A stretch of 64,000 nt of DNA from a virus, in IMG/VR virus record IMGVR_UViG_3300042558_005120, positions 32,001 through 96,000 of that record; one strand, given 5' to 3'. The position numbers and the translations under genes were made by a program. Below are positions 1 to 64,000 of this stretch, piece by piece; within the stretch, counting starts at the first letter, position 1; each line of letters opens with the position of its first letter. The notes under the pieces are model-generated. The model saw only the letters and a program-made list of their open reading frames with translations, did no database searches and was not told where the DNA came from.

Positions 1-526
1 CTTTAACATTTCTACTGAATGAAACACCCCGGACATCGGTGTGGCAAAAAAGTAAATCAGCTTTGTTTTTTGGATTTTGGACAAATTCTCTAAGTTCATC
101 TTCCTCTTCAACCCACGGCAAAAACATCCCTGTAGATTTTCCAAAATTAACAAGCTGCGGGTTTTCAAAAACTGTTACATTTTTTGTATGTTTAAAAAGC
201 TTCATTGAGTTTATCTCATTTGTATGCTTCATAAAAATATCGTGGTTGCCGATAATAATATAAACCGGCAAAATATCCGCAAGTGCTTCGATAATCTCTT
301 GGCCTTTATTCATAATATACAAATTAATAGACTGTCGAGAATCAAATGTATCGCCGCAGTGAATTAGAATATCACCGGGTTTGTGTTCGGATTTAATTAG
401 TGGAATTAAAAAATTGTGAAAATAGTCATCAATTATTTCCATCCATTCTTTAGAATTATTTCTGACACCAAAATGTGTATCTGAAATAATCCAAGCTCTG
501 GTTGCGGGAACATTTAAAGTAGTCAT
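1..526 (-). CDS. gp47: Recombination endonuclease, Mre11/SbcD-like metallophosphoesterase (T4 gp47-like); runs off the window edge
   Basis: Not in the ORF track. Manual translation from the ATG at 526 gives MTTLNVPATRAWIISDTHFG...HCGDTFD...IIGNHD...FCHTD, the calcineurin-like phosphoesterase motifs. The start overlaps the upstream stop (TAATG). Confidence 0.85.
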   Translation of the reverse strand, partial: MTTLNVPATRAWIISDTHFGVRNNSKEWMEIIDDYFHNFLIPLIKSEHKPGDILIHCGDTFDSRQSINLYIMNKGQEIIEALADILPVYIIIGNHDIFMKHTNEINSMKLFKHTKNVTVFENPQLVNFGKSTGMFLPWVEEEDELREFVQNPKNKADLLFCHTDVRGVSFSRNVK

Positions 527-945
527 TAAAAAAGTCGTTTAATATTTTTCTTTGCGAATATTTTATACTTGCCATCCAACTCACGGATAATTCGATCTTG
601 GTATGCAGAACCTAATTCATTAAACAGTGTCTCATACGGCGCAGTCATAAATTCAGCAATTGCTGTAAACCTTTCAACCGCAGACATATCGTCAGACTTT
701 AATCGGTCATCAAAGTAATAATAGATTTCTGCTAAAACTGATTTGCTGTTTTTTCGTGTTTTCTCAAAGTCCCCAGAATACGGTGACTCTTTGTAGATTT
801 TGTATAAATCTTCTTGAAGCTTTGTTTCAATATAGTCTTCGTATAAATCCCCAGTTGCTTCTTGAACTACTTTAATTTCACCAAATAGTTCATAGTCAAT
901 ATCCCCACGGTTAAAACTATTGTTAAATATTTTATCTTCTTTCAT
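526..945 (-). CDS. Hypothetical protein (139 aa)
   Basis: ORF tightly packed in the replication operon; no recognisable motif. Confidence 0.7.
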   Translation of the reverse strand: MKEDKIFNNSFNRGDIDYELFGEIKVVQEATGDLYEDYIETKLQEDLYKIYKESPYSGDFEKTRKNSKSVLAEIYYYFDDRLKSDDMSAVERFTAIAEFMTAPYETLFNELGSAYQDRIIRELDGKYKIFAKKNIKRLF

Positions 946-950
946 ACTTG

Positions 951-2072
951 TTATTCGTTAATAATTTGTGAATCGGGGTCTTCGGTTATGGACATATAAT
1001 CATAATCAATTAAAAACTTTTTTCGAGAATTTTTGTATCCGTCATCTCGATTCGCTAACAGTTTTAACATATACTCACGGTTGGCGTGCATAATTTCATC
1101 TTGGATGATACCAAACATAGCATCCACCGTATGACCTAAACCCGAAGACTCGGAAATATTAGTAATATTCAAATCAGTACTGCCGAAACCACTTCTGTTG
1201 ACTTGAGTTGCTGTGATAATTGCCCATTCATTTCGCATTGCCATGGCACGTAGGTCTTCAGCGATTTGTTTAATTTTCATATACATATTTTCGCTGTTTG
1301 GATTTCTCCAGTTTTTCAAGATATTAATGTAATCCAGGACAATTACTTTGAATTTAATACCTTTCATCTCTTCCATTTTCCTTAGATACATTTCCAAATC
1401 GGGAACACCTGCAGATGAAGTCGGAAATTCTTTTACAAATAATTTACCAGGCATCTGTAAATTGTTATAACCGATGCCTGCTAATTTTTTCTTAACCGCA
1501 ACTTTGTCTCTGGCAAAGTCACCATATTCTCGCATACTGATTCCAAGCATATTTGCACCCAAACGTTTGATTACTTTACGGTCTCGCATCTCTAAAGAGA
1601 TTACTGCAGTATTATAACCAAGTTTTACAGAATTAGATGCCACGTTTGCTAACCAGATAGAATTGTGACTTAATATACCGTTTGTATAGAACCTACGATT
1701 CTCATCTGAAAGTTGTAAATCATACATATTCTCGTATGTGCCAGTTTGGTTGATTGAATAAATCATCTCTGGTCCACTATCAGTGAGTATGTAATCACCT
1801 ATTTCTAGTTCATTGATAAATGTTTCAGAAAAAGCATTCAAGCCAGAAGAACATTTATACACAATATGAGTGTCAGCAGCACGTAAATTGAAAGATTCTG
1901 TTTTAATCTCCCATACTTCGTATTCTACTGTTTTGCCTATTGCTTTAATATCAACCCACCCGGTATCTGTTAAAACTTCAAATTCTTCTGTTCTATCTCC
2001 AAAAGTGAATGTTTCTACAAATTTTTTATACGGTCTTTCTTCTTCTGTTTTTTGAATAAAATCTTTTTGCAT
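951..2072 (-). CDS. gp41: Replicative DnaB/gp41-like helicase, C-terminal half, preceded by a 137-aa split-intein C-fragment
   Basis: Likely start is the ATG at 2072 (the track uses TTG at 2090). The intein part ends MYDLQL...FYTNGILSHN, followed by extein S-IWLANVA...ISLEM...VLDYINIL...ATQVNRSG...SESSG, which are SF4 helicase motifs. Confidence 0.9.
   Translation of the reverse strand: MQKDFIQKTEEERPYKKFVETFTFGDRTEEFEVLTDTGWVDIKAIGKTVEYEVWEIKTESFNLRAADTHIVYKCSSGLNAFSETFINELEIGDYILTDSGPEMIYSINQTGTYENMYDLQLSDENRRFYTNGILSHNSIWLANVASNSVKLGYNTAVISLEMRDRKVIKRLGANMLGISMREYGDFARDKVAVKKKLAGIGYNNLQMPGKLFVKEFPTSSAGVPDLEMYLRKMEEMKGIKFKVIVLDYINILKNWRNPNSENMYMKIKQIAEDLRAMAMRNEWAIITATQVNRSGFGSTDLNITNISESSGLGHTVDAMFGIIQDEIMHANREYMLKLLANRDDGYKNSRKKFLIDYDYMSITEDPDSQIINE
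1662..2072 (-). mobile_element. Split intein C-fragment (long, atypical split; 137 aa)
   Basis: Contains EVLTDTGW, block B AADTH, block F MYDL and terminal SHN followed by Ser+1 (codon 1659-1661). Confidence 0.88.
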
Positions 2073-2126
2073 ATTTTTTATTTTAATCAATACAATTTGC
2101 TGATACTTTAATTTTCTCGGAATTTT

Positions 2127-2642
2127 TTACCAGTTTGAATTAGTTGAATTTGTTTTTATGTGTTTATCATAACTAATAATTATTTCCTCTAGATCTTTTT
2201 TAAGTGATTCCATAAGTTCAATCCAATTTTTTTTAAATAAACAAGATTTTGATGTGCCTGGATATTCTTCCTGGGGTTCTAATATTAGAAAGCTGCCATT
2301 ACAATCACTGGATGAATATTTTACATTGTCAACAATTATTTTGTATTTAAAATCTTTCATAAGGATTTTTATTGTATATGAATACCAAAAGGTAAGACCG
2401 TTATTAGAAATTTCTTTTATAGTACCTTTTATTATAATAATACCGTTTTCCTTATCATCATTTTGAATAACTTCTTTAGATGATTTCCATTTTTCGGCAA
2501 TAAAAAATTTTGTATCTGAATAAATCTCATCTTTTGTTTTTTCTACAGAATCAATTTTCTCCCATGTAAAGTTTTTCTGAGAATACGAATAAAAAGATGA
2601 TAACATCATTAGTGCAATCATTAGATACTTAATAGTTTTCAT
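2127..2642 (-). CDS. Secreted DUF4468-like (TBP-like fold) protein of Bacteroidetes type
   Basis: Signal peptide (MKTIKYLMIALMMLSSFYSYSQ) and the pattern TKDEIYS..KSSKEVIQNDDKENGIIIIKG..IKILMKDFKYKI, typical of DUF4468 proteins (recognised by eye). Confidence 0.6.
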   Translation of the reverse strand: MKTIKYLMIALMMLSSFYSYSQKNFTWEKIDSVEKTKDEIYSDTKFFIAEKWKSSKEVIQNDDKENGIIIIKGTIKEISNNGLTFWYSYTIKILMKDFKYKIIVDNVKYSSSDCNGSFLILEPQEEYPGTSKSCLFKKNWIELMESLKKDLEEIIISYDKHIKTNSTNSNW

Positions 2643-2681
2643 TTAAGTTATTTTTAGTTTGTTTATAGAATAATTATAATT

Positions 2682-2708
2682 TATATGAAAAAATAATTAA
2701 TTAGTTTT
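2682..2708 (-). promoter_or_regulatory. Putative class-A phage promoter AAAACT-N14-TCATATA
   Basis: One of 7 copies with identical spacing upstream of replication-class genes. Confidence 0.6.
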
Positions 2709-3785
2709 ATTAATAAAATTAACACAATCGGAAATAACTTTCTCTGGATTATTTCGATAATCATTTTCCCATACAACTAATACTTGGTATCCACATTTTT
2801 CTATTAAATGTATCTTTTCAGTGTGAGCATCCCAAATTTCCTTTGCGGTTTTTTGTATCATTTTGTGGAAATACGTTGATTCATAAGTAGAAGGATTACA
2901 ATGCCAATAATCACCATTGAACTCAATAATTTTTTTGTCAATTACAAAGTCGTATGCAAAACACTTTTGTACTTCTGGAAAAAATCGAAAATATTGTTTT
3001 TGCCCGTTAAGTGCACAGTAATAAGTAGTGGAAGGCTCTAATTGGTCAACTATAGATTTAATTAATTCTAATTCAACAGAAGAGTATATGGTTTTACAAA
3101 TTTTTGTGAACTCACCGTTTTTGTATTTTTCTTCAATCTTTTTGCTCCATTTTATATGTCTTTCTTTCCATACCTCAGGGCCTAAATCTGAACCATATTT
3201 GTCAATACATTTTTCTAAAGTAAACGTTCTTTGTCTTTCCTTTTGCATTTCTTTAGCATCTTTAATTGTATATCCTTTGTTTAACCAATATTCCAATTCT
3301 AAAGGTGTTCTGCCTTTATATAATTCAGGATTATTTCGTATTTTATCTAAAAATACGCCAACCATTGAATTTGTTTGCTTCTTTTGTTGTGCTAAAGCTT
3401 CTTCTTTAGAATATCCTTTGTTTTCCCAATATTCTATTGTATTAAAATGCTGTCCAGGGTTTTCCTGTTTAGATTTACTTATGTTCTTTCCTCTTTTATT
3501 ATAAGAGCTGTTAATCTTATTAACAGCTTGCTCATAAGTTAATCCGAACTTTTCCATCTGCCACTGTGGGTTTGTTGTTAATTTAGCGGTCGCTGTTTTG
3601 TTTTTTAATTCATTGACTTTAGTAACCGCTTCATTATACGTTAAACCAAATTTTTGTATCTGATAATCTACAGAATACGGATTAGATTTTTTCCCCTGTA
3701 TCTCTTTAATTTTAATCAATGCTTCCTCTTCTGATAATCCAAACTTTGTCATTTGATAACTGACGTCTTTCCAACTTTTTCTCAT
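2697..3785 (-). CDS. Free-standing homing endonuclease, Vsr/DUF559-like, with N-terminal repeats
   Basis: C-terminal AYDF..KIIEFNGDYWH..GYQVLVVWENDY nuclease motifs; repeats such as YQ.xKFGL(S/T)..EA and YW.NKGY; lies between the two halves of a split-intein gene. Confidence 0.8.
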   Translation of the reverse strand: MRKSWKDVSYQMTKFGLSEEEALIKIKEIQGKKSNPYSVDYQIQKFGLTYNEAVTKVNELKNKTATAKLTTNPQWQMEKFGLTYEQAVNKINSSYNKRGKNISKSKQENPGQHFNTIEYWENKGYSKEEALAQQKKQTNSMVGVFLDKIRNNPELYKGRTPLELEYWLNKGYTIKDAKEMQKERQRTFTLEKCIDKYGSDLGPEVWKERHIKWSKKIEEKYKNGEFTKICKTIYSSVELELIKSIVDQLEPSTTYYCALNGQKQYFRFFPEVQKCFAYDFVIDKKIIEFNGDYWHCNPSTYESTYFHKMIQKTAKEIWDAHTEKIHLIEKCGYQVLVVWENDYRNNPEKVISDCVNFINKTN

Positions 3786-3843
3786 AGTTTGTAATGAATA
3801 TTTTAAATTATATATTCATTGGAGAGATGAAAATTTATGCAAA

Positions 3844-4536
3844 TTAATATGGGATAAATCGTTTATGGAATTCACCAATTTCAATTTCTTCAACAACTCC
3901 TGTTTTTTTGTTTCGGACAGCAATTTTGGCATCAGATGTGGTGCATTTACCAATTTTCATTTCACCGATAAAACAAAAAAGAGCTTTGCTGTACCATCCA
4001 CCGCCTAAGATTAAATCGAGATAAGGATATCCCGTAGAGAAAGTATCTGATGTTGGTTGCTCGTGGCTGTCGGGATTAAAGAAATCCAAACCTTCGTCAA
4101 ATCCAAATTGAATATTATTCCGGTCAGTGATAATCGACTTTGCAGTTTGGACAACATCTTTAATGTTCTCGGCATTGATTTTTGTATTTTTCAGATAGGC
4201 TATCAAATCCATTACTGAAAGATCCAAATTTTTAAATTCAATCCAAGATTGTGCAGTCTCAGAAATCCAGGTTGTGTCGAATTCAGAAAGACGAGTTTCA
4301 AAAATCATTTCAATTTTGGTCGAAGAAAGGTCATCCCCCAATTCTTGCATTTTTGAAATCTCAACACATTGTGCTGATGTAGGTACTTGAGAGTATTTTT
4401 GAATAAACTCAACAGATATTTCATAAAGTTTTCGAATATCTGGAGAATCAAAAAACCTGGGTTTCACAATATCCAACAGCTCTTTGTTGGCCATCAGATA
4501 GTGATAAAATATTTTTTCGAGGTGTGGTGCTGTCAT
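3844..4536 (-). CDS. gp41: Replicative helicase (gp41-like), N-terminal half, ending in a 33-aa split-intein N-fragment
   Basis: FSTGYPYLDLILGGG...FIGEMKIGK is a Walker A interrupted before its Ser, followed by CTTSDAKIAVRNKKTG...FIPY*. Likely start is the ATG at 4536. Confidence 0.88.
   Translation of the reverse strand: MTAPHLEKIFYHYLMANKELLDIVKPRFFDSPDIRKLYEISVEFIQKYSQVPTSAQCVEISKMQELGDDLSSTKIEMIFETRLSEFDTTWISETAQSWIEFKNLDLSVMDLIAYLKNTKINAENIKDVVQTAKSIITDRNNIQFGFDEGLDFFNPDSHEQPTSDTFSTGYPYLDLILGGGWYSKALFCFIGEMKIGKCTTSDAKIAVRNKKTGVVEEIEIGEFHKRFIPY
3847..3945 (-). mobile_element. Split intein N-fragment (short, 33 aa)
   Basis: Starts at Cys1 immediately after Walker A GK, with a block A-like pattern (C..D.I.V...I.I.E.); stop codon follows after 33 aa. 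Confidence 0.85.
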
Positions 4537-4542
4537 AGATAT

Positions 4543-4569
4543 TATATGCAAAATTAGTTAAATAGTTTA
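4543..4569 (-). promoter_or_regulatory. Putative class-A phage promoter TAAACT-N14-GCATATA
   Basis: Motif copy ending 6 nt before the helicase-N ATG. Confidence 0.55.
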
Positions 4570-4866
4570 CACCCAAGGCATATAGGTTAACTTAAATCGA
4601 TCTTTATTTTTTTCCAATTTAATTAGACTATCACTGTTAGGATTTACTAATTTATCCAAAAAAGTTCTTAGTTCTTCAATTGTACTAAAATGATATTTCA
4701 TTCCTGACCAAACTTGCTCTGGCAAAAAATCTTTACTTAGTCTATTTAAGTCGTCCAAGGTTGATACCAACGCATAACAGAGGTCGTCATACGTTGGGTA
4801 ACCAGGCATTTCTTGATAGACACCAAGTAAGTATTTAATCGGTAATTTAGACTGATTAATTTTCAT
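4567..4866 (-). CDS. Hypothetical protein (99 aa)
   Basis: ORF overlapping the end of uvsX-C, with operon-like packing. Confidence 0.65.
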   Translation of the reverse strand: MKINQSKLPIKYLLGVYQEMPGYPTYDDLCYALVSTLDDLNRLSKDFLPEQVWSGMKYHFSTIEELRTFLDKLVNPNSDSLIKLEKNKDRFKLTYMPWV

Positions 4867-5566
4867 CTTCTAAAATGGTGTTTGCAATTTCATCGTCTTC
4901 CAATTCGTTGATTTCATTAATATTTGGAAGCATAAATGTTTTCTTGATAATTTTTTCATCCAACTCTTTAAGAACTTCTTGCGTGATTATTTTTGCTGTA
5001 AAAAGTTCATTAGGCTTAATTGAATCTGCAAGGTGGCGAACAGCGATTGTCCTGGAAGTTTCCTTTCCTTCAAAGTAAAGGACTTCCTCGACCCCATTTT
5101 CTCGTGTTACTGTAAAACGAGTATTTGCTATTTCCGCTTGTTCGGCCGGAGACTTCTTATTAAATTCCTTTTCGGTAATAAGTTTACCTCTTTGTATTCC
5201 ACAAGTTTCCCAATTCATATACTCTTCTAAGCCAACAAAGCGGTTCATACCGCGAATAAAACTGATGTGAAACTTAATTGGAATTGGTCGAGCAAAACGA
5301 TTCTTTGCAGGTTTAGATGTAACAATAATTCCGGTTCGATTAGTTCCATCTTCCTTTAATTGTGCCTTGCTTAGTTGCAATATAATTGAAGCATTGTATA
5401 TTGCCCCGCCTCCACCACTGATTGTTTGTCCAGGGATATACGACCCGATCGAATTGTGCATCACAACCCCATCTTTGGACAAATAATGATGTGCAGTTGC
5501 AACTTCAATATCGTACACCGTATTTAAGTCACCCTGTTCTTTTTTAAGAAGTTTTAATTTTTTCAT
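4856..5566 (-). CDS. uvsX: UvsX/RecA-like recombinase, C-terminal half, preceded by a 38-aa split-intein C-fragment
   Basis: MKKLKLLKK...VYDIEV...GVVMHN, then extein S-IGSYIPGQTISGGGGAIYNASII...KNRF (RecA/UvsX C-terminal motifs). Confidence 0.9.
   Translation of the reverse strand: MKKLKLLKKEQGDLNTVYDIEVATAHHYLSKDGVVMHNSIGSYIPGQTISGGGGAIYNASIILQLSKAQLKEDGTNRTGIIVTSKPAKNRFARPIPIKFHISFIRGMNRFVGLEEYMNWETCGIQRGKLITEKEFNKKSPAEQAEIANTRFTVTRENGVEEVLYFEGKETSRTIAVRHLADSIKPNELFTAKIITQEVLKELDEKIIKKTFMLPNINEINELEDDEIANTILEDEN
5453..5566 (-). mobile_element. Split intein C-fragment (38 aa, canonical split)
   Basis: Basic N-terminus, block F VYDIEV, block G VMHN, Ser+1. Confidence 0.88.
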
Positions 5567-5604
5567 TGTTTGTTTTTATTTTCAGAAATCATACATTTTT
5601 GTAC

Positions 5605-6513
5605 TTATTTAACAAAAATTTCATCACCTTCTTCTAATTCATCAGCAGTAATCCAAGAATCCGTACTTGTAATATCATCTGGGTTAACCAAGAATAAGTG
5701 AAGTGGAGAACATTCAATTTTAATATCACCTTCAAAGTGTAGTTTAATAGTTCGGGTGTTATCATATTTAAATGTATCAACAACCGGCTGTGGTCCATCG
5801 ATTGTCATAACCACATCATTAATTTTGATTTCTTCTAGTTTTTTGCAAGTACCGTCTGCCATTTGTACTTCTGTATCACCTAAAGCACAAGCATAAGTGT
5901 GGTTTGTAAATATAAACGGGATTTTAAATTCAGCAAGGTCAGTTGTGATAACTCTAAAAAGTGAACGAAGATCTTGCTGTTTTGTCATATCCTTTTTCTC
6001 ACTTCCACTTGCAGCATCTACTTTTTCTTTTGTTGTTGCCAAGTTTCCTAATGAGTCTAACACCAACATAATTTTCGGAAGTTCAGTTCCTTTTTCTTTT
6101 GCTTTGCGTAAAGTGTCACATAAGTTAGCAACAAAGTGTCGGACTTCTAATGAAGTTGCAACTGGTTGGTAGCGAACTTTATCTGGGTCAATTCCAAAAT
6201 TTCTCATTATATCTTCATCCACTGCTGCTTCAGAGTCACAATAAATAATATTGTAACCCATCCTTTGAGCTTCACGGCAAGCATTTAATGTTAAAAAAGT
6301 TTTGCCCGTTCCTGACTCACCCGCAAAACAAATTGAACGAGAATTAGGTATCCCGCCAAAAAGTGAACCCGTTAATTGCGCATTTAATAAATAGTTACCA
6401 GTATCAATCCACTCATCAATTTTTGAAAAAGTATTCCCGGTAATAATTGAACCCTTTGGGTTGATTTTGGATAACACCGTATCCAATTCTGAAAAAGAAA
6501 ATCCTTTTGCCAT
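5605..6513 (-). CDS. uvsX: UvsX/RecA-like recombinase, N-terminal half, ending in a 94-aa split-intein N-fragment
   Basis: IDTGNYLLN..GGIP..AGESGTGKT (Walker A), DSEAA, VLDSLG (Walker B), TNHTYA, then CALGDTEVQMADG... Confidence 0.92.
   Translation of the reverse strand: MAKGFSFSELDTVLSKINPKGSIITGNTFSKIDEWIDTGNYLLNAQLTGSLFGGIPNSRSICFAGESGTGKTFLTLNACREAQRMGYNIIYCDSEAAVDEDIMRNFGIDPDKVRYQPVATSLEVRHFVANLCDTLRKAKEKGTELPKIMLVLDSLGNLATTKEKVDAASGSEKKDMTKQQDLRSLFRVITTDLAEFKIPFIFTNHTYACALGDTEVQMADGTCKKLEEIKINDVVMTIDGPQPVVDTFKYDNTRTIKLHFEGDIKIECSPLHLFLVNPDDITSTDSWITADELEEGDEIFVK
5608..5889 (-). mobile_element. Split intein N-fragment (94 aa)
   Basis: Block A CALGDTEV, block B CSPLH, acidic tail WITADELEEGDEI. 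Confidence 0.9.
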
Positions 6514-6527
6514 ATAATTTTTTTATT

Positions 6528-7715
6528 TTAAAAAAGTGCAGTTCGCACAAAAAGCTCTTCAGGTATTGAAGGGATGCCCATTGAATTTAAAAATCGGTTC
6601 ATTGGTTCGATAACACATTTTGCAAACTGAATATCATAGTCAACCTCGGGTGCCATTTCAGTAGGGAAACCGCCTGGCAGATATCCAAAGATATTCTGCC
6701 CGGCAGGACCCTTTGATTTTGCATAATAGTATCTAATTTTGTCACCTGATTTGATAAGCTCGTATTTGTTTTTCCATTTTGAGTTATGGACCAAATAGTT
6801 ATGATACCCGGCAGCTCGAACGTGAATGGGACAATTTGGATTTATTATAAAAGTGTCTCGGTCATTTGCGATTCCTTTCTCATAGTCATTGATACTTGAA
6901 GACATCGAAATTGCTTCAATATCACTTAACATAAATTCTTCCTTTTCTTTCTTTAAACGTTGAACGAATTTTTTAAGATCCAACTTGTTTCTTTCTTGAA
7001 AAAGAATAATTAACAAATCTTTTAGTCTTTTTCGAGCAAATGCAGGTGTAGAAGATTGAACAATCTCTACACCCTTTGCATCAATTTTGCTTTGTGGTTG
7101 GTAGCGAATACCATCGCCTTTGCCGGTTTTCCAAGCCTTATCCATAACGTATTTTTTCTTTTTCAAGAAAATAGCTGAATACGAAAGGGTTTCAAATTCT
7201 AGGTTTTGAATATTTTCTGTTCCAGATTTTTCTGCAAATTTTGCAAAATTCTTATCCAAATATTGTTTTAACCTAAGTTTGTAAATTTGATGTATCAGTT
7301 CTTCTGCGGACCCGTTCCAATCACATCCATTAACAACTTCTTGGAAAGTAATATAGACCGAATCTGTATCGCCATAAACTGATACATCATTAATTACTCG
7401 TTCAACTCTGGTTAGACCAAGCTTTGTGTGCAGCTCTTTATCTCGATACCAAAATTCTGAAAAATAACGATTCATAATACTTTGAACAAACTTGATAAGT
7501 TCTTGTCCTTGAAGCGTAATTGCTTCTGCAACTTTAATATTAAAACCAACAAAGTACGCGGATGCGGTTGCACCATAACAGCTGTTGATAAAGATTTTTA
7601 TTGCTTGTTCTTCATTTTTTTTGATGTTCATTAAAGAAGTTAATCTTTCGATTTCAGCTTTAATGTCATCACGACTTGCAGAAACTAAATCAATGTTCGA
7701 ATATTTTAAATCCAT
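6528..7715 (-). CDS. gp43: Family B DNA polymerase, C-terminal subunit (gp43B-like)
   Basis: Motif B KIFINSCYG, motif C YGDTDS, KKKY, KGVEIVQSSTP; lacks the exonuclease and motif A. Confidence 0.92.
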   Translation of the reverse strand: MDLKYSNIDLVSASRDDIKAEIERLTSLMNIKKNEEQAIKIFINSCYGATASAYFVGFNIKVAEAITLQGQELIKFVQSIMNRYFSEFWYRDKELHTKLGLTRVERVINDVSVYGDTDSVYITFQEVVNGCDWNGSAEELIHQIYKLRLKQYLDKNFAKFAEKSGTENIQNLEFETLSYSAIFLKKKKYVMDKAWKTGKGDGIRYQPQSKIDAKGVEIVQSSTPAFARKRLKDLLIILFQERNKLDLKKFVQRLKKEKEEFMLSDIEAISMSSSINDYEKGIANDRDTFIINPNCPIHVRAAGYHNYLVHNSKWKNKYELIKSGDKIRYYYAKSKGPAGQNIFGYLPGGFPTEMAPEVDYDIQFAKCVIEPMNRFLNSMGIPSIPEELFVRTALF

Positions 7716-7726
7716 TTTTATATTTT

Positions 7727-8458
7727 TTATTCAACTTTACCTAATGTCAAAATAGTGTCGGTTTCCAAAGAATGGAATATCAAGCGGTCATCTGACATAT
7801 AAGTTTTAGCATCTTCTTTGTCAAGGAATGCAAACTGATTCTTGTAAACAGAAGTTGCAATTTTTGCTTTGGTATTATTTACATTACACAAACTGTAGTT
7901 GTAAGATTTACCACGTGCTGAAAGAACACCTTTAGCTAATTCAAATGTTAGGATTTTTTGATCCGAGTCAATTGTTCCAAGAGAAGCAATTTTTGATTGG
8001 ATATCCTTTGTTAAAACAAAGTCAACTTCAGCCGCATCAGTACTTGCGATTTTTGACATTAACTCATCTGAGATGTGAGTAAACAATCTAAGACTCGCAC
8101 ATGGGAAATTGATTTCCAATTCGGGACTTCTTAATACAATTTCAGTTCCAACAGTTTGTCCGTCAACAGTTTCAGTTTCAATTCGCATTGTAACATCATT
8201 CCCGGTAAAGTGTGAGAAAGCTTTAATCAGTTTATCTAATGAATAAACACCAATTAATACAGTGCTGTCAGTAGATTCATCGTACTCAAAAATTTGACTC
8301 AATTCAATTTTTGAATATTTAACCACACTTTTCTCAGGGGTGTGAGTTTTTGCTTTTAGGTAATCACCTTCGATTTCAAGAAGTAAAGTGTTTGAAATTG
8401 ATTGAAAGCGTTTTAGAAAAGTTACCAAATCATTGGTAGAATGAATTTTAAAAGTCAT
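7727..8458 (-). CDS. gp45: Sliding clamp (gp45-like)
   Basis: Size 243 aa, N-terminal LKRFQSISNTLL resembling gp45, IGVYSL motif, and position next to the polymerase. Confidence 0.6.
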   Translation of the reverse strand: MTFKIHSTNDLVTFLKRFQSISNTLLLEIEGDYLKAKTHTPEKSVVKYSKIELSQIFEYDESTDSTVLIGVYSLDKLIKAFSHFTGNDVTMRIETETVDGQTVGTEIVLRSPELEINFPCASLRLFTHISDELMSKIASTDAAEVDFVLTKDIQSKIASLGTIDSDQKILTFELAKGVLSARGKSYNYSLCNVNNTKAKIATSVYKNQFAFLDKEDAKTYMSDDRLIFHSLETDTILTLGKVE

Positions 8459-8500
8459 AATTTGTTTTTTAAGTTAATTTAAGAAATGATTTATTTAAAT

Positions 8501-8527
8501 AGTATGCAATTTTAAGTAAAAAGTTTT
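8501..8527 (-). promoter_or_regulatory. Putative class-A phage promoter AAAACT-N14-GCATACT
   Basis: Motif copy upstream of the clamp-polC-uvsX run. Confidence 0.55.
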
Positions 8528-9917
8528 ATTCATCTTGAGCATCGTCAATAGCGTAATATTCGATTCCATCGATTTCAGTTGGTTCATCTGAGGTTAGTAG
8601 TGAGTTGAAAAGATTTTTCTGATTCTGCGTTGACCTTACGATTGAACCATCTACCATATTTTGAAATGCTGATTCAGCATTTCTTAATTCTTCTTTTTGC
8701 TGAATAATACTTTTTTCCAATTCTGTAATGGTTTTGATTGTTTTATTGTACTCATCTTCAGACATTGTTTTTAGCAATATCGAATTTAATCTTCTTCTAA
8801 TTGTGTCATTGCTTGTTAAAGTATCAATAAACTCATCAATCTCAGTCTGTTGTCTCATTGATTTGCTGGAAATCATATATTTTAAGTAGGCATTTTTGCA
8901 TTTTTGGAATTCCAATTCCTCAGTGTCAACTTTGAGATAATATCGCAACCTTTCAACATTTAAACTTGCAATTCGATACTTATAGTCATCAATATAGTCT
9001 TCAACACGATTGTAGTTAATTACAACTCCATCTTTAACAAAAACCAAAGTTTCGGTGATTAGCAATTTGGTTGCTTTATCTACCTTTATTTTTAAGTCTT
9101 CCCACTCGGGGATTGTACCTTTGTGTTTAAAAACTATTTCAACTTTCTCCGAAGAATTATTTGTAATTGTACAATTTGGTAAGTCTTCAGTAAATTGATT
9201 AATTTTCTTAAGGAAATTTGTGTATTTCATTAAAGGTGGAAGATCTGTTACCTTAATTGTTTTTGCCTGCTCGTTGATTTCAACAGACCCAGTAATCAAC
9301 CAAGACTTATCCAAACCTTGGTACCTTGTAATTTTTCCAGTAAATCCTTGGAAATGTGGTTTAACTTCTTTAACTTTGCCATCAAGATATTTTTGAATGT
9401 CTTCAAGTTTTCTAGGAAGAATTGTTGTTTTATAACCAACTGCAATTCCTACAATCATTGTAGTCAAACCAATTGGTAAGTCAACCCATAACGGGTCCCA
9501 ACTATCACTTTCATTTTTCTTATTTAAGAAATGACTTTTCTTAATAATCTCTGAAATTTTGGAATTGATTTTAATTGAAGTATAACGTGCCGCAGATGCG
9601 GTGTTATCCACAGGTGTTCCAAAGAAACCATCGCCTTCCAACAGTGAAATACTGTTTCCATAAGGACGTGCTAATTTATTGATGGCTCCGGTTAATGCCA
9701 TATCGCCATGGTGGTACCCTCCAGAAATACAAGCACCAACTAAAGAAATTGTTTTGTTGAAATGGTGGGGCGCATTCATTAGAATAAATCTTTGGACATT
9801 TGTCAAAGCATCATCAAATGCGGGTATTCCTCGGTTTTCTAAAACATAAAGAGCATAGTTTCTGAAGTTAACATCTATATGTTTTGAGACCGAAAGGGAA
9901 ATTGGTTTTGCTTTCAT
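8526..9917 (-). CDS. gp52: Type II topoisomerase, GyrA/ParC-like subunit (gp52-like)
   Basis: RGIP..DALTNVQR, YHHGD, catalytic SAARYT, GIAVGY. Confidence 0.92.
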   Translation of the reverse strand: MKAKPISLSVSKHIDVNFRNYALYVLENRGIPAFDDALTNVQRFILMNAPHHFNKTISLVGACISGGYHHGDMALTGAINKLARPYGNSISLLEGDGFFGTPVDNTASAARYTSIKINSKISEIIKKSHFLNKKNESDSWDPLWVDLPIGLTTMIVGIAVGYKTTILPRKLEDIQKYLDGKVKEVKPHFQGFTGKITRYQGLDKSWLITGSVEINEQAKTIKVTDLPPLMKYTNFLKKINQFTEDLPNCTITNNSSEKVEIVFKHKGTIPEWEDLKIKVDKATKLLITETLVFVKDGVVINYNRVEDYIDDYKYRIASLNVERLRYYLKVDTEELEFQKCKNAYLKYMISSKSMRQQTEIDEFIDTLTSNDTIRRRLNSILLKTMSEDEYNKTIKTITELEKSIIQQKEELRNAESAFQNMVDGSIVRSTQNQKNLFNSLLTSDEPTEIDGIEYYAIDDAQDE

Positions 9918-9933
9918 ATTATCATTTTTACTT

Positions 9934-9960
9934 TATATGAAATATTCAGCTCAAAGTTTT
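9934..9960 (-). promoter_or_regulatory. Putative class-A phage promoter AAAACT-N14-TCATATA
   Basis: Motif copy upstream of the gp52-like gene, just after a terminator. Confidence 0.6.
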
Positions 9961-9964
9961 CAAT

Positions 9965-9994
9965 AAAAAAAGCATTAGGAATTCCTAATGCTTT
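9965..9994 (-). terminator. Intrinsic terminator (perfect 26-bp palindrome plus U tract)
   Basis: AAAGCATTAGGAATTCCTAATGCTTT at 9969-9994, followed by a T-run on the minus strand, downstream of the ferritin-like gene. Confidence 0.75.
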
Positions 9995-10022
9995 CGATAA
10001 ACTAGTTTCAGTGTTTGAGTTT

Positions 10023-10382
10023 TTATTTTAAAGTCAAAAGATATTTTAACTTCATCAATGCGGCTTGAATCTCATCTCGGATATTTGCAAGTTCGCTATC
10101 CTTATCAGACATAAAGGAATCACTGATAAAATCAAACATACCATCAATAAATGCGTTTACGTTAATGGTATCATAGTCTGCAAAACTTACATCTTTCATT
10201 CCACCTAACTTAGGGCGTTGATATTTTCCACTGTAAACCTCAATCATTTGGTCGAACAGGTCATTCAGTGTTTCATAAGTTTCGCCAAAGGCATTGTGTT
10301 CAGCAAAAGATTCGGTTTGCCAATGCAATAATCTAAGTTGTCCTTGCATTTGGATGATGTTTGTCAGTAATTCCTTTTCCAT
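10023..10382 (-). CDS. Ferritin/Dps-like four-helix protein (DUF5856-like)
   Basis: LHWQTESFAEHNAF..Y..L.D...E..G.Y...NIRDEI...KYLLTLK. Confidence 0.75.
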   Translation of the reverse strand: MEKELLTNIIQMQGQLRLLHWQTESFAEHNAFGETYETLNDLFDQMIEVYSGKYQRPKLGGMKDVSFADYDTINVNAFIDGMFDFISDSFMSDKDSELANIRDEIQAALMKLKYLLTLK

Positions 10383-10490
10383 TTTATTTAGATTTAATAT
10401 TTATTTTAGTTTTTTAATTTTAAAGAAGCGCTTCTTCCTCCCATAACTTGGAACGAATTGTGTTTCCTGCAAAACCCGAATAATAAAAAA

Positions 10491-10748
10491 TTATGCGCCT
10501 CTTTCAGTATCTCTCATATATCTTTTATGCAGCTTTTCAAATTCTTCAAGTAACTTCATCCCTTCAGCCTCTCCAAAATATAAAACAATACCAACTGCTA
10601 ATGCGTCCCATCCATCTTCATAATTTAACTTACTTTTTCCTGCAGCTGATTGCACAGTAAATACCGTACTTGACCATTGTTTATAGTCGTACTTAATTTT
10701 GTTTGCTTCGTTTAACGAAAAGCTTTCAAATGTTTTAATTCTTTCCAT
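10491..10748 (-). CDS. Hypothetical protein with the shared leader (MERIKTFESFSLNE)
   Basis: N-terminal motif shared with the array genes. Confidence 0.75.
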   Translation of the reverse strand: MERIKTFESFSLNEANKIKYDYKQWSSTVFTVQSAAGKSKLNYEDGWDALAVGIVLYFGEAEGMKLLEEFEKLHKRYMRDTERGA

Positions 10749-10769
10749 ATTTTTTTGTGTTTTTTAATT

Positions 10770-12173
10770 TTATACATAACGTTCAGCCATACGTTTCCAA
10801 TTTGCTAACCCACCTAATTTAAAACCAGCTGCTTTTACAAATGTTCTCATACTAACAGATTTTGAATCTTTCATAAATTCAAAAATTTCTTCTTTGTCAG
10901 CAAGTGATAATTCCATTGGTTCAAGTTTTGGAAGTAGAACTCGCATTCTTTCAACAAGTGTTGCGTCATCTGGGCTAACATCAACTAATATTGATCTTGA
11001 ACGAATTGCACCATCGGGATCTGCTTTATCCTTTGGAAGATTTGAGATAAAAATAACCTTTCCAGTAAAGTTGAAATAAGAAGGGAATTCTCCGTTTTCC
11101 TGAGCTTCAAGTTCTCCATCTGGGTCATCCTCATAAATCTTAGGGTCATACAATTCACCTTTCATTCTCTTTTGGTAACTAATCTTACGAACCTTTTTTG
11201 TATCAAGTGCTGCTTTAAGAATATTACGACCGTTTTCATCGCGGAATACTGCATCACAGTCATCAAACACAACAATCTTATCATTGTATTGGAAAAACTT
11301 TTTGTACATCTGTATTGCAGAAACAGCACCTGAGATAATTGTATAATCAACCTCAGCAGTTAGTCCCTCATCTTTCAACGCCTTTTCAACATTATAAGTT
11401 TTACCTGTACCGGCTTTACCAGAGATAAATAAACTATTCATGCCAGGTGCATTGGCAGCAATTCTTCCAGTAATATCATAAATATCTTGTAATGTCTCTT
11501 CAAGATATTGAACTTTATCTTGCAAAGTCATAGTATTTTTTTGTTCAACTGGTGATTCTTTCTCAGTTGCAACCACACCTTCTTTGAAATCGTATATCAT
11601 ACGTCTAGGCACACCAAGCTGTTTGGAAATTTCTCTAACAGATTTTCCGGCATCAAGCAATGCTTCGATTTCTCGTACTTCATTTGGTGTAAGAGAGCCT
11701 TTGGCTTCATAAAGAAGATTATCCATATCCTCATTTTCAAAAATCGTTTTTGCATAAGCTGGATTTGAAATAATCAAAATAAATTCACCAACCAATTTTG
11801 TAATTGGGAACCGTTCAGATGTCATAATATAAGTGGCAACATCTGCAGCGTGATCTTCATAATATTCCAATCCACCAACGATTGCACCTCTGCTAGCAGT
11901 TGGAGGTGTAACACGGAAAGCAGATGTTCCTTTGTTTGCATAGAACATAACACCATCTATGTCTTGGCCTTGAATTGTTTTTGTAACAACAAAAGGAAAT
12001 TTCATATAGCCGTTTCCGGTTTCGCGGTTAACCATCGCAGCAATTAGATCTGCAGCTTTGCTCAGTTTTGGAAAATATCCATCAACCTTTGTCATTAAAT
12101 CCGCAGCTTCAAATAATTGCTTTTTTGACTCATTAATAAATGAGTCGTAATCTTTAAGATATCGTAATCCCAT
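10770..12173 (-). CDS. AAA+ ATPase with HTH region and shared leader (MGLRYLKDYDSFINE)
   Basis: Walker A GKAGTGKT, Walker B VVFDDCD, sensor IFISN, RSR; HTH GKSVREISKQLGVPRRMIY. Confidence 0.8.
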   Translation of the reverse strand: MGLRYLKDYDSFINESKKQLFEAADLMTKVDGYFPKLSKAADLIAAMVNRETGNGYMKFPFVVTKTIQGQDIDGVMFYANKGTSAFRVTPPTASRGAIVGGLEYYEDHAADVATYIMTSERFPITKLVGEFILIISNPAYAKTIFENEDMDNLLYEAKGSLTPNEVREIEALLDAGKSVREISKQLGVPRRMIYDFKEGVVATEKESPVEQKNTMTLQDKVQYLEETLQDIYDITGRIAANAPGMNSLFISGKAGTGKTYNVEKALKDEGLTAEVDYTIISGAVSAIQMYKKFFQYNDKIVVFDDCDAVFRDENGRNILKAALDTKKVRKISYQKRMKGELYDPKIYEDDPDGELEAQENGEFPSYFNFTGKVIFISNLPKDKADPDGAIRSRSILVDVSPDDATLVERMRVLLPKLEPMELSLADKEEIFEFMKDSKSVSMRTFVKAAGFKLGGLANWKRMAERYV

Positions 12174-12200
12174 ACTAATATTTTTTTTATTTTAATAGTT

Positions 12201-12209
12201 TATATATCA
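12201..12209 (-). promoter_or_regulatory. Putative late promoter TGATATATA
   Basis: Exact 9-mer found about 17-27 nt upstream of five late-type genes. Confidence 0.6.
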
Positions 12210-12216
12210 TTTTACT

Positions 12217-14043
12217 TTAGCGACCTTCTAACCATTTTTTTCTTTTATCTGAACTATTTCCAAATGCCATTTCGATAAATTTGCCTGCAGAACGGTCATT
12301 TTTAATTTTAAACATTTTTCGGTCATCCATAACATGGCCCCAGTCTTGAATACTCAATGAACCTAATCCCTTTAAATACCTAACATTTTTATAGTTCGTA
12401 TTTTCATTTATATATTTACTCCACTCATCGGTTGAATAAAAGTATTTTCTTTTTCCTCCGACTTCTGCAGTTATTAAAGGAATGATTAAAATATTAAGTT
12501 TTCCACTTTCGATTATTTGTGGAAACCATCGGTGAAATAGATTAATAATCAAAGATGCAATGTGTCCAATTCCGTCAGGGTCTGGGTCAGTTGCTATTGT
12601 GATATTTGTAAAACTGCAATTTGTTCCGTCATTTGGCTCGAGGTTTAGGATTTGCATCAAGTCAATAATCTCATCATTGCTTGACAAGTCACTTAATGTC
12701 CTAGCATTTTTAACCTTTCCTTTTAATGAATAAACACCGTCGATTCTTGGGTCTCTTTTTTGTAAAACAGATGCCATCGCAGATAGGCCTTCAACTATAA
12801 ATAAAGTACCTTTACTTTGTGATGGCGGAAAATATTTGTCACTGATTTTTTTCTTTGCAGCTTTCTTTTTACTTTTAATGGTTTTTAATTCGGCCTCTCT
12901 GGTATACTCGTCAATACTTTTTTGAACCAAATTAAACAATTCAGATTTTGGTAATTTACTGAAAAACCCTGCCTTAAAATGTTTGTGTAGAACTTCTTGA
13001 ATTTCAGACTTCTTAATTGCATAACGAGTTTTGTTTTGGTCAGCAAACTTAACTAATGCAGGTGGAAGGTTTAGAACCAACATTGTTTCAAAGAAGTGGT
13101 GAGCATACTGATACTTAAAAATATCATTTGCCCAGTCAGTAACAATTTTTTGATGGATACCTGTACAATTCGCACCGTTGATAAATGAAATACTTGTACT
13201 ATTTTCAGATTTTGGCCACATCAAAATCGAACCTATTTTACTCGTTACTGTAAATGTATCTTTAGGCAAGAAGTTAACATCCAAGTTTATTTTTTTTCCA
13301 TCGAAGATAAATTCAAAATCTAGGTTTGAAATAACAGGGTCGTTCTTTTTTAAGTAGTTTCGGAAAACAAACATCGAGAAAAGATATTCAAAGTCCCATT
13401 CGCTGGCTTTGAATGTGTCTTTTCTTGGAATAAATCGAACAGTCGTTCCAAGTGGTGTCCGATTTCTTTTGTTTAATTCTTCATGGAATTTTTTAAATTG
13501 CTTCCATTTGATTTGAAAAGAAACATCTAGGTTTACTGTATGGATTTCAAATTCATCCGAAAGCATATTTACTAATGCAGCACCCACGCCATTTGTTCCG
13601 ATTAAGGCATCTTCAGAAGTTTCATTATAAAAATTTGACCCGGCACGTAGCATTGACACTGCGGTCTCAACATTTGAAACTCCAGTTTTCGAGTTTTTCT
13701 TTTCGGCATTGATAAATCCGTTTCCGGTATCAGTTACAGTAACTTCTCCGGATTGACTATCTATAGACACGGTAATTTTTTTCATTTCGCCATTAAGCCT
13801 TTTTGCTTCATCAAAGGCGTTGTCTACTATCTCGTTAAGCATTTTATAAAAACCGACTGAAATTGTTTTACTTTTTTCAATCAATTTCCCGGATTCAATA
13901 ATGTGAACTTTTTCTTCGCTCAGGTCGACAGAACCAACATACATAGTTGGCCTCAATAAAGTATGTTCAAAATCACTTAAAGAAACTATTTCCTTTGAGC
14001 TGCTTGCGGACTTTTTAGATAAATTTTTTTCTTTCGTTGCCAT
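12217..14043 (-). CDS. gp39: Type II topoisomerase, GyrB/ParE-like subunit (gp39+60-like)
   Basis: RPTMYVGS, EIVDNAFDE, GTNGVG (GHKL), VEGLSA, DPDPDG (TOPRIM), YLKGLGS; likely start is the ATG at 14043. Confidence 0.92.
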   Translation of the reverse strand: MATKEKNLSKKSASSSKEIVSLSDFEHTLLRPTMYVGSVDLSEEKVHIIESGKLIEKSKTISVGFYKMLNEIVDNAFDEAKRLNGEMKKITVSIDSQSGEVTVTDTGNGFINAEKKNSKTGVSNVETAVSMLRAGSNFYNETSEDALIGTNGVGAALVNMLSDEFEIHTVNLDVSFQIKWKQFKKFHEELNKRNRTPLGTTVRFIPRKDTFKASEWDFEYLFSMFVFRNYLKKNDPVISNLDFEFIFDGKKINLDVNFLPKDTFTVTSKIGSILMWPKSENSTSISFINGANCTGIHQKIVTDWANDIFKYQYAHHFFETMLVLNLPPALVKFADQNKTRYAIKKSEIQEVLHKHFKAGFFSKLPKSELFNLVQKSIDEYTREAELKTIKSKKKAAKKKISDKYFPPSQSKGTLFIVEGLSAMASVLQKRDPRIDGVYSLKGKVKNARTLSDLSSNDEIIDLMQILNLEPNDGTNCSFTNITIATDPDPDGIGHIASLIINLFHRWFPQIIESGKLNILIIPLITAEVGGKRKYFYSTDEWSKYINENTNYKNVRYLKGLGSLSIQDWGHVMDDRKMFKIKNDRSAGKFIEMAFGNSSDKRKKWLEGR

Positions 14044-14044
14044 A

Positions 14045-14701
14045 TTAATAAGTAGTGTCAATAAAATCTTTTTTCAAAACAGAACATTTTTCGTATTCTT
14101 CGAGAATTTCAAAGTGCTTAATCATTTTACTAATTATATCAATTCTTTCTTTGGACGTTGCAAGTTTTATCTGCAAGAACATATCCGAAAAGATAATATT
14201 TTTTTGTTTAAACTTATCTGGATTTTTAATTATAAAGTTATAAACATTCGAATAAAATAATCCAATGTCGCCTTTGGTTTGAAGTTCATCTTCAGGATTA
14301 AATATCCATTCCTCAACGGGTTCTGTTGGTTCTATTCCTTCATTTACTTGTCTTTGATAATCAAGTGCCTTTTGGATTGTTAGCAAAACTCCATTATCTA
14401 CAGCTTCTGTTTGATAGTCAGTCCTAACGTTTTCATCAAAAAGTTCAAGTTCATCAGGCATTTGTAAAACTGGGACTGTAACAACATCACCATAAAGTGG
14501 AACTCCAAAAACTAAAGATGCAATTTGATTTAATGGTTTTTTTCTAGCCATTCCGGTCTCATCGTAAATTAACCAAAAATGGTCAAAACATAAAGGGTCG
14601 ATTGAACTTCCGACTATATCATGGATTTCACCTAATGTAAATGATTCAGTTCTGGGATAAAGAACTGAAACCATGTGATCCACACTAATTTTTACTGCCA
14701 T
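14045..14701 (-). CDS. Hypothetical protein (DUF3846-like N-terminus, UVR-like C-terminal motif)
   Basis: DETG..KPLNQIAS..LYGDVV in the N-terminal part and EEYEKCSVLKK at the C-terminus. Confidence 0.55.
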   Translation of the reverse strand: MAVKISVDHMVSVLYPRTESFTLGEIHDIVGSSIDPLCFDHFWLIYDETGMARKKPLNQIASLVFGVPLYGDVVTVPVLQMPDELELFDENVRTDYQTEAVDNGVLLTIQKALDYQRQVNEGIEPTEPVEEWIFNPEDELQTKGDIGLFYSNVYNFIIKNPDKFKQKNIIFSDMFLQIKLATSKERIDIISKMIKHFEILEEYEKCSVLKKDFIDTTY

Positions 14702-14721
14702 AAATTAGACATTTTTTATTT

Positions 14722-14748
14722 TATATGCAAATTTTGCTATTGAGTTTT
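14722..14748 (-). promoter_or_regulatory. Putative class-A phage promoter AAAACT-N14-GCATATA
   Basis: Motif copy just after the nrdA terminator. Confidence 0.6.
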
Positions 14749-14751
14749 AAC

Positions 14752-14787
14752 AAAAAAAGAAAGTCCGTTTCCAAACTTTCTTTTTAT
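14752..14787 (-). terminator. Probable intrinsic terminator after nrdA
   Basis: AAAAAGAAAGT...ACTTTCTTTTT inverted repeat with a T-run. Confidence 0.55.
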
Positions 14788-14790
14788 TAA

Positions 14791-17190
14791 TTACGCCGAA
14801 CATCCAAAACAGTCAAAAGGTGAATCTTTTGGTTTTTGTGGTAGAACATCGGGGTCTTTAGCCTTTTCAAATTTGCTAATATCAATGCCCAAATGCTTTG
14901 CGCCTGTCGAAATTGCCTTTCCTTTAAAGTAATATGAAAGTGTTTTTAATCCTTTTTTCCAAGAATAAAAATGTGCTGAAGAAAGTTTCGATAGCGTTGG
15001 TTTTCCAATATAAATATTCATTGATTGTGATTGGTCAATGAACGGCCCACGATCTGCGGCCATATCAATTAGTTCACGTTGCGGAATTTCCCAAATAGTT
15101 CGATACTTTTGAATTAAGTGCTCTAATCTTTTAACTTTTGCTTCATACTTACGGTCGTCTGAGTCGAGATATCTATTGAAATTAATATTTTGAATTGAAC
15201 CGTCATTTAAAATGATTTCATCTTTCAAATCCTCGGACCAAATTCCAAGTTTTTCAAGGTCGCTGATTAAATACTTATTGATAATTGTAATTTCTCCACC
15301 AATTACACTGCGATTAAATATTGCTGAATGTGCTGGTTCAGTCATTTCATACGAACCAGTAATTTTTGCTGAACTCGCAACTGGCATTTGAGCTGTCACC
15401 AATGAATTGGAGATTCCGTGCTCCATTATGTTCTTTTTAAGTTCTGCCCAGTCCCACATTCCTGACAAATCATCTTCTGTTAATCCCCACATATCCCATT
15501 GAAGTTTACCGTTTGCTACAGGTGAACCTTCAAAGTAGTGATATGGTTTATATTCTCCGGATTTGCACAATTCCATGCTTGCAGTTAATGCGGCAAAGTA
15601 TATTGTTTCAAATATCTTTTTATTAAGCTGCTTAGCTTCAGGTGAAGTAAATGTTAAATCCAATAAATAGAAAACATCTGCGAGACCTTGTGTTCCAATA
15701 CCGATTGCTCTTTGTTCTCGTCCACCTTTTTCTCCTTTTGCTGTTGAATAGTTGTTTATATCAATAACTAGATTCAATGCTCTGACTATTTTTTTAACTT
15801 CTTGATACAACTTATCAAAATCAAATCCATTGCCAGAAACGAAATTCTTTAACACAATAGACGATAGTGTACAAATCGCAGTTGTTTCCTCATCCGTTGC
15901 TTGGAAAACCTCAATACACAAATTTGATTGTTTTAAGACACCAATATTTTGGTGATTGGTTTTTCTATTTGCGCTGTCCTTTGCTGCTAAATAAGGAACA
16001 CCCGTTTCAATCTGGGCTTCGATAATGCTGTTCCAAAGTTCTTGAGCTTTAACTTTAACACCAATTCCCGCATCGATTGCTAATTGATAATTTGCTTCAT
16101 ATTCTTCACCGTAACACTCGTGCAAAGGTTTAATCCCAGCTTTCAGAATATCATTTGGACAAAACAAATACCAGTCATCGTTAGACTCAACAGCTCGCAT
16201 AAAGTTATCTGGAACCCATAATGCTGTAAACAAATCTCGGGCACGTTGTTCATCCTTTCCTGCTTGTTTTTTGATTTCCAATAAATCAAAAATATCTTTA
16301 TGCCAAGGCTCAATGTAAATTGCAGCAACACCCGGACGTCTGCCTTGTTGGTTAAAAAATCTTAATGACTCATTAACAATTTTTAAGTATTTCAATAGCC
16401 CACCTGCATAACCACCTGATGAAGAAAGCCGGCTTTCTTTACTTCTAATGTTTGACATACATAATCCAATTCCTGCAGCATCGGCTGAATAAACAGAGAT
16501 ATCTCTTAGCGTATTAAGCAATCCATCTCTGGAATCACCGTCATTATAATGCAAAACACAGGATGCCAATTGTGGTATCTTTGTCCCGGCGTTAATCATA
16601 ATTGGTGTTGCCGGGGATATTAATTGATTTGATAAAGATTTATAATAGTCAATTGCTTCTTCAAATGTTTTTGTGACCCAAAGTGCAACTCTCATATACA
16701 TATGTTGAGGACGTTCTACTACTACGCCTGTCGGCTTTCTCAACAAATACATTTCCCGTAAAGACTTCCAAGCAAAATAATCAAAATTAAAATCGTTATC
16801 ATGGATAAGTTCCGAGTCGATTTTTTCTGCTCCATACTTTTCAATAATGGCAATTAAACCAGGATTGATAATGCCGTCCTCAGCTAATTCCTTCATAGTT
16901 TCACTAAAGCTGGTTTTTGTTTCTCTGTGGTATGAAGAAATTGCAATACTTGCTGCAAGTTTAGAATAATCGTGGTGACTACCTGTATATGCTGCCGCCA
17001 ACTCAGAAATAAGTTTGTCAATTTGAGAAGTTTTCAGAATACCATCAGTTGGTACTGATGTGATAACCTTTGCAAAAATCTCGACCGGGTTTGTTTTTAA
17101 GTTTTTGTTTGCTTTGTTAATACGAGTAAGGATCTTCTGTGGCGCAAACGAAACCACATCGCCGTTTCTTTTTTCAATTTTTAATGACAT
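14791..17190 (-). CDS. nrdA: Ribonucleotide reductase class Ia, alpha subunit
   Basis: ATP cone, SPATP, ASC, QSNLCIE, PVASSA, DQSQS, KTLSYY, C-terminal CFGC. Confidence 0.96.
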   Translation of the reverse strand: MSLKIEKRNGDVVSFAPQKILTRINKANKNLKTNPVEIFAKVITSVPTDGILKTSQIDKLISELAAAYTGSHHDYSKLAASIAISSYHRETKTSFSETMKELAEDGIINPGLIAIIEKYGAEKIDSELIHDNDFNFDYFAWKSLREMYLLRKPTGVVVERPQHMYMRVALWVTKTFEEAIDYYKSLSNQLISPATPIMINAGTKIPQLASCVLHYNDGDSRDGLLNTLRDISVYSADAAGIGLCMSNIRSKESRLSSSGGYAGGLLKYLKIVNESLRFFNQQGRRPGVAAIYIEPWHKDIFDLLEIKKQAGKDEQRARDLFTALWVPDNFMRAVESNDDWYLFCPNDILKAGIKPLHECYGEEYEANYQLAIDAGIGVKVKAQELWNSIIEAQIETGVPYLAAKDSANRKTNHQNIGVLKQSNLCIEVFQATDEETTAICTLSSIVLKNFVSGNGFDFDKLYQEVKKIVRALNLVIDINNYSTAKGEKGGREQRAIGIGTQGLADVFYLLDLTFTSPEAKQLNKKIFETIYFAALTASMELCKSGEYKPYHYFEGSPVANGKLQWDMWGLTEDDLSGMWDWAELKKNIMEHGISNSLVTAQMPVASSAKITGSYEMTEPAHSAIFNRSVIGGEITIINKYLISDLEKLGIWSEDLKDEIILNDGSIQNINFNRYLDSDDRKYEAKVKRLEHLIQKYRTIWEIPQRELIDMAADRGPFIDQSQSMNIYIGKPTLSKLSSAHFYSWKKGLKTLSYYFKGKAISTGAKHLGIDISKFEKAKDPDVLPQKPKDSPFDCFGCSA

Positions 17191-17206
17191 TATCTAATCG
17201 GTTTTT

Positions 17207-18157
17207 TTAAAAATCTTCTGTAAATGTGAGTGGCTCACCAATTCTCGCCTTTTGGTAGTCGATTGTTCTGCCTTCAAAGAAATTGTTTTTGGTTTCAATT
17301 GCTATCTGTTCCATAAATTTAAATGGATTACTAACTCCAAAATGTTTTGGTAATCCAAGTTTAACAAACAATCCGTCAACAACAAACTCTAAATATTGCT
17401 TCATCAAATTCGAGTTCATACCGATAAGTGAAACCGACAAAGATTCTGTAACAAATTCCTTTTCAATTTCCAAAGCGGAAAGTAGAATTTCTTTAATCTT
17501 TTCAGCAGAAGGACGTTGTTCGATATGGTTATTTAAAAGATTGATAGCAAAATCACAATGCAAATTTTCATCTTTAAAAATTAAACCATTTGCTTTTGCT
17601 AGTCCTAACATTAATCCTCTCGATTTTAACCAAAAAATTGAACAAAACGAACCGGAGAAAAAGATGCCTTCGACTGCGGCGAATGCAACTAATTTTTCTT
17701 GGAACGTCCCGTTCTTAATCCAATCAAGTGCCCAGTTTGCTTTTTTCTGAACGATTGGCATATTTTCCAAAGCGTTAAAGCATTCGGCTTTTTCTTTTGA
17801 GTTTGAAATATAAGTATCAATTAACTGAGAATAAGTTTCTGAATGCACGGTTTCCATAAAAATTTGTATCGAATAAAAAGAGCGAGCCTCAGGATATTGA
17901 ACATCATTATAAAAATTCAAGGCTAAGTTCTCATTAACGATTCCATCACTTGCTGCAAAAAATGCCAAGATATTTTTAATAAAAAAGCGTTCATTGTCTG
18001 TTAAAGATTTCCAATCTCGGATGTCGTCTGACAAATCAATCTCGGCCGCGTGCCAAATTGCAGCTTCGTGTGCTTTATAAAAATCCCAAATATCGTGATG
18101 GATAATTGGAAAGGTAACAAACCTGGCATTGCTCGGTTCTAAAATTTTTTCGTTCAT
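17207..18157 (-). CDS. nrdB: Ribonucleotide reductase class Ia, beta subunit
   Basis: FFAASDGIV, ETVHSETY, VEGIFFSGSF, DENLH, NFFE. Confidence 0.96.
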   Translation of the reverse strand: MNEKILEPSNARFVTFPIIHHDIWDFYKAHEAAIWHAAEIDLSDDIRDWKSLTDNERFFIKNILAFFAASDGIVNENLALNFYNDVQYPEARSFYSIQIFMETVHSETYSQLIDTYISNSKEKAECFNALENMPIVQKKANWALDWIKNGTFQEKLVAFAAVEGIFFSGSFCSIFWLKSRGLMLGLAKANGLIFKDENLHCDFAINLLNNHIEQRPSAEKIKEILLSALEIEKEFVTESLSVSLIGMNSNLMKQYLEFVVDGLFVKLGLPKHFGVSNPFKFMEQIAIETKNNFFEGRTIDYQKARIGEPLTFTEDF

Positions 18158-18158
18158 T

Positions 18159-18473
18159 TTATTCTGGTTTTTTTATTATATTTAAAATTTTCTCTACTAA
18201 CGGGTACTTTAAATGAGCACCTAATTCGGGTGTTAAGTATATAATCAGCAAAACAATAAATGAAAAATTATTTTCATCAACATAAGTAATTATATCAAAG
18301 TCTTCCCATTTTTCTGAATATGTCTCTAAATAGTCGACTATACTTTTTAATTTATTTTGGTCATCCTGAATCTCTTCTAGCGTATAATTTAGTTTTTTTA
18401 TAATATACGGTTTGTTGGTACGGTTTTCTAATTTATTTATTATACTATCAATAATTTCAATTTTGGTTTTCAT
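18159..18473 (-). CDS. Hypothetical protein (104 aa)
   Basis: Fills the gap between polN and nrdB with 1-nt spacers. Confidence 0.6.
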   Translation of the reverse strand: MKTKIEIIDSIINKLENRTNKPYIIKKLNYTLEEIQDDQNKLKSIVDYLETYSEKWEDFDIITYVDENNFSFIVLLIIYLTPELGAHLKYPLVEKILNIIKKPE

Positions 18474-18474
18474 T

Positions 18475-19875
18475 TTAATTATTTAATTGTTGTTCTAAAT
18501 ATTGAATTTCTGCTTCGATTGCTTCGTATTCTTTTTTTGCTGTTTTACGTTTATTATAATAATCAGTCAAAACTGTGCGAAAGATTGAATCTTCCTTTTT
18601 ACTAAAAACTGCCCCGGATGCAGTCAAAATTTCCTTTTCAAAGTCAACAGTTTCCCCAACTTTAATGTTTCGCAAATAAGAGTCCGGAGAAATATTCCAT
18701 TGGCGCATAATAAATGGATATAGAGAAGCAAAGTCCAATGAACCCACCCATTCGTATAATCCAGTTTTCGGGTCAACAACAAAGGCACCTTCGTACTTGC
18801 CTTTTTTCTTTTCAACCTTTTCAGATTTTGGTATTACTTTATTTCGATTTAAACACTCACGGCACATCGCGGCTTCTGCCATATAGATTGGAGAAAATGC
18901 TCGATTGATTTCAACCTTGGTTATGTTTGCAAGTGTTAAAAATGTTTGCAATGTGTTGAGCTTTTCATCAATCAGTTCAACTAATTTGGTATCGACCACA
19001 TTATAAAAAATATACGACTCAAAATCATTATTATATAATTCTTGTAGTGAACCGTTAAATTTTACTTTTTGTACACCCAATGCAGCACTTGCAACAAAGT
19101 CCAGGGTATTGTTTTCTTTAATGTCAACAACCCGATCCCATTTTTTATAGATATCCATATAGTCAACAATCAAACGGTGCATTGGCATCGGATTATCCTT
19201 TCCAACTAATTTCCCAGAAACCGATGAAGGTTTCATATTTATATTAAGTCGCTTACAACGGTTTGTTAAATATTGCCAGTCAAATTTTGTAAAGTTCCAA
19301 CCAGTTAGTAGTGGTAATTTTAAAATTGCTTTATGAAAAAAACTAACTAACATATCGTACTCACTTGAAAACTTCAAATAAGTAAATTCCATAACCATCC
19401 CATTCAACTGCTTTTCCAAGTGTTGATTCATTCGGTTCTCAATACTTTTGATTTGTACTGCAGATAAATCCTTTAATCCCATACAGATCATTTTCTTGCC
19501 ATTACAAAATGCAATTGCTGTTACTGGGTATTTTGCAGTTTCTGGTTTTGGCCATTCGTCTCCAATCTCGACCTCGATATCCATGAACCATTTCTTTGGA
19601 GTATTAAATTCGTAAATTTCATCTATGGTTCCTGACGGCAAAGATTCGATATATTCAATTACTCTAAAGTTAGAGATGTTCTTTGCCTTTTTCTTTTTTA
19701 CTGGCTTGTCGTCCCACGATAAAGTACCAGGATAGGATTTTTCGCCGGACTTACAATACTCCCAATTATACATTTCCTCTTCAGGGATTCTTATGTTTTT
19801 TATCGAGATACCACCTTCTTTATTAAAAAAGGAAATGTTTAATTCTGAGTTTTCTTGTTCAATATCAATTATCAT
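18475..19875 (-). CDS. gp43: Family B DNA polymerase, N-terminal subunit (exonuclease plus motif A; gp43A-like)
   Basis: ExoI DIE, ExoII GWN..FD, ExoIII YNVVD, YEGAFV, motif A DFASLYP, NISPD; ends in the fingers helix. Confidence 0.92.
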   Translation of the reverse strand: MIIDIEQENSELNISFFNKEGGISIKNIRIPEEEMYNWEYCKSGEKSYPGTLSWDDKPVKKKKAKNISNFRVIEYIESLPSGTIDEIYEFNTPKKWFMDIEVEIGDEWPKPETAKYPVTAIAFCNGKKMICMGLKDLSAVQIKSIENRMNQHLEKQLNGMVMEFTYLKFSSEYDMLVSFFHKAILKLPLLTGWNFTKFDWQYLTNRCKRLNINMKPSSVSGKLVGKDNPMPMHRLIVDYMDIYKKWDRVVDIKENNTLDFVASAALGVQKVKFNGSLQELYNNDFESYIFYNVVDTKLVELIDEKLNTLQTFLTLANITKVEINRAFSPIYMAEAAMCRECLNRNKVIPKSEKVEKKKGKYEGAFVVDPKTGLYEWVGSLDFASLYPFIMRQWNISPDSYLRNIKVGETVDFEKEILTASGAVFSKKEDSIFRTVLTDYYNKRKTAKKEYEAIEAEIQYLEQQLNN

Positions 19876-19908
19876 ACTGTAAATTTTATAAAAAATAGGA
19901 TTTAATTT

Positions 19909-19935
19909 TCTATGAATTAAACCCTATAAAGTTTT
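19909..19935 (-). promoter_or_regulatory. Putative class-A phage promoter AAAACT-N14-TCATAGA
   Basis: Motif copy upstream of the polN-nrdB-nrdA run. Confidence 0.55.
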
Positions 19936-20022
19936 TTAAAAAAATATGATAATTCTAAAACTTTTTTTCTGCTTTCTGCATAAAATAACTATGAGTAGTT
20001 TCGGAAGGTTAAGTATCTAAGC

Positions 20023-20631
20023 TTACCTTTGAGCAACATAACCAGACAAGATCTTTGCATCCTCAATCATTTGATCTTTATGAGTCATAACATCAGATTC
20101 TTTTTCTCCAATATGGTGCCCAACAATAAAACCAATTAAATACTTTTCAATTGAATAGATTGGAACAGTAACAAATTGAGTAACGCCCAGCTTTTCTAGC
20201 TCTTTTTTATCTTTGTAATCAATATCTTCAATATCAATAAGAAAGCATTTTTCAGACAGCATTCTTGTTACCCACTGCGGATATTCTGAAGTTAAAACGT
20301 TTTGTTGAAGTCTTTTGAGTTTTTCGTAACCGGGTGCAACAGATTCATAAGTCATTGAAAACTTCTTCATACTTTTGCCATGAAAGAATTTACCACCGTT
20401 ATGAAATTGAAATATTGAGGCCCTGTCAAAATGATAATTTTTTCTAAATGTTTCCAGCCATTCCTGAACTGCAATCATTTCAATAGCATCTACTTCATTA
20501 ATTATCTCATCCTCTTTCTTTTTCTTCTGAGAAATTCTATAGTCTAATTTAGTTTTAACAACAACGGTAATTAATGCTACACAAATAGTACCAACTGTTG
20601 TAATTAGTGTCTGAATAACATCTACGCTCAT
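20023..20631 (-). CDS. Membrane protein with N-terminal TM helix and GAF-like domain (possible T4 t-like holin)
   Basis: Hydrophobic residues 5-25, then FDRASIFQFHNG..KFSMTYE..VPIYS..IGFI, a GAF-like pattern. Confidence 0.5.
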   Translation of the reverse strand: MSVDVIQTLITTVGTICVALITVVVKTKLDYRISQKKKKEDEIINEVDAIEMIAVQEWLETFRKNYHFDRASIFQFHNGGKFFHGKSMKKFSMTYESVAPGYEKLKRLQQNVLTSEYPQWVTRMLSEKCFLIDIEDIDYKDKKELEKLGVTQFVTVPIYSIEKYLIGFIVGHHIGEKESDVMTHKDQMIEDAKILSGYVAQR

Positions 20632-21227
20632 TTCATTTTGCTATTTTTCTTCATCCAACGTTTAACCCATTTTTTGTATTCCTCGTAGGACATAACTCCA
20701 ATTTTATCTTCTTTATTATCAATGTTGTTATCAAACCGGTCACCCGAACCAAGCGTGCCAAGTGTTGGCATTACCACATTACCAACACCGCTTGTATTAT
20801 TCACAGTTGCAGGTGTACCAGGTGGAACTGGAACTGAGGAAACTCCAGATTCTGTTACTTCCTCCTCTTCATCTTCGATAAATTTCATAAATTTTTTCAC
20901 TAATGGATCTTTATTGTCTTTATTTGCGTATGGTAACATTGGCGCTACATTTGATACATAAGAATAAAATTGCGGAAAAGGCCCACCACTTAAAAAACCT
21001 GTTAAATTTTCTTTAACTTTCTTTTTCGGTAAGTCTTTAATTTTTGTTTCAGCAAATCTTTTTAATTCGGCTTTTGACATTGAATCAGCAAGGTCAGAAA
21101 TTTGATCTCGGTATTCGGCGTCTATTTCTTTTGGGTCAGTACCTTCATCCCCGCCACTAAGCTTAAACTTTTTTACTTGATAGGCTTGTGCCATCAATTT
21201 CTGCTGAGATTGTGATACTGCTGGCAT
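20628..21227 (-). CDS. Hypothetical protein with DUF3008-like N-terminus
   Basis: MPAVSQSQQKLM.....SMSKAELKRFAETK...LP.K pattern. Confidence 0.55.
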   Translation of the reverse strand: MPAVSQSQQKLMAQAYQVKKFKLSGGDEGTDPKEIDAEYRDQISDLADSMSKAELKRFAETKIKDLPKKKVKENLTGFLSGGPFPQFYSYVSNVAPMLPYANKDNKDPLVKKFMKFIEDEEEEVTESGVSSVPVPPGTPATVNNTSGVGNVVMPTLGTLGSGDRFDNNIDNKEDKIGVMSYEEYKKWVKRWMKKNSKMK

Positions 21228-21228
21228 A

Positions 21229-21564
21229 TTAACCTAAATCTGTAATTTTGCTATGAACACGCTCACCAAGTTTTGAAAGAGAGTAATGCTTTTCTCCGTT
21301 TTTTTCAACAACATTAAAGTATTGCTCATTTCTTCTCACCCATTGCGGTGATGTTGTTCTTTGTGAGCCTTCGTTCATGCCTTTAATAAATTCGTATAGT
21401 GCAGCCTTTGTTACTGTTTTGTTTTCTTTAACAAAAGATAAAATTCTTTCACGAACAGGCGCATAGTCTGAAACAACTGTTGCTGGATGATTATCTGTGT
21501 ATTTTCTTTTTACGGTTATAAGTGATTCACTTAAGAAAGTTTCGAAATCCATTATAAAACTCAT
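21229..21564 (-). CDS. Hypothetical protein with the shared leader (MSFIMDFETFLSE), possible wHTH
   Basis: Likely start is the ATG at 21564; the track start overlaps the late promoter motif. Confidence 0.7.
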   Translation of the reverse strand: MSFIMDFETFLSESLITVKRKYTDNHPATVVSDYAPVRERILSFVKENKTVTKAALYEFIKGMNEGSQRTTSPQWVRRNEQYFNVVEKNGEKHYSLSKLGERVHSKITDLG

Positions 21565-21581
21565 ATCTTTAATTTTTTTAG

Positions 21582-21590
21582 TATATATCA
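21582..21590 (-). promoter_or_regulatory. Putative late promoter TGATATATA
   Basis: Exact motif copy. Confidence 0.55.
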
Positions 21591-21612
21591 CTTAAGAGTT
21601 AGTGTAATTTTA

Positions 21613-23424
21613 TCAAACATAAAAAACACTGTCGAATCTGGATTTTACTAAATACCAAAACGGGTGCATTTCCTCAGGTGTTAGTTTCTGAAACTCTGTT
21701 TCACTTGTTCCAATTTCAATTACCTCAAGTGCATCTTTGTATAATTTTTTTGAAATTTTCTCAAGTTTCCATTTATATCCTTTTTCGCCCCAGATCGCTT
21801 TGAAATTTTTTGTTTCCATCTCAAATAATTCATAATTATTTACAGAACAATAAATGTGCTCTGGTATAAAATTATCACATTTAGTAATTACTTTCTGAAT
21901 AAGTGGAATGTCTAATATATAATATCCAAGAAAAATTTCATTTCGATTGTTTACAAATCTAGACGCTATTTTCTCAACGTCTTGAGTTTGCATATGAAGA
22001 AAATCATCCTTTACATCGTGGAAAAGAATAATTCTTTTCTTTGTCTGTTTGTGGATATTCTCTAATTGGTCAACTAATTTTTTCGTAATTAAAGAAAGAT
22101 TACATACAACAACAGTTACCGCTTCTTTTTGCTCGTATGACCTTTCGCCGTCGAAAAAGGATTCTAATAAAACAATCGACTTTTCAACTTTACTGTCATC
22201 TGAGCCAGATTCTTTTTTATCTTCTTTCTTTTGACCTTCTTTTTTGTCTTCTTTCTTGTCTTCTTTCTTGTCTTCCTTTTTGTCTTCCTTTTTGTCTTCC
22301 TTTTTGTCTTCCTCATTTAAAATAAAATTAAACTCTAAAAAGGAATAGTCACTTTCAACAAGCCTTGAAATTTCTTCAATTTTTGTATTAAAGTTATTAA
22401 CAATACTTTCACTTAATAGACCGCTTGGGTATTTTGGCTTCTTTAAATTTGCTAGAAATACAGTAAACAAATATTCGTATCTACTATCACTTTCGATAAT
22501 TTGACTTGTTGTTTTGTTTGAAATCCACTGCGAGTTGAAATTTCCACTTTTCTCTAAAAATTTAGGACGCTCCAGACCGGAATCCAAAAAGTCAGGTCCT
22601 TTTGCTTCAACAAAGGAATTAAAAATTTCTGATACGGTTTCCAAATATGCAATATCCGTATCCTTTGTGTCCGATTTAATTTTATTAATGTTAATTGTAT
22701 TGATGTGCTCGCAAATTTCTAAAAGTAAAATATCAAAAAGATGCCCTCTCGATTCCTTTTTACTTTCAATAACTGTATCACTTTCAAGTTTGAAAAGCAA
22801 ATCCTGTTGTTCAAATACAATCGAATCTATTTGCTGTTGGGCTTCATTTAGTAATCCTTTAACTGGGAAAAAGGATTCATTGATTTGCTCAGATTCAGAT
22901 TTTGCAATACTTACTAATTGTTCTATGCTTTCTTCACTGAGTTCACCTTCGAAAAGAGGTTTATTCCATTCGCACCCAAAAATACTTGACCATCTTTCTA
23001 AGACCTTTGAATCTTTGATGTCTCTGGAAATGTCTGAATCTGGTTTTCTGATTGTGATATCCGTTAAGACTAATCCTTTTCTAGGTCGTCTTTCATAACG
23101 TGTGGATAACGGTGCATTGGTTGGAAACCATGAAAACCCGAACCGATGGCGTGGAGGTATTGAGTTTTTAATTTCGGACGGCAAGCTTTGAATATGCGTA
23201 ATAGCCTGTTCATATAAGTCATTAATTGTGCGGTCAATTTTATTGAGCGGAACCTTTCCGTTCTTTCCATAGAAATAAATTTGATAATTATCTTGGTTTT
23301 TTTCAAACGCAAACCGATAAGCATCGAACTTTTCAGTGATGCGGGTTTCTCGTTTCAGAGTCTCACGAAGACCTTTTTCTCCGACTTTTTTGTAGAGTTC
23401 TCTAATATTTTTAATCCCAGCCAT
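21613..23424 (-). CDS. Multidomain protein: degenerate ligase-like N-domain, EDKK repeat linker, degenerate nucleotidyltransferase-like C-domain
   Basis: ITEKFDA resembles ITEKTDG of 32694..33998; C-terminal FQKLTPEEMHPFW resembles FDSMMPPVLHKYY of 30169..30774. Confidence 0.55.
   Translation of the reverse strand: MAGIKNIRELYKKVGEKGLRETLKRETRITEKFDAYRFAFEKNQDNYQIYFYGKNGKVPLNKIDRTINDLYEQAITHIQSLPSEIKNSIPPRHRFGFSWFPTNAPLSTRYERRPRKGLVLTDITIRKPDSDISRDIKDSKVLERWSSIFGCEWNKPLFEGELSEESIEQLVSIAKSESEQINESFFPVKGLLNEAQQQIDSIVFEQQDLLFKLESDTVIESKKESRGHLFDILLLEICEHINTININKIKSDTKDTDIAYLETVSEIFNSFVEAKGPDFLDSGLERPKFLEKSGNFNSQWISNKTTSQIIESDSRYEYLFTVFLANLKKPKYPSGLLSESIVNNFNTKIEEISRLVESDYSFLEFNFILNEEDKKEDKKEDKKEDKKEDKKEDKKEGQKKEDKKESGSDDSKVEKSIVLLESFFDGERSYEQKEAVTVVVCNLSLITKKLVDQLENIHKQTKKRIILFHDVKDDFLHMQTQDVEKIASRFVNNRNEIFLGYYILDIPLIQKVITKCDNFIPEHIYCSVNNYELFEMETKNFKAIWGEKGYKWKLEKISKKLYKDALEVIEIGTSETEFQKLTPEEMHPFWYLVKSRFDSVFYV
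22241..22312 (-). repeat. 12-bp coding tandem repeat (EDKK)x6
   Basis: Units of (t/c)tt(t/c)ttgtcttc on the plus strand; protein EDKKEDKKEDKKEDKKEDKKEDKK. Confidence 0.9.
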
Positions 23425-23449
23425 TTTAATATTTTGTTTAAATTCTAAT

Positions 23450-23458
23450 TATATATCA
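23450..23458 (-). promoter_or_regulatory. Putative late promoter TGATATATA
   Basis: Exact motif copy. Confidence 0.55.
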
Positions 23459-23461
23459 AAG

Positions 23462-23842
23462 TTAAATAAGGTAGCTTTCGGCGAAACCGGATGCGACCAT
23501 TTTTTGGTTGATGTTTACATAGGTAACAGTTTTAATTCCTTCATTTAGTGTTGTAGTTTCCAAATAAATAGTGCCCAGGATCCTTCCGTATTTTTCAGAT
23601 CGATCTTTGATACTTTCTAAAATAATTGATTTTCCCATTATCATTGATGCTAACCAAGATTTTGCTGCTAACCCAGACTTTCGAGTTTCGCCCTTAAGTT
23701 CAGGTGTATTAATTCCGTATAGTCTGATTTTTTGCTTGTGTAGTGTTGTCCAAAAACCAAGATCAATATCAACTGTAATAGTGTCGCCGTCATAGACATC
23801 GGTAACAAATGCTTTGTAAAGATAAAAGTTATTTAGTTCCAT
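23462..23842 (-). CDS. Thermonuclease (SNase-like)
   Basis: VYDGDTI..IRLYGINTPE..EKYGRILG..INQKMVASGFA. Confidence 0.9.
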   Translation of the reverse strand: MELNNFYLYKAFVTDVYDGDTITVDIDLGFWTTLHKQKIRLYGINTPELKGETRKSGLAAKSWLASMIMGKSIILESIKDRSEKYGRILGTIYLETTTLNEGIKTVTYVNINQKMVASGFAESYLI

Positions 23843-23862
23843 GGATAATTTATTTTTTGACT

Positions 23863-23891
23863 AAAAAAAGGTCACAATCAATTGTGACCTT
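23863..23891 (-). terminator. Intrinsic terminator
   Basis: AAGGTCACAAT-ca-ATTGTGACCTT hairpin with a T-run on the minus strand. Confidence 0.75.
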
Positions 23892-23914
23892 AAAAACAAA
23901 GTTTATATGTTTTT

Positions 23915-24088
23915 CTATTTTCCAGCTTTGTCAATAATTGACCAAACGCCGCCGGTTAACGCAATTACTGAACCGCTGATTTCTGCCCATAACGGTTCGT
24001 CTAATAATCCTTTCATAACAAGAATACCGCCAACGAATGTAAGTCCATGACGGACGATTCCTAAAATTTGTTCTTTTGTTAGTTTCAT
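23915..24088 (-). CDS. Small two-TM holin-like protein (57 aa)
   Basis: Missing from the track. Manual translation: MKLTKEQILGIVRHGLTFVGGILVMKGLLDEPLWAEISGSVIALTGGVWSIIDKAGK*. Confidence 0.75.
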   Translation of the reverse strand: MKLTKEQILGIVRHGLTFVGGILVMKGLLDEPLWAEISGSVIALTGGVWSIIDKAGK

Positions 24089-24150
24089 AATAATAGAGTT
24101 TTTTTAAAATCCAAATTTCTTTGAACTGTATCAATTACTTTTCTAAATTT

Positions 24151-24807
24151 TTATTGTGCTATTTTAATATCTGTTGGTTTTATTATACTATCGAAAGTAA
24201 CAACAGACTTCATATCCTCTGGCATCAATGGGTCAACCCACCATGTATATCCCTTAGCGTTAATTTCCAATATAACCGGGTCGGGTATTTTAAAGTAATT
24301 AGTTATTTTTCTTGCTGCTCCAATTGATGTTACGCCAAAAACAGCTGCGTATAATTGCATTGTAACATTTTCACCAGATAATCCTTTACTGAAAGTTGAT
24401 GAGTGTGCCTGTGCCTCAGAAGCAATCAGCCCTTTTTGCATTATATTATCAAGATTTGCTTTTGCTGCAACGTGGAATACTTTTCTTGCTTTTACTGGTT
24501 TTGCAGCAATCATTGTTTTCATTTCGTTATCACTTGAATATCCTCTTAATGTTTTTAAAATAAGAATATTCTTATGCTGTCTACCATATTTTTCAATATC
24601 TGCTAATGTTTGTTTGATTTGTAATTCAGTAGAGGTGTCTATATTTACTAACACTCCGTTATCGAATACTTTAACTTCGGCAAAGCCATTTTTTTTAAAA
24701 ATAGCCGCAACATCTTGTTTGACTGCATTTGGATTGTAATTAGATTCATTGATTGAATCCAATTTAGACTCAAGCAAAAATTCATTAAATGTAAAAATTC
24801 TTTTCAT
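24151..24807 (-). CDS. Leader-bearing protein with ADP-ribosyltransferase-like (Tpt1/DarT-like) C-terminal domain
   Basis: Leader MKRIFTFNEFLLE; VFHVAAKANLDNIMQKGL...PVILEIN...IKPTDI. Confidence 0.55.
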   Translation of the reverse strand: MKRIFTFNEFLLESKLDSINESNYNPNAVKQDVAAIFKKNGFAEVKVFDNGVLVNIDTSTELQIKQTLADIEKYGRQHKNILILKTLRGYSSDNEMKTMIAAKPVKARKVFHVAAKANLDNIMQKGLIASEAQAHSSTFSKGLSGENVTMQLYAAVFGVTSIGAARKITNYFKIPDPVILEINAKGYTWWVDPLMPEDMKSVVTFDSIIKPTDIKIAQ

Positions 24808-24815
24808 AATATTTT

Positions 24816-25253
24816 TTATTTTATTTCAACGTTGCGTTTTGCCTTAGCGGACAAATATTGAGGTATCAGTGTTTTGTAAAGTCTTCTGCGTTTTTCATCA
24901 GTTGCATCAATGATTACAGTTTTGTCATAACCATATGAATCTAAAAATTTTTCTATGATTGTGGTTATGGTTTTAAATAAAGTTCTAACATTACCTTCAC
25001 CGGTCATCTCAAAAGTATCAATCTTATTAAAATCTCCTTTATCAAGTCCAAATGATAGATCAAATTTCCCTTCTTCTGCGCGGTATTCTCCTGAATAAAA
25101 CACCACTTTGTATTGTTGCGTTGGCGAATTAAAAGTATATTCAGCGGTAAGTAATTCATCTTCATCGTCATATTGTTCCTCTTCTTCTCGAAAAGGATAT
25201 GGTTTTTCTAAACTTTCATTTATAAAGTCTTCAAATGTTTGGATGTGTTTCAT
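24816..25253 (-). CDS. Leader-bearing protein, possible divergent GNAT-like fold
   Basis: Leader MKHIQTFEDFINE; TGEGNVRTLFKTI...RRRLYKTLI. Confidence 0.5.
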   Translation of the reverse strand: MKHIQTFEDFINESLEKPYPFREEEEQYDDEDELLTAEYTFNSPTQQYKVVFYSGEYRAEEGKFDLSFGLDKGDFNKIDTFEMTGEGNVRTLFKTITTIIEKFLDSYGYDKTVIIDATDEKRRRLYKTLIPQYLSAKAKRNVEIK

Positions 25254-25271
25254 TTTGTATTACTTAAATTT

Positions 25272-26174
25272 TTATTTACTGATGAATTTTTTGAATTTAT
25301 CTAAAAACTCAATAAAATCTTTATCAAATAAATTTATACTTATTCCAATATCTTTTAATGATTCGATATAGTCAGAGAAATATTTTTTATCATATATCGT
25401 AGATTGTTCCAGAGTTTTAATTCCTATATTTGGGTACATTTTTTTATAACCTATATAAGTTTTGTAGTCATTCTTCTCAACGTATTGTTTCAATTTATCC
25501 AAATTCCTATCAATTATGCCAACATTTTTTTTGTAATCAGAATCTTCTAAATTATCAAATGAATATTCATAAAATAATTTCTCTAAAGTATCGAAAGTTG
25601 TATTCCAATCATATATACTTTTGGCAAGATCATCTCCCTGAAATTTAGTTTTTACATATGGAAGTATTTCACTCTTTTTTAATTCTGAATCCTTAGCCCA
25701 CTTAGGATATTTCTTTTTTAATTTATCAAGTAATTTGGAAATCATTTCCGCAATCATGTCTGGCCAAATTATAGTATTATCTTTATAAAGCCCAACACCT
25801 TCGTCATAAATCTCCTTGAAATCCCTTCCTTTATTTATATGCAAATAAACAGCGCCATACTCATTAGCATCAACATAAAATAGAGAAGTAATGTTTTTTC
25901 TATTTTGTGGGGTATTATCAACATCATAAAATTCAATGATTGAATCAATAATTGAATTTGTAACAACATCTATAATAATGCTGGACTTATTTATTCGAGC
26001 TACGTCAAATCTAATTTGCGTCTCATTCTTACCAATTTTAGTAAGACCTTTTTTATGACCCGTAATTTTGGTTAATGCATCAATTAAATTATTTGATATA
26101 AATGTCTTTGCATCGTAACTATCTAACGATTTCAATTCGTTTAAGAAACTTTCAAATGTTTGAATATATTTCAT
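25272..26174 (-). CDS. Leader-bearing hypothetical protein (300 aa)
   Basis: Leader MKYIQTFESFLNE. Confidence 0.7.
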   Translation of the reverse strand: MKYIQTFESFLNELKSLDSYDAKTFISNNLIDALTKITGHKKGLTKIGKNETQIRFDVARINKSSIIIDVVTNSIIDSIIEFYDVDNTPQNRKNITSLFYVDANEYGAVYLHINKGRDFKEIYDEGVGLYKDNTIIWPDMIAEMISKLLDKLKKKYPKWAKDSELKKSEILPYVKTKFQGDDLAKSIYDWNTTFDTLEKLFYEYSFDNLEDSDYKKNVGIIDRNLDKLKQYVEKNDYKTYIGYKKMYPNIGIKTLEQSTIYDKKYFSDYIESLKDIGISINLFDKDFIEFLDKFKKFISK

Positions 26175-26189
26175 CTGTTTTTTGATATT

Positions 26190-26477
26190 TTATTCACCAT
26201 ACCAAGAATATCCATACTCTTCATATTTGCTATGGACTTCTTTTGGTGTTTTATCTTTATACCATGCAGAACCCAATTTTTGAGAAAGCCCTAATTTCAC
26301 AGCTTCACGTTCAATGGCATCCATTTTTTTAATTTCTGCCATGTTATAGTTAGAGTCCTTTACTTTTTGACCTTGTGCATACATATCATCAAGAAGTTTC
26401 TCTACTTTTTTAGGATCTAATCCCTCGTTTAGTTCTGCTTCATTCAAGAAGCTTTCAAATGTTTTGATGTGTTTCAT
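26190..26477 (-). CDS. Leader-bearing hypothetical protein (95 aa)
   Basis: Leader MKHIKTFESFLNE, followed by a second LNE. Confidence 0.75.
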   Translation of the reverse strand: MKHIKTFESFLNEAELNEGLDPKKVEKLLDDMYAQGQKVKDSNYNMAEIKKMDAIEREAVKLGLSQKLGSAWYKDKTPKEVHSKYEEYGYSWYGE

Positions 26478-26482
26478 AATAA

Positions 26483-26842
26483 TTATTTCTTTAATTTTTT
26501 AGCAAAGTTTATCAAATAATCATTAGCAAAGTCTTCTATTGTTTTTATATAGTCAGGTATTTTTTCAGTTCTAACTTTTATTGCTAATTTTCCCGCCTTT
26601 GTTAGAATTAGAGCAACTTTGCCATCCTCATAACCTAATTTGTAATGACTGACATTTAATGTTTTATAAGTACCGAACTTATCGCCCATAGCTAATCCTA
26701 ACCCAACGTCTGCTTTTGGTAGATTCTGAGCTGGAATTTCGGAAGAAGGTACTGATGTAAGAATATAATTTAATGATTTACCTGTGGCTTCTATAATAGA
26801 TTCTTCATTTAAGAAGCTTTCAAATGTGTGGATATGATTCAT
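26483..26842 (-). CDS. Leader-bearing hypothetical protein (119 aa)
   Basis: Leader MNHIHTFESFLNE. Confidence 0.75.
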   Translation of the reverse strand: MNHIHTFESFLNEESIIEATGKSLNYILTSVPSSEIPAQNLPKADVGLGLAMGDKFGTYKTLNVSHYKLGYEDGKVALILTKAGKLAIKVRTEKIPDYIKTIEDFANDYLINFAKKLKK

Positions 26843-26857
26843 CTGTTTTTTGTTATT

Positions 26858-27085
26858 TTATTCATCTCCGTAAAGTTCGTGATATTTTTTAGTGTGCTTG
26901 GACGTTTTTAGCAGTTTCTTGCCTTTAGTATCACCTGGCATTTCTTTGTATGCTTTGGGGTCATCGTCATCCATATCAGCTTGTTTTGCGATTTGTGCTT
27001 TCTTCTTGGCTGCAGTACTCTTTGAGATTCCCTTAAAGTAGCCGCCTTCTCTTACAAATTCTTCAAAAGATTGTGTATATTTCAT
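26858..27085 (-). CDS. Leader-bearing small basic protein (75 aa)
   Basis: Leader MKYTQSFEEFVRE; DDDDPKAYKEMPGD..SKHTKKY. Confidence 0.7.
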   Translation of the reverse strand: MKYTQSFEEFVREGGYFKGISKSTAAKKKAQIAKQADMDDDDPKAYKEMPGDTKGKKLLKTSKHTKKYHELYGDE

Positions 27086-27534
27086 TTTTCTACTACAAAT
27101 TTTGGCTTGCCCTCTATGGCCTGTGTATATTTCTTACCTGTTTCCTTACTTAAAGCCTTTAAGTAATTGTTTATGTAACTAATAATGTTTTTGGCTCCAA
27201 CCGGATTGTCCGAATGTACTGTTATCTCAGGAAACTCTTCTCCACTAATGACTTTTTCATCACACAAGTCCATGTGATATTCCACCAGCCAGTCTGCTGC
27301 AGATTTACCAGTCTTTTCAGAACCGCCTGTAAAATCATTAAGGTCGTGGTCAAAAGATATTTTGCTAATGTTGTCAAGGCCGTGTTTTTTGACCGCCTTT
27401 ACAAAGTCTGAGTAGGTTCTAACAATAATCCACTTCTTGTCAATAGGAGTTCTCAGGTCATCCAGGTATATCCACACACCGTTAGAATTGCTGGATTCAT
27501 TCAAGAAGCTTTCAAATGTTTTAATGTGTTTCAT
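27082..27534 (-). CDS. Leader-bearing cyclic-phosphate-processing receiver-domain protein
   Basis: Leader MKHIKTFESFLNE; IYLDDLRTP..ISFDHDL..TG..VHSDNPVG. Confidence 0.75.
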   Translation of the reverse strand: MKHIKTFESFLNESSNSNGVWIYLDDLRTPIDKKWIIVRTYSDFVKAVKKHGLDNISKISFDHDLNDFTGGSEKTGKSAADWLVEYHMDLCDEKVISGEEFPEITVHSDNPVGAKNIISYINNYLKALSKETGKKYTQAIEGKPKFVVEK

Positions 27535-27543
27535 TATTATGCT

Positions 27544-27885
27544 TTATTTTTTAGGATTGAATCCAGAATCTCTTGCTTCTTTGGCTAAATCTTTATCTGC
27601 TTTCCCCCATGTTCCTTCACCGCCAGATAAAAAGCTGTTAACTCTGGCGTACGCCCACTGTTCCTGTCCTGCACCTGGACGGTGTCCGCTTTTCCATGCT
27701 GCCATTCCACGGCGAAAAACTGCACGAATTATCCCAATCGGACATCCGGATTCGTCGGCTTTATTCTTTACGCCGGTCTCCAGCTCTTCGCTGCCCAACG
27801 GTCCGCGGTCAGTAGACTTCTGTTCGTTATCATCGGCTTCGTGTAAATAATCCAGCAACCAGCTTTCAAATAATTTTATAAACAT
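27544..27885 (-). CDS. Leader-bearing conserved viral protein (DUF5824-like)
   Basis: Leader MFIKLFESW; VFRRGMAAWKSGHRPGA..QWAYARVNSFL. Confidence 0.6.
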   Translation of the reverse strand: MFIKLFESWLLDYLHEADDNEQKSTDRGPLGSEELETGVKNKADESGCPIGIIRAVFRRGMAAWKSGHRPGAGQEQWAYARVNSFLSGGEGTWGKADKDLAKEARDSGFNPKK

Positions 27886-27886
27886 T

Positions 27887-28798
27887 TTATTTTCTTATTT
27901 TATTAATATCCTCTACAAATACTTTAATTGCCTCTTCTGGGTCAAATATACTGAACTGTGGCGCTTGGTTAACTTCTAAAACATACCATTCACCTGTATC
28001 TTTATTTTGTACTAGATCAACACCAGACGTATAGAAACCCATAGAATCATGAGCACGTTTTGCTATATTCATTTCTTCAAATCCTAATGCTACTCTTTTG
28101 CCCGTTCCGCCTAATGAAATATTATTTCTAAATTCTCCGGCTTCTTGACTTGAGCGCTTAACTGTAAATACGTTTTTGTTTCCAATAAAGAAAACACGGT
28201 AATCACAGTCATTCGGAATAAACTCCTGAATTAACAAAACATCATTTTTTAATTTTCCTGCTACTCGTTTTAATTCGGTTTCATTCTTAACAATTGTAAC
28301 ACCTCTTCCTTGTGAGCCGTGTGCGGGTTTTAAGACAATTGGAAATTCATAGTTAGTAGAAACAAAATCAACATTGCAACTTGAGCCTGTGCAGGTATAT
28401 GTTTTAGGAATATTCACATTATTTTCAGATAGCACTTGTAGCTGTTTATATTTATTGCTAGTATATCTTGGTTGTCCGTAACAAAGAAGTGATATGTCCT
28501 TTTCTTTACAGTATTTTTCTACCAACAGAAAATTTTCATACGCATCTGTATCGGCACCATACGAATTAACCAATCCAATAAATACCAATGAATACTCATC
28601 TAATTTCGTTGTATTGTTGAATAGATGCCCATCAAAAAAGTGTATATTATCCAAACTTGAGAATTCTGAGTCGCTGATGTATTTTTTAGTTAACTTTTCT
28701 ACATTATACATCTTATCTTCCATATCACTACAGTCAAAGGAAAAATCTAAAAATAAAACAGGTTTACGTTTATCTAAAAAATCAAAATATGTAATCAT
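27887..28798 (-). CDS. RimK-like ATP-grasp ligase
   Basis: NK..QL..IPKT, FPIVLKPAHGSQGRGV, IQEFIP..DYRVF, FRNNISLGG, GVDL, VLEVNQAP; likely start is the ATG at 28798. Confidence 0.85.
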   Translation of the reverse strand: MITYFDFLDKRKPVLFLDFSFDCSDMEDKMYNVEKLTKKYISDSEFSSLDNIHFFDGHLFNNTTKLDEYSLVFIGLVNSYGADTDAYENFLLVEKYCKEKDISLLCYGQPRYTSNKYKQLQVLSENNVNIPKTYTCTGSSCNVDFVSTNYEFPIVLKPAHGSQGRGVTIVKNETELKRVAGKLKNDVLLIQEFIPNDCDYRVFFIGNKNVFTVKRSSQEAGEFRNNISLGGTGKRVALGFEEMNIAKRAHDSMGFYTSGVDLVQNKDTGEWYVLEVNQAPQFSIFDPEEAIKVFVEDINKIRK

Positions 28799-28815
28799 AT
28801 GTAAGTAATTATTTT

Positions 28816-28824
28816 TATATATCA
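28816..28824 (-). promoter_or_regulatory. Putative late promoter TGATATATA
   Basis: Exact motif copy. Confidence 0.55.
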
Positions 28825-28825
28825 A

Positions 28826-29350
28826 TTACCAAGGCTCATCGGATGTAAGACCTAATTGCTTATAAAAAAGCGATGGACCATAACACGCCCAGAACCCGGC
28901 CTTGTTTGGATCCATTTTTTTCTGTAAATCACATTGGTGTCTAGACCAAAAATTGGCTGCAGCACCAGGATCGCTATTTTTAATACTTAATCCAGAAGCA
29001 TCGCCCCATTCTATCTTCTTTGCAATTATATTGCCTTTCTCATCCACTTTTCCGCTGTTTCGATATACAACGAATTTTTTGTTTCCACCTCTGCTAGGCG
29101 TATCTAATTCAACTTGGCGGCCATCGTATATTGCCTTTTTTCCAACTTCTAAATTTTTTGCCATCCAGGCGGCTTTGTCATTAAGAATAATATTGCCTTC
29201 GTCCCAGTACTTTTTAGTCTCTTCAAAAAGGCTTTTGTATGCATCACTGCCTAAACGGTAAATGCTATTAGTAACGTCCAACCCATTGTCCATGTGGTAC
29301 TGGAACCCTTCACTAACCTGAAAGTCTTCAAATGTCTTTACGTATTTCAT
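28826..29350 (-). CDS. Leader-bearing conserved phage protein
   Basis: Leader MKYVKTFEDF; KKFVVY..WGD..NFWSRHQC..AGFWAC. Confidence 0.7.
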   Translation of the reverse strand: MKYVKTFEDFQVSEGFQYHMDNGLDVTNSIYRLGSDAYKSLFEETKKYWDEGNIILNDKAAWMAKNLEVGKKAIYDGRQVELDTPSRGGNKKFVVYRNSGKVDEKGNIIAKKIEWGDASGLSIKNSDPGAAANFWSRHQCDLQKKMDPNKAGFWACYGPSLFYKQLGLTSDEPW

Positions 29351-29711
29351 TCTTTAGTGCTTTTTCTATAGTTTTATCAACTCCCCATTCCGGTAAATCT
29401 GTATAGTCATCTTCACTCTTACCTTTTTCAAAACCACTATCTTCAATTTTTACCGCCATTCCTCGATATTTCTTTTCAAAATCTTTAAGTGATTTTTTCC
29501 CGGCACCATCAAAAAACTTTCCGTCGTCTTCTATAAAGTAATGCTGTATTGTAGGACTTGGTTTATATGTTTTGTCAAGAATCCCCCATAGTTGTGACTC
29601 GGGATGTAAGGCTTTGTACGTAGCTGCATATGCCCCACAATAACCATCAACCGTCCAAGCAAGAGTTCCTGAATTGTCTGTAAAACTTTCAAATGTCTTT
29701 ACGTATTTCAT
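29328..29711 (-). CDS. Leader-bearing protein with putative Cys-His-Asp triad (papain/transglutaminase-like)
   Basis: Leader MKYVKTFESF; GYCGAYA...QHYFI...FFDGAG. Confidence 0.55.
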   Translation of the reverse strand: MKYVKTFESFTDNSGTLAWTVDGYCGAYAATYKALHPESQLWGILDKTYKPSPTIQHYFIEDDGKFFDGAGKKSLKDFEKKYRGMAVKIEDSGFEKGKSEDDYTDLPEWGVDKTIEKALKNEIRKDI

Positions 29712-29718
29712 ATATTAT

Positions 29719-29928
29719 TTATTTTTTATATTCTGGAGATTTTACTTTTTTACCTTTGTCGGGACCACCTTCTCTCGGTATCATACCTTGTGCAATCAAT
29801 GAAGTTTTAACACCAAACGGAATATCCTTTCCGCTTTCATAATCCTTTTTATATTTATCAAGTGTTTCTTTTGCGTATGGCGAATCTTTTTCTTGTATAA
29901 AATATTCAAAGGATTTAATGTGTTGCAT
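29719..29928 (-). CDS. Leader-bearing small protein (69 aa)
   Basis: Leader MQHIKSFEYFIQE. Confidence 0.7.
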   Translation of the reverse strand: MQHIKSFEYFIQEKDSPYAKETLDKYKKDYESGKDIPFGVKTSLIAQGMIPREGGPDKGKKVKSPEYKK

Positions 29929-29941
29929 AAAAATAATTTAT

Positions 29942-30166
29942 TTAAAATTTAAGATTGCCACGTTCAACAGAATAGCCTTCCTTTGCTAAAATTGGTTCCA
30001 CTGCTGTTGCGATTGCATTACCTAACTCTGTAAACAATGCCATATCAAAATTAACCAGACCCAATCCAATGACTGCGTTTTTAATATTATACCTTGATAT
30101 AATCCTTTTTTCATTTATATCTTCTGATTCTGAAATCGAGAATTCTTCAAATTTTTTAATTTTCAT
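29942..30166 (-). CDS. Leader-bearing small protein (74 aa)
   Basis: Leader MKIKKFEEFSISE. Confidence 0.7.
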   Translation of the reverse strand: MKIKKFEEFSISESEDINEKRIISRYNIKNAVIGLGLVNFDMALFTELGNAIATAVEPILAKEGYSVERGNLKF

Positions 30167-30168
30167 TT

Positions 30169-30774
30169 TTATAAGTATTTTTTTAATTCATTATAATATT
30201 TATGTAAAACAGGTGGCATCATTGAGTCAAATGTAGATTTATCATCAGCAGAAATTGCATTTCTAACTGCTGTTCCACTTGCGCCATCTTCATCTCTATT
30301 ATTTACTGACTTGACCATGAATTCCTCGGGTATGGAAATTCCATATTTTTCTTGAAACTGTTTAGCTCTCAGGATTTGCTTTTCATAATCAGATAAACGA
30401 TCTGAACCACACGCCATTCCAATGGGCTCGAAGCCGTCTCGCCTAATGAAATCTACCACGTTTGAAACAAAATTAGGATGCTCTCTGTCTGTCTTATAAA
30501 TTATAAAATCAGCAATAAATGATCTATACTCCTTTGCGATATCTTTTCCTATTTTTGCTAAAAGCTGCTCTGGAAAAGGAGACTTACTGTTTTGTGAAAG
30601 TATTTGAACCGGAATAACCTTTGCGCCAAAAACTTCAGACGCTCTTTTGATTGAACCTAAGTGCCCATTGTGAAAAGGTTGAAATCTACCAGGGAAGTAA
30701 ATTATCCTTTCTGAATTTGCTTCATATATTTGCGATTCGGCAAGAAATTCTAAAAATGAGTTAACGTATTTCAT
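30169..30774 (-). CDS. Leader-bearing HIGH-family nucleotidyltransferase (cytidyltransferase/NMNAT-like)
   Basis: Leader MKYVNSFLEFLAE; PGRFQPFHNGH, GSDR, SGTAVR. Confidence 0.85.
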   Translation of the reverse strand: MKYVNSFLEFLAESQIYEANSERIIYFPGRFQPFHNGHLGSIKRASEVFGAKVIPVQILSQNSKSPFPEQLLAKIGKDIAKEYRSFIADFIIYKTDREHPNFVSNVVDFIRRDGFEPIGMACGSDRLSDYEKQILRAKQFQEKYGISIPEEFMVKSVNNRDEDGASGTAVRNAISADDKSTFDSMMPPVLHKYYNELKKYL

Positions 30775-30783
30775 TTGAATTTT

Positions 30784-31698
30784 TTATTTAATATCCCAGT
30801 TTACTGGAGTATAGGCATTGATTTTTGCTAAAACATTATCAGCAATTTGCTCGGCCGCAATTGTTGGTTTGCCTGCTCTTTTTACATAAACGTAAAAAGA
30901 CTCAGTTAGCATTACGGTTTTACCTTTTTTATGTCGAGACACAACTCCAATTTCGGCTGGAATAGTTTGTTGTTTTGTTACCACTTCAGTATCAACTCCG
31001 GCCTGGACAAAAGTAAAGACAATATCGCCATTCATATATCTATTAATTTCTTCACCCATTGTAATAAGTTTTAGCATTGTTGCTGATGCACCTTCGTGGG
31101 TGCCAAATAAAATATTACCCGGAACAACCCGAGAACGACTAAGGTTTTGTTGCTGTGCTACTGAAATATGATTAATAACCCATACAATATGAATGTGGTC
31201 CGGGTCATATCCAAGTTCATTTGCAAATTGAGTAATCTCATTAAGTTTTTTGATGTTCTTTAAAGTAACATCAAAAATTAAATTAGGTTTTCGATCTGGA
31301 GCTGCTGCCAATACTGAAGCATACATTCTTTGCATCTTCTTTTCGTCTACGCCGTATTCATCACCAACCACTGCGTGTAACTGTGCAACATCTTCGGGTG
31401 TTTTGAGATTCATTTTTGTAATGTCTATTCCGGTTTCTGCTTTTGCTTTTGCCGCGAAATTCTTGCTTTTCATTGCGAGTGATTTCAGCTCATCAACATC
31501 AAACACCCAGCCGTCAAGACCAATTAAATTATCTTTAATAAATCCTTTTCCGCTACCAGCACCACCTGCCATAATTACAATATTGCCAAACGGCTGATAA
31601 GGTTTGTTGTTGAAAACTATCAGTTTTTCTAATAGTTCATCTTTTGAATTGGATTCCCTAATAAATTCAGTAAGGGATTTTAAGTACTTTAAACCCAT
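30784..31698 (-). CDS. Leader-bearing P-loop kinase (zeta-toxin/AAA_33-like)
   Basis: Leader MGLKYLKSLTEFIRE; MAGGAGSGKGF, FDVD, LIFDVT, RSRVVP. Confidence 0.75.
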   Translation of the reverse strand: MGLKYLKSLTEFIRESNSKDELLEKLIVFNNKPYQPFGNIVIMAGGAGSGKGFIKDNLIGLDGWVFDVDELKSLAMKSKNFAAKAKAETGIDITKMNLKTPEDVAQLHAVVGDEYGVDEKKMQRMYASVLAAAPDRKPNLIFDVTLKNIKKLNEITQFANELGYDPDHIHIVWVINHISVAQQQNLSRSRVVPGNILFGTHEGASATMLKLITMGEEINRYMNGDIVFTFVQAGVDTEVVTKQQTIPAEIGVVSRHKKGKTVMLTESFYVYVKRAGKPTIAAEQIADNVLAKINAYTPVNWDIK

Positions 31699-31712
31699 TT
31701 TAATAGTTTTTT

Positions 31713-32654
31713 TTATAAAGAAAGAAGCATATCAACAACCTCTTGTTGTGGAAACAAATCAACTTTTCCGGCTTGGACATTTGTATGTAACCATACGCCT
31801 GGGGTTTTATTACATAGTGCAACATCTACTTTGTCAAATGCGCTTATTCCATGTTTCTTGATTTGTTCAACAATACCTTTTCTTGGATCAATACCGTCAC
31901 GGTTAGCAACCCAAAGAATCCAATCCTTTAGGACGGCAATCTGTTTGTCAGAATATCTGTGCCAATGTTTGAATCCTCTAAATGCCTGTGCTAATTCAAC
32001 AATTTGTGATGGATGCGCTTCGGTTCCAACATAAGTATAATACGAATTTGGTTTTAGTGCAGTCCAAATATATTTTTTCTGAGCTGCATCGTATCTTTGA
32101 TATCCACCTTTTGTTAATTGTCCAAAATTACACACCTCAATACCCACACTTTCTCGGTGCATAGCATCGTTGCCCGTACCTAAGTGCCATCCGTATCCAC
32201 CTTGTGGGAACACCTGAATTAGTTCGCCGTCGTGCTTAGTATTATTTCCAAGAATACTTTGTCCGCCTAAAACAAATTCAGTGGCAACAGCACCTCGATT
32301 ATCATAGCCCCAAGTGGAAACCGCGCCGTTTGGATCGTGCCATCCTGCGGTGTGATGTAGAAATATCCAACGTTTATTTACAGGTCCTGGGAAAAATTCG
32401 CCTTTCGGTAAATAATTTTTTGCAAATGTTAAACCTGTGCTTGGTTCAGTAGTTTCGCTAATATCGGTTGTTGCGATTCCCATTGCAGCCCAAGTTTTTG
32501 GACCAACAATCCCATCATCTACTAAACCATTTGCCTTTTGCCATGCTTTAACAGCGGCTTCTGTTTTTGGACCGAAATCACCATCAGCAGAAATCTTTAA
32601 AAACTGCTGAAGCAAAACAACTGATGCTCCAGTTGAACCTTTTTTCAAAATCAT
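31713..32654 (-). CDS. Endolysin: peptidoglycan-binding domain plus N-acetylmuramoyl-L-alanine amidase
   Basis: LKKGSTG..DGDFGPKTEAAVKAWQ..DGIVGPKTW; LHHTAG, WHLG, VGIEVCN, H..K.D. Confidence 0.9.
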   Translation of the reverse strand: MILKKGSTGASVVLLQQFLKISADGDFGPKTEAAVKAWQKANGLVDDGIVGPKTWAAMGIATTDISETTEPSTGLTFAKNYLPKGEFFPGPVNKRWIFLHHTAGWHDPNGAVSTWGYDNRGAVATEFVLGGQSILGNNTKHDGELIQVFPQGGYGWHLGTGNDAMHRESVGIEVCNFGQLTKGGYQRYDAAQKKYIWTALKPNSYYTYVGTEAHPSQIVELAQAFRGFKHWHRYSDKQIAVLKDWILWVANRDGIDPRKGIVEQIKKHGISAFDKVDVALCNKTPGVWLHTNVQAGKVDLFPQQEVVDMLLSL

Positions 32655-32693
32655 ATTTTAAAAGTAATTATTTTTCGAAGTATATAATTATTT

Positions 32694-33998
32694 TTATTTA
32701 CTATATACGAGCATTCCTCTGAGTTGGTTAATGGGTGCAAATATCCCAGTATATTTATACTGCTTTCCTTTCCATACAAATGTAATACCTTCACTTGGTA
32801 CAATTGAATCCAAACCGCCAACAGCAGCAATTCTTTCCAATTCTCTATTTAGTTTTTCGATTTTTACAGTATCATTACTTGCTTGGATTTGTTTAATTGC
32901 ATTTTCAATTTCTTGGCGCATTGTTAAAGTTGCCTCGGTTGGATTTGCTGCTAAGAACGTATTGATATTTTTTAAAAACGTTGTTCCTACTTCTAAAAAC
33001 AAATATTCAACGGGTTTGATAATTTCCTTTTTTAATTTTGCCCCTTCTGTTTTTTCTAATTCGATATACCAATCTGCTGCGGTACCAAGATCTTTTTTGA
33101 TGTTTGGTACTTTATAACTTTTGTCATCGAAATAAAGTCTTTTAACTAAAAGGTCAACAAAATCCGGTAAAATTGTATGCCCAGCATCTTTAATCATTTT
33201 GCTGAGTTGCATTTTACCCATTGCTGCAACATAGTCGCCAAGAGTTGAATCCCATTTTATTCCGGCATTCTGAACAAGTTCATTTATTTTTCCAATAAAT
33301 TTTTTCTCTAACTCACCAGCATTTGGTAATGGAATTGACTCTATATTTTTAGGGCCACGGACATAGAATGTTGATTGGACATCTGCGTTTGCGGCTTTAA
33401 TAAGATTCCCTAATATATTTCCGGCTTCTTTGTCATTATCAATTGGCTCTCCAGCTTGATTGTAAGTTAGTATACCATGAAAAACTAACATATCCTGTCC
33501 ATAAGGAATTACGTTTTGTGTTCTGGGCGTAATTACTTCAACTGAACCAAATTTTTCTCCATTATTAAATAATAGAATTTTGTCTTCATCTCTTAGTTTG
33601 CTAATTGCGCCCGAAAGATCTTCCATTGCTGTTCTAAACGCAACTTCAATTTCACCTCGACCTTTAAACATTTCGACTATACCATTGATGTCTAAAGCTT
33701 TTTCTCCAAAATTTTTCAAATGCCCTTTATTTCTCGCTCCAATCAACTCCCCATCCTTCCAAGAGAACATTAAATTTTGCCCATCTGTTTTTTCCGTAAT
33801 AAAATTTTCTGGAGTAAAAAGACCATGGACGGTTGCAAGTATCATTTCCTTGAAATCTTCCATGGTCAATTCCATATCCTCAAAAGGATGATTGAGGTGC
33901 CCGTAGGCACCTCCTTCATTAAGTACGGATTCAAATATCCAAGAAGTATTGAATTGTAACTTCTCGTTAAGAAATTGTGTATATGATAGTAATGCCAT
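32694..33998 (-). CDS. Leader-bearing protein with RNA-ligase-like KxDG motif (DUF6267-like)
   Basis: Leader MALLSYTQFLNE; GHLNHPFED, TEKTDG, ARNK, EGITF..YKYTG.F. Confidence 0.6.
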   Translation of the reverse strand: MALLSYTQFLNEKLQFNTSWIFESVLNEGGAYGHLNHPFEDMELTMEDFKEMILATVHGLFTPENFITEKTDGQNLMFSWKDGELIGARNKGHLKNFGEKALDINGIVEMFKGRGEIEVAFRTAMEDLSGAISKLRDEDKILLFNNGEKFGSVEVITPRTQNVIPYGQDMLVFHGILTYNQAGEPIDNDKEAGNILGNLIKAANADVQSTFYVRGPKNIESIPLPNAGELEKKFIGKINELVQNAGIKWDSTLGDYVAAMGKMQLSKMIKDAGHTILPDFVDLLVKRLYFDDKSYKVPNIKKDLGTAADWYIELEKTEGAKLKKEIIKPVEYLFLEVGTTFLKNINTFLAANPTEATLTMRQEIENAIKQIQASNDTVKIEKLNRELERIAAVGGLDSIVPSEGITFVWKGKQYKYTGIFAPINQLRGMLVYSK

Positions 33999-34004
33999 TA
34001 TTTA

Positions 34005-35015
34005 TTATCCTTTATTTAACCTACCAATTGCAGAACCCCAATCGCCTGATTTCTCAGCATCCTTTGCAAGGCCGTCAATTACTTTATTAGCAATTTCTTC
34101 ATCGAAATTATCCGGGTGTTGTTTCTTTAGGATTTTCATTGCATATTCACGGAAATCTTCTTTGTTTTCGATTGTTCCTTTGCCTGCACGGTCCTGAGCT
34201 TTTTTCGCATCTTTGATAGCACCCTTTGATTCAGCTTCAGCATCCTTTGCCTTTTGTTCAGCATCTTTTGCCGCAGTTTCCGCCTTTTTGACTTTTGATT
34301 CTAATTCTTTAGTTTCGTCTTTAATCATTTTTTTGATGTCTGCTTTGTTGATTTCAGCTTCGCTAACTTCGTTTTGGAAAACTGGGTAAACCTTTCCGTT
34401 AAATTCGAATTCATCTAATCCTTCTTCGATTGCTTTTGCTCTTGCAGCCATCCAAGCGTTACCTTCGTTTAAAACAGTAAACTTAGTTCTATATTTTAGA
34501 AACGACATTATTTCACCGTATGATGTAGATTCTGGGTGTGAAGGTTTTCCAGTAGAATCTATGGTTCCTTTTTTCGTGTCAACGGTAATTGTAAAGCTTC
34601 CAGATTTAGGTTTAATCGTTAAGATATCCCCGGTCACATTAACAGCCATATATTTACCTTTCAAAAATGTAGCAAAATGACTTTGATTTTTATTTAAAAA
34701 GTCTTTAAGTTCATCAGGATGAGTCATTAAAATTTCTTCATTTAGATATAAATTATAATTGAAATTTCCTTCGGAGACACCAAATTCTTTTACATCCTTT
34801 TTACCGGACTCGCTTGCACCTTGGCCTTTCTCCCAGTCTTTGGTAATTTCGCTAAAGAATTCTGATTTTTTGTCAGCTGACAAATCAGCAGGAGATTCAA
34901 CTCCATATTTTTTCAGTTTTGCAGAAAAGTATTCTTGATAGCTTTGTTGCAATTTTGATAGTTCACGCTTTTCAGCTTCGCGGACAGCATCTGCCCATTC
35001 TGAGATTTTTTTCAT
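34005..35015 (-). CDS. Charged helical hypothetical protein, probable head-internal/scaffold-like
   Basis: Several internal LNE/QNE sites and an A/K/E-rich coiled coil. Confidence 0.55.
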   Translation of the reverse strand: MKKISEWADAVREAEKRELSKLQQSYQEYFSAKLKKYGVESPADLSADKKSEFFSEITKDWEKGQGASESGKKDVKEFGVSEGNFNYNLYLNEEILMTHPDELKDFLNKNQSHFATFLKGKYMAVNVTGDILTIKPKSGSFTITVDTKKGTIDSTGKPSHPESTSYGEIMSFLKYRTKFTVLNEGNAWMAARAKAIEEGLDEFEFNGKVYPVFQNEVSEAEINKADIKKMIKDETKELESKVKKAETAAKDAEQKAKDAEAESKGAIKDAKKAQDRAGKGTIENKEDFREYAMKILKKQHPDNFDEEIANKVIDGLAKDAEKSGDWGSAIGRLNKG

Positions 35016-35035
35016 TTTTTATTGATTTTTATTTT

Positions 35036-35413
35036 TTACATTTTCATACCATATTGGTTAAATCCGCCAAAATGGCCATTTACCATATCACTAACTTTTT
35101 TATTAACGGCTTTTACTTTACGTTCAGATGCTTTTGCGAGACGTTCAATAATATCACTGTCAATTCGCATTCTTTTGTCCAAACAGTAAACAATAGTAGA
35201 AACGCATTTGTTAACAGTATCAATTTTATCGTCCCCCATTCCTTTCATAAACTCATCGTATAGACTTCTTCTAAGCGGCTCAAGGGTTTCATCGGAAAAG
35301 TTAACTGAAACTTTAATATCTGAGATGTTATCTGTCTTCATAATACTTCCGGCGTTTGTTAATCCTTTTTTGCCTTCAATTAGAAAATCAGTATATGTCA
35401 TAATCCATCTCAT
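35036..35413 (-). CDS. Leader-bearing hypothetical protein (125 aa)
   Basis: Leader MRWIMTYTDFLIE. Confidence 0.7.
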   Translation of the reverse strand: MRWIMTYTDFLIEGKKGLTNAGSIMKTDNISDIKVSVNFSDETLEPLRRSLYDEFMKGMGDDKIDTVNKCVSTIVYCLDKRMRIDSDIIERLAKASERKVKAVNKKVSDMVNGHFGGFNQYGMKM

Positions 35414-35433
35414 TCAATATATATTCTTTTTTA

Positions 35434-36960
35434 TTAAGTAATATTTACATTATATATCTTATATGGAAAGCCTTGTTCTTGATAAACTTTAATTCTTTCA
35501 TCGCTATGGCGAATTAAATAGTTTTTGTTTTTCCATTTTTCACCTGTTGAGAAATCATCAACAAAGTCAATAATGTTAACTTTCTCTTTGCCTTCAAAAA
35601 GGCGAAGTCCGCGGCCTATTGATTGACGGATGATTTTTTCACTTTTGTATGACTCAACAAAAAAGATATTATAAATGTTATTAATTGAAATACCAGTTGA
35701 AAAGGTATTAAAACTTGCCACGAGAATTTTGTTCTCGCCAACCTTCATATTTTCAATATAGTCATCTCGCAGATTAATTGAAGTACCACCATCAACATAG
35801 TATACATTCTTATCAGTAGTTGATTCTCTAAGATAATCGTAAATCCTGCGGCCATAAGAGTCTTTAACATTTTGAAAAAGAACTAATGTGTTTTTTGTTG
35901 TTTTTGCAATAAAGTCACAAACAAATTTAAATCGAGCTTGGTTTTCAACTACCAATCGCTTTTCAATTTCCAACATTTTTGTGCCGTCGACTTCTTCTTT
36001 TCTGCTTCGTAAGTCCTCGAGTTTCATTCGCATCTCATCGTTTAAGTATTGCATTTTGACAACTTTAATAGCGACCGGAGTTGCGTACTTGTTTTCAATC
36101 AAAAAAGACGCCGGGATATTATTAACGAGAGGACCCAGATAAGCTTGAATTGTTAATGCCTCGGTTGAACCATTTTGTAAAAGTGTTCCACTAAGACCAA
36201 ATGTATATCGAGCATTTTTACATTTCGATAAGATGTCTTTAATGCTCTTTGCTTGTGTATGGTGTGCTTCGTCAACGCAGACACTGTTGATGGATTCGTA
36301 AAATTCAGTATCTAATTTAATGAGTGATTGATATGTTCCAATAATGAAATTTGGATTTTTTACTTTACGGTCACTTCCGCCGTATATCATTTGCCGAACA
36401 AAATCAATTTTATCTTGGTTGTAAAATTCAAAGTCTTCAATAGTTTGAAGAACCAAGTTTGTGTTTGGAACAATCATTAGGAATTTCTCAATGAGTCCTT
36501 TTGTGTAAAGATACCCAAAGATCATAAATATAATTAAAGTCTTTCCCGCTGATGTTGCAATCTCACTAATACTTTTTCGGTATTTAATAATTGGAATGCA
36601 AGCATCTATCTGATAGACCCTGGGAACCAATTTTGGATGGTCACTGAAAAATTCTGCAACCCAAGTTCGAAAATCTTCTTCATCAAATTCATAGTCAATG
36701 ATTTTATCAAGACCACTGAACTCAATTTGAAATTTATATTTTTCACAAAGTTGAGTGAGTTCACTCCAAAGACCAACGGGTAGTCGGTTAGTCTTATCAA
36801 TAAATGAGATGTAGCCATCCCATAATCCTTTTTTTACTAATGGATGGAATCTCCAATTGCTAATTCTTTTATTAAATGAATGTCGGATTTGTTCGAGCTC
36901 TTCATTCGTAAAATCTATGAGTTGTAAGAAATTTAAACCTTTAACTTCAGCAGTAACCAC
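35434..36960 (-). CDS. uvsW: UvsW-like SF2 DNA helicase
   Basis: WDG, PRVYQ, ATSAGKT, DEAH, GLSGT, STGISI, QSIGRGLR; likely start is the GTG at 36960. Confidence 0.92.
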   Translation of the reverse strand: MVTAEVKGLNFLQLIDFTNEELEQIRHSFNKRISNWRFHPLVKKGLWDGYISFIDKTNRLPVGLWSELTQLCEKYKFQIEFSGLDKIIDYEFDEEDFRTWVAEFFSDHPKLVPRVYQIDACIPIIKYRKSISEIATSAGKTLIIFMIFGYLYTKGLIEKFLMIVPNTNLVLQTIEDFEFYNQDKIDFVRQMIYGGSDRKVKNPNFIIGTYQSLIKLDTEFYESINSVCVDEAHHTQAKSIKDILSKCKNARYTFGLSGTLLQNGSTEALTIQAYLGPLVNNIPASFLIENKYATPVAIKVVKMQYLNDEMRMKLEDLRSRKEEVDGTKMLEIEKRLVVENQARFKFVCDFIAKTTKNTLVLFQNVKDSYGRRIYDYLRESTTDKNVYYVDGGTSINLRDDYIENMKVGENKILVASFNTFSTGISINNIYNIFFVESYKSEKIIRQSIGRGLRLFEGKEKVNIIDFVDDFSTGEKWKNKNYLIRHSDERIKVYQEQGFPYKIYNVNIT

Positions 36961-36961
36961 G

Positions 36962-37735
36962 TTATGGACTTTTGTAATATTTAGAAATGATAGACATTGG
37001 GTCCCAACCTCTATGAAAGTCTGTAACCCAATGTATATATTCACTTCTTTTTTCGACCAACTCTTCTCCACTTAAAACGTGCTCGTCAATCCCATCTTTT
37101 GAACTAATCCAAATTTCAATTCGGTCAATTGGTTTTCCATATAATTCTTCAAATGCAATACTATATGCTGCGCCTTGTAGAAAATATTTGTTTACCGTTT
37201 CACTATCTCTTTTTGAACTTGCTGATTTGAAATCCGCGATAATCCAATTGTCCGATTGGTCAACAAATGCAAAATCCAATGTCCCAGAATATTTGTATTT
37301 TAATGACCAAATAAATTTTTCCGTAAAAAGAACTTGTTTTACTCGATCCAAATAACCTTCATAATAGTAATTATAAAAAAGGTCTCGACCGACTTGAATT
37401 GCAGTATCATTGAACACTTCTCGGTCCAGGTCTTTAATTGTTTTCTTTTGTGTATAAAGTAAACACTGTTCACCACTACCACCATTCCGCATACAGATAA
37501 AATAGTTCTCTAAGTAATTGTGCATTACCGAACCTCTTCTTGCTGCCTTTTTACTTATTTCATCCAATACTTCCTTTCCAAGTGCAGCTTCAATTTCCTC
37601 AAGGCGGCCAGACTTTATCCCTTTTAATACAGTTGTAACCGAAGGAAAAAGTAAAATGGACCCATCGGAAGCAATGGGTCCAGTTGTTGGGTAGTAGTAC
37701 CTACCTTCAGGCGTATCGAGTCTAATTAATTGCAT
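36962..37735 (-). CDS. PD-(D/E)XK exonuclease
   Basis: PSVTTVL, RGSVMH, SGTLD..IADFKS..QGAAY. Confidence 0.85.
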   Translation of the reverse strand: MQLIRLDTPEGRYYYPTTGPIASDGSILLFPSVTTVLKGIKSGRLEEIEAALGKEVLDEISKKAARRGSVMHNYLENYFICMRNGGSGEQCLLYTQKKTIKDLDREVFNDTAIQVGRDLFYNYYYEGYLDRVKQVLFTEKFIWSLKYKYSGTLDFAFVDQSDNWIIADFKSASSKRDSETVNKYFLQGAAYSIAFEELYGKPIDRIEIWISSKDGIDEHVLSGEELVEKRSEYIHWVTDFHRGWDPMSIISKYYKSP

Positions 37736-38193
37736 TAGTTTCTTCTATATTCTTCGAGTGAAATTCTGTGTTTAATCGCAAAGACAATATTATCAATAGT
37801 TTTAATTGTGTCTCGCATATAATCGAAATGGTTTTGGACCACATCTTTTTTTTCTATGATATTTGAGATATCATTATTGATATAGCTTTCCTTGCTGTCT
37901 TTATCTAAGCGGACATCAAAATTATAAGTATAATATACATATCGCTCATGCCGCTTTTCTCTAACAATTTTATTGAGTTTGATTAAATGTTCCATTAACG
38001 TATGTGAGTACTCTAAAGCAATTTGTCTTTGTGAATAGACATCGGTCATTAGTTCACCAATTTGAGAAATATGTTTTAATTGATCTGAGAATTCTTGGAT
38101 TTTATTAACCCAATCACGTCTTTCTTGTTCGAATCTTTTAGAAAGCGCATTCTCAGAAGAGTTTTGACTTTGATTTTCGACTTGTTGCGACAT
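37735..38193 (-). CDS. uvsY: UvsY-like recombination mediator
   Basis: Helical 152-aa protein with C-terminal IKTIDNIVFAIKHRI, near uvsW. Confidence 0.5.
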   Translation of the reverse strand: MSQQVENQSQNSSENALSKRFEQERRDWVNKIQEFSDQLKHISQIGELMTDVYSQRQIALEYSHTLMEHLIKLNKIVREKRHERYVYYTYNFDVRLDKDSKESYINNDISNIIEKKDVVQNHFDYMRDTIKTIDNIVFAIKHRISLEEYRRN

Positions 38194-38347
38194 AACTTAT
38201 AACGTTGATTTTATCTTTAATAGGTTCTTTTGCTTCAAAAAATATTTCAGGTTTTTTCAGGTCAGACTCAACTTTAAAATTTGCCAAGCCTTTAATTTTT
38301 TCGACATCAATCAAACCTAAAAATTCATAGTCAATGTCAAAGTTCAT
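38153..38347 (-). CDS. Small hypothetical protein
   Basis: Fills the gap between primase and the UvsY-like gene with overlaps; start uncertain. Confidence 0.5.
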   Translation of the reverse strand: MNFDIDYEFLGLIDVEKIKGLANFKVESDLKKPEIFFEAKEPIKDKINVISYVATSRKSKSKLF

Positions 38348-39443
38348 AAACATCAAATTTATTTTTTGAAAAGTAATCTGCAAGTTTTGGTAATTTAAAT
38401 CCTTTTCTTTTTGCCAAAACTAACAAATTAGTTAAGTCCATTTTCTTATTAGTATATATGCCTAAATCAGTCAAAAGTTTTTTCCACAAGAAAACCGGAT
38501 AACCATTATTTGCTTTGTCAATTGCTGCTTTAATACCTGCGGTATCGTAGTCATACATATATCTAATGTTTCCAAATTTAAATGGAATATCAATATTTGC
38601 CGAACAAGTTCCTACACTGTTTCGCATTAAAAACGAATCTAAAGGGCCTTCAAATACGGTTATAGGTTTATCCATATCAATATCCAAAATGCCAAAGATG
38701 GTCGATATTTCGTTATTTTCGACCACATCAGGCGTTACTTCCAAGTTAAATGTTTCATATAACTTAATTAAATCATAAGTCATATATTTTGGTTTAAACT
38801 TGAAATTTCTAATTTGATAACCAATAACAAAATTTGTGTTAGGCACTAGATTAAATATATATAATTGCTGTTTGACCGGGTCCCAAGAAAAACGCTCTAA
38901 ATTAGGCTGTCTTCTTTTAATTAAATATGTAGATATATCCGATTTATCAATTCTGATTAAATTGAATTTTTCCTCAATTGTTTCTCTGGGTATTGCAATT
39001 TTAGCAAGTTCTTCTTGGTTCCATAAAAATGAAATATTTAATGAATCATTTCTTTTAACATTTCTTTTTTCTAAAGATTTTGCTAATGTAATTTCGTCAA
39101 GTGACAACTCAATATTGAATGACTTTAAAAAGCTATCAACACTTGCATATTTTCCACAGTTATAACATTTATAATAAAGAGATTCTCCAGTATATAAGTT
39201 TCCGCGCTTTTTATAATTGTCAGTGTGTGAGTCCCCGCAATAAGGACAAGCAAAATTGTATCGTCCTGGCTTAGAATCTATTTTGTGTTTTTCGTGCTGT
39301 GTAAAGCGGTTGCGTAATACCCTTTCTACTTTTCGAATTACGCTCAAAACAAATGACTCTTTATCTGCGGTTGACTTGTTTTCTGATAAAGAAAAAGAAA
39401 GACTTACGGGTCTTTCTTTTTCAGGTAGATTAAAGTGAGTCAT
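38337..39443 (-). CDS. gp61: DNA primase (gp61-like)
   Basis: Zn ribbon CPYCGDS..CYNCG; TOPRIM FEGPLDS and YDYD; start uncertain (track gives 39494). Confidence 0.88.
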   Translation of the reverse strand: MTHFNLPEKERPVSLSFSLSENKSTADKESFVLSVIRKVERVLRNRFTQHEKHKIDSKPGRYNFACPYCGDSHTDNYKKRGNLYTGESLYYKCYNCGKYASVDSFLKSFNIELSLDEITLAKSLEKRNVKRNDSLNISFLWNQEELAKIAIPRETIEEKFNLIRIDKSDISTYLIKRRQPNLERFSWDPVKQQLYIFNLVPNTNFVIGYQIRNFKFKPKYMTYDLIKLYETFNLEVTPDVVENNEISTIFGILDIDMDKPITVFEGPLDSFLMRNSVGTCSANIDIPFKFGNIRYMYDYDTAGIKAAIDKANNGYPVFLWKKLLTDLGIYTNKKMDLTNLLVLAKRKGFKLPKLADYFSKNKFDVYEL

Positions 39444-40365
39444 ATAGCTCATCATCAAAATTAGATCCAAAGTCTTCATCAAAATTGAAATCATCTTCTT
39501 TTTTGCTGCTTGTTGCTGCGGTAGATGTTACAATTGGTTCGGGTTTAGATGTTTTTTTCTCTGATTGAGCTGTGTTTCCCTTTCCGGCTCGATTTGTATT
39601 TTCAACTTCATTTTGAATTCTTCCACCAGGAACAACATTTGCAATAACTGCATTTACGAATGCTTCAGTTTCCGGGGTCCATTCTTGATAATCGTACATA
39701 CTCAAATCTGGAGATTCATTCAAATAGTTTTTGATTTTCTCCATATCGCCAGGTGTCTTTGACATTGTTTCTCCGTTAATTGTAATTGCAGTTCTTTCTT
39801 CAGCAAATTTACAATTATCGTAGTTATTGTAACCTGCTACTTTTGTAACATGGACAATAAAAGGTTTGCTTTCAAACAAGTCAAATGGGTTATGTGGTTT
39901 TCCGTATTCAGGTTTTAATTCAGCTTGAAGTTTGTTATAAACTTTTGAACCATAAGGCCAAGCCAAAATTTTACCAACGTTGTCTGGGTTATTATCGTCT
40001 TTAACGATTTGAACAAGCGATGCATATTTTTCTCGGCGAGAGAAATTTTCTGAAATTTTTTGTTCGGCAACCGAATCGGATTTTTTAAACTTCCAAAAAA
40101 GATCTTGGATAATTGATTTTTTCCCAATTGAAGAAGGACAGTCAACAGATTTGCTGGTATTGTCTTCTGGGTTTGTCATCCAAGTGCTCCATTTTTTCAT
40201 AATGGATTTTTTTACATCCTTGTGCCAAGGTACAAATTTGACAACAGCTTTGTAAACTCCATCTTTACCAGAGTTTGCTTCGGGTTTGAAAGTTGAATAC
40301 GTTTTTTTCTTGTCTTCTTTAAAGTCATCAAGTGAGAGATTAAAGATGTCATTAAGATCGTTCAT
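39430..40365 (-). CDS. gp32: Single-stranded DNA-binding protein (gp32-like)
   Basis: GKDG..AVVKFVP, GKILAWPYGSKV, NPFDL, YNNYD, acidic tail DDELYDSL. Confidence 0.85.
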   Translation of the reverse strand: MNDLNDIFNLSLDDFKEDKKKTYSTFKPEANSGKDGVYKAVVKFVPWHKDVKKSIMKKWSTWMTNPEDNTSKSVDCPSSIGKKSIIQDLFWKFKKSDSVAEQKISENFSRREKYASLVQIVKDDNNPDNVGKILAWPYGSKVYNKLQAELKPEYGKPHNPFDLFESKPFIVHVTKVAGYNNYDNCKFAEERTAITINGETMSKTPGDMEKIKNYLNESPDLSMYDYQEWTPETEAFVNAVIANVVPGGRIQNEVENTNRAGKGNTAQSEKKTSKPEPIVTSTAATSSKKEDDFNFDEDFGSNFDDELYDSL

Positions 40366-40412
40366 AGTTTTTTAAGATTTTTTTAAGAATTGTTTAGAAA
40401 TAAAAATGTTAA

Positions 40413-40577
40413 TTAGTTCTTTGTGCTATCAACTTTAGCAGAGTCAACGCTTGGTGTTGTAACAGTTACATTTGAAGTAGAGTCACCAGTTTCACTGGTT
40501 GTTTCAGTTTTGCTTGAAGGTGTAGTACAAGCGATTGCTGTCATTAAGACAACCAAAAAGACGAAAAATTGTTTCAT
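40413..40577 (-). CDS. Small S/T-rich lipoprotein (54 aa)
   Basis: Missing from the track. Manual translation: MKQFFVFLVVLMTAIA-CTTPSSKTETTSETGDSTSNVTVTTPSVDSAKVDSTKN*; lipobox AIAC. Confidence 0.75.
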   Translation of the reverse strand: MKQFFVFLVVLMTAIACTTPSSKTETTSETGDSTSNVTVTTPSVDSAKVDSTKN

Positions 40578-40615
40578 TGTTTTTAAAAAGTTTTTTTGAT
40601 TAAAGAAAAATTGTT

Positions 40616-40864
40616 TTATTTATATTGTAAAACAGTTTGTGCCACTTGGTTTTGAATTGTTACTATATCAAGACTATATTTTTCCGAAAGTTTTTGATAT
40701 AATAATTCTTCAGAAGATTTAATTGTTTCAATTTCGGAAATTAAATACTTAACTTCCGCTTCAGCTTGTTTGATTTCATTGCCAATTCGTTGAACATCAG
40801 AAAATCTTTCTTTATATATCAGTGCTAATTTTAGTATTTCTTCTTGTTCAGATTGAGTAAACAT
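40616..40864 (-). CDS. Small coiled-coil hypothetical protein
   Basis: 82-aa ORF directly after a class-A promoter. Confidence 0.65.
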   Translation of the reverse strand: MFTQSEQEEILKLALIYKERFSDVQRIGNEIKQAEAEVKYLISEIETIKSSEELLYQKLSEKYSLDIVTIQNQVAQTVLQYK

Positions 40865-40875
40865 AACATTTATTT

Positions 40876-40902
40876 TATATTCAAATAATTACCCATAGTT
40901 TT
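40876..40902 (-). promoter_or_regulatory. Putative class-A phage promoter AAAACT-N14-GAATATA
   Basis: Motif copy heading the SSB-primase-uvsW run. Confidence 0.55.
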
Positions 40903-41557
40903 ATGGATTTAGATTTTTTTCTAAAGTTTTTACAATCCAATAAGCATCGCAAATGTCATCAATAGGTTTGAGCCATTTGCCGCCCTTTGATTGAAAAACC
41001 TCAGAAATTTGATTTAAATTTATATGCAGTTGATGAGTGGAAAGTTTCAAATCAGTTGCAGAAATAAATCCTGCAATCATCTCTTCTTTACTGAAATTTC
41101 CTTTGCCGGCTGTTGACTTAACATTGTTTGGCGCAAAAATCCATAGGTGGTTGATGTCCAAACCAAGTTTTAGCAATTCATATCTCAGCAACCACTGATA
41201 ACCACTGATTTGCGACAAGCGACTGCTTGTTGATGCAAAGGAAAGTCCTTCAATTGCAACCGCGAGCTCATCGCCAGGTTCCAAATGACTTGCCAAAAAA
41301 CCGGTCAGATGTTTAATTTGCTGAACTGCATCAGACAATGCCCGGCGCTCAGTAAGTGTAATGATTGATTTTTTTGGAAGTTGTGCAGTCTCTGGAACAT
41401 TTATAATATTCACATTTGATTTTCTGAGTTCTTCACGCAGTTTATCAGTGACTGAGTTTTCTCTGGGAAATACAGCAAATGTATATTCACCATTTTTTAG
41501 GATTGTGATTGCCGGGGATGTAATTGAATAGTCAATCCCTACTAAAATTTTAGTCAA
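40901..41557 (-). CDS. RuvC-like Holliday junction resolvase
   Basis: LVGIDYSITSP, AIEG, VKSTAGKGN, DDICDAYW; likely start is the TTG at 41557 (track extends to 41698). Confidence 0.75.
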   Translation of the reverse strand: MTKILVGIDYSITSPAITILKNGEYTFAVFPRENSVTDKLREELRKSNVNIINVPETAQLPKKSIITLTERRALSDAVQQIKHLTGFLASHLEPGDELAVAIEGLSFASTSSRLSQISGYQWLLRYELLKLGLDINHLWIFAPNNVKSTAGKGNFSKEEMIAGFISATDLKLSTHQLHINLNQISEVFQSKGGKWLKPIDDICDAYWIVKTLEKNLNP

Positions 41558-42095
41558 AACGTTTTTTGAATTTAATGTAGTTATACTTAAAGTTTGCGCT
41601 GAAGGTTTTGAACTCTGCAGTGTTCGAGGAATAATTAAGCTCAAGTTCCGAAATACTTGTAACCAGAATTTGGTGCATTTCGACCGCAAAGAATTCAAAC
41701 CCAGTATTATCTAAAAAGGTTAATGAAATATCGGATAGGAATTTTTCACTATTATCCAAGTCATAGAATTCTCTGAAAAGATCAAACATTATCCAATAGT
41801 TTATATATCCTTCATACAATTTAAAGTTAATTGTAAAATCCCTGGACAAATATCTTTCCAAACGCAAACCGCCTTTTGATGAATAGTTATCCTCATATAG
41901 TATTTGCTCCACGGGTTCTGCTGTCAAAGACGGAAATGTAATTGACTGAACCGATGCCGTCATATAATCGTGGACTGATTGATATGGGATAGGTAATCTT
42001 TTTAGGTAAGTTTCGTATCTTTCAACAATACTTGGATAGAAAAAACCTTGATTGAACCGAACAATAAAATTATTATTCTTACTACTTAGTATCAT
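41550..42095 (-). CDS. Tail tube-fold / tail completion-like protein
   Basis: QSITFPSL..F.LYEGYINYW..ISELELNY..FSANFKY pattern, seen in T4 gp3/gp19-fold proteins. Confidence 0.5.
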   Translation of the reverse strand: MILSSKNNNFIVRFNQGFFYPSIVERYETYLKRLPIPYQSVHDYMTASVQSITFPSLTAEPVEQILYEDNYSSKGGLRLERYLSRDFTINFKLYEGYINYWIMFDLFREFYDLDNSEKFLSDISLTFLDNTGFEFFAVEMHQILVTSISELELNYSSNTAEFKTFSANFKYNYIKFKKRFD

Positions 42096-44227
42096 AAGTT
42101 ATCGTCCTCCTTTTGTAATGCCGATGTTGAGACATTTTGTTTTGAAATTTGAGTCTTTGGATTTCCAGGTTTAACTACCGTTGGTGTTTTCGCACTATTG
42201 ATATTTGCACCTCCATTGCTGCCTAATCCTGGAACATCAACTAGATTTAAAGATGTAATATTTCCATTTCCAGCTGCAGTTGTAATTGCCGATATTGTTC
42301 CTTGATTGACCGCGGATGCGAATGTTTGAGCATTTTGCGCATTTGCGATTTGTTCAGACTGTGAAGTAATAAGTGCACTATTCCCGGATGATGCAGTTCC
42401 AGTCCCGCCTGTTGTTCCGGTAACAGGTACCACAACTGTTTGTGTAAGTGTTAATTGTGCTGCTCTTAATTCTGCAATACTTTTTTCTAATTCAGCAATC
42501 GTTTTATTTGCTTTTTCTTTTAGAATTTTGGGACGGTCCTTTTGATCTGCAAATCCCCCACCATACATTAAAACCTCATCACCATTTGAATTTTTATTAA
42601 CAATATAATACTCTCGAGTTTTTCCGGCCAATAGACGAGTTGAAATACTGTCATCAATTCTAAATAGAATTTCACCCGCACCCGGATCTGCAGCAGTTTG
42701 ATCTAATAAAGGATCAATATAGATTTTACTTTGGTCATCATAAATAAATGCCAATTTAATGTCCATGCCCGTTGCATTTAAATCCAAAGAGACATTTTGT
42801 TTTTTATCTGCAGATTTTGTAAAGATTTTAAACTTTACATAGTTATCAAATTTTGTAATAAAAATTGTATTATCGCCTTGGCCCCAAATAGTACCACCAA
42901 GTTTATCACTTGTACTTGTTGTGCTATCCACACTAATCATATTAAAGTCATAATACGAATTAACAAAAACTGTTTGTGTCATAACAGTCGGCGAACCAAT
43001 ATACTGAACACTTTCTGTAAGATTATCTTCTGTTAATTTAACAATTTTGTTATAGACTTTTACCGGACGATAACCTTCAAGAACGTTAATTTTGTTGAGT
43101 TTTTCTCCATACTTTTTCGGATTGAATGAAGTGTATGTTGCTTGGCGAATAATCTCTTGTCCATTAACACGGTTCATTAGTCGCATTGTATAAACAATAT
43201 TAAATGCAATAGCAAAAGCTGCATTTCTAATAACCGGTCGAAAAATTGCTGGTTGATTTAGATTTGTATCTTGTAATGAAGTCAAACTGTATGTATTGAC
43301 AAAAAGTGTACCGATTTGCTCGTTTACTTCAATTTGATTAACAACAACCCAATCCCCACCATTACTATTTAAAATTGGAATATAGTCTTCAATAAATTGG
43401 CCATTCCAAGTTGGATAATATTCAATGTAGTCGTTCTCATCGTTTTCTTGGACATTCGCAGATATGTACGAATAGACATCTTCTGGATTAAAGGTTGCTG
43501 TGTAACTTTCGCCAGTAATGAAATATCGGTTTCCTCTTTCTGGCAATGTTGTATTGATTTCAAAGAGTTGCGCCGTAATTTGCGAAGTCTGAGAAAAACC
43601 AATATTATTAAATGTGTAATTGTACCCAAGTGTATTAGGTGCAGTTGGAGAATTCCAAAAATCAAAATTTGCTTCGGATAAAGAAGGAACTAAAAACTCA
43701 ATGTACTTATCGTATAATCGGTCACCAACAAAAAGTGGGTTTAGATTAAATTCAATTCTTTCTTCACCTTTAATGTAAACTTGTGATGCTGCATTAAAGT
43801 TCCGGCCGCCAATTCCGTTTTCATTCCATTCATTCCAACGAATTTGTAAAATGATGCCATCAAGTCCTGGGAAGTCAAATCCTGAAAGGAGATGGAGTTT
43901 TACTTTATCGTATTGGATATTTGTGATTAACGAAGAAGTTAGATCCGTTAAAGAAAAATTATTATCAATTGTAATAACTGGAGCAACTGGGTCAATATCC
44001 ATATATGCCCATTTTGTACCTTCACGGCCCAAACGAGTTGCGGTATTATCCAAAACGTTTTGAGTGATACCGATTGACTGGGCATTGTTTACATAATAAT
44101 ACTCTAAACTGTAATTATTATATAAACGCAAAGGCCTTGCCTTTGTTGTTGGGATGATATCCGAATTATAGATGTACTCGATAAGTGCATATTCGGATAT
44201 CTGAATATAAGATGAAGTTGTTGCCAT
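42092..44227 (-). CDS. Putative virion structural protein (711 aa)
   Basis: Long beta-rich ORF in the structural run with a low-complexity C-terminal tail. Confidence 0.55.
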   Translation of the reverse strand: MATTSSYIQISEYALIEYIYNSDIIPTTKARPLRLYNNYSLEYYYVNNAQSIGITQNVLDNTATRLGREGTKWAYMDIDPVAPVITIDNNFSLTDLTSSLITNIQYDKVKLHLLSGFDFPGLDGIILQIRWNEWNENGIGGRNFNAASQVYIKGEERIEFNLNPLFVGDRLYDKYIEFLVPSLSEANFDFWNSPTAPNTLGYNYTFNNIGFSQTSQITAQLFEINTTLPERGNRYFITGESYTATFNPEDVYSYISANVQENDENDYIEYYPTWNGQFIEDYIPILNSNGGDWVVVNQIEVNEQIGTLFVNTYSLTSLQDTNLNQPAIFRPVIRNAAFAIAFNIVYTMRLMNRVNGQEIIRQATYTSFNPKKYGEKLNKINVLEGYRPVKVYNKIVKLTEDNLTESVQYIGSPTVMTQTVFVNSYYDFNMISVDSTTSTSDKLGGTIWGQGDNTIFITKFDNYVKFKIFTKSADKKQNVSLDLNATGMDIKLAFIYDDQSKIYIDPLLDQTAADPGAGEILFRIDDSISTRLLAGKTREYYIVNKNSNGDEVLMYGGGFADQKDRPKILKEKANKTIAELEKSIAELRAAQLTLTQTVVVPVTGTTGGTGTASSGNSALITSQSEQIANAQNAQTFASAVNQGTISAITTAAGNGNITSLNLVDVPGLGSNGGANINSAKTPTVVKPGNPKTQISKQNVSTSALQKEDDNL

Positions 44228-45013
44228 TTAGAATCTAAATATTGTATATTGAAAGCTTGCGCCTACGCCAATGTAAAAAGCTGGACGCCATGAAGTTGTA
44301 GTTGTCCCTCCGCTTAATCCTAATCCAAGTTGAGGTCCAACACCGATGCTGAAATTTTTCTTTTTCTGTGCTGGGAAAAGTTTCTCTCTCGGAATAAATG
44401 CGCCGTCGATTTTTGTTGGTTTAAATCCAGGAAAATCGCTTCGGACAAAAATTTCAAAATTTCCATTTTTTTCAACCAATCCAGTTATTAGATTAAATCG
44501 AATTTCATCTTTAAGAGTTTCAGTTAAGTTATCAACAATCTTTCCGTCTTTAACACCAATCATTGTTTTTGTTTTCAGGTGTCGAGAATTTAAACTGTCA
44601 AAATCTTGTTTTGCTTCCCACTCTACTGTAAATGTACCACCCAGGCTATCACATGGGTCCCCGGTCACAGAACCGGTTCCAGGACTTGCAGGAGGTTTCG
44701 GGATTTCAATCCCCGCAACCAATTCAGCAATATACGCTACTTGGCCTTGGGTCTTCTTAATTTCTTGATATAATCGAGAATTAAGTTCTCTAATGCCAGC
44801 TTGAGAGCTAAGTAAAACATCCTTCTCATATTGTAATTGTCCGGCTTTATTTTTTGATGTGGTTATTGTATCATTAAGTGCTTTAATGTTATTAGACGAC
44901 ATCTTTAAATCTGTGGTTAAGTCTCGAACTGCATCGCATTTCTGCATCAGCAAAAATATTAGAACAGCAATTGCTGCTATTAATAGAAGTCGAGTATCAA
45001 GTTTTTTCAGCAT
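44228..45013 (-). CDS. Membrane-anchored coiled-coil protein with C-terminal beta-hairpin (spanin-like)
   Basis: N-terminal hydrophobic helix, coiled coil, C-terminal FSIGVGPQLGLG...YIGVGASFQYTIFRF. Confidence 0.5.
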   Translation of the reverse strand: MLKKLDTRLLLIAAIAVLIFLLMQKCDAVRDLTTDLKMSSNNIKALNDTITTSKNKAGQLQYEKDVLLSSQAGIRELNSRLYQEIKKTQGQVAYIAELVAGIEIPKPPASPGTGSVTGDPCDSLGGTFTVEWEAKQDFDSLNSRHLKTKTMIGVKDGKIVDNLTETLKDEIRFNLITGLVEKNGNFEIFVRSDFPGFKPTKIDGAFIPREKLFPAQKKKNFSIGVGPQLGLGLSGGTTTTSWRPAFYIGVGASFQYTIFRF

Positions 45014-45027
45014 AATAAGTTTTTGTT

Positions 45028-48000
45028 TTATGGCGTTATATTTCTGGCAATCGGATTCCCGTCAGCTAATGTTTCAGCATATCTAACAATAGATTGGCCG
45101 CTTACGGTTAGGTATTGGTAAAAACGATCCGTAGCAGTCGCGGTGCCAGTTCCAATAAATGCTCTTTCGCCTAAAGGCGTGTCAACGTGCAGCATTGGGT
45201 CACTGAATTGTACTTCCAAAACAAATGTGTTGTTTTGTGTTAAAGTTGTTGCACTTGCACCTGCCTGGTATTTATAAGATTGTGCTGGCACCATTCTCCA
45301 TTGGATATTTTTATTCCGCATATATGTATGATTATGCCACAGAGAATACGCGGCGCCCAAAAACTGAACAAACCCAGATTGCTTAGCACCAACTTCTGAA
45401 CTAACATCTACTTGATTAAACATTGCTTTTGCTATTTGAAGAATTCTTCGGTCATTTCCAAAAGCAGAGTAAACGCCCGAGCGACTTTGTCCCCCTGGAA
45501 CCAATATGGAAAAAGTAGGTGAAGAATAAATAGCAGTGATTGGTGTGATATTTCCTTCTGATTTATATATTGAACTTTCTCTAGCTGCTCCACCAAAAAC
45601 ATAATATCCTAAGACGTCTAAATAATTACCAGTCCAAGTTCTAAATCCAACAGCGCCGGATTTAGGTGGTATTGTTGCCGGTTCGGTAAAGAAAGGACTG
45701 CCGTCTGATGTTGTTGTTTTAAAACCGGGTCCTAAATCTTCTCCAACATTTACAACATCACTATAATATGATCTTGCAGTAGTTTCATTTCCTACAACCG
45801 CGGTGCCCGCATACCATTGTTTATATGTACTCCAATTGCTAAACCACATTCCATTTCCGTAAATATCTTGTGCGATATCTTGACGGTATGTTGGTTCTGA
45901 ACTGAAATCTTCATCTGGGACATATATAAACCTTAAGTATTGAGTAAATCTTGGACTGCAGAAATCAATGTAATTAAAAGAATTAGTGGCAGTACCGCCA
46001 GGTAAAACAGGATTGTTGACTTTAACGGTAATATTAAAGTCAACTAATGCAAATTCGCTATTGATTCGTTTGAAGCGAATTGCAGATGCTTGGTTATCGC
46101 CAAGAGTCGGATCAACTGTAAACGATTCAATACTGTAATAGTGGTCAATATTTCTTTGCACTGCTGATAAATTAGCACCACCTACGACTGGTAAAATATC
46201 TGTTTCTTGATTTCGAGTTTGTGTATCTGCTGGATTATAAACCTCTTCAAATTTGATTTTGAAGTTTGTGACTCTTAAAACATCTGTTGTTGTTAAAAAG
46301 TCAGCTGGATCAGATATTTGAAAATCTCCACTTTGTCTAAGCATCATACCAAGTTTCCAAGGAGAATTAGAATTTAGAGACCAATTCGTATTTGAAATAT
46401 AAAAACTAATTTGATTTTCAAACACAACACCCGAACTCGAATCAGGACCGTCGGTTGGCCATATTGTTCCAAAATAACCATTGGTCAGACAGGACGTGAC
46501 CATATGATCCATACTAAAGTTTCCGTCATCAGGTATTAAACCTATGTATAACGGTCCAAGATTTTGCCAATCTGTACCAGTGGCGCCGGCGGCGGCAAGA
46601 TCAATCGTTACTTTAATACGGTCAGGAGTTATTAAGTCAGGCGAAGGCGAACTTGTTGGCTGAAACTGTAATTCGGTGGCGCCGACGGAGGATGTAACGG
46701 ACCCAGTTCCGGTAGACGGCGTGTACGAATAGTCGCTGTCTTCTATTAAATCAACGTCAAAAGAGTTCAGACCACTGGTATCTGTTTTAATCAAAACAGC
46801 ATTTGCTGCGGTTCGATCCGCAATGTTTGAACCGTTTTTGCTTGAATTGTTAATTATTTGATTAGTAGTTGGCTGTCCCGGATTGCTAATGTTAAAAATA
46901 CTATATTGGCCATCTCGAGTTGCACCAAGCTGCAGAATATCAGTTGTTGAATCTGCAACCCCAACAGCTAATTTTCGACCATATTGACTGGATGTAAATG
47001 CTGTATCTTGTTGGCCGGGCCATGTATAGTCTCGGTTTGAATAGCGAACAAATCCAGGGTACATATTATCAAGAAGAATACTTGCATTTCCGTCAATATT
47101 AGTGGTTAAATCAGTTGTATTTGTAATATCGGCAATTGCACCTGTGTACCCTGCCAAAAATTCCATAGTAACAACTTGATCTAAGTGTAATCCATAATCT
47201 CCAGTTACACCACCTGTACCGGTTGTTGTAACTTTAATACTTGTAGCATCAAACCCATCTGTTTTTTCTTTCGAGCCGAAATGATCTGTGAAGACCATAA
47301 ACGTTCCACCCGTATTATCTGCTTTTGGAATCCAATATTCTCTTAAAGAAACTTCATCTTGTGCGGATTGAATAACTGTACTTACTTTTTTATACGGGTC
47401 CTGTCCTGCTACTACACCACGCAATGCAGCTTTTCCAGAATCAACATCACCTTCCAAGAAAGTAAATATCAATTTAGGCGATTCTTGGCGCTTTTGCTTC
47501 ACGAGATTTTTCGTAAAGTCAGCAACATCTGTGTCATCAGGTACAGCATCAGCAGTTTGACCACCAGGTCCTCCAAATCCGTAGCCTTCACCGTACACAA
47601 AATTATTTAGTCGGATATTTGCACTTCCTCTGAGATCTGTAGTGGGGATAAATGTAACAATACTATTTCCACCAGACACCACTATTGTATCATTTAAATC
47701 TTCTGCTGGATGGTCAACACTCATTCCCCACCATTCAGCTGCGATTGCGCCAACTGGAGCAGTAAATCCAGGTGCTAATCCCGAGAGAGGCCCGCCTGCA
47801 TTAAACTCGGTTGGATGCGGATAAACAACTGCTGGGAAAAAGGTAGCATCTATTCCAGGATTTGCGACCGCTAAATTTAATACACTATCGATAATCCTTC
47901 CTTCAGAATCGGTTACTAATGACCAATTCGCTCCAAAGCCAGTTGATACTAAAGATAAATTAATATAGTCAGCTACTTCGACACCTACAGTTAATGAGAT

Positions 48001-51000
48001 AGTAGTAGACGGCGGATAACCCCAACCTGTCTTCTGTGCCATACGTCCATCACGACTCCAAGCCTTTTCGGCAGCAATTTCCAAACGAATATATTCTGCT
48101 TGTGTTGCCTGACTATTGATGAGTGCAGCAGATGAAGTAGTTGCATTTTCTGCATATCCACTATAAGTCAATAAACCGTATTGGCCATTTGCTGTATTCC
48201 ATCTTCCATCCCATGTGTATGTTAAACCACTACCCGCCGTTGCCGGAACAGTTGCGGTTGCTCCAACAGTTGGAACATATTGCAGATATCCATTTGCATC
48301 TCTATCCAAGCTTGGATAAGCATCCATATCCCAACCTGCAGCATTTCCGACTGCAATATTACCATTTTTGTCAAAAACAATTTTCATTTGATTAAGAACA
48401 TCTCTGGTTCCTAATCCTCTTTGTTCCCATTGGGTGTAAGGGTGTCCTCCGTCTCTACCTCTCGGGATGTTAATAATTCCAAGTTCACCGTGTGGACTAC
48501 TAATAATCGCAGAACCACCGTTATTTCCGGTTGTGTCATTCGCATTATTATCTCGGCCGAGTAGCCATCGGGTATTATCTCGGTTGTCTCCACCCGTTGA
48601 ACCAGTTCCAGCTTCAGATACATCTCGGATTAAATTAAATCCAATGTAACTCGTTGGTTCCCACCACGCATTTGTAGTACCTCCGTGACGGTACGAGTTA
48701 TTGAATGTAACGTTAGTTCCAGTTGCTGGGTATGCAAAATTGACATAATCAGGCTCAAATGGAACAGCATGGCGTGTTGGTGTTAGTTTATCTTTTGACG
48801 GATAAACTGCTGCATTTGGCGAAAGAGTTCCTGTTGAACCAGGATTTGCTGTTGCACCATAGGCATAATATTGGTATTCATAGATTCCGACTGGATATGT
48901 ATAAGAATCGCCGAGATAGTCAATAGCTATTTGATTTTCTGATGGCGAGTTGATTCTCCCTTTGCCTGGATAATATGGATAACTATTCGTAACCCCACTT
49001 GGTGCAACTACAACACCAGGTGTCCAATTCTCCTCACCCCAATCCACTTCATTATAGATATTTTTTCCAAAAAGGTGAATTCGAGTTCTTGGATATAAGT
49101 TATGGAGACCCACACCCGAAATAGATTGGTTGCTATCTGATTCATCTAAGGTGGTATCTTTAATCAGAGGATGAATAGATATTTGAAATTGGGTTTTAAA
49201 ATATTCGGAATCCTCTTTACCAATGGCATAATTAGAAAGTATTGACTGTGCACCCAAATGCATAGTATTATGTCTTGAATATCTCCAAGACTCAGTACGA
49301 ATTGCATTTCTTAAAACATTTGCACCTGGCACAGTATCATTATCTGACATACGATTGACTACATCGCCAATTGCATTGGTTGGATTAACCCATTCTTCAG
49401 TTTGTGTATATAAGTTTCCTAATAAAATATCAGTTACTGAATTATCTGCAATTTTAAGGTAATCACCAGAGAATGCAGCAACTGTGAATACTTTATCTGG
49501 TAATTTGCTACCACCTGCCAATTCAACGTATGTGTATGTTGGATCGTCTTCTCTTAGTTTTTGTTTAACATGGACGTGTAATTGTCCTGCAGGTTCTAAT
49601 GGTCCAGCGTCGGCCGTGTTAGAAGTATCGCCAACAAATGTTCCAATACCGATATTTCGATATGGCGACATATACATAACTGGCAAGCTTTTGTGGGAAT
49701 TTTGAGTTGGATCAACTTCATTTTTTGTTAATCCAGTCCCACCCGCTAAATCAAATTTAAAATGTGAAGTATAAAAAACAAGTTCACTTAAAAAGTTAGT
49801 TCCAGTACCAACACCTGCTACGTCTGTCAAGTCGTCAAAGCGTCTTCCTCGATCCATCATCCCTGCAACTCTAATATAGTTCCCTTCGCCCGGATTTAAA
49901 CCGTCCCAGTTAGAAGGTAAATCATCAAAAACTGAGCTACCATACCATGTGTTTCTTGTCTGCATACCAGTTAATCCACTTGCTGTATCGTGTGTTCCAC
50001 CAGTTAATCCGTAAGTTGTTCCGTCACCTAATCCGTATTCCCAATAGTCAACAGCATTTGGATTTCCAGTTATTGATTTTCCATTAATTGAGCTAATGTA
50101 CCCCTGGAATGTTCGATATCTGTAGCTATTATTAACATTTGATTCTTCATAATAAGCCTCGGGGCCAGTTATGTAATCAATCCAATCTCCGGATAATTTC
50201 ATATCTGTTGGACTTGAACAAACATATTGATTAGATGCAATCAAACGTCTTGTGTCCATGATGAATTCACCATAGTTTTTAGTTGAAGCACTGTCAATTC
50301 CTGTAAATCCTGCCGGGTACATTTCCACAGGGTCCGGTGAATATCTACTGCTCCATAAAAATAAACTTTTATTTAGATTGCTTTTTCCACCAGCATCCTG
50401 GGACGTGTGCATATACAAACCTAACGAAGAACTATTGTCAATAACTGCATCTATATTTCTTTCGCTTAAAAATATAAGTGGTGAAAATTTTTCAATTGTT
50501 GTTTCATATTGTGGTTTGACCCAGTATGTATTTTCTAATGGGAACTGCATCGCAGTTCCATTAGCTGATTCTGGATAAGTAGAAGACTGTGAATATGCTG
50601 GGCCGGAAAGTCCAGTAAACCCACGAGCTGTGATGTTTCCTAAATAAGGAATCGTATCAATTGACATTTTAAATAGTAGTCTGTCAATACCAGAGTTTAC
50701 TCTTGACGGATTAAACCCAGCAGTGTTTCCTCCCCACGCTTCGATTGTAGTTGTTGGTAAATTATCATCGCCTCCGAGATCATTACCGCTTGTTATCCAC
50801 ACAGAACCATATTTTGATTCCAAACGAGCATTTGGAATACTCAAAGGTATTGCTGTCGACCCAGGATAAGGGCCCGCAGCAGTAGGACTAAACAAATATG
50901 TTGTAATATCATTTACCCAAACATTTCCGCCAAGTACGTTTGATATATCTTCTGTTGAATACCAATACCATCCGTTTCCTAAAAATCCAAATCCTGCAGA

Positions 51001-51552
51001 AAAATCTGGATACGAGCCAGTTCCAGCGACTCCATATATACCGCCGGATAAATATTCCGCTGGGTAAGTTCCAGTTCCAGGGTTATAAGCTCCAGTCGCA
51101 TCTACTGCTTCTAAATATTTCCAATATCCTTTGTTTGCGTGGTCAACGTAAATATCACCTGGTTTTGCAGTTGCACCAGTTCCTCCAGAGAAGCCAGGAA
51201 AGGAAGAAGTTATCCCTGCACCGTGATAATTCATCAGCCACGTCCATGATGCTAACGGCCATTCACCTGCCGGTTGGCTGTTTGGCGCTAATTGACCAGA
51301 TGTAGGTCCAACACCTGCGGTGCTTGCACTTATTTTTGCAAAGGGAATAATTCCTAAAAGAGTTCCAGTCGGTCCTTGCGCGCCTGTCGGACCGAGAGGA
51401 CCGACTCTTCCAGGCAACCCAGGAATTCCTTGTTGACCTCTAATCCCTTGTGGACCACCGTTTGTGGCATTAAGAATTTGAAAATTATTATTTAGTTTTG
51501 CTACTATGGTTGCAAGACTATCGCTTTCAAGTAATTGTTGTAGTGTTAGCAT
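45028..51552 (-). CDS. Large tail-fibre-like protein with N-terminal collagen-like repeat (2174 aa)
   Basis: KLNNNF anchor, (GXY)n GPQGIRGQQGIPGLPGRVGPLGPTGAQGPTG, G/T-rich body, NIGIGT..LHV fibre-type motif. Confidence 0.65.
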   Translation of the reverse strand: MLTLQQLLESDSLATIVAKLNNNFQILNATNGGPQGIRGQQGIPGLPGRVGPLGPTGAQGPTGTLLGIIPFAKISASTAGVGPTSGQLAPNSQPAGEWPLASWTWLMNYHGAGITSSFPGFSGGTGATAKPGDIYVDHANKGYWKYLEAVDATGAYNPGTGTYPAEYLSGGIYGVAGTGSYPDFSAGFGFLGNGWYWYSTEDISNVLGGNVWVNDITTYLFSPTAAGPYPGSTAIPLSIPNARLESKYGSVWITSGNDLGGDDNLPTTTIEAWGGNTAGFNPSRVNSGIDRLLFKMSIDTIPYLGNITARGFTGLSGPAYSQSSTYPESANGTAMQFPLENTYWVKPQYETTIEKFSPLIFLSERNIDAVIDNSSSLGLYMHTSQDAGGKSNLNKSLFLWSSRYSPDPVEMYPAGFTGIDSASTKNYGEFIMDTRRLIASNQYVCSSPTDMKLSGDWIDYITGPEAYYEESNVNNSYRYRTFQGYISSINGKSITGNPNAVDYWEYGLGDGTTYGLTGGTHDTASGLTGMQTRNTWYGSSVFDDLPSNWDGLNPGEGNYIRVAGMMDRGRRFDDLTDVAGVGTGTNFLSELVFYTSHFKFDLAGGTGLTKNEVDPTQNSHKSLPVMYMSPYRNIGIGTFVGDTSNTADAGPLEPAGQLHVHVKQKLREDDPTYTYVELAGGSKLPDKVFTVAAFSGDYLKIADNSVTDILLGNLYTQTEEWVNPTNAIGDVVNRMSDNDTVPGANVLRNAIRTESWRYSRHNTMHLGAQSILSNYAIGKEDSEYFKTQFQISIHPLIKDTTLDESDSNQSISGVGLHNLYPRTRIHLFGKNIYNEVDWGEENWTPGVVVAPSGVTNSYPYYPGKGRINSPSENQIAIDYLGDSYTYPVGIYEYQYYAYGATANPGSTGTLSPNAAVYPSKDKLTPTRHAVPFEPDYVNFAYPATGTNVTFNNSYRHGGTTNAWWEPTSYIGFNLIRDVSEAGTGSTGGDNRDNTRWLLGRDNNANDTTGNNGGSAIISSPHGELGIINIPRGRDGGHPYTQWEQRGLGTRDVLNQMKIVFDKNGNIAVGNAAGWDMDAYPSLDRDANGYLQYVPTVGATATVPATAGSGLTYTWDGRWNTANGQYGLLTYSGYAENATTSSAALINSQATQAEYIRLEIAAEKAWSRDGRMAQKTGWGYPPSTTISLTVGVEVADYINLSLVSTGFGANWSLVTDSEGRIIDSVLNLAVANPGIDATFFPAVVYPHPTEFNAGGPLSGLAPGFTAPVGAIAAEWWGMSVDHPAEDLNDTIVVSGGNSIVTFIPTTDLRGSANIRLNNFVYGEGYGFGGPGGQTADAVPDDTDVADFTKNLVKQKRQESPKLIFTFLEGDVDSGKAALRGVVAGQDPYKKVSTVIQSAQDEVSLREYWIPKADNTGGTFMVFTDHFGSKEKTDGFDATSIKVTTTGTGGVTGDYGLHLDQVVTMEFLAGYTGAIADITNTTDLTTNIDGNASILLDNMYPGFVRYSNRDYTWPGQQDTAFTSSQYGRKLAVGVADSTTDILQLGATRDGQYSIFNISNPGQPTTNQIINNSSKNGSNIADRTAANAVLIKTDTSGLNSFDVDLIEDSDYSYTPSTGTGSVTSSVGATELQFQPTSSPSPDLITPDRIKVTIDLAAAGATGTDWQNLGPLYIGLIPDDGNFSMDHMVTSCLTNGYFGTIWPTDGPDSSSGVVFENQISFYISNTNWSLNSNSPWKLGMMLRQSGDFQISDPADFLTTTDVLRVTNFKIKFEEVYNPADTQTRNQETDILPVVGGANLSAVQRNIDHYYSIESFTVDPTLGDNQASAIRFKRINSEFALVDFNITVKVNNPVLPGGTATNSFNYIDFCSPRFTQYLRFIYVPDEDFSSEPTYRQDIAQDIYGNGMWFSNWSTYKQWYAGTAVVGNETTARSYYSDVVNVGEDLGPGFKTTTSDGSPFFTEPATIPPKSGAVGFRTWTGNYLDVLGYYVFGGAARESSIYKSEGNITPITAIYSSPTFSILVPGGQSRSGVYSAFGNDRRILQIAKAMFNQVDVSSEVGAKQSGFVQFLGAAYSLWHNHTYMRNKNIQWRMVPAQSYKYQAGASATTLTQNNTFVLEVQFSDPMLHVDTPLGERAFIGTGTATATDRFYQYLTVSGQSIVRYAETLADGNPIARNITP

Positions 51553-51575
51553 TGTTCGATTATTTTACCTTTTAG

Positions 51576-51584
51576 TATATATCA
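51576..51584 (-). promoter_or_regulatory. Putative late promoter TGATATATA
   Basis: Exact motif copy upstream of the fibre gene. Confidence 0.6.
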
Positions 51585-54500
51585 CTATATTCTTTTTAAA
51601 GTTGCTGCCAAGCTAAATCCTGCATCAACTTTAGGATCTAAAATTTTAGTTATTTCAAATTCAAAATCTGAAATCGTTGTTAGCTGACAGTTTTTATCAA
51701 TTTTATATCCTGCTCTCGCTTTTTCCAATTCAGTAAGATTTAGATTTAAAATATCTAATCCTTTTTGATTTTTGAAATATAAAGAAATATTAAAAACTTC
51801 ATATAATTGAAGAATATTTTTTGTAAAATATTCTACTTTAAGTTCATCAATTTCTGTTTGCGTTAATCCTGATAATGTTGTATTACTTGTAATTGTTAAA
51901 AGTCTTTCAAAATCATTATTTGGTATAGAATCTATATCACTCAACAACTGTCGAAGAAGGCGATTTCTTAAGTTTAATCTGATAATTAACTTTGGACGAT
52001 TCGCATTGGGTTTACTTTGCTGCGCGGCATTTCCTGTACTTAATGTATCAATTCCAATTGAAAGACTTGGTTCAATGACTGTGAATGTTACTTCATCTGT
52101 ATTATTGAATGTATGAAATTCGAAACTTTTAGGAACATTCATTGCCTTTGACGCTAAAAACGTTTTGTATTCTGTCATTTCATTTATCCCATCCTTTTGT
52201 GTAAAATTACTCGTTGTTGAGTATTCACGGTAAAATCCACCATCCCATGTAGAACTAAATACAAAATAATCCGAAGCATCAACCGCAATTTCATTTACGA
52301 GTGGGTAAACACTTTTATAAGCAGAAGTTCTAGCAATTTGCATTATATTCCCTGCAGTTGCAACTTTATTGATACCATAATTTTTAACTATCCCAGTCAG
52401 CTGAGATAAATTGTCAATTCTGGTATTTTTTAATAAAAAGTCAATTTCAAAATGATTACTCATTTCACTATCTTCTCGTAGCCAAAACGAAAGAACGTCT
52501 CTTGTCTTAGGTTCATATACACCTCGGTGTCTGAGTAAAAATTCCCGGCCGCCAGTATTTACAATGTTATACCCAACAGTTTCGATTGTTCTAAATTCAT
52601 CTGGTTTATCTTGATCTGGTGAATAGTTTAGTACATTTTCTTTAATAATAGCATCTGGGCTTATAAATTTTAATTGATATGTATTTTCGCCTGGGTTGTA
52701 CTTAGTTTCTCCGGCATCCGAAATATCAAAGTATTCAACAATCGGGTCAGAAGTATTAAATAGTTTAAATAAGTTTCCGTATGTTAAATAAAACTTAATT
52801 GACTGAAATCCAAGCGTCCCACCTTCCAAATGATATGTTTCCATTTCAGGTAGTGGAATTTGATTATCAACTTGATTTGTTAAATAGTTTGGACTGTTTG
52901 AACCATTAAATCCCGGACTCAATAACGGAGTAAATAATGCAGAAAAACCGTTATAATATTCACCAGCACCTATTTTGATACTTGCCGTATTAAATACATT
53001 ATCTCTGCTTTGATTATCCACGCTTGTTCTAATAGTGTATCTTAATGGTGAATCATTTTTATAAACAGTTAAGAAATTAAATGTGAAACCTTCTCTGCCA
53101 TAGTTTCGTGCAACAACTTTGGAAAAATTTGTATTGATTGTATATATGGTCGGGTCAATTCGATAGTTATTTTGGATTGGATAAATCTCTTCAAGAACAT
53201 TAAAGTTATATCTGTTATCAATATTATTAAATCCAAATTCCAACTGAGGACCTGATAAAGAAGGTGTGTATATTGGTGAAACCGAAGGGGTATCAGCTGC
53301 AATTCCACCAAGTTTTTTATCGCCTAAATGGACATACCCACCGCCTAGCATTCCTTGTCTCGGACGAAGAGCTGCAGCATCTAAATAGTCATTAAATCCT
53401 AAACTTGGTTTTGAATTATAAGGATAAAAATTACGCAATTGTGAACTTGCTGCAAGAGGCGTTGGCGTGGCTAAATCCAATAAGAACTGATTCTGTTTGT
53501 GGTTACTTAGAATATCGTTCATAAAATATTGGAACATAAACTCTCCACTACCAGATTGTGTTCGATAATCTTGGATTCTAACTGTGATAAGAAGAACAAC
53601 CCATTTCCATTTTTTATTTCTAAATACTTGGATGTCTACAGGTTTTTGTTTTGCATACGGCTCGAACGGCTCAAATCTTGTAATTGCCGAGAATTTATAA
53701 TCATTAAATTCTGAATTGTCCAGATTTAAAGGTCGGCCCGGTAACGTTTCGTTAAACGAAAGCAGCTGAATTTTTCCACCTCGGAATAGCGTTTGTGACT
53801 GTCCAATTCCGTCATTATATTTAAAAAATGTAAATCTTTCATCTCTTGGTTTTGGAATAGGTTCACCGTTGTAATTTAAATCAGAAGGATAACCAACTGA
53901 GAAATATTTTGTAAACCAATCGTTTGTGTTATCAGATGTAAATAACTCATACCAAGATTTACTTTTTGTCACCACATCTGAAAGTTTAGAAAAGAAATAC
54001 CCTCGAGTCGATTCCAAGTTGGAAATTGGATAATCCTTGGGAACACTATCTAAATAAGGAAATTCCTGTGTTAGCAATGCTGTCTCTGAAAAGTCAACAT
54101 TTTCTGCAGGTGAGATATTTGCAATCCCAAATGCCATTGAATTATTTAATCGGTAATAGTTGTCTCTGGCGTCAGTACCTTCTTGTGCCCATTTATTGAT
54201 ATAAGGAACTACTTTTGATTTTACTGCCCAATCTTTATTGTAATTTTCTCGAAGTCTATCATATTCAGAAAATAACAATTGATAAGTAAAGGCATTGATA
54301 AATTCACCATTCTGTTTTAATTGCTCAATAACGTCGGCATCTCCAATACTTGTAATATCTTGAATCCCTGCAAATCCGTTAAACGTTGCAATATCTTGGT
54401 CAACTGTATAATTTGCATTTGTGATTGTAATACTATCAGCACCACTCGATTGATATCTCAATCTAAATAATGTTGGATAAATTATATCGCCATCCGGAGT

Positions 54501-57500
54501 ATACAAATATCTTCTGTCATAGTTTCTTCGTCCTGCTGCCGTGTACTGTTTTCCAGAAACAAACACAGTTTCAGATTTATACGGATATTCGTTAATATCA
54601 TAATCGTAAAAAGGATAGAAAGTATTGAGTATAATACTTTTTGAAGTATCTAATCCGTCCATTACAATTGTATCAATATCGAGCCATTCCTTTCGATTTC
54701 CGTCATAAGCTGAAATCACCATTGTGAATGTTGCAGTTGTAGTTTGAGTAATTTTGTAATTATTAAATGGATATAGTTCAATTGTGTCACCTGACTCGAG
54801 AGTTTCAGATTCAAAATATTTTATGGCTTCCAATGTTGGTGTATAAGCATAATCTGACAGAAAATAATCAAAGTCAAATGCTTTAATTGGATATACGCTA
54901 AACACACCCATAGTTGGGCGATAGACGCTGTATGCAACTACTCTTTTATCCGGAGAATAAAAAAACTCTTGGGTTGGGTCATCCAACTGTATAATTGCTT
55001 TTGTCTGATAGTTGGCATATCCGTTCAAATACTCTTCAGCATCAAATGTCGGCTCTTCCAAATAAGGTAATGAATAAACAAGTTTTCCTTGAACTTCCCA
55101 GCCTTTCATTCGGCGATACATTTCCTTTAAGCACTGATACCATTGTTGATAGATTACTGTATCATTTAAAATACTGATTGAGCCAATTGTTAATTCACTA
55201 CTTCCGGATATGGTTGCTGAATTGCTGATAGAAATTTCAGTTGCTCGAATGTCTGAAACAATTGTCCCAGCTGGGATTCCGTTTCCAGAGACAGTCGCGC
55301 CGATATACATCCCAGTTGGTGAAATGGAAATATTATTCGAGCCTGTAGTTAAATTAACAGATCTTTTAATCTGTCGGTTTTGGTAATACTTTTCAGCATC
55401 AGTAATTTCTATTGCTGCACGATTTCTTATTCTTTTAATTCCACCAACAAATAATTGCTCAACCACCAACTCAGAAGTTATTGTGTAAACTTGTTCGTGA
55501 ACAGTATTAAATGGTATTTGTTTAATATCAATACTAAAAGGTAATCTCGAATCAAAATATCGGTCATCCGTTGTTGGGAATGTAAAATTGTAAACTGGCA
55601 TTACCCCAGTTGCTATTGCGGTTGCATAAGTAGTTGGGTCCACATATCTTCTTACAAATACAGTGGTGAGGTTTACACCTCGTGAAATTCTAACAAAATA
55701 GCTACCAGCAATATTATAAGATGCCGGTTGGTCAACCATTTCAGGAAATACATTTGTTAAATAATAGTTAGGTCCACCTGTGCCGTTATAATCAACTAGG
55801 CTAAGTTTCGTTCCTCTATCAACATTTGCGTCTTCATAAAAACCAAGGTTTTCATAAATGCTCGTTTGTTTTAGATTTCGTATAAATGTAATACTATTTC
55901 CTTCTTCAAACTGTAATTTTGATTTCAAATAGACAACTCTTCCGTCAGCCCATGCCGTTACTGGTATGTTCTGAAAGGAATTTATACACATCGCTAATGC
56001 ACCAGCAACATCCTCTGGGCTACCTTCATTACTAAATTGTGATATCCATTCAAAACTATTTGGATCATACTGTGGGTAATCCCACGCATCTCCAGCGGGT
56101 AATCCAATTCCGCTAGCAATCATTTTCCATGTAAACTGCTCGTAACCGGTCTTATATTCCGCATCCAAAGCTGATGTAGTTAAAGTTCCCGGAAGGACGA
56201 ATTTTTGAATTACTGGAAAGTCAACCTCAATTCTCCAAGAATCCAAAACAGAATATGGTGTAATTCCAAAGGAAAGTAAATTGATTGTTAGATAATTGTC
56301 TATATTTAACAAAAATCCAAGAGGCGACAGAAAATAAGTAGCCTCCCCGGTTAATGAATTTGCAAGTAAAGCATATTGTCCAATAGCGGTTGTCGGCAAT
56401 GCGTTTTGCGGACCACCGATATTAACAACATCCATCTGAGTTGTTGATGTAATTGCAGTTATCTGATAATATCCACCCGTAACAATGTAAATTTTTTCCC
56501 CAACTGAGAACCCACTTGTGTTTCCAATTGTTAGTGTTACAGAACTACCTACTGCTGGTTGTGAAAAACCTGCAGCTAATTGGTCGACTGACTGATTAAT
56601 AAAATATTGAACAGATACAGATGTTGGGGTTACATTTGTTATTTGAACATAATAAGTATTAGCTCCACCAGCGTCATTGTACCTTTTGACTTTAATAAGT
56701 AATTCTTCATCTGTTTCAAAAACGCCTGTTCCGTTATTATCTAATAAATGCAATCTCAATTGAGAATTTCCACTTCCAAGCAAATTTGCAGGGAATTGTG
56801 AGACAATATCATTAACACCACCGTATTTGCTAATATTCTCTGAATTATCAAAAAGTTTTAATTGTGTTATTCGGCGATAATCAGTAGTCCCCGGATATCC
56901 ATAATCAACTTCTTTAATTTCAGTTATTCGTTTAAAAACATCATCCCGGTCTTTGATATAAAATAGACGTAATGGGTCATCTACCATTGTCGGCAATGGA
57001 AATTTCCCAACAACCAATCCTGGGTTCTCGGGAAGATTAGTTCCATTAACTGAATATGTACTGTTATGATAATAATTAACAGGTATCTCGATTCCGTTTG
57101 GATTATTCTGTACGAATGTTCTAAGTGTGTACGGTTGTCCATCAACACCTGGCTTTGGTGCTGGTGTTTGCTCAAATATTTTTCCTAATACTGTTGGTTC
57201 AATTTCAAATTCTGCTAATTGATTTTCCGAAACATATAAACCAATATATCGGTTAATACTATATAAGTCTGCTTCTTCATCGTCAAACAAAAATTCTAAG
57301 TTCATCAGGTTTGTACTGATAATTCCATTTCGTTGGAATCCATCAGTTATGTACTCTTCGAACTCTTTAACAGGACGGTCTTGTGTATAGAAATCATATA
57401 AATACTCGCCCTTTCCGGTCATTGTTGCTTTTTGGTATGATATACCGTTCCAATAAGTTGCAGTATCTTGGTCCCAGGAAACATCTAATGGGCGTTCTTT

Positions 57501-59048
57501 ATACCTTGGGTCATTGATAATTTTTCTCAGATATCCACCCAGCTTGCTCGTTTCTCGAATGTCGAATGATTTAATAATCCGAGCATCTTTAAAATATTCA
57601 GATATTGCATCCTTTTTGTTGAAATCTGAGTAATAGCTTTCTGGGTCAATTGGATGATTGACTCTTAAAATAATAAAGAAATCCGGCAACTTTTTACGAA
57701 TCCACAAAGGAGCTAAAAATGAATAATTCTCATCATAAAATTTACTTTTTAATTGAGTTATTCCATAATTATAAAAATTATCAAACTGTTGATAGTACTC
57801 AGTTTTATTATTTAAATACTGATTGTCAAATTGATAAAGACCAAAAACAGTTTCAGTTGGAGTATTTCCATTTTTAAAGAACGAGTATAAATCCTTTTGA
57901 TAAGTTGAATTTGTGCTGATTGCAAATCTTTTATATTCACTTTTTGCGAGTTCTTCATTTGCATCAAATGAGTTTAACCAAATATCACCAACTGAGTCTG
58001 TTGTAATTTTAACATTGCCACTTAACTTTGGGTTTGTTTTTAGTAATGAAAAACTCGTTTGGTCTTCGTATAACGGATCTGTGAAGCTATATTGAATGCC
58101 AACCATATCCCTTTGTGTTCGGGCATAATTTTCTGGGTACCCAAAGAAATGGATTTCTTGAAAATCCAAATTAGTTGCAGGTCCTGAGAAATCTTTGACA
58201 CCGAATGGACCCGAGCCTGCATACAAATTAACCAAATTTCTTAAATTTGAATTTGTTACAAGTGGCAATTCTGCAATTAGAATATTTAATTTAAGATGAC
58301 TAGCTTCTGCGCCATTATAGTCAATTCGTATCGTTGCTCCTCTGGTTTCAAGATTGTTATTGCTATTAGATGCTATAAATGGTGAAATATTATTGGATGG
58401 TATGACTATTAATTGATTTATTTTTCTTTCAACGTATCCCGTTCCAGCAATTCCGGGTGCGCCTAATGGAAGGTTATTAGTAGTTCCGTCAAACGGATTC
58501 GGCACCGTGGTGTCATATGTATAGTCAACAATAAAGGAGGGCGAATAAATATTTTCCGCTTGTGTCTGAGAATTTACGCAATTAATATTCCAAGAACCGC
58601 TGTCTTCTGAATAAACCCCAAAGGTAAATAGCCCAGTCGAACCTGTTGCCGCAACAGTAAAAGGATTATCAAAAGTAAGTTCAACTGCGGTACCGCCTTG
58701 TACTATACTTGTGATTTCCGTTGGAAGTTGTACTCCTAAATTCTCATAACTCTTTAACGTTAAATTAGTCCCAAGATGATTATATCCGCCGGAAAGTCCT
58801 GGAAACGGATTACTAGGCTGTGAAATAATATTTCCAGTAGTATTTGAGGTTTTTTCAATCTCAACGTCAGCGATATGAGTTTCAAACGTATTTGGTTGCG
58901 GATATAATACCAAACATAAAGAATTATTTGGATCAATTGCACCTGGTTCCGCACTGTCATTTCGGGTAATTGTTAAGAAATAACTACTTTTTCCCTGTAG
59001 AACTATTTCTCGCTCACAGTCTATTTTATAAAAATTAGGACCTGTCAT
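51585..59048 (-). CDS. Very large putative virion (baseplate/tail) protein (2487 aa)
   Basis: Uninterrupted 7.5-kb ORF in the structural run; no catalytic motif recognised. Confidence 0.6.
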   Translation of the reverse strand: MTGPNFYKIDCEREIVLQGKSSYFLTITRNDSAEPGAIDPNNSLCLVLYPQPNTFETHIADVEIEKTSNTTGNIISQPSNPFPGLSGGYNHLGTNLTLKSYENLGVQLPTEITSIVQGGTAVELTFDNPFTVAATGSTGLFTFGVYSEDSGSWNINCVNSQTQAENIYSPSFIVDYTYDTTVPNPFDGTTNNLPLGAPGIAGTGYVERKINQLIVIPSNNISPFIASNSNNNLETRGATIRIDYNGAEASHLKLNILIAELPLVTNSNLRNLVNLYAGSGPFGVKDFSGPATNLDFQEIHFFGYPENYARTQRDMVGIQYSFTDPLYEDQTSFSLLKTNPKLSGNVKITTDSVGDIWLNSFDANEELAKSEYKRFAISTNSTYQKDLYSFFKNGNTPTETVFGLYQFDNQYLNNKTEYYQQFDNFYNYGITQLKSKFYDENYSFLAPLWIRKKLPDFFIILRVNHPIDPESYYSDFNKKDAISEYFKDARIIKSFDIRETSKLGGYLRKIINDPRYKERPLDVSWDQDTATYWNGISYQKATMTGKGEYLYDFYTQDRPVKEFEEYITDGFQRNGIISTNLMNLEFLFDDEEADLYSINRYIGLYVSENQLAEFEIEPTVLGKIFEQTPAPKPGVDGQPYTLRTFVQNNPNGIEIPVNYYHNSTYSVNGTNLPENPGLVVGKFPLPTMVDDPLRLFYIKDRDDVFKRITEIKEVDYGYPGTTDYRRITQLKLFDNSENISKYGGVNDIVSQFPANLLGSGNSQLRLHLLDNNGTGVFETDEELLIKVKRYNDAGGANTYYVQITNVTPTSVSVQYFINQSVDQLAAGFSQPAVGSSVTLTIGNTSGFSVGEKIYIVTGGYYQITAITSTTQMDVVNIGGPQNALPTTAIGQYALLANSLTGEATYFLSPLGFLLNIDNYLTINLLSFGITPYSVLDSWRIEVDFPVIQKFVLPGTLTTSALDAEYKTGYEQFTWKMIASGIGLPAGDAWDYPQYDPNSFEWISQFSNEGSPEDVAGALAMCINSFQNIPVTAWADGRVVYLKSKLQFEEGNSITFIRNLKQTSIYENLGFYEDANVDRGTKLSLVDYNGTGGPNYYLTNVFPEMVDQPASYNIAGSYFVRISRGVNLTTVFVRRYVDPTTYATAIATGVMPVYNFTFPTTDDRYFDSRLPFSIDIKQIPFNTVHEQVYTITSELVVEQLFVGGIKRIRNRAAIEITDAEKYYQNRQIKRSVNLTTGSNNISISPTGMYIGATVSGNGIPAGTIVSDIRATEISISNSATISGSSELTIGSISILNDTVIYQQWYQCLKEMYRRMKGWEVQGKLVYSLPYLEEPTFDAEEYLNGYANYQTKAIIQLDDPTQEFFYSPDKRVVAYSVYRPTMGVFSVYPIKAFDFDYFLSDYAYTPTLEAIKYFESETLESGDTIELYPFNNYKITQTTTATFTMVISAYDGNRKEWLDIDTIVMDGLDTSKSIILNTFYPFYDYDINEYPYKSETVFVSGKQYTAAGRRNYDRRYLYTPDGDIIYPTLFRLRYQSSGADSITITNANYTVDQDIATFNGFAGIQDITSIGDADVIEQLKQNGEFINAFTYQLLFSEYDRLRENYNKDWAVKSKVVPYINKWAQEGTDARDNYYRLNNSMAFGIANISPAENVDFSETALLTQEFPYLDSVPKDYPISNLESTRGYFFSKLSDVVTKSKSWYELFTSDNTNDWFTKYFSVGYPSDLNYNGEPIPKPRDERFTFFKYNDGIGQSQTLFRGGKIQLLSFNETLPGRPLNLDNSEFNDYKFSAITRFEPFEPYAKQKPVDIQVFRNKKWKWVVLLITVRIQDYRTQSGSGEFMFQYFMNDILSNHKQNQFLLDLATPTPLAASSQLRNFYPYNSKPSLGFNDYLDAAALRPRQGMLGGGYVHLGDKKLGGIAADTPSVSPIYTPSLSGPQLEFGFNNIDNRYNFNVLEEIYPIQNNYRIDPTIYTINTNFSKVVARNYGREGFTFNFLTVYKNDSPLRYTIRTSVDNQSRDNVFNTASIKIGAGEYYNGFSALFTPLLSPGFNGSNSPNYLTNQVDNQIPLPEMETYHLEGGTLGFQSIKFYLTYGNLFKLFNTSDPIVEYFDISDAGETKYNPGENTYQLKFISPDAIIKENVLNYSPDQDKPDEFRTIETVGYNIVNTGGREFLLRHRGVYEPKTRDVLSFWLREDSEMSNHFEIDFLLKNTRIDNLSQLTGIVKNYGINKVATAGNIMQIARTSAYKSVYPLVNEIAVDASDYFVFSSTWDGGFYREYSTTSNFTQKDGINEMTEYKTFLASKAMNVPKSFEFHTFNNTDEVTFTVIEPSLSIGIDTLSTGNAAQQSKPNANRPKLIIRLNLRNRLLRQLLSDIDSIPNNDFERLLTITSNTTLSGLTQTEIDELKVEYFTKNILQLYEVFNISLYFKNQKGLDILNLNLTELEKARAGYKIDKNCQLTTISDFEFEITKILDPKVDAGFSLAATLKRI

Positions 59049-59049
59049 T

Positions 59050-62000
59050 TTATATTGTTAGTGTTTTAATTGTATTTTTGTTGTAAACAATATTTTGTAA
59101 CTCTTTGTTAATTACAGGAGTTGCGGTAGCAACAACTTGGCTTAATGATGTTTTCTTATATGCTGCACTTACTTGGATATCAAATGAGAAAACAGATTCG
59201 TCTTGTGAATAAACGTCTAAACCAATTCTTCTACTATATTGTAATTGTTTCGGATATACTGTTGTTCCATTATAACCTCCAACATATCCATTTCCAGCGC
59301 CACCGGCGGGGCCGTAATAGTCTTCCATTCGGAATTGGAAAATAATTGGAATTAGGATTGCATTATTATCCCCGGTTTCAACTTCTTTCTTGGAACGAGC
59401 ATCTGTTCCGTCTACGTTTAATTGATTGAAAGTTGATGGCCCAACAAATAGATATGAACCGCAAGTCTGTTCACCAATCAAATAACGGTCGTCTGAGATG
59501 AATCCAAATTTATCTGGTAATTCGTTTAAACTGCTTGGAGAGTATGGTGTTGCTGTTGTTGTATTAGCTAAAAATCTTTGATAATAAGCTAGTTGTGGTG
59601 ACCATTTTCCAGTTGACGATACACTAGAATTTACACCAAAGGCGTGGACGAATCTTGATACTGCTTCATTTGCTAATGGAAATCCAGTTGTTGTATCAAT
59701 TGTAACATCTGGTGTTTGGAAGCTGTTAACACCTGATAGGTTAATAGCCGTTCCGCCATTTAAAGCAGGATGGTCAGTATGAATACAAAATGCAGAAACT
59801 GTACCATTTCCGTTTGGTAATGTTCCAGTATAGCTTCCTCGCCAAATAAAAGGTTCAGTCCCGGTTCCAGGAACAGTTGGAACCAGTTTTCTATCAATTA
59901 ACGTGGGCGTTTCAATGTAAAGAGGATTTAATAAACCAATATCAGTAAATCGACTAAACATAAATTGTCCGGTTGTTTGTCCACTTTGATAATATGCGGT
60001 TGTGTATTTATTCGCATTATTAGTATCAGACGCACCTATACTTGTTTGAACAATTGGTGTTCGGTCATATTTACGGAATTTATTATAGTCGCTATCATTA
60101 CTTGGCGCAAAAAGAGTACTTGAAATTGCAGCGTATGGAGAGCCCACGCCAAATGTTGGAATTGGTGGAGTTGAAGTACTTGTTAAAGTTGTTGGCAACG
60201 GCCCTCCGATTCCACCTGGAAATACAGAAACTAATTGTAAAGGTGTTGCTTCGCTATTTTGTATTGCAATTTGATAAGTTTTATTAACAATTGCACCTCT
60301 TTGCTCATTTGCCGGCAATAAATCAACATAGTCTCGGTAGTATCCAGCAAATAGTTGAACAACATCTCCGGTATTGATTGCTACTTTAGCATTATTGTCT
60401 GGGTCAATAATAAAAACTGCAATTTTTCCAGTAACTCTATTTAAACGGTCTTCTAACGTGGCAATTCTTGTTTCATATTCTTTGAGTTTTTCATATAAAG
60501 AAATAACATTTCCCTCAGATGTATAGAAATTTGAAGAAACCACATCAGCATTATGTGCATAATATCTTTCGGCTGCATTGAACGAACTGCTCAGGTGTGT
60601 ATATAATCCTTGAGCCTGAAGGTCGGTTTCAACTCTAACAATAATAGATTCACTTGATGCTTCTTGAAGTGCAACTGTTGCTTCGTCTTCAGTAATCAAA
60701 TCGGTTGGGAACTCAATTGAAATTGTTGCTGATGGCTCAGACAAAAGTGGATTTAATGGCCATCCCGCTTCTGAAACTGAAACAATATAAAATTCAACGG
60801 TTTCACCTTTGCTAATCGGAATGTCTACTTGATTGATATTAATAATATCTGCATCTTCAACGTTTTCTTCAGCCCAAACGTATTTACCGGTCCCAATGTC
60901 GTAAACCTTAGGTCTGATTTCCGATTTGACCATTTGCAAATTACTGTATGTTCCTCTTTTTACTTGTCCATTTTGATCTGTATATTCGTATTGTTTGACA
61001 TTACTTTGACTGCCATCCGGGCGAACATACCGATAATAAGTATAGAATTGAATTACACTTTGTGAACCAGTTTTAGGATCGAGTTTTGGATTTGGAATTC
61101 CAAAAAAACCTCGGATTCTATATTTAGGTGAATCCAATGCTGCAGGTGCATCTTTTCCAATTGCAGTTAATTCATTAACAATCGAAGAATAAAGTGAAGA
61201 TTTTGAGCCAAGTTCACGGATCAAACTATCCAAGTCATTTTTTACTGCTCTTCTTTCAGTATCTGAATTAAACTTTTGAGAATTAAGAGTTTCTTTCTTT
61301 TTATCAATTGCCTTTTCCAATTCAACAATTTCTGAAGAAAGTTTAACTTTATCAGATTGTTTTTTTCTGATACTTTGAACAGTTGCTTGATCCAATTTAT
61401 GGTCGTTGACTAAAACTACACTAAAATTAGTAGCGTCAACCACCGGTGCATCTGGGGTCAATCCATCAACTGCAGAGATTTGATTTTCTTTTGCCTGACT
61501 TAATAGTAAATTTCCAAAATCTAAAACATTATCTTGGTAAAATTTTTGCATTGTTACCTGTCCAGTTTCACCGTCAATATTTAAATCATTTGTTGAGAAC
61601 GAAATACCAGGAGAGTAAATAGTTGAAATAAGATTTTCCTCATCATTCACGGTTCGGAAAAATACAACCAGACTTTCATTAAATCCAATACCTACATTTA
61701 CCGTTTTGGGTGAAAAGGTCTCAGAGTAATATTCAATAGATTCTCCAACTACGATTGGGTCATATCCACTTAACCTGCGTAATCTAACAAATTTTGTACT
61801 TGCATCTATTTCGATAACTTCGTATAAAGATTCGGCTTTTATCATTCGGTCACCCGGACGTAAAACTTGTGTGTCCTTGGTCAATGATAAGTTATCTGTG
61901 TAAGTTAATTTGTTTAATAAATACCAACGTTTTGTTGAAGTTGTATTGTCCGGATTTGTAACGGTTCGGTCTTCAGAATTAACCACAACAAAATCACCCG

Positions 62001-62643
62001 AGAATCGAACAATTGAAAGCGGAAGGTCAATAACCTCATCATCTATAAAATAGTTGATACCGTTTTTCTGCAAGTCAACCATCAAAGAGACATAATCCAA
62101 GTTATTTCTACCTTTCAAATTGTCAGTATAATAAGCAACCTTTCGATCTGTATCAAGATTTAAAATCATTCTTTTAACATACACCTTTGACTCTTGCTGT
62201 GGTATATAAGGTGTAACATCAAAACTTACTTTTAATGCCGGCGTATATAAACTTTCAAAAAACCAATTGTTCTCAGCAATAAATTTTGTCGGAACAGTAA
62301 CTTGTCCAATTGGTTTTGGATTTTTAATGTATGCTGCTTGGTAGATTTTTTTAAACGAACCGTCCGGCATTCGGATGAAAGCGTCACTACCATCAAATCC
62401 CATCAACTTCTGGATTGTTGTGTCAATTCGAGCAATGCTACTTTTTAGATATCCAAATGAAGGTATACTGTAAGTTTGCACCGTTCCATCGAGACCTGTT
62501 ACACTTATCTGTACGGTTTCTGAATTTGAAATCGTTGCAGTTTGAACTTGTTGAAGTGTAGTTAAAGCATTATTTTGCAATCGGATAAAATTTGCTAAAA
62601 TCGTAGCAAAACTATTATCAGTTGTATTTGGATTTGTTGCCAT
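59050..62643 (-). CDS. Large putative virion protein with coiled-coil segments (1197 aa)
   Basis: Long ORF in the structural run, preceded by a CATATATA variant motif. Confidence 0.6.
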   Translation of the reverse strand: MATNPNTTDNSFATILANFIRLQNNALTTLQQVQTATISNSETVQISVTGLDGTVQTYSIPSFGYLKSSIARIDTTIQKLMGFDGSDAFIRMPDGSFKKIYQAAYIKNPKPIGQVTVPTKFIAENNWFFESLYTPALKVSFDVTPYIPQQESKVYVKRMILNLDTDRKVAYYTDNLKGRNNLDYVSLMVDLQKNGINYFIDDEVIDLPLSIVRFSGDFVVVNSEDRTVTNPDNTTSTKRWYLLNKLTYTDNLSLTKDTQVLRPGDRMIKAESLYEVIEIDASTKFVRLRRLSGYDPIVVGESIEYYSETFSPKTVNVGIGFNESLVVFFRTVNDEENLISTIYSPGISFSTNDLNIDGETGQVTMQKFYQDNVLDFGNLLLSQAKENQISAVDGLTPDAPVVDATNFSVVLVNDHKLDQATVQSIRKKQSDKVKLSSEIVELEKAIDKKKETLNSQKFNSDTERRAVKNDLDSLIRELGSKSSLYSSIVNELTAIGKDAPAALDSPKYRIRGFFGIPNPKLDPKTGSQSVIQFYTYYRYVRPDGSQSNVKQYEYTDQNGQVKRGTYSNLQMVKSEIRPKVYDIGTGKYVWAEENVEDADIININQVDIPISKGETVEFYIVSVSEAGWPLNPLLSEPSATISIEFPTDLITEDEATVALQEASSESIIVRVETDLQAQGLYTHLSSSFNAAERYYAHNADVVSSNFYTSEGNVISLYEKLKEYETRIATLEDRLNRVTGKIAVFIIDPDNNAKVAINTGDVVQLFAGYYRDYVDLLPANEQRGAIVNKTYQIAIQNSEATPLQLVSVFPGGIGGPLPTTLTSTSTPPIPTFGVGSPYAAISSTLFAPSNDSDYNKFRKYDRTPIVQTSIGASDTNNANKYTTAYYQSGQTTGQFMFSRFTDIGLLNPLYIETPTLIDRKLVPTVPGTGTEPFIWRGSYTGTLPNGNGTVSAFCIHTDHPALNGGTAINLSGVNSFQTPDVTIDTTTGFPLANEAVSRFVHAFGVNSSVSSTGKWSPQLAYYQRFLANTTTATPYSPSSLNELPDKFGFISDDRYLIGEQTCGSYLFVGPSTFNQLNVDGTDARSKKEVETGDNNAILIPIIFQFRMEDYYGPAGGAGNGYVGGYNGTTVYPKQLQYSRRIGLDVYSQDESVFSFDIQVSAAYKKTSLSQVVATATPVINKELQNIVYNKNTIKTLTI

Positions 62644-62665
62644 CTTTATTATTTATATATGTATT

Positions 62666-64000
62666 TTAAAAAATATCAGCAGTAAACGTATAAGTTGCTG
62701 GGTCTAAGCAAACCAATTCAATCGTGGGTGCATTATTTCTGGATTCAAAATCTAAGTAAGAAACAAATGCAATTTCAGCTGAGTAAGGGAATCCCGTATT
62801 TAATTTGTCCAACGCATCTGAGTAGATAATAAAATTAAAACTTCCATTGCTGTTATCTAAATCGATTCCATTTGTAAATGAAATTCGAATTATTTGTCCT
62901 TTTTCCCAAGTCAATTGTGAGTCATCAATATAGACAATAACATCTCGGTCAACAATCAAAGGATTACCAGGTGAACCATCTGTAATTTTTAAATAATTAC
63001 TAAATGTGTTTAGTTGATGTATATATGCGTAGTTAGTTGGGTTCGCTGCAAAGTCACTTAGGATACTTACTTGTGGACGAGTTCCAACATTAAACGCTTG
63101 ATTGTTATTAATTACCTTAACTTGTCCCGCTTGTGATTTGTCTAATGTAATTCCTTGTCCCGGAACTAAGATATCTAGGTTATAAGACATCTCAACCGAA
63201 GTTTTATTTTGGTAAATGTTTGTGATTTCCTGGTAGTTTCTTTGGATTAAATTGAGTAAGTTTTGCGTGTTTGTATAAATTGCTGCATTGTCAGAAACCG
63301 AATCAACTAATTCTGCAATTTGTAATTTAATCTCTTCTGCATTTTCATTTGTTAAGATAAATTCTTGAAGTTCACTGAATTTAATTTGCAAGTCACTAAT
63401 TACTTGTTGATTTCCCGTTAATAAAGTAACAGCGGTCATCATCTCATTTAATGCCTCCATATACAATTCCAATGAATATGGATTGTAGTTATTAATGTTT
63501 GTCTCAATTGCAGTATCTTGAGTATTGACATCAAATTTCAAATTAACTCTGAAAGAATACGAGTTTCCATTTTCACCTGTAAGTGAATTTGGTTTATATT
63601 TTGTCAAGCGTGGAATTACCCCGCCTCCTGCAGGTAGCGGATCAACATTGTCTAAGAAAAGAACACCAAACAAGTTGGTAGTACTGTTACTTGGATTTGC
63701 AGGGTCGTATAAATCATAATAGATTAGGACCGCATTAAAATCAAAAGTCTGAGCATTTGCAGTTTCGTTAAATGTTCCAAAATCTTTAGTTTGCAAACTA
63801 CTGATTCCCGAATAAACTTCTGGTAAAAATTCAAGTGAAATACCGTCAAGTTTTGAGCGAGTATATTCAACTTCTTTATTGACACTTTCAATTTTAAATC
63901 GGTCATTTGCCGAATTACCAAAAGAACTAGGTTCTAGGAAATAAGTATTTGCAATCGGATTACTAAACCACCATTGGAATCCTGGGTTACCGTTTTGCAC
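62666..64000 (-). CDS. Putative virion protein, 5'-truncated by the window edge
   Basis: Open to the window end; central coiled coil. Confidence 0.55.
   Translation of the reverse strand: MQNGNPGFQWWFSNPIANTYFLEPSSFGNSANDRFKIESVNKEVEYTRSKLDGISLEFLPEVYSGISSLQTKDFGTFNETANAQTFDFNAVLIYYDLYDPANPSNSTTNLFGVLFLDNVDPLPAGGGVIPRLTKYKPNSLTGENGNSYSFRVNLKFDVNTQDTAIETNINNYNPYSLELYMEALNEMMTAVTLLTGNQQVISDLQIKFSELQEFILTNENAEEIKLQIAELVDSVSDNAAIYTNTQNLLNLIQRNYQEITNIYQNKTSVEMSYNLDILVPGQGITLDKSQAGQVKVINNNQAFNVGTRPQVSILSDFAANPTNYAYIHQLNTFSNYLKITDGSPGNPLIVDRDVIVYIDDSQLTWEKGQIIRISFTNGIDLDNSNGSFNFIIYSDALDKLNTGFPYSAEIAFVSYLDFESRNNAPTIELVCLDPATYTFTADIF

Follow-up and report, generated by a model that had tools for sequence, protein, structure and literature searches.

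A helicase gene of a lake-water phage fractured at Walker A and probably joined by an S2-type split intein

When a replicative helicase is encoded in two pieces, with the break inside the P-loop, right after the Walker A Lys and before Ser, can a whole enzyme still be made, and by what means? This question is raised by a locus in the 64,000-nucleotide stretch of viral DNA analysed here (hereafter the window), in which two genes, whose ORFs lie 1.77 kb apart, each encode part of a DnaB-like helicase and part of an intein. From the sequence, we consider it highly probable that this is the fractured replicative-helicase gene of a large lake-water phage, whose product would be joined in trans by an atypically split intein broken at position S2. 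The features of the locus are as follows (a slash marks a splice junction).

3844-4551, minus strand: N gene, 235 aa from TTG (ATG at codon 6), ending GEMKIGK/CTTSD...FIPY
3946-4551, minus strand: helicase N-extein, residues 1-202, the DnaB/gp41-like N-terminal region to the Walker A Lys, ending GEMKIGK
3847-3945, minus strand: IntN, 33 aa, with Cys1, block A, a beta-hairpin and helix alpha1; stop codon at 3844-3846
3779-3833, minus strand: tentative spacer hairpin upstream of the endonuclease gene, inner stem 3793-3820, outer stem pairing with the ATG at 3785
2697-3785, minus strand: free-standing gene for a Vsr-like (PD-(D/E)XK) homing endonuclease, 362 aa (PHROG 22677, E 9e-19)
2127-2642, minus strand: DUF4468 gene, 171 aa, hydrophobic N-terminus, between the endonuclease gene and the C gene (Pfam DUF4468, 5e-8)
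951-2090 (from TTG) or 951-2072 (from ATG), minus strand: C gene, reading GILSHN/SIWLAN at the extein junction
1662-2072, minus strand: IntC, with AADTH, NMYDLQL and GILSHN; its length is 137 aa if translation starts at the ATG at 2072 and 143 aa if it starts at the TTG at 2090
954-1661, minus strand: helicase C-extein, 236 aa, with the Walker A Ser first (SIWLAN...), holding DnaB_C; stop codon at 951-953

The helicase halves and their junction

Two start codons are possible for the N-extein, a TTG at 4551 and an ATG at 4536. The C gene read from its ATG yields a protein of 373 aa (P0001), and the same start was chosen by gene callers and in homologues, including that of a 70%-identical relative (L003). 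The C-extein matches Pfam DnaB_C (2.9e-13). In comparison with PHROG 19 (DnaB-like helicase), the N gene covers profile positions 171-368 and the C gene positions 368-580, with the boundary at 368 shared by both. A tblastn search against Lak megaphage helicases gave the same picture, as N residues 5-202 and C residues 144-379 match directly adjoining stretches that meet at coordinates 358873/358874. The uninterrupted Lak-phage helicase thus contains both exteins as one abutting stretch, and removal of the intein restores a contiguous conserved host protein. Judged from these abutting Lak-phage and PHROG 19 matches, the extein junctions are beyond chance. The ORFs, the translations and the abutting exteins agree with what the initial annotation had proposed, that is, a helicase fractured at the Walker A GK/S by an intein that is itself broken near its N-terminus; the proposed fragment sizes of 33 and 137 aa also hold, the latter when counted from the ATG at 2072.

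Intein fragments and the position of the break

The class 1 nucleophile, Cys203, stands right after GEMKIGK, and Cys1 is kept in at least 90% of 29 IntN fragments. Block B was read initially as AADTH instead of TxxH and the translation confirms this; Ala occupies the Thr position, and the His is invariant in alignments A1 and A2. In block F (NMYDLQL) and block G (GILSHN/S) the alignments show no variation at M, D, G, L, S, H and N, and every one of 122 sequences has S or T at +1. All class 1 catalytic positions are therefore present (Cys1, block B His, block F Asp, penultimate His, terminal Asn and +1 Ser/Thr), and they are invariant or nearly so across the intein family. The lack of the Thr of TxxH is a point against splicing, yet gp41-1, Cat and VidaL, which are proven to be active, lack it likewise. 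The same three inteins bear on the earlier view that an altered block B characterises the AceL/GOS-TerL (Cat) type: Cat indeed has no Thr (SDNH), but the feature is not specific to that type, being found also in gp41-1 (SEEH) and VidaL (AFNH).

The fold of IntC was assessed next to its sequence. The AF2 model (pLDDT 85.6) shows a HINT fold, and its top Foldseek matches are all inteins, the best being VidaL (6vgv, E 2.7e-7, TM 0.65); 38 PDB entries match at E<=1e-3, and those listed are inteins or other HINT domains (BIL, hedgehog). By family profile, IntC matches VidaL (2.4e-13), gp41-1 (4.3e-9) and CatC (1.3e-8) in the PDB, while the single sequence reaches CatC with an E of 0.005. For the 33-aa IntN alone, phmmer gave no match in the PDB, and CatN was reached by the family profile only, as its best match (E 0.0034, aligned to CatN residues 18-32 of 33). 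This IntN could be aligned with 27 other IntN fragments of 27-42 aa (alignment A3), and 27 distinct IntN/IntC pairs were found in other loci.

To place the break we used contiguous relatives. P0085 is a contiguous helicase with a homologous, unsplit intein at the same GK/C...SHN/T site. In its AF2 model a helix (236-241) is followed by a coil of lower confidence (242-256), and the last residue of the window's IntN maps to about position 245. In the cis intein of phage Maynard, the helix ...IEELHKRF and the loop after it correspond to the end of the window's IntN. Alignment A6, which includes contiguous members, was used for a second fold prediction. Inteins split at S2 combine a short IntN (about 15-37 aa) with a long IntC on separate genes, and here the fragments are of 33 and 137 aa and are separately encoded. 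The alignments and models thus support a break in the loop after helix alpha1, that is, an S2 atypical split at the position known from AceL/GOS-TerL/Cat. The initial assignment to this short-N-fragment type is borne out by the point at which the CatN profile match ends and by the P0085 model.

If the fragments act as their residues suggest, both proteins would be made and the short IntN would dock on a partly folded IntC, by which the HINT fold would be completed. Cys1 would then form a thioester, Ser+1 would attack it, and cyclisation of Asn137 would release a 438-aa helicase with an intact GEMKIGKS P-loop. A different outcome would be that the halves assemble non-covalently through the intein remnants and are never spliced. 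Such a case is the fragmented NrdA of phage Aeh1, where domains derived from a mobile element reportedly do no more than hold the pieces together (PMC3045599), and a Walker A loop could in principle form across two chains. However, every catalytic residue is kept, (nearly) invariant over hundreds of diverged members, although pure docking has no need of them, and a P-loop cut between Lys and Ser is unlikely to give an active ATPase if it is not religated. We regard this alternative as improbable and trans-splicing as the preferred reading.

Cargo between the halves, selection and assembly

The endonuclease encoded between the halves also has a weak match to Pfam REase_MTES_1575 and a weak phmmer match to E. 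coli Vsr across DFV...FNGDYWH...VWE. Its homologues occupy the equivalent position in the related locus L004 and in many other loci, and a paralogue, 53% identical over residues 158-359, lies within the fractured TerL gene of the same genome. The split itself is kept in both relatives, in L004 with the endonuclease gene present and in L003 with neither the endonuclease gene nor the DUF4468 gene. The latter gene is missing from L004 as well, and it is polymorphic also in lake water: a contig from run X6 joins 2160 to 2660 (499 nt skipped) at a depth of 17.5, versus 6.1 with the gene, and in run X12 positions 2140-2635 are uncovered.

Dassa et al. (2009) described hairpins with a late-promoter-like box at this position, upstream of the endonuclease start (PMC2677866). 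The tentative spacer hairpin of the window folds with -8.8 kcal/mol (z = -2.4), and 6 of 200 shuffles fold equally well; it has a TATAAT-like loop but no TATAAATA box. A scan of 800-4700 for sigma-70 promoters and terminators revealed nothing over chance level.

The order of events can be proposed by analogy with the model of Dassa 2009 and from cis relatives. A class 1 mini-intein would have come first, occupying the P-loop of a DnaB/gp41-like helicase after the Walker A Lys and before Ser/Thr. A free-standing Vsr-like endonuclease gene may then have inserted into the intein coding sequence, in the loop after helix alpha1 and not at the usual position of an endonuclease domain. The endonuclease would maintain the mobility of the cassette, and the DUF4468 gene would be a later, still polymorphic passenger.

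One may ask whether such a locus is alive at all, since a selfish endonuclease could have broken the gene into a dead helicase pseudogene while another helicase replicates the phage. The genome record reaches a completeness of only about 38%, and an intact second helicase could be encoded in the missing part. Nevertheless, dN against L003 is 0.05-0.06 for the exteins, 0.139 for IntN and 0.213 for IntC, and even the intein halves are thus far under the dS of about 1.8, which is saturated and makes any dN/dS value rough. Moreover, many diverged relatives have kept the two reading frames open, and a second DnaB_C match was not found within the 109-kb record. A pseudogene is therefore very unlikely, and a fractured but functional gene is the reading that we retain.

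Misassembly had been named at the outset as a possible refutation. The window comes from a viral contig assembled from a metagenome, none of the Logan contigs covers the 3.7-kb locus from end to end, and Logan contigs are fragmented at about 2100-2700. This fragmentation, however, coincides with the real DUF4468 indel polymorphism. Lake-water metagenome contigs from independent runs cover the locus, and in X6 and X12 they run from the N-gene stop on into the endonuclease gene. Nine contigs are recorded as encoding exactly this C-gene product, and a matching architecture is found in dozens of independent IMG/VR contigs. Since independent contigs bridge the region and the split recurs in diverged relatives, misassembly is excluded, and a chimeric contig of two strains has a negligible chance of explaining the split.

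Known split inteins and the wider lineage

Which of the known inteins does this one resemble? AceL-TerL, GOS-TerL and the engineered consensus Cat-TerL (PDB 6DSL) share with it the S2 break after helix alpha1, with an IntN of 25, 37 and 30 aa, respectively, versus 33 aa here (PMC13014065). They also come from phage or metagenomic sources and from fractured genes, and their homology to the window's intein is detectable. In contrast, their host is TerL, while the window's intein sits at the Walker A GK/S of a DnaB-like helicase; their +1 nucleophile is Cys (table in PMC11766414), here Ser; and their IntC has 104-115 aa, here 137 aa. Identity to Cat is only about 21%. Comparison with known atypical split inteins, as suggested initially, thus gave homology to Cat and VidaL, but not close kinship (about 21% to CatC) nor the same host, site or +1 residue. 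On sequence grounds, the intein is of the same kind as the TerL alleles, not of the same allele family.

The closest solved relative by profile and fold is VidaL (PDB 6vgv/6vgw), a natural atypically split intein whose IntN has 16 aa; its host is probably a T4-like helicase found in the Lake Vida metagenome. Its blocks F and G are alike (HRYY.DGI.SHN), and its block B has Ala at the Thr position, as in the window. VidaL, however, is split at S1 after strand beta2, and helix alpha1 is thus in its IntC (PMC13014065), whereas the window's intein is split at S2.

In gene order the locus resembles the fractured genes of Dassa et al. 2009 (gp41-1 to gp41-9, NrdJ-1, IMPDH-1 and a terminase; PMC2677866), where, on a single strand, the host N-half joined to IntN is followed by a free-standing gene for a Vsr-like endonuclease and then by IntC joined to the host C-half; the window adds the DUF4468 gene. 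gp41-7 lacks the endonuclease gene, like L003, and the host of the gp41 alleles is a phage gp41-type helicase, as in the window. But gp41-1 to -7 have the canonical split into a long IntN and a short IntC (about 88 and 37 aa in gp41-1), compared with 33/137 at residue 202 here, and their site is position 356 of P-SSM2 gp41 (Dassa 2009, PMC2677866). The homologous NRSGF/GST of the window (spliced residue 361, or 356 counted from ATG) matches that position and is uninterrupted, in line with the initial annotation, which had called gp41-1 canonically split and its site empty here. The extein residues of gp41-1 itself are presumably TRSGY/SSS, and gp41-8 and gp41-9 presumably occupy other sites.

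The site as such is the classic P-loop one, DnaB intein insertion point b, where the intein separates the invariant Walker A Lys from the Ser/Thr nucleophile; the inteins described at point b are cis-acting, in bacterial DnaB and mycobacteriophage TerL1 (PMC4760082, PMC5050341), whereas that of the window is atypically split. Of the same family and site type (GK/C...SHN/T at Walker A) is the cis TerL intein of Kuttervirus/Ackermannviridae, annotated in Salmonella phage Maynard as Cys110-Asn268. It is contiguous, lacks the endonuclease gene and resides in TerL, while the window's intein is split and resides in a helicase. This Kuttervirus-type intein, found in 312 deposited phage records, is about 41% identical to the window's IntC over 90% of its length. 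Among 70 inspected matches in deposited phage records, all are in TerL genes or ORFs with unnamed products, and none is annotated as a helicase.

The search for related loci yielded 2 with the IntC protein as single query and at least 509 with an alignment as query. The lineage comprises 2293 clusters at 50% identity with E<=1e-3, 328 of them with E<=1e-30. Its members sit at the Walker A GK/S or GK/T junction of TerL, DnaB-like helicases and other ATPases and are usually split there, and the unsplit form is annotated in the TerL of Kuttervirus, that is, in cultured phages. The intein of the window is therefore a further member of a known and very common kind. The idea of a potentially new atypical split intein allele stands as to a real split intein, but not as to rarity, given hundreds of metagenome clusters and an already annotated cis form.

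A broader possibility, which we put forward tentatively and at somewhat less than even chances, is that one very large phage intein lineage targets the Walker A Lys/Ser or Lys/Thr itself and not any particular gene. It would have switched hosts many times (TerL, DnaB-like helicases, ClpX/ClpB-like, clamp-loader, Rad50/SbcC-like, ABC and RecD-like ATPases) and would be mostly S2-split as a result of Vsr-like endonuclease genes entering the intein in the loop behind alpha1 and not at the canonical position. If this is true, and the pattern is undescribed in the literature, the lineage would be a natural library of hundreds of split inteins with short IntN, Cys1 and Ser or Thr at +1, and an example of homing directed by a motif rather than a gene.

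To our knowledge, the atypically split inteins characterised so far number only about five. For engineering, the attraction would be a short IntN (family minimum 27 aa) with Cys1 and Ser+1, so that the product would retain Ser and not Cys; the source is a mesophilic freshwater phage, and the family offers hundreds of diverged, possibly orthogonal pairs. The locus would also represent nested selfish elements in an essential replication gene, with an intein invaded by a homing endonuclease gene and a passenger gene added last, and close relatives display all the stages: a cis intein, a split with the endonuclease gene, and a split after its loss.

Other genes of the same genome are affected in a similar manner, as TerL is fractured by a paralogous cassette and UvsX carries a canonical split intein. 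A recent jump within the genome between TerL and the helicase was considered and rejected, since identity between the two inteins is 42% and each groups with inteins of its own host type. With the helicase, TerL and UvsX all carrying split inteins, at least three proteins of replication, recombination and packaging would rely on predicted trans-splicing.

The helicase halves and their predicted junctions

Four ORFs were listed on the minus strand within positions 951-4551 of the window:

3844-4551, minus strand: helicase N gene, 235 aa
2697-3785, minus strand: Vsr-like homing endonuclease gene, 362 aa, C-terminal half matching PHROG 22677
2127-2642, minus strand: DUF4468 gene, flanked by the endonuclease and C genes
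951-2090 (TTG start) or 951-2072 (ATG start), minus strand: helicase C gene, intein C-fragment (IntC) and DnaB_C half

The DnaB-like helicase profile PHROG 19 is matched by N gene residues 19-204 as far as position 368, where the match of the C gene begins. The Cys immediately after GEMKIGK is the first of the last 33 residues of the N gene, the intein N-fragment (IntN). Counted from the ATG, residues 1-137 of the C gene end in GILSHN and are followed by SIWLAN and a DnaB_C domain (Pfam 2.9e-13). Since this ATG is the choice of gene callers (protein P0001) and of the closest relatives (locus L003), the 33 and 137 aa proposed in the initial annotation are correct. The N-extein (residues 5-202) and the C-extein (residues 144-379, TTG form) align at abutting coordinates of a single unbroken helicase gene in Lak megaphages, which fixes the extein boundaries independently. 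Splicing of the halves would yield a helicase of 438 aa whose P-loop reads GEMKIGKS. This DnaB_C match is the only one in the 109-kb record (~38% complete). We infer that the helicase halves are joined by trans-splicing.

The related locus L003 carries the same two helicase genes, 66 nt apart and without an endonuclease gene, a state shared with gp41-7 (Dassa et al.); its IntC is 71% and its C-extein 92% identical to those of the window. In the related locus L004 (48% identical) the order is N gene, endonuclease gene, C gene. Between the window and L003, dS is saturated (~1.8-2.1), and the low dN against it points to purifying selection on both intein halves.

Nonsynonymous divergence (dN), window versus L003
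N-extein: 0.059
IntN: 0.139
IntC: 0.213
C-extein: 0.053

Intein identity and position of the break

The AF2 model of IntC alone (59 aligned homologues) is all-beta, with pLDDT 85.6. Its Foldseek matches in the PDB were inteins or other HINT domains, headed by the atypically split intein VidaL (E 2.7e-7, TM 0.65) and including Cat (the engineered consensus of the AceL/GOS-TerL inteins, CatN plus CatC), gp41-1 and NrdJ-1. The single IntC sequence matches CatC (E 0.005) and VidaL (E 0.03); a 36-sequence IntC profile retrieved VidaL (2.4e-13), gp41-1 (4.3e-9) and CatC (1.3e-8) from the PDB, and the best match of a 29-fragment IntN profile was CatN (E 0.0034), the alignment reaching CatN residue 32 of 33. 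The window keeps every class-1 catalytic position: Cys1, His in block B (AADTH), Asp in block F (NMYDLQL), His-Asn and Ser+1; these are invariant or nearly so across the family. The lack of Thr in block B, initially read as a mark of atypical inteins, does not serve as one, since gp41-1 and Cat carry Ser there whereas VidaL carries Ala, as does the window.

Two natural unsplit relatives pin down the break point. In P0085, a 632-aa helicase, the homologous intein is unsplit at GK/C...SHN/T (slashes mark splice junctions); its AF2 model places strands at 214-216, 220-225 and 231-235, a helix at 236-241 and a lower-confidence coil at 242-256, and the end of the window IntN maps to about residue 245, inside this coil. 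The terminase (TerL) of Salmonella phage Maynard has an annotated cis intein (Cys110-Asn268), in which ...IEELHKRF followed by a loop coincides with the IntN end ...IGEFHKRFIPY. Two atypical positions are distinguished: S2 follows the first alpha-helix (AceL TerL, GOS TerL), and S1 follows strand beta2 (VidaL, PolB16) (PMC13014065). By alignment and model, the window intein is broken at S2, and both atypical positions are found in one intein lineage. In the related proteins P0093, P0102 and P0112, IntC begins with the alpha1 helix (e.g., ...INIEDFEII...) and is therefore S1-type, as in VidaL.

The site itself is known: the intein occupies the 'classic' P-loop insertion site, DnaB point b (PMC4760082) or TerL1-a (PMC5050341). 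Its architecture is that of the described fractured genes (PMC2677866), and its break is the S2 split of AceL/GOS-TerL (PMC13014065, PMC11766414). With site, architecture and break each of a known kind, we class the element as a further member. AceL, GOS and Cat have Cys+1 whereas the window has Ser+1, identity to Cat is only ~21%, and the characterised atypical inteins differ in host and site from a helicase Walker A. No S2-split allele in a helicase P-loop is described in the accessible literature. The main interest of the intein is as a candidate split intein with a short IntN and Ser+1, and as part of a very large P-loop-targeting lineage.

Genes between the halves

The 362-aa protein matches Vsr weakly, over DFV, FNGDYWH and VWE motifs, and fits the Vsr-like homing endonuclease family found in fractured genes by Dassa et al. 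(PMC2677866). A hairpin just upstream of its gene is able to pair with the start codon, a weak signal (z = -2.4). In the N-terminal half of the endonuclease (3300-3785, minus strand), about five repeats of 25-30 aa (KFGL[ST]xEEA / YW.NKGY..EEA type) follow one another in tandem; they are probably DNA-binding modules.

L003 and L004 are without the DUF4468 gene, which lies outside the usual cassette. One contig of lake-water metagenome run X6 lacks 499 nt (2161-2659), running from 2160 directly into 2660; its depth is 17.5 versus 6.1 for the gene-bearing contig. In run X12 there is no cover across 2140-2635. The population is therefore polymorphic for an indel of this passenger gene.

The intein family and other fractured genes

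A search with the IntC region returned 370 proteins (E<=1e-3), mostly 355-390-aa IntC plus DnaB_C halves, and relatives are encoded at no fewer than 509 IMG/VR loci. When 1.84 billion cluster representatives were searched with a profile, 2293 clusters matched (978 at 1e-10, 328 at 1e-30). Most of the best 150 have an IntC match starting at residue 2-6 and are therefore split C-halves; a regex survey of 145 of the 150 found the junction well inside the protein in 23, most of them cis forms. Terminase_6N was present in 43 of the top 86 representatives and DnaB_C in 9, with single members carrying AAA_2/ClpB, SMC_N, KaiC-like and clamp-loader domains; extein starts also revealed ClpX-like, ABC-like, Rad50/SbcC-like and RecD-like hosts. 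In every case the cut separates the Walker A Lys from the Ser/Thr. The fetched loci yielded 27 distinct IntN fragments (27-42 aa) paired with their own IntC, with the consensus C....T.I.IRNKKTGEIEEI.I..F. The two halves lie either close together (-11 to ~450 nt apart, no endonuclease gene) or 930-1475 nt apart, with an endonuclease gene in between. At a related TerL locus (L019:3782-5342), the endonuclease ORF enters IntC in frame as a 490-aa stop-free stretch, overlapped over 11 nt by the IntN stop; an endonuclease-IntC fusion or an internal start may account for this. The family occurs in 312 deposited phage records, mostly Ackermannviridae, some annotated as inteins. In the 70 rows inspected, every match under a named feature was TerL, none lay under a helicase annotation, and the rest were unannotated or 'hypothetical protein'.

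In a FastTree phylogeny of 260 IntC domains, the window intein groups with helicase inteins only, in a clade of 38 (support 70-86), and the TerL intein of the same genome clusters with TerL inteins. The tree requires no fewer than 17 helicase/TerL switches, and host changes total 40 versus ~105 with shuffled labels, counts that are indicative only because the tree rests on ~120 columns.

That TerL gene (G000:C1 ~11977-13812, locus L002, outside the window) is likewise fractured at Walker A, in the order ...SRQIGK/C plus a 53-aa IntN, a paralogous Vsr-like endonuclease gene (375 aa), and an IntC ending ...GILSHN/T. Its IntC is 42% identical to that of the window, and the endonucleases are 53% identical over residues 158-359; the paralogue matches these residues only, and the N-terminal half differs. 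Inside the window, a UvsX/RecA-like gene (4856-6513, minus strand) is divided by a canonical split intein into two genes 38 nt apart, with no gene, endonuclease included, between them:

5605-6513, minus strand: UvsX/RecA-like N gene, 94-aa IntN at 5608-5889
4856-5566, minus strand: UvsX/RecA-like C gene, 38-aa IntC at 5453-5566, ending VVMHN/SIGSY

In L003 the UvsX/RecA-like gene is intact (L003:3729-4946, junction ...HTYA/SIGSY).

A canonical split intein fractures the DNA polymerase gene of L003, the 70%-identical relative, at ...YGDTDSV/...HN/SVYVTFQ (L003:912-3714), and a 366-aa endonuclease gene separates its two parts; the window homologue (6528-7715) is uninterrupted at this site. Cassettes are gained and lost among close relatives. 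Four related helicases have a second intein at ATQxNR/C...THN/SGFGS, 3 residues before the gp41-1-type site; this insertion point is empty in the window. P0012 has the second intein in cis form, and P0009, P0075 and P0077 have it canonically split; the phages of these three therefore encode the helicase as three pieces, with two distinct split inteins.

Follow-up and report, generated by a model that had tools for sequence, protein, structure and literature searches.

Capsid-targeting sequences in known phages

In phage T4, the internal proteins IPI, IPII and IPIII and the protein Alt carry a capsid targeting sequence that is removed by the prohead protease gp21 (Mullaney and Black 1996, reviewed in PMC9026906, PMC3012670). 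Within this tag, MKTYQEFIAE, residues 4 and 7 govern targeting and residues 8 and 10 processing, the motif of the protease being L/I-x-E (PMC9026906). Two core proteins of T4, gp67 and gp68, likewise undergo cleavage and are then lost (PMC5694885). Unrelated internal proteins with a common targeting sequence have already been described among the T-even phages (PMC3012670, PMC9026906). In phages phiKZ, 201phi2-1 and SPN3US, a gp21-related protease cuts dozens of head proteins after Glu, and many of these are ejected into the host (PMC5694885).

A shared N-terminal leader on unrelated proteins

The window analyzed here, a stretch of 64,000 nucleotides (64 kb), belongs to a 109,206-bp contig from a huge, uncultured phage of T4 type. 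The fragment is approximately 38% complete and encodes homologues of gp2, gp4, gp55, gp15, gp18, gp19 and gp20. On this contig, 19–24 minus-strand ORFs, or some 18–20% of the genes of the fragment, open with the leader M-K-H-I-K-T-F-E-S-F-L-N-E or a variant of it. Approximately 18–19 of these ORFs lie within the window, 12 with strong and about seven with weaker or variant leaders (Table 1), and a second cluster of 6–7 leader genes lies just past its end, at window-equivalent positions 64978–69324 (locus L001). An earlier note on this DNA had quoted nine such leaders, all of which were recovered on the minus strand at the start codons it gave. It had also delimited the array to 20628–35413; the lower end of this range (20628–23842) holds only one weak leader.

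The tag comprises 13 residues counted from Met1, at the extreme N-terminus, and contains no hydrophobic signal-peptide stretch. In the leader alignment (A1), F7 and E13 are invariant, F10 is at least 90% conserved and column 11 is Leu, Ile or Val; not all leaders conform, a missing final Glu or an insertion being seen at starts 29711, 10748 and 29350, and the Glu is also absent at 28798. Scanning the whole contig with a position-specific matrix returned 20 N-terminal matches of 21–38 bits, the top match not directly after a Met reaching 15 bits, and the 13-column HMM derived from A1 returned 19 matches at E<6e-4. The loose pattern [FYW]..[FYWH][LIVM].E, which was widened (His at P4) only after the scaffold described below had been seen, occurs 26 times on the contig, 20 of them within residues 1–25, compared to a mean of 0.7 and a maximum of 3 for the same residues of shuffled proteins. 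The leader is absent from the genes for the UvsW-type helicase, DNA polymerase, topoisomerase, amidase/lysin, sheath, tube, portal and tail fibre. This bears out the observation of the earlier note that replication, lysis and tail genes lack the leader.

Table 1. Leader genes and associated features in the window. For minus-strand genes the start codon is at the higher coordinate.
Position	Strand	Leader	Feature	Domain or remark
10491..10748	-	strong	MERIKTFESFSLNE, one-residue insertion before N-E; 85 aa	no Pfam family
10770..12173	-	variant	MGLRYLKDYDSFINE; 467 aa	HTH_38 over cut-off, weak AAA_16 match (Pfam); GATATATA motif 35 nt upstream
21229..21564	-	weak	MSFIMDFETFLSE; likely true start ATG at 21564	25 nt downstream of late-promoter-like motif at 21589; leader and motif also present in G002 orthologue
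23868..23891	-		intrinsic-terminator-like hairpin, 10-bp stem and T run, just past last array gene	sole strong one on minus strand across 20–37.5 kb
24151..24807	-	strong	MKRIFTFNEFLLE; 218 aa	last gene of array
24816..25253	-	strong	MKHIQTFEDFINE	DUF6934 (from residue 25)
25272..26174	-	strong	MKYIQTFESFLNE; 300-aa body	no known family
26190..26477	-	strong	MKHIKTFESFLNE; 95 aa	
26483..26842	-	strong	MNHIHTFESFLNE; 119 aa	
26858..27085	-	strong	MKYTQSFEEFVRE; 75 aa	module B; fused to DUF5824 module in relatives
27082..27534	-	strong	MKHIKTFESFLNE	cREC_REC (from residue 22)
27544..27885	-	variant, degenerate	MFIKLFESWLLDYLHE	DUF5824 (module A)
27887..28798	-	uncertain	likely start MITYFDFLDK (ATG 28798)	RimK-type ATP-grasp enzyme
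28826..29350	-	strong	MKYVKTFEDFQVSE; 174 aa	
29328..29711	-	strong	MKYVKTFESF then TDN, terminal Glu missing; 127 aa	
29719..29928	-	strong	MQHIKSFEYFIQE; 69 aa	
29942..30166	-	weak	MKIKKFEEFSISE; 74 aa	
30169..30774	-	strong	MKYVNSFLEFLAE	cytidylyltransferase-like nucleotidyltransferase (from residue 26)
30784..31698	-	variant	MGLKYLKSLTEFIRE	Zeta-toxin-type P-loop kinase (phrog_5268)
31713..32654	-	none	lysin within array	PG_binding_1 and Amidase_2
32694..33998	-	variant	MALLSYTQFLNE	RNA-ligase-like body
34005..35015	-	no clear leader	start MKKISEWADAVRE; 336 aa, within array	Ala/Lys/Glu-rich
35036..35413	-	variant	MRWIMTYTDFLIE; 125 aa	first gene of array; late-promoter-like motifs at 35458 and 35425; G002 orthologue retains leader and motif

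Selection on the peptide and modularity of the tag

At leader columns with the same residue, codons are identical in 70% of pairs on this contig, versus 57% expected from codon usage, and in 65% of pairs, versus 63% expected, on the related contig G002. What is conserved in the leader is the class of residue (Phe/Tyr, Leu/Ile/Val, Glu), not the underlying bases, and no conservation was found in the DNA upstream of leader genes. Since synonymous codons vary and the upstream DNA is unconserved, selection acts on the peptide. Mobile promoter or regulatory DNA cassettes, which mediate gene shuffling in T4-type genomes, were considered and rejected, as upstream sequences are not conserved and synonymous sites are near random.

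The tag is a module separable from its unrelated cargo. Behind it come a short linker and domains unrelated to one another, with the Pfam domains of tagged proteins beginning at residues 22–26. AlphaFold models show low confidence at residues 1–22 and 1–33, ahead of well-folded domains, and residues 1–22 of the P-loop kinase lie outside the fold in its model. In the RNA-ligase-like protein the leader is followed by a linker and by V-L-N-E, immediately after which the conserved GGAYGH domain begins. The bodies are mutually unrelated, as the earlier note had stated, and no paralogy was found among them; for approximately half, neither of the two related contigs has a homologue. Homologues of the cREC_REC protein without the tag exist in relatives, and two body modules are found as tag-A-B, tag-B-A or split.

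Comparison with the T4 tag and other systems

The conserved aromatic residue at P7, Phe at P4, Leu/Ile/Val at P3 and Glu at P1 of the leader fall on the positions shown by mutagenesis to matter in T4. Both tags are N-terminal and 10–19 residues long; in each, P7 and P4 are aromatic, P3 is Leu/Ile and P1 is Glu. Both precede unrelated bodies in phages with a T4-type head, and relatives of this phage encode a gp21-family protease. T4 ipII and ipIII start with MKTYQEFIAE followed by A, and the gp23 propeptide ends in F-G-S-F-L-T-E at residue 65, followed by A-E; the leader ends in F-E-S-F-L-N-E, with A-E next in one gene. Tagged genes here adjoin the lysin gene, much as ipII and ipIII lie beside gene e. 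Homologues of the kinase body have a tag-like start in 78 of the best 120, mostly a 10-residue, T4-style one (MKRFTNFLQE, MLTFEKFMAE), and the homologue in the cultured phage KP15 begins with MKSFKQFTESTLTE and then A, a start much like that of T4 IPI.

The system nevertheless differs from that of T4 in several respects. The tag is 13 residues long (MK-HIK-TFESFLNE) instead of 10, and at least 20–24 genes carry it on a 109-kb fragment, whereas the N-terminal motif occurs in 4 of 279 T4 genes, two of them ipII and ipIII. The cargo includes enzymes of 200–470 residues, in contrast to the mainly small basic proteins of T4, the protease is fused to the scaffold in this clade, and the system is known from sequence alone, literature searches having returned no proteome for this phage. 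As in the variable internal-protein loci of T-even phages (PMC3012670, PMC9026906), the cargo set varies and the tag is conserved, but tens of cargo genes form long arrays here, compared to one to three per T-even locus. The giant phages phiKZ, 201phi2-1 and SPN3US are likewise large, with head proteins cut after Glu by a gp21-related protease; their propeptides, however, are mostly longer than 100 residues, with the motif Ser/Ala-x-Glu and no uniform short tag reported (PMC5694885). A head-protein propeptide of the phiKZ/SPN3US type is ruled out by the 13-residue length of the tag and by Leu/Ile/Val at P3.

Head assembly genes in related contigs

The earlier note had suggested locating the prohead protease. 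No protease, scaffold or capsid gene is present on the 109,206-bp contig (~38% complete), but Peptidase_S77, the gp21 family, is encoded by four of the five related contigs bearing the tag and also by LR756500.1, the median protein identity to the relatives used to infer protease, scaffold and capsid being only 39–49%. On the related contig G002 the N-terminal motif is present in 30 of 150 genes, versus 20 of 110 on this contig. LR756500.1, with a portal of only 48% identity, shows this peptide pattern too, as MKYIKEYEEFILE. In the related contig G001 and in LR756500.1 the gene order is portal, protease-scaffold fusion, capsid protein, and the capsid proteins start with MYANHLINE and MIKLINE, respectively, each followed by A-E.

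The scaffold of G001 contains the loose motif 10 times, nine of them at an exact 14-residue spacing; all other proteins of the three contigs have at most one internal match. A reduced-alphabet matrix derived from the leaders of this contig alone ranked the scaffold first, at the 99.9th percentile, and a strict matrix derived from the scaffold repeats fails to single out N-termini. The apparent resemblance between leader and scaffold repeat is at the level of residue class only. PTm1, a cultured jumbo phage of Tenacibaculum, a host in the Bacteroidota, also has a fused 'prohead core scaffolding protein and protease' and the same order of portal, fusion and capsid. Unlike the tagged clade, it has no tag system (0 HMM matches; N-terminal motif in 4 of 343 genes), and its scaffold repeats differ.

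Late-promoter-like motifs and genomic setting

The motif GATATATA, a candidate late-promoter-like consensus, has 16 copies on the coding strand and none on the other; the copies lie mostly 26–51 nt upstream of structural genes. It is also found ahead of several tagged genes, heads the unit with the second cluster, and is conserved at G002 orthologues. One copy (at 28823) precedes the ATP-grasp gene, whose likely start is leader-like without the final Glu; its membership in the leader set is uncertain. The second cluster is flanked by tail-type genes. The main array lies outside the head module, flanked by a UvsW-type helicase and a nuclease; its position among replication-type genes counts against loading of its products into the head.

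Proposed function and alternative explanations

We consider it reasonably likely that the leader is a head-loading, protease-removed tag of the T4 type, present at approximately ten times the T4 density. The close match of the tag to the T4 head-loading signal makes packing of the tagged proteins into the virion probable, and the phage would thereby carry about two dozen proteins with no relation to one another, including several enzymes. We infer that the leader would act as a short amphipathic N-terminal tag binding the scaffolding core of the assembling prohead, the protein behind it becoming enclosed in the head. A prohead protease of the T4 gp21 family (Leu/Ile-x-Glu) would next cleave behind the last Glu of F-L-N-E. 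The mature protein thus freed would be retained in the filled head and would probably pass into the host cell together with the DNA. The parallel with T4 capsid targeting drawn in the earlier note gains from the matching positions, the gp21-family protease and motif-class scaffold repeats of relatives, the promoter-like motifs and the T4-style tags on homologues of one cargo in cultured T4-like phages, but protease, scaffold and capsid genes are missing from the contig itself. What is new here is the scale and the enzyme cargo; the mechanism is already known. A virion that took in 20% of all gene products would be unusually heavily loaded, which counts against the head-loading reading, as do the leaders with an insertion or without the final Glu.

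The tag could instead act in the infected cell, as a helix for docking or assembly or as a protease-activation propeptide, and the tagged proteins would then not be a delivered payload. Possible roles are binding to a common hub, holding enzymes inactive until cleavage, or bringing proteins into the prohead core where, like the scaffold, they are degraded and expelled. The location of the array among early or replication-type genes would fit such a role, as would cargo useful inside the cell (ATP-grasp enzyme, nucleotidyltransferase, kinase) and the precedent of T4 gp67 and gp68 (PMC5694885). We nevertheless regard it as unlikely, as the tag matches the targeting positions of T4 besides the processing ones, several tagged genes have late-promoter-like motifs ahead, and the second cluster sits between tail-type genes.

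Less probable still is that the tag addresses proteins elsewhere, to a phage-built compartment, a membrane or a degradation system timing early proteins: the leader has no hydrophobic signal-peptide stretch, and such a destination would explain neither why the tag agrees position by position with the T4 tag and the gp23 cleavage site nor why the motif is repeated in the protease-scaffold protein. It is likewise highly improbable that a cassette at the DNA or RNA level, such as a recombination hotspot for gene shuffling or a translation-initiation enhancer, underlies the common start, with the peptide as a by-product. Codon identity slightly above expectation on this contig and the shuffling of body modules at leader boundaries speak for it, but synonymous sites are nearly randomised, fully so in G002, residue class is conserved and not bases, upstream DNA is unconserved, and the peptide pattern recurs in LR756500.1.

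An extension of the head-loading reading, which we put forward only tentatively, is that the tag imitates a single 14-residue repeat unit of the protease-scaffold fusion. Each scaffold molecule would then present a row of docking sites, the cargo would co-assemble with it and be freed by the cuts that dismantle it, and huge Bacteroidota-type phages would ship an enzyme kit into the cell before gene expression. Among its components would be an RNA-ligase-like enzyme, a P-loop kinase, a nucleotidyltransferase, a cREC-domain protein and DNA-binding ATPases. The kit might serve RNA repair or counter-defence, its cargo list being fast-evolving and exchangeable between phages.

A recurrent N-terminal leader on unrelated proteins

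Every leader quoted in the earlier note stands at the start codon assigned to it, and the shared leader array described there is borne out by matrix, HMM and shuffling statistics. In the 13-column leader alignment (A1; consensus MKHIKTFExFLNE), F7 and E13 are invariant and M1 and F10 occur in at least 90% of rows; the 13-column HMM built from A1, a scan that the note had proposed, picks up 19 sites on the contig (E<6e-4). When all called genes are scanned with an iterated matrix, 20 N-terminal matches score 21–38 bits, and the best match not directly after a Met reaches 15 bits. The 35,205 residues searched contain 26 matches to a loose pattern (aromatic-x-x-aromatic/His-aliphatic-x-Glu), 20 of them inside the first 25 residues, where shuffled proteins yield a mean of 0.7 and a maximum of 3. 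Just past the window end (locus L001), six or seven further leaders form a second cluster. There, a 650-residue ORF starts with the leader variant MKHVKLFEQYIVE and contains, at residue 541, a same-frame second, perfect leader, MKHIQDFESFLNE, preceded by typical A-rich pre-start DNA; this ORF may consist of two genes joined by stop loss, or encode a small polyprotein that is cut internally.

On the sequence evidence, the leader is a peptide signal and not a DNA cassette. The DNA upstream of the leaders displays merely generic A-richness, and substitutions within the leader stay in residue class (Phe/Tyr, Leu/Ile/Val, Glu). At leader columns with the same residue, the codon is shared in 70% of pairs on this contig, against 57% expected from codon usage, and in 65% against 63% expected in the related tag-bearing contig G002. 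Since the codon-identity excess is thus small on this contig and nil in G002, we rejected recent duplication of the leader DNA as the main explanation.

The protein bodies behind the leaders were said to be unrelated, and we likewise detected no similarity among them. Their families differ (HTH_38 with a weak AAA match, DUF6934, cREC_REC, DUF5824, a cytidylyltransferase-like fold and a Zeta-type kinase), with cargo domains starting at residues 22–26; the cREC_REC homologues of relatives are untagged and have the domain at the very start. Two body modules, A and B, follow the tag in the order A-B in G002 and B-A in the related contig G001, and are split on this contig, a clear example of modules being shuffled where they meet the tag. 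In AlphaFold models, both the kinase and a 434-residue protein start with a low-confidence short helix and linker (residues 1–22 and 1–33, respectively), followed by confident folds. The 434-residue protein has no sequence match in Pfam, PHROG or PDB; fold search only gives weak but consistent matches to RNA ligases (T4 Rnl1, archaeal ligases and the Trl1 adenylyltransferase domain), and K-x-D-G is invariant in its body. Within this ligase-like family, [LIVM]-x-E directly precedes a conserved GGAYGH domain in 117 of 119 homologues, 14–46 residues from the start; it could either serve as a further cleavage site or belong to the domain or fold.

Coordinates of the features discussed (window coordinates unless a locus or accession is named)
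Feature	Position	Strand	Remark
Late-promoter-like motif sites	12208, 21589, 23457, 28823, 35458, 51583		further sites on the contig outside the window
Tagged genes with motif upstream	12173, 21564, 28798 (uncertain member of the leader set), 35413		
Split modules A (DUF5824-like) and B (Lys-rich)	26858-27885		two separately tagged genes, tagged cREC_REC gene between
Zeta-type kinase	30784..31698	minus	variant leader
434-residue ligase-like protein	32694..33998	minus	variant leader
Second leader cluster	window-equivalent 64978-69324		L001, just past window end
650-residue ORF	L001:1328-3280	minus	two leaders
DNA polymerase ORF	18475-19875		466 residues
Repeat-containing protein	21613-23424		603 residues
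Portal neighbourhood of this contig	L003:689-3312		upstream of window
T4 ORF with tag-like start	NC_000866 18966-19130	minus	L072; 54 residues
Kinase homologue, phage KP15	L057:5004-5843		KP15_200; annotated hypothetical
Kinase homologue, phage RB43	L058:5001-5834		annotated hypothetical

Correspondence with the T4 capsid targeting sequence

The tag is rather likely to be a head-loading signal of the T4 type, cut off by the prohead protease and used on a scale far above that of T4. The ipII and ipIII proteins of the T4 record begin with MKTYQEFIAE and ipI with MKTFKEFTSTTTPVSTITE, each followed by A; the 65-residue propeptide of gp23 ends in F-G-S-F-L-T-E, followed by A-E, and gp24 starts with MAKINELLRE. 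The T4 prohead protease gp21 cleaves after L/I-x-E, and residues 4 and 7 of the T4 tag are targeting determinants, with residues 8 and 10 determining processing (PMC9026906). Counted back from the Glu, T4 residues 4, 7, 8 and 10 are positions P7, P4, P3 and P1, and the conserved columns of the leader fall on exactly these four positions.

Should the tag work the way it does in T4, the proteins carried in the virions of the entire clade could be read from sequence: two dozen for this fragment and 27–30 for a related one. The predicted payload includes enzymes that might be at work within seconds of infection, and these would be concrete candidates for counter-defence or host takeover by injected proteins. 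The T4 tag is already in use for protein delivery, and a T4-like tag here would be a comparable natural, short and high-capacity protein-loading signal.

Outside the known internal-protein genes of T4, a 54-residue ORF starts with MKTFKEFIKE, a perfect tag-like N-terminus.

Distribution of the tag

Relatives whose proteins have a median identity of 39–49% to those of this contig also carry tagged genes, 27–30 in G002 (126 kb) and 9–11 in G001, and the huge-phage genome LR756500.1 has the variant MKYIKEYEEFILE. The leader HMM gave no real matches in Tenacibaculum phage PTm1, PAU, Lak-A1 or Flavobacterium phage immuto, and an N-terminal pattern scan of PTm1 likewise revealed no tag of its own. 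The N-terminal motif is present in 18% of genes here and 20% in G002, compared with 1.4% in T4 and 1.2% in PTm1. Among the best 120 homologues of the kinase body, 78 have a tag-like start, mostly a 10-residue T4-style tag. The homologue in the cultured Straboviridae Klebsiella phage KP15 starts with MKSFKQFTESTLTE, followed by A, and is near the T4 IPI tag; that of RB43 starts with MKSFKDFVSLDE, also followed by A, with less clear IPI likeness. Both may be unrecognised head-packaged proteins of cultured T4-like phages; the KP15/KP27 paper contains no virion proteome. Homologues of this one cargo bear T4-style tags in T4-like phages from marine as well as enterobacterial hosts or habitats; this suggests a T4 tag that is old and widespread among T4-type heads rather than peculiar to T-even phages. 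In the literature we found precedents in T4 and phiKZ/SPN3US, and description of neither this tag nor tag arrays in huge phages.

Head assembly genes

The contig encodes T4-type morphogenesis homologues (a gp2-like DNA end protector, gp4-like head closure protein and gp55-like late sigma factor, with a weak match to the gp15-like tail sheath stabiliser), together with sheath, tube and portal, and a replication set comprising a UvsW-type helicase, family B polymerase and topoisomerase. The polymerase match is confined to a 466-residue ORF that spans the exonuclease domain and only the beginning of the polymerase domain, which may mean a split or interrupted gene. At the DNA level, cultured phages yield only three trivial matches. 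The nearest kin of the portal are huge uncultured phages, with 48% identity to LR756500.1 (462 kb), ~35% to 630–735-kb phages and Lak phages, and 29% to two cultured jumbo phages, PAU and PTm1.

The prohead protease that the note had proposed to locate was found in relatives only: Peptidase_S77 is present in four of five related tag-bearing contigs, within a 577-aa open frame (a 576-aa ORF in G001), and no Peptidase_S77, capsid protein or protease-scaffold protein was found on this 109,206-bp contig, for which CheckV estimates ~38% completeness. Gene order in G001 and LR756500.1 is gp55, gp4, gp2, portal, protease-scaffold fusion and capsid protein, the capsid proteins starting with MYANHLINE and MIKLINE, respectively, each followed by A-E. 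On this contig the genes after the portal are a 104-aa ORF, a 2OG-Fe(II) oxygenase, a DUF4326 protein and then the clamp loader, in place of the protease-scaffold and capsid genes of the relatives. The head module must sit elsewhere, in the unassembled part of the genome.

The scaffold part in G001 contains nine tandem 14-residue repeats with the motif Y-x-x-[Y/H]-[L/I/V]-x-E, plus F-M-N-F-L-S-E. It has ten loose-motif matches, and every other protein in three contigs at most one internal match, by a pattern that was widened (His at P4) only after the scaffold had been inspected. With a reduced-alphabet matrix derived from the leaders of this contig alone, the scaffold comes top when the cut-off is the 99.9th percentile (4 of 38 matches) and second at the 99.5th, behind a protein nearly twice as long. 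A strict matrix from the scaffold repeats shows no enrichment at N-termini. Given this negative result and the later widening of the pattern, the resemblance between tag and scaffold is suggestive, at the level of residue class only.

Transcriptional context of the tagged genes

Nearly all genes on the contig, of which the window spans bases 32001-96000, lie on the minus strand. The coding strand has 16 copies of the motif T-GATATATA-(C/A)-TAAA and the other strand none; most copies precede structural genes (sheath, tube, neck and tail-fibre-type) by 26–51 nt. Because the contig encodes a gp55-like late sigma factor, this consensus is probably the late promoter of the phage group. It also lies upstream of four tagged genes and heads the unit containing the second leader cluster, and it is kept at the orthologous tagged genes of G002; the only strong minus-strand terminator between 20 and 37.5 kb is directly 3' of the last array gene. 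The placement of terminator and predicted promoter consensus fits late expression of the tagged genes. Downstream of one such motif, a 603-residue protein without family match contains about eight K-E-D-K repeats in a run.
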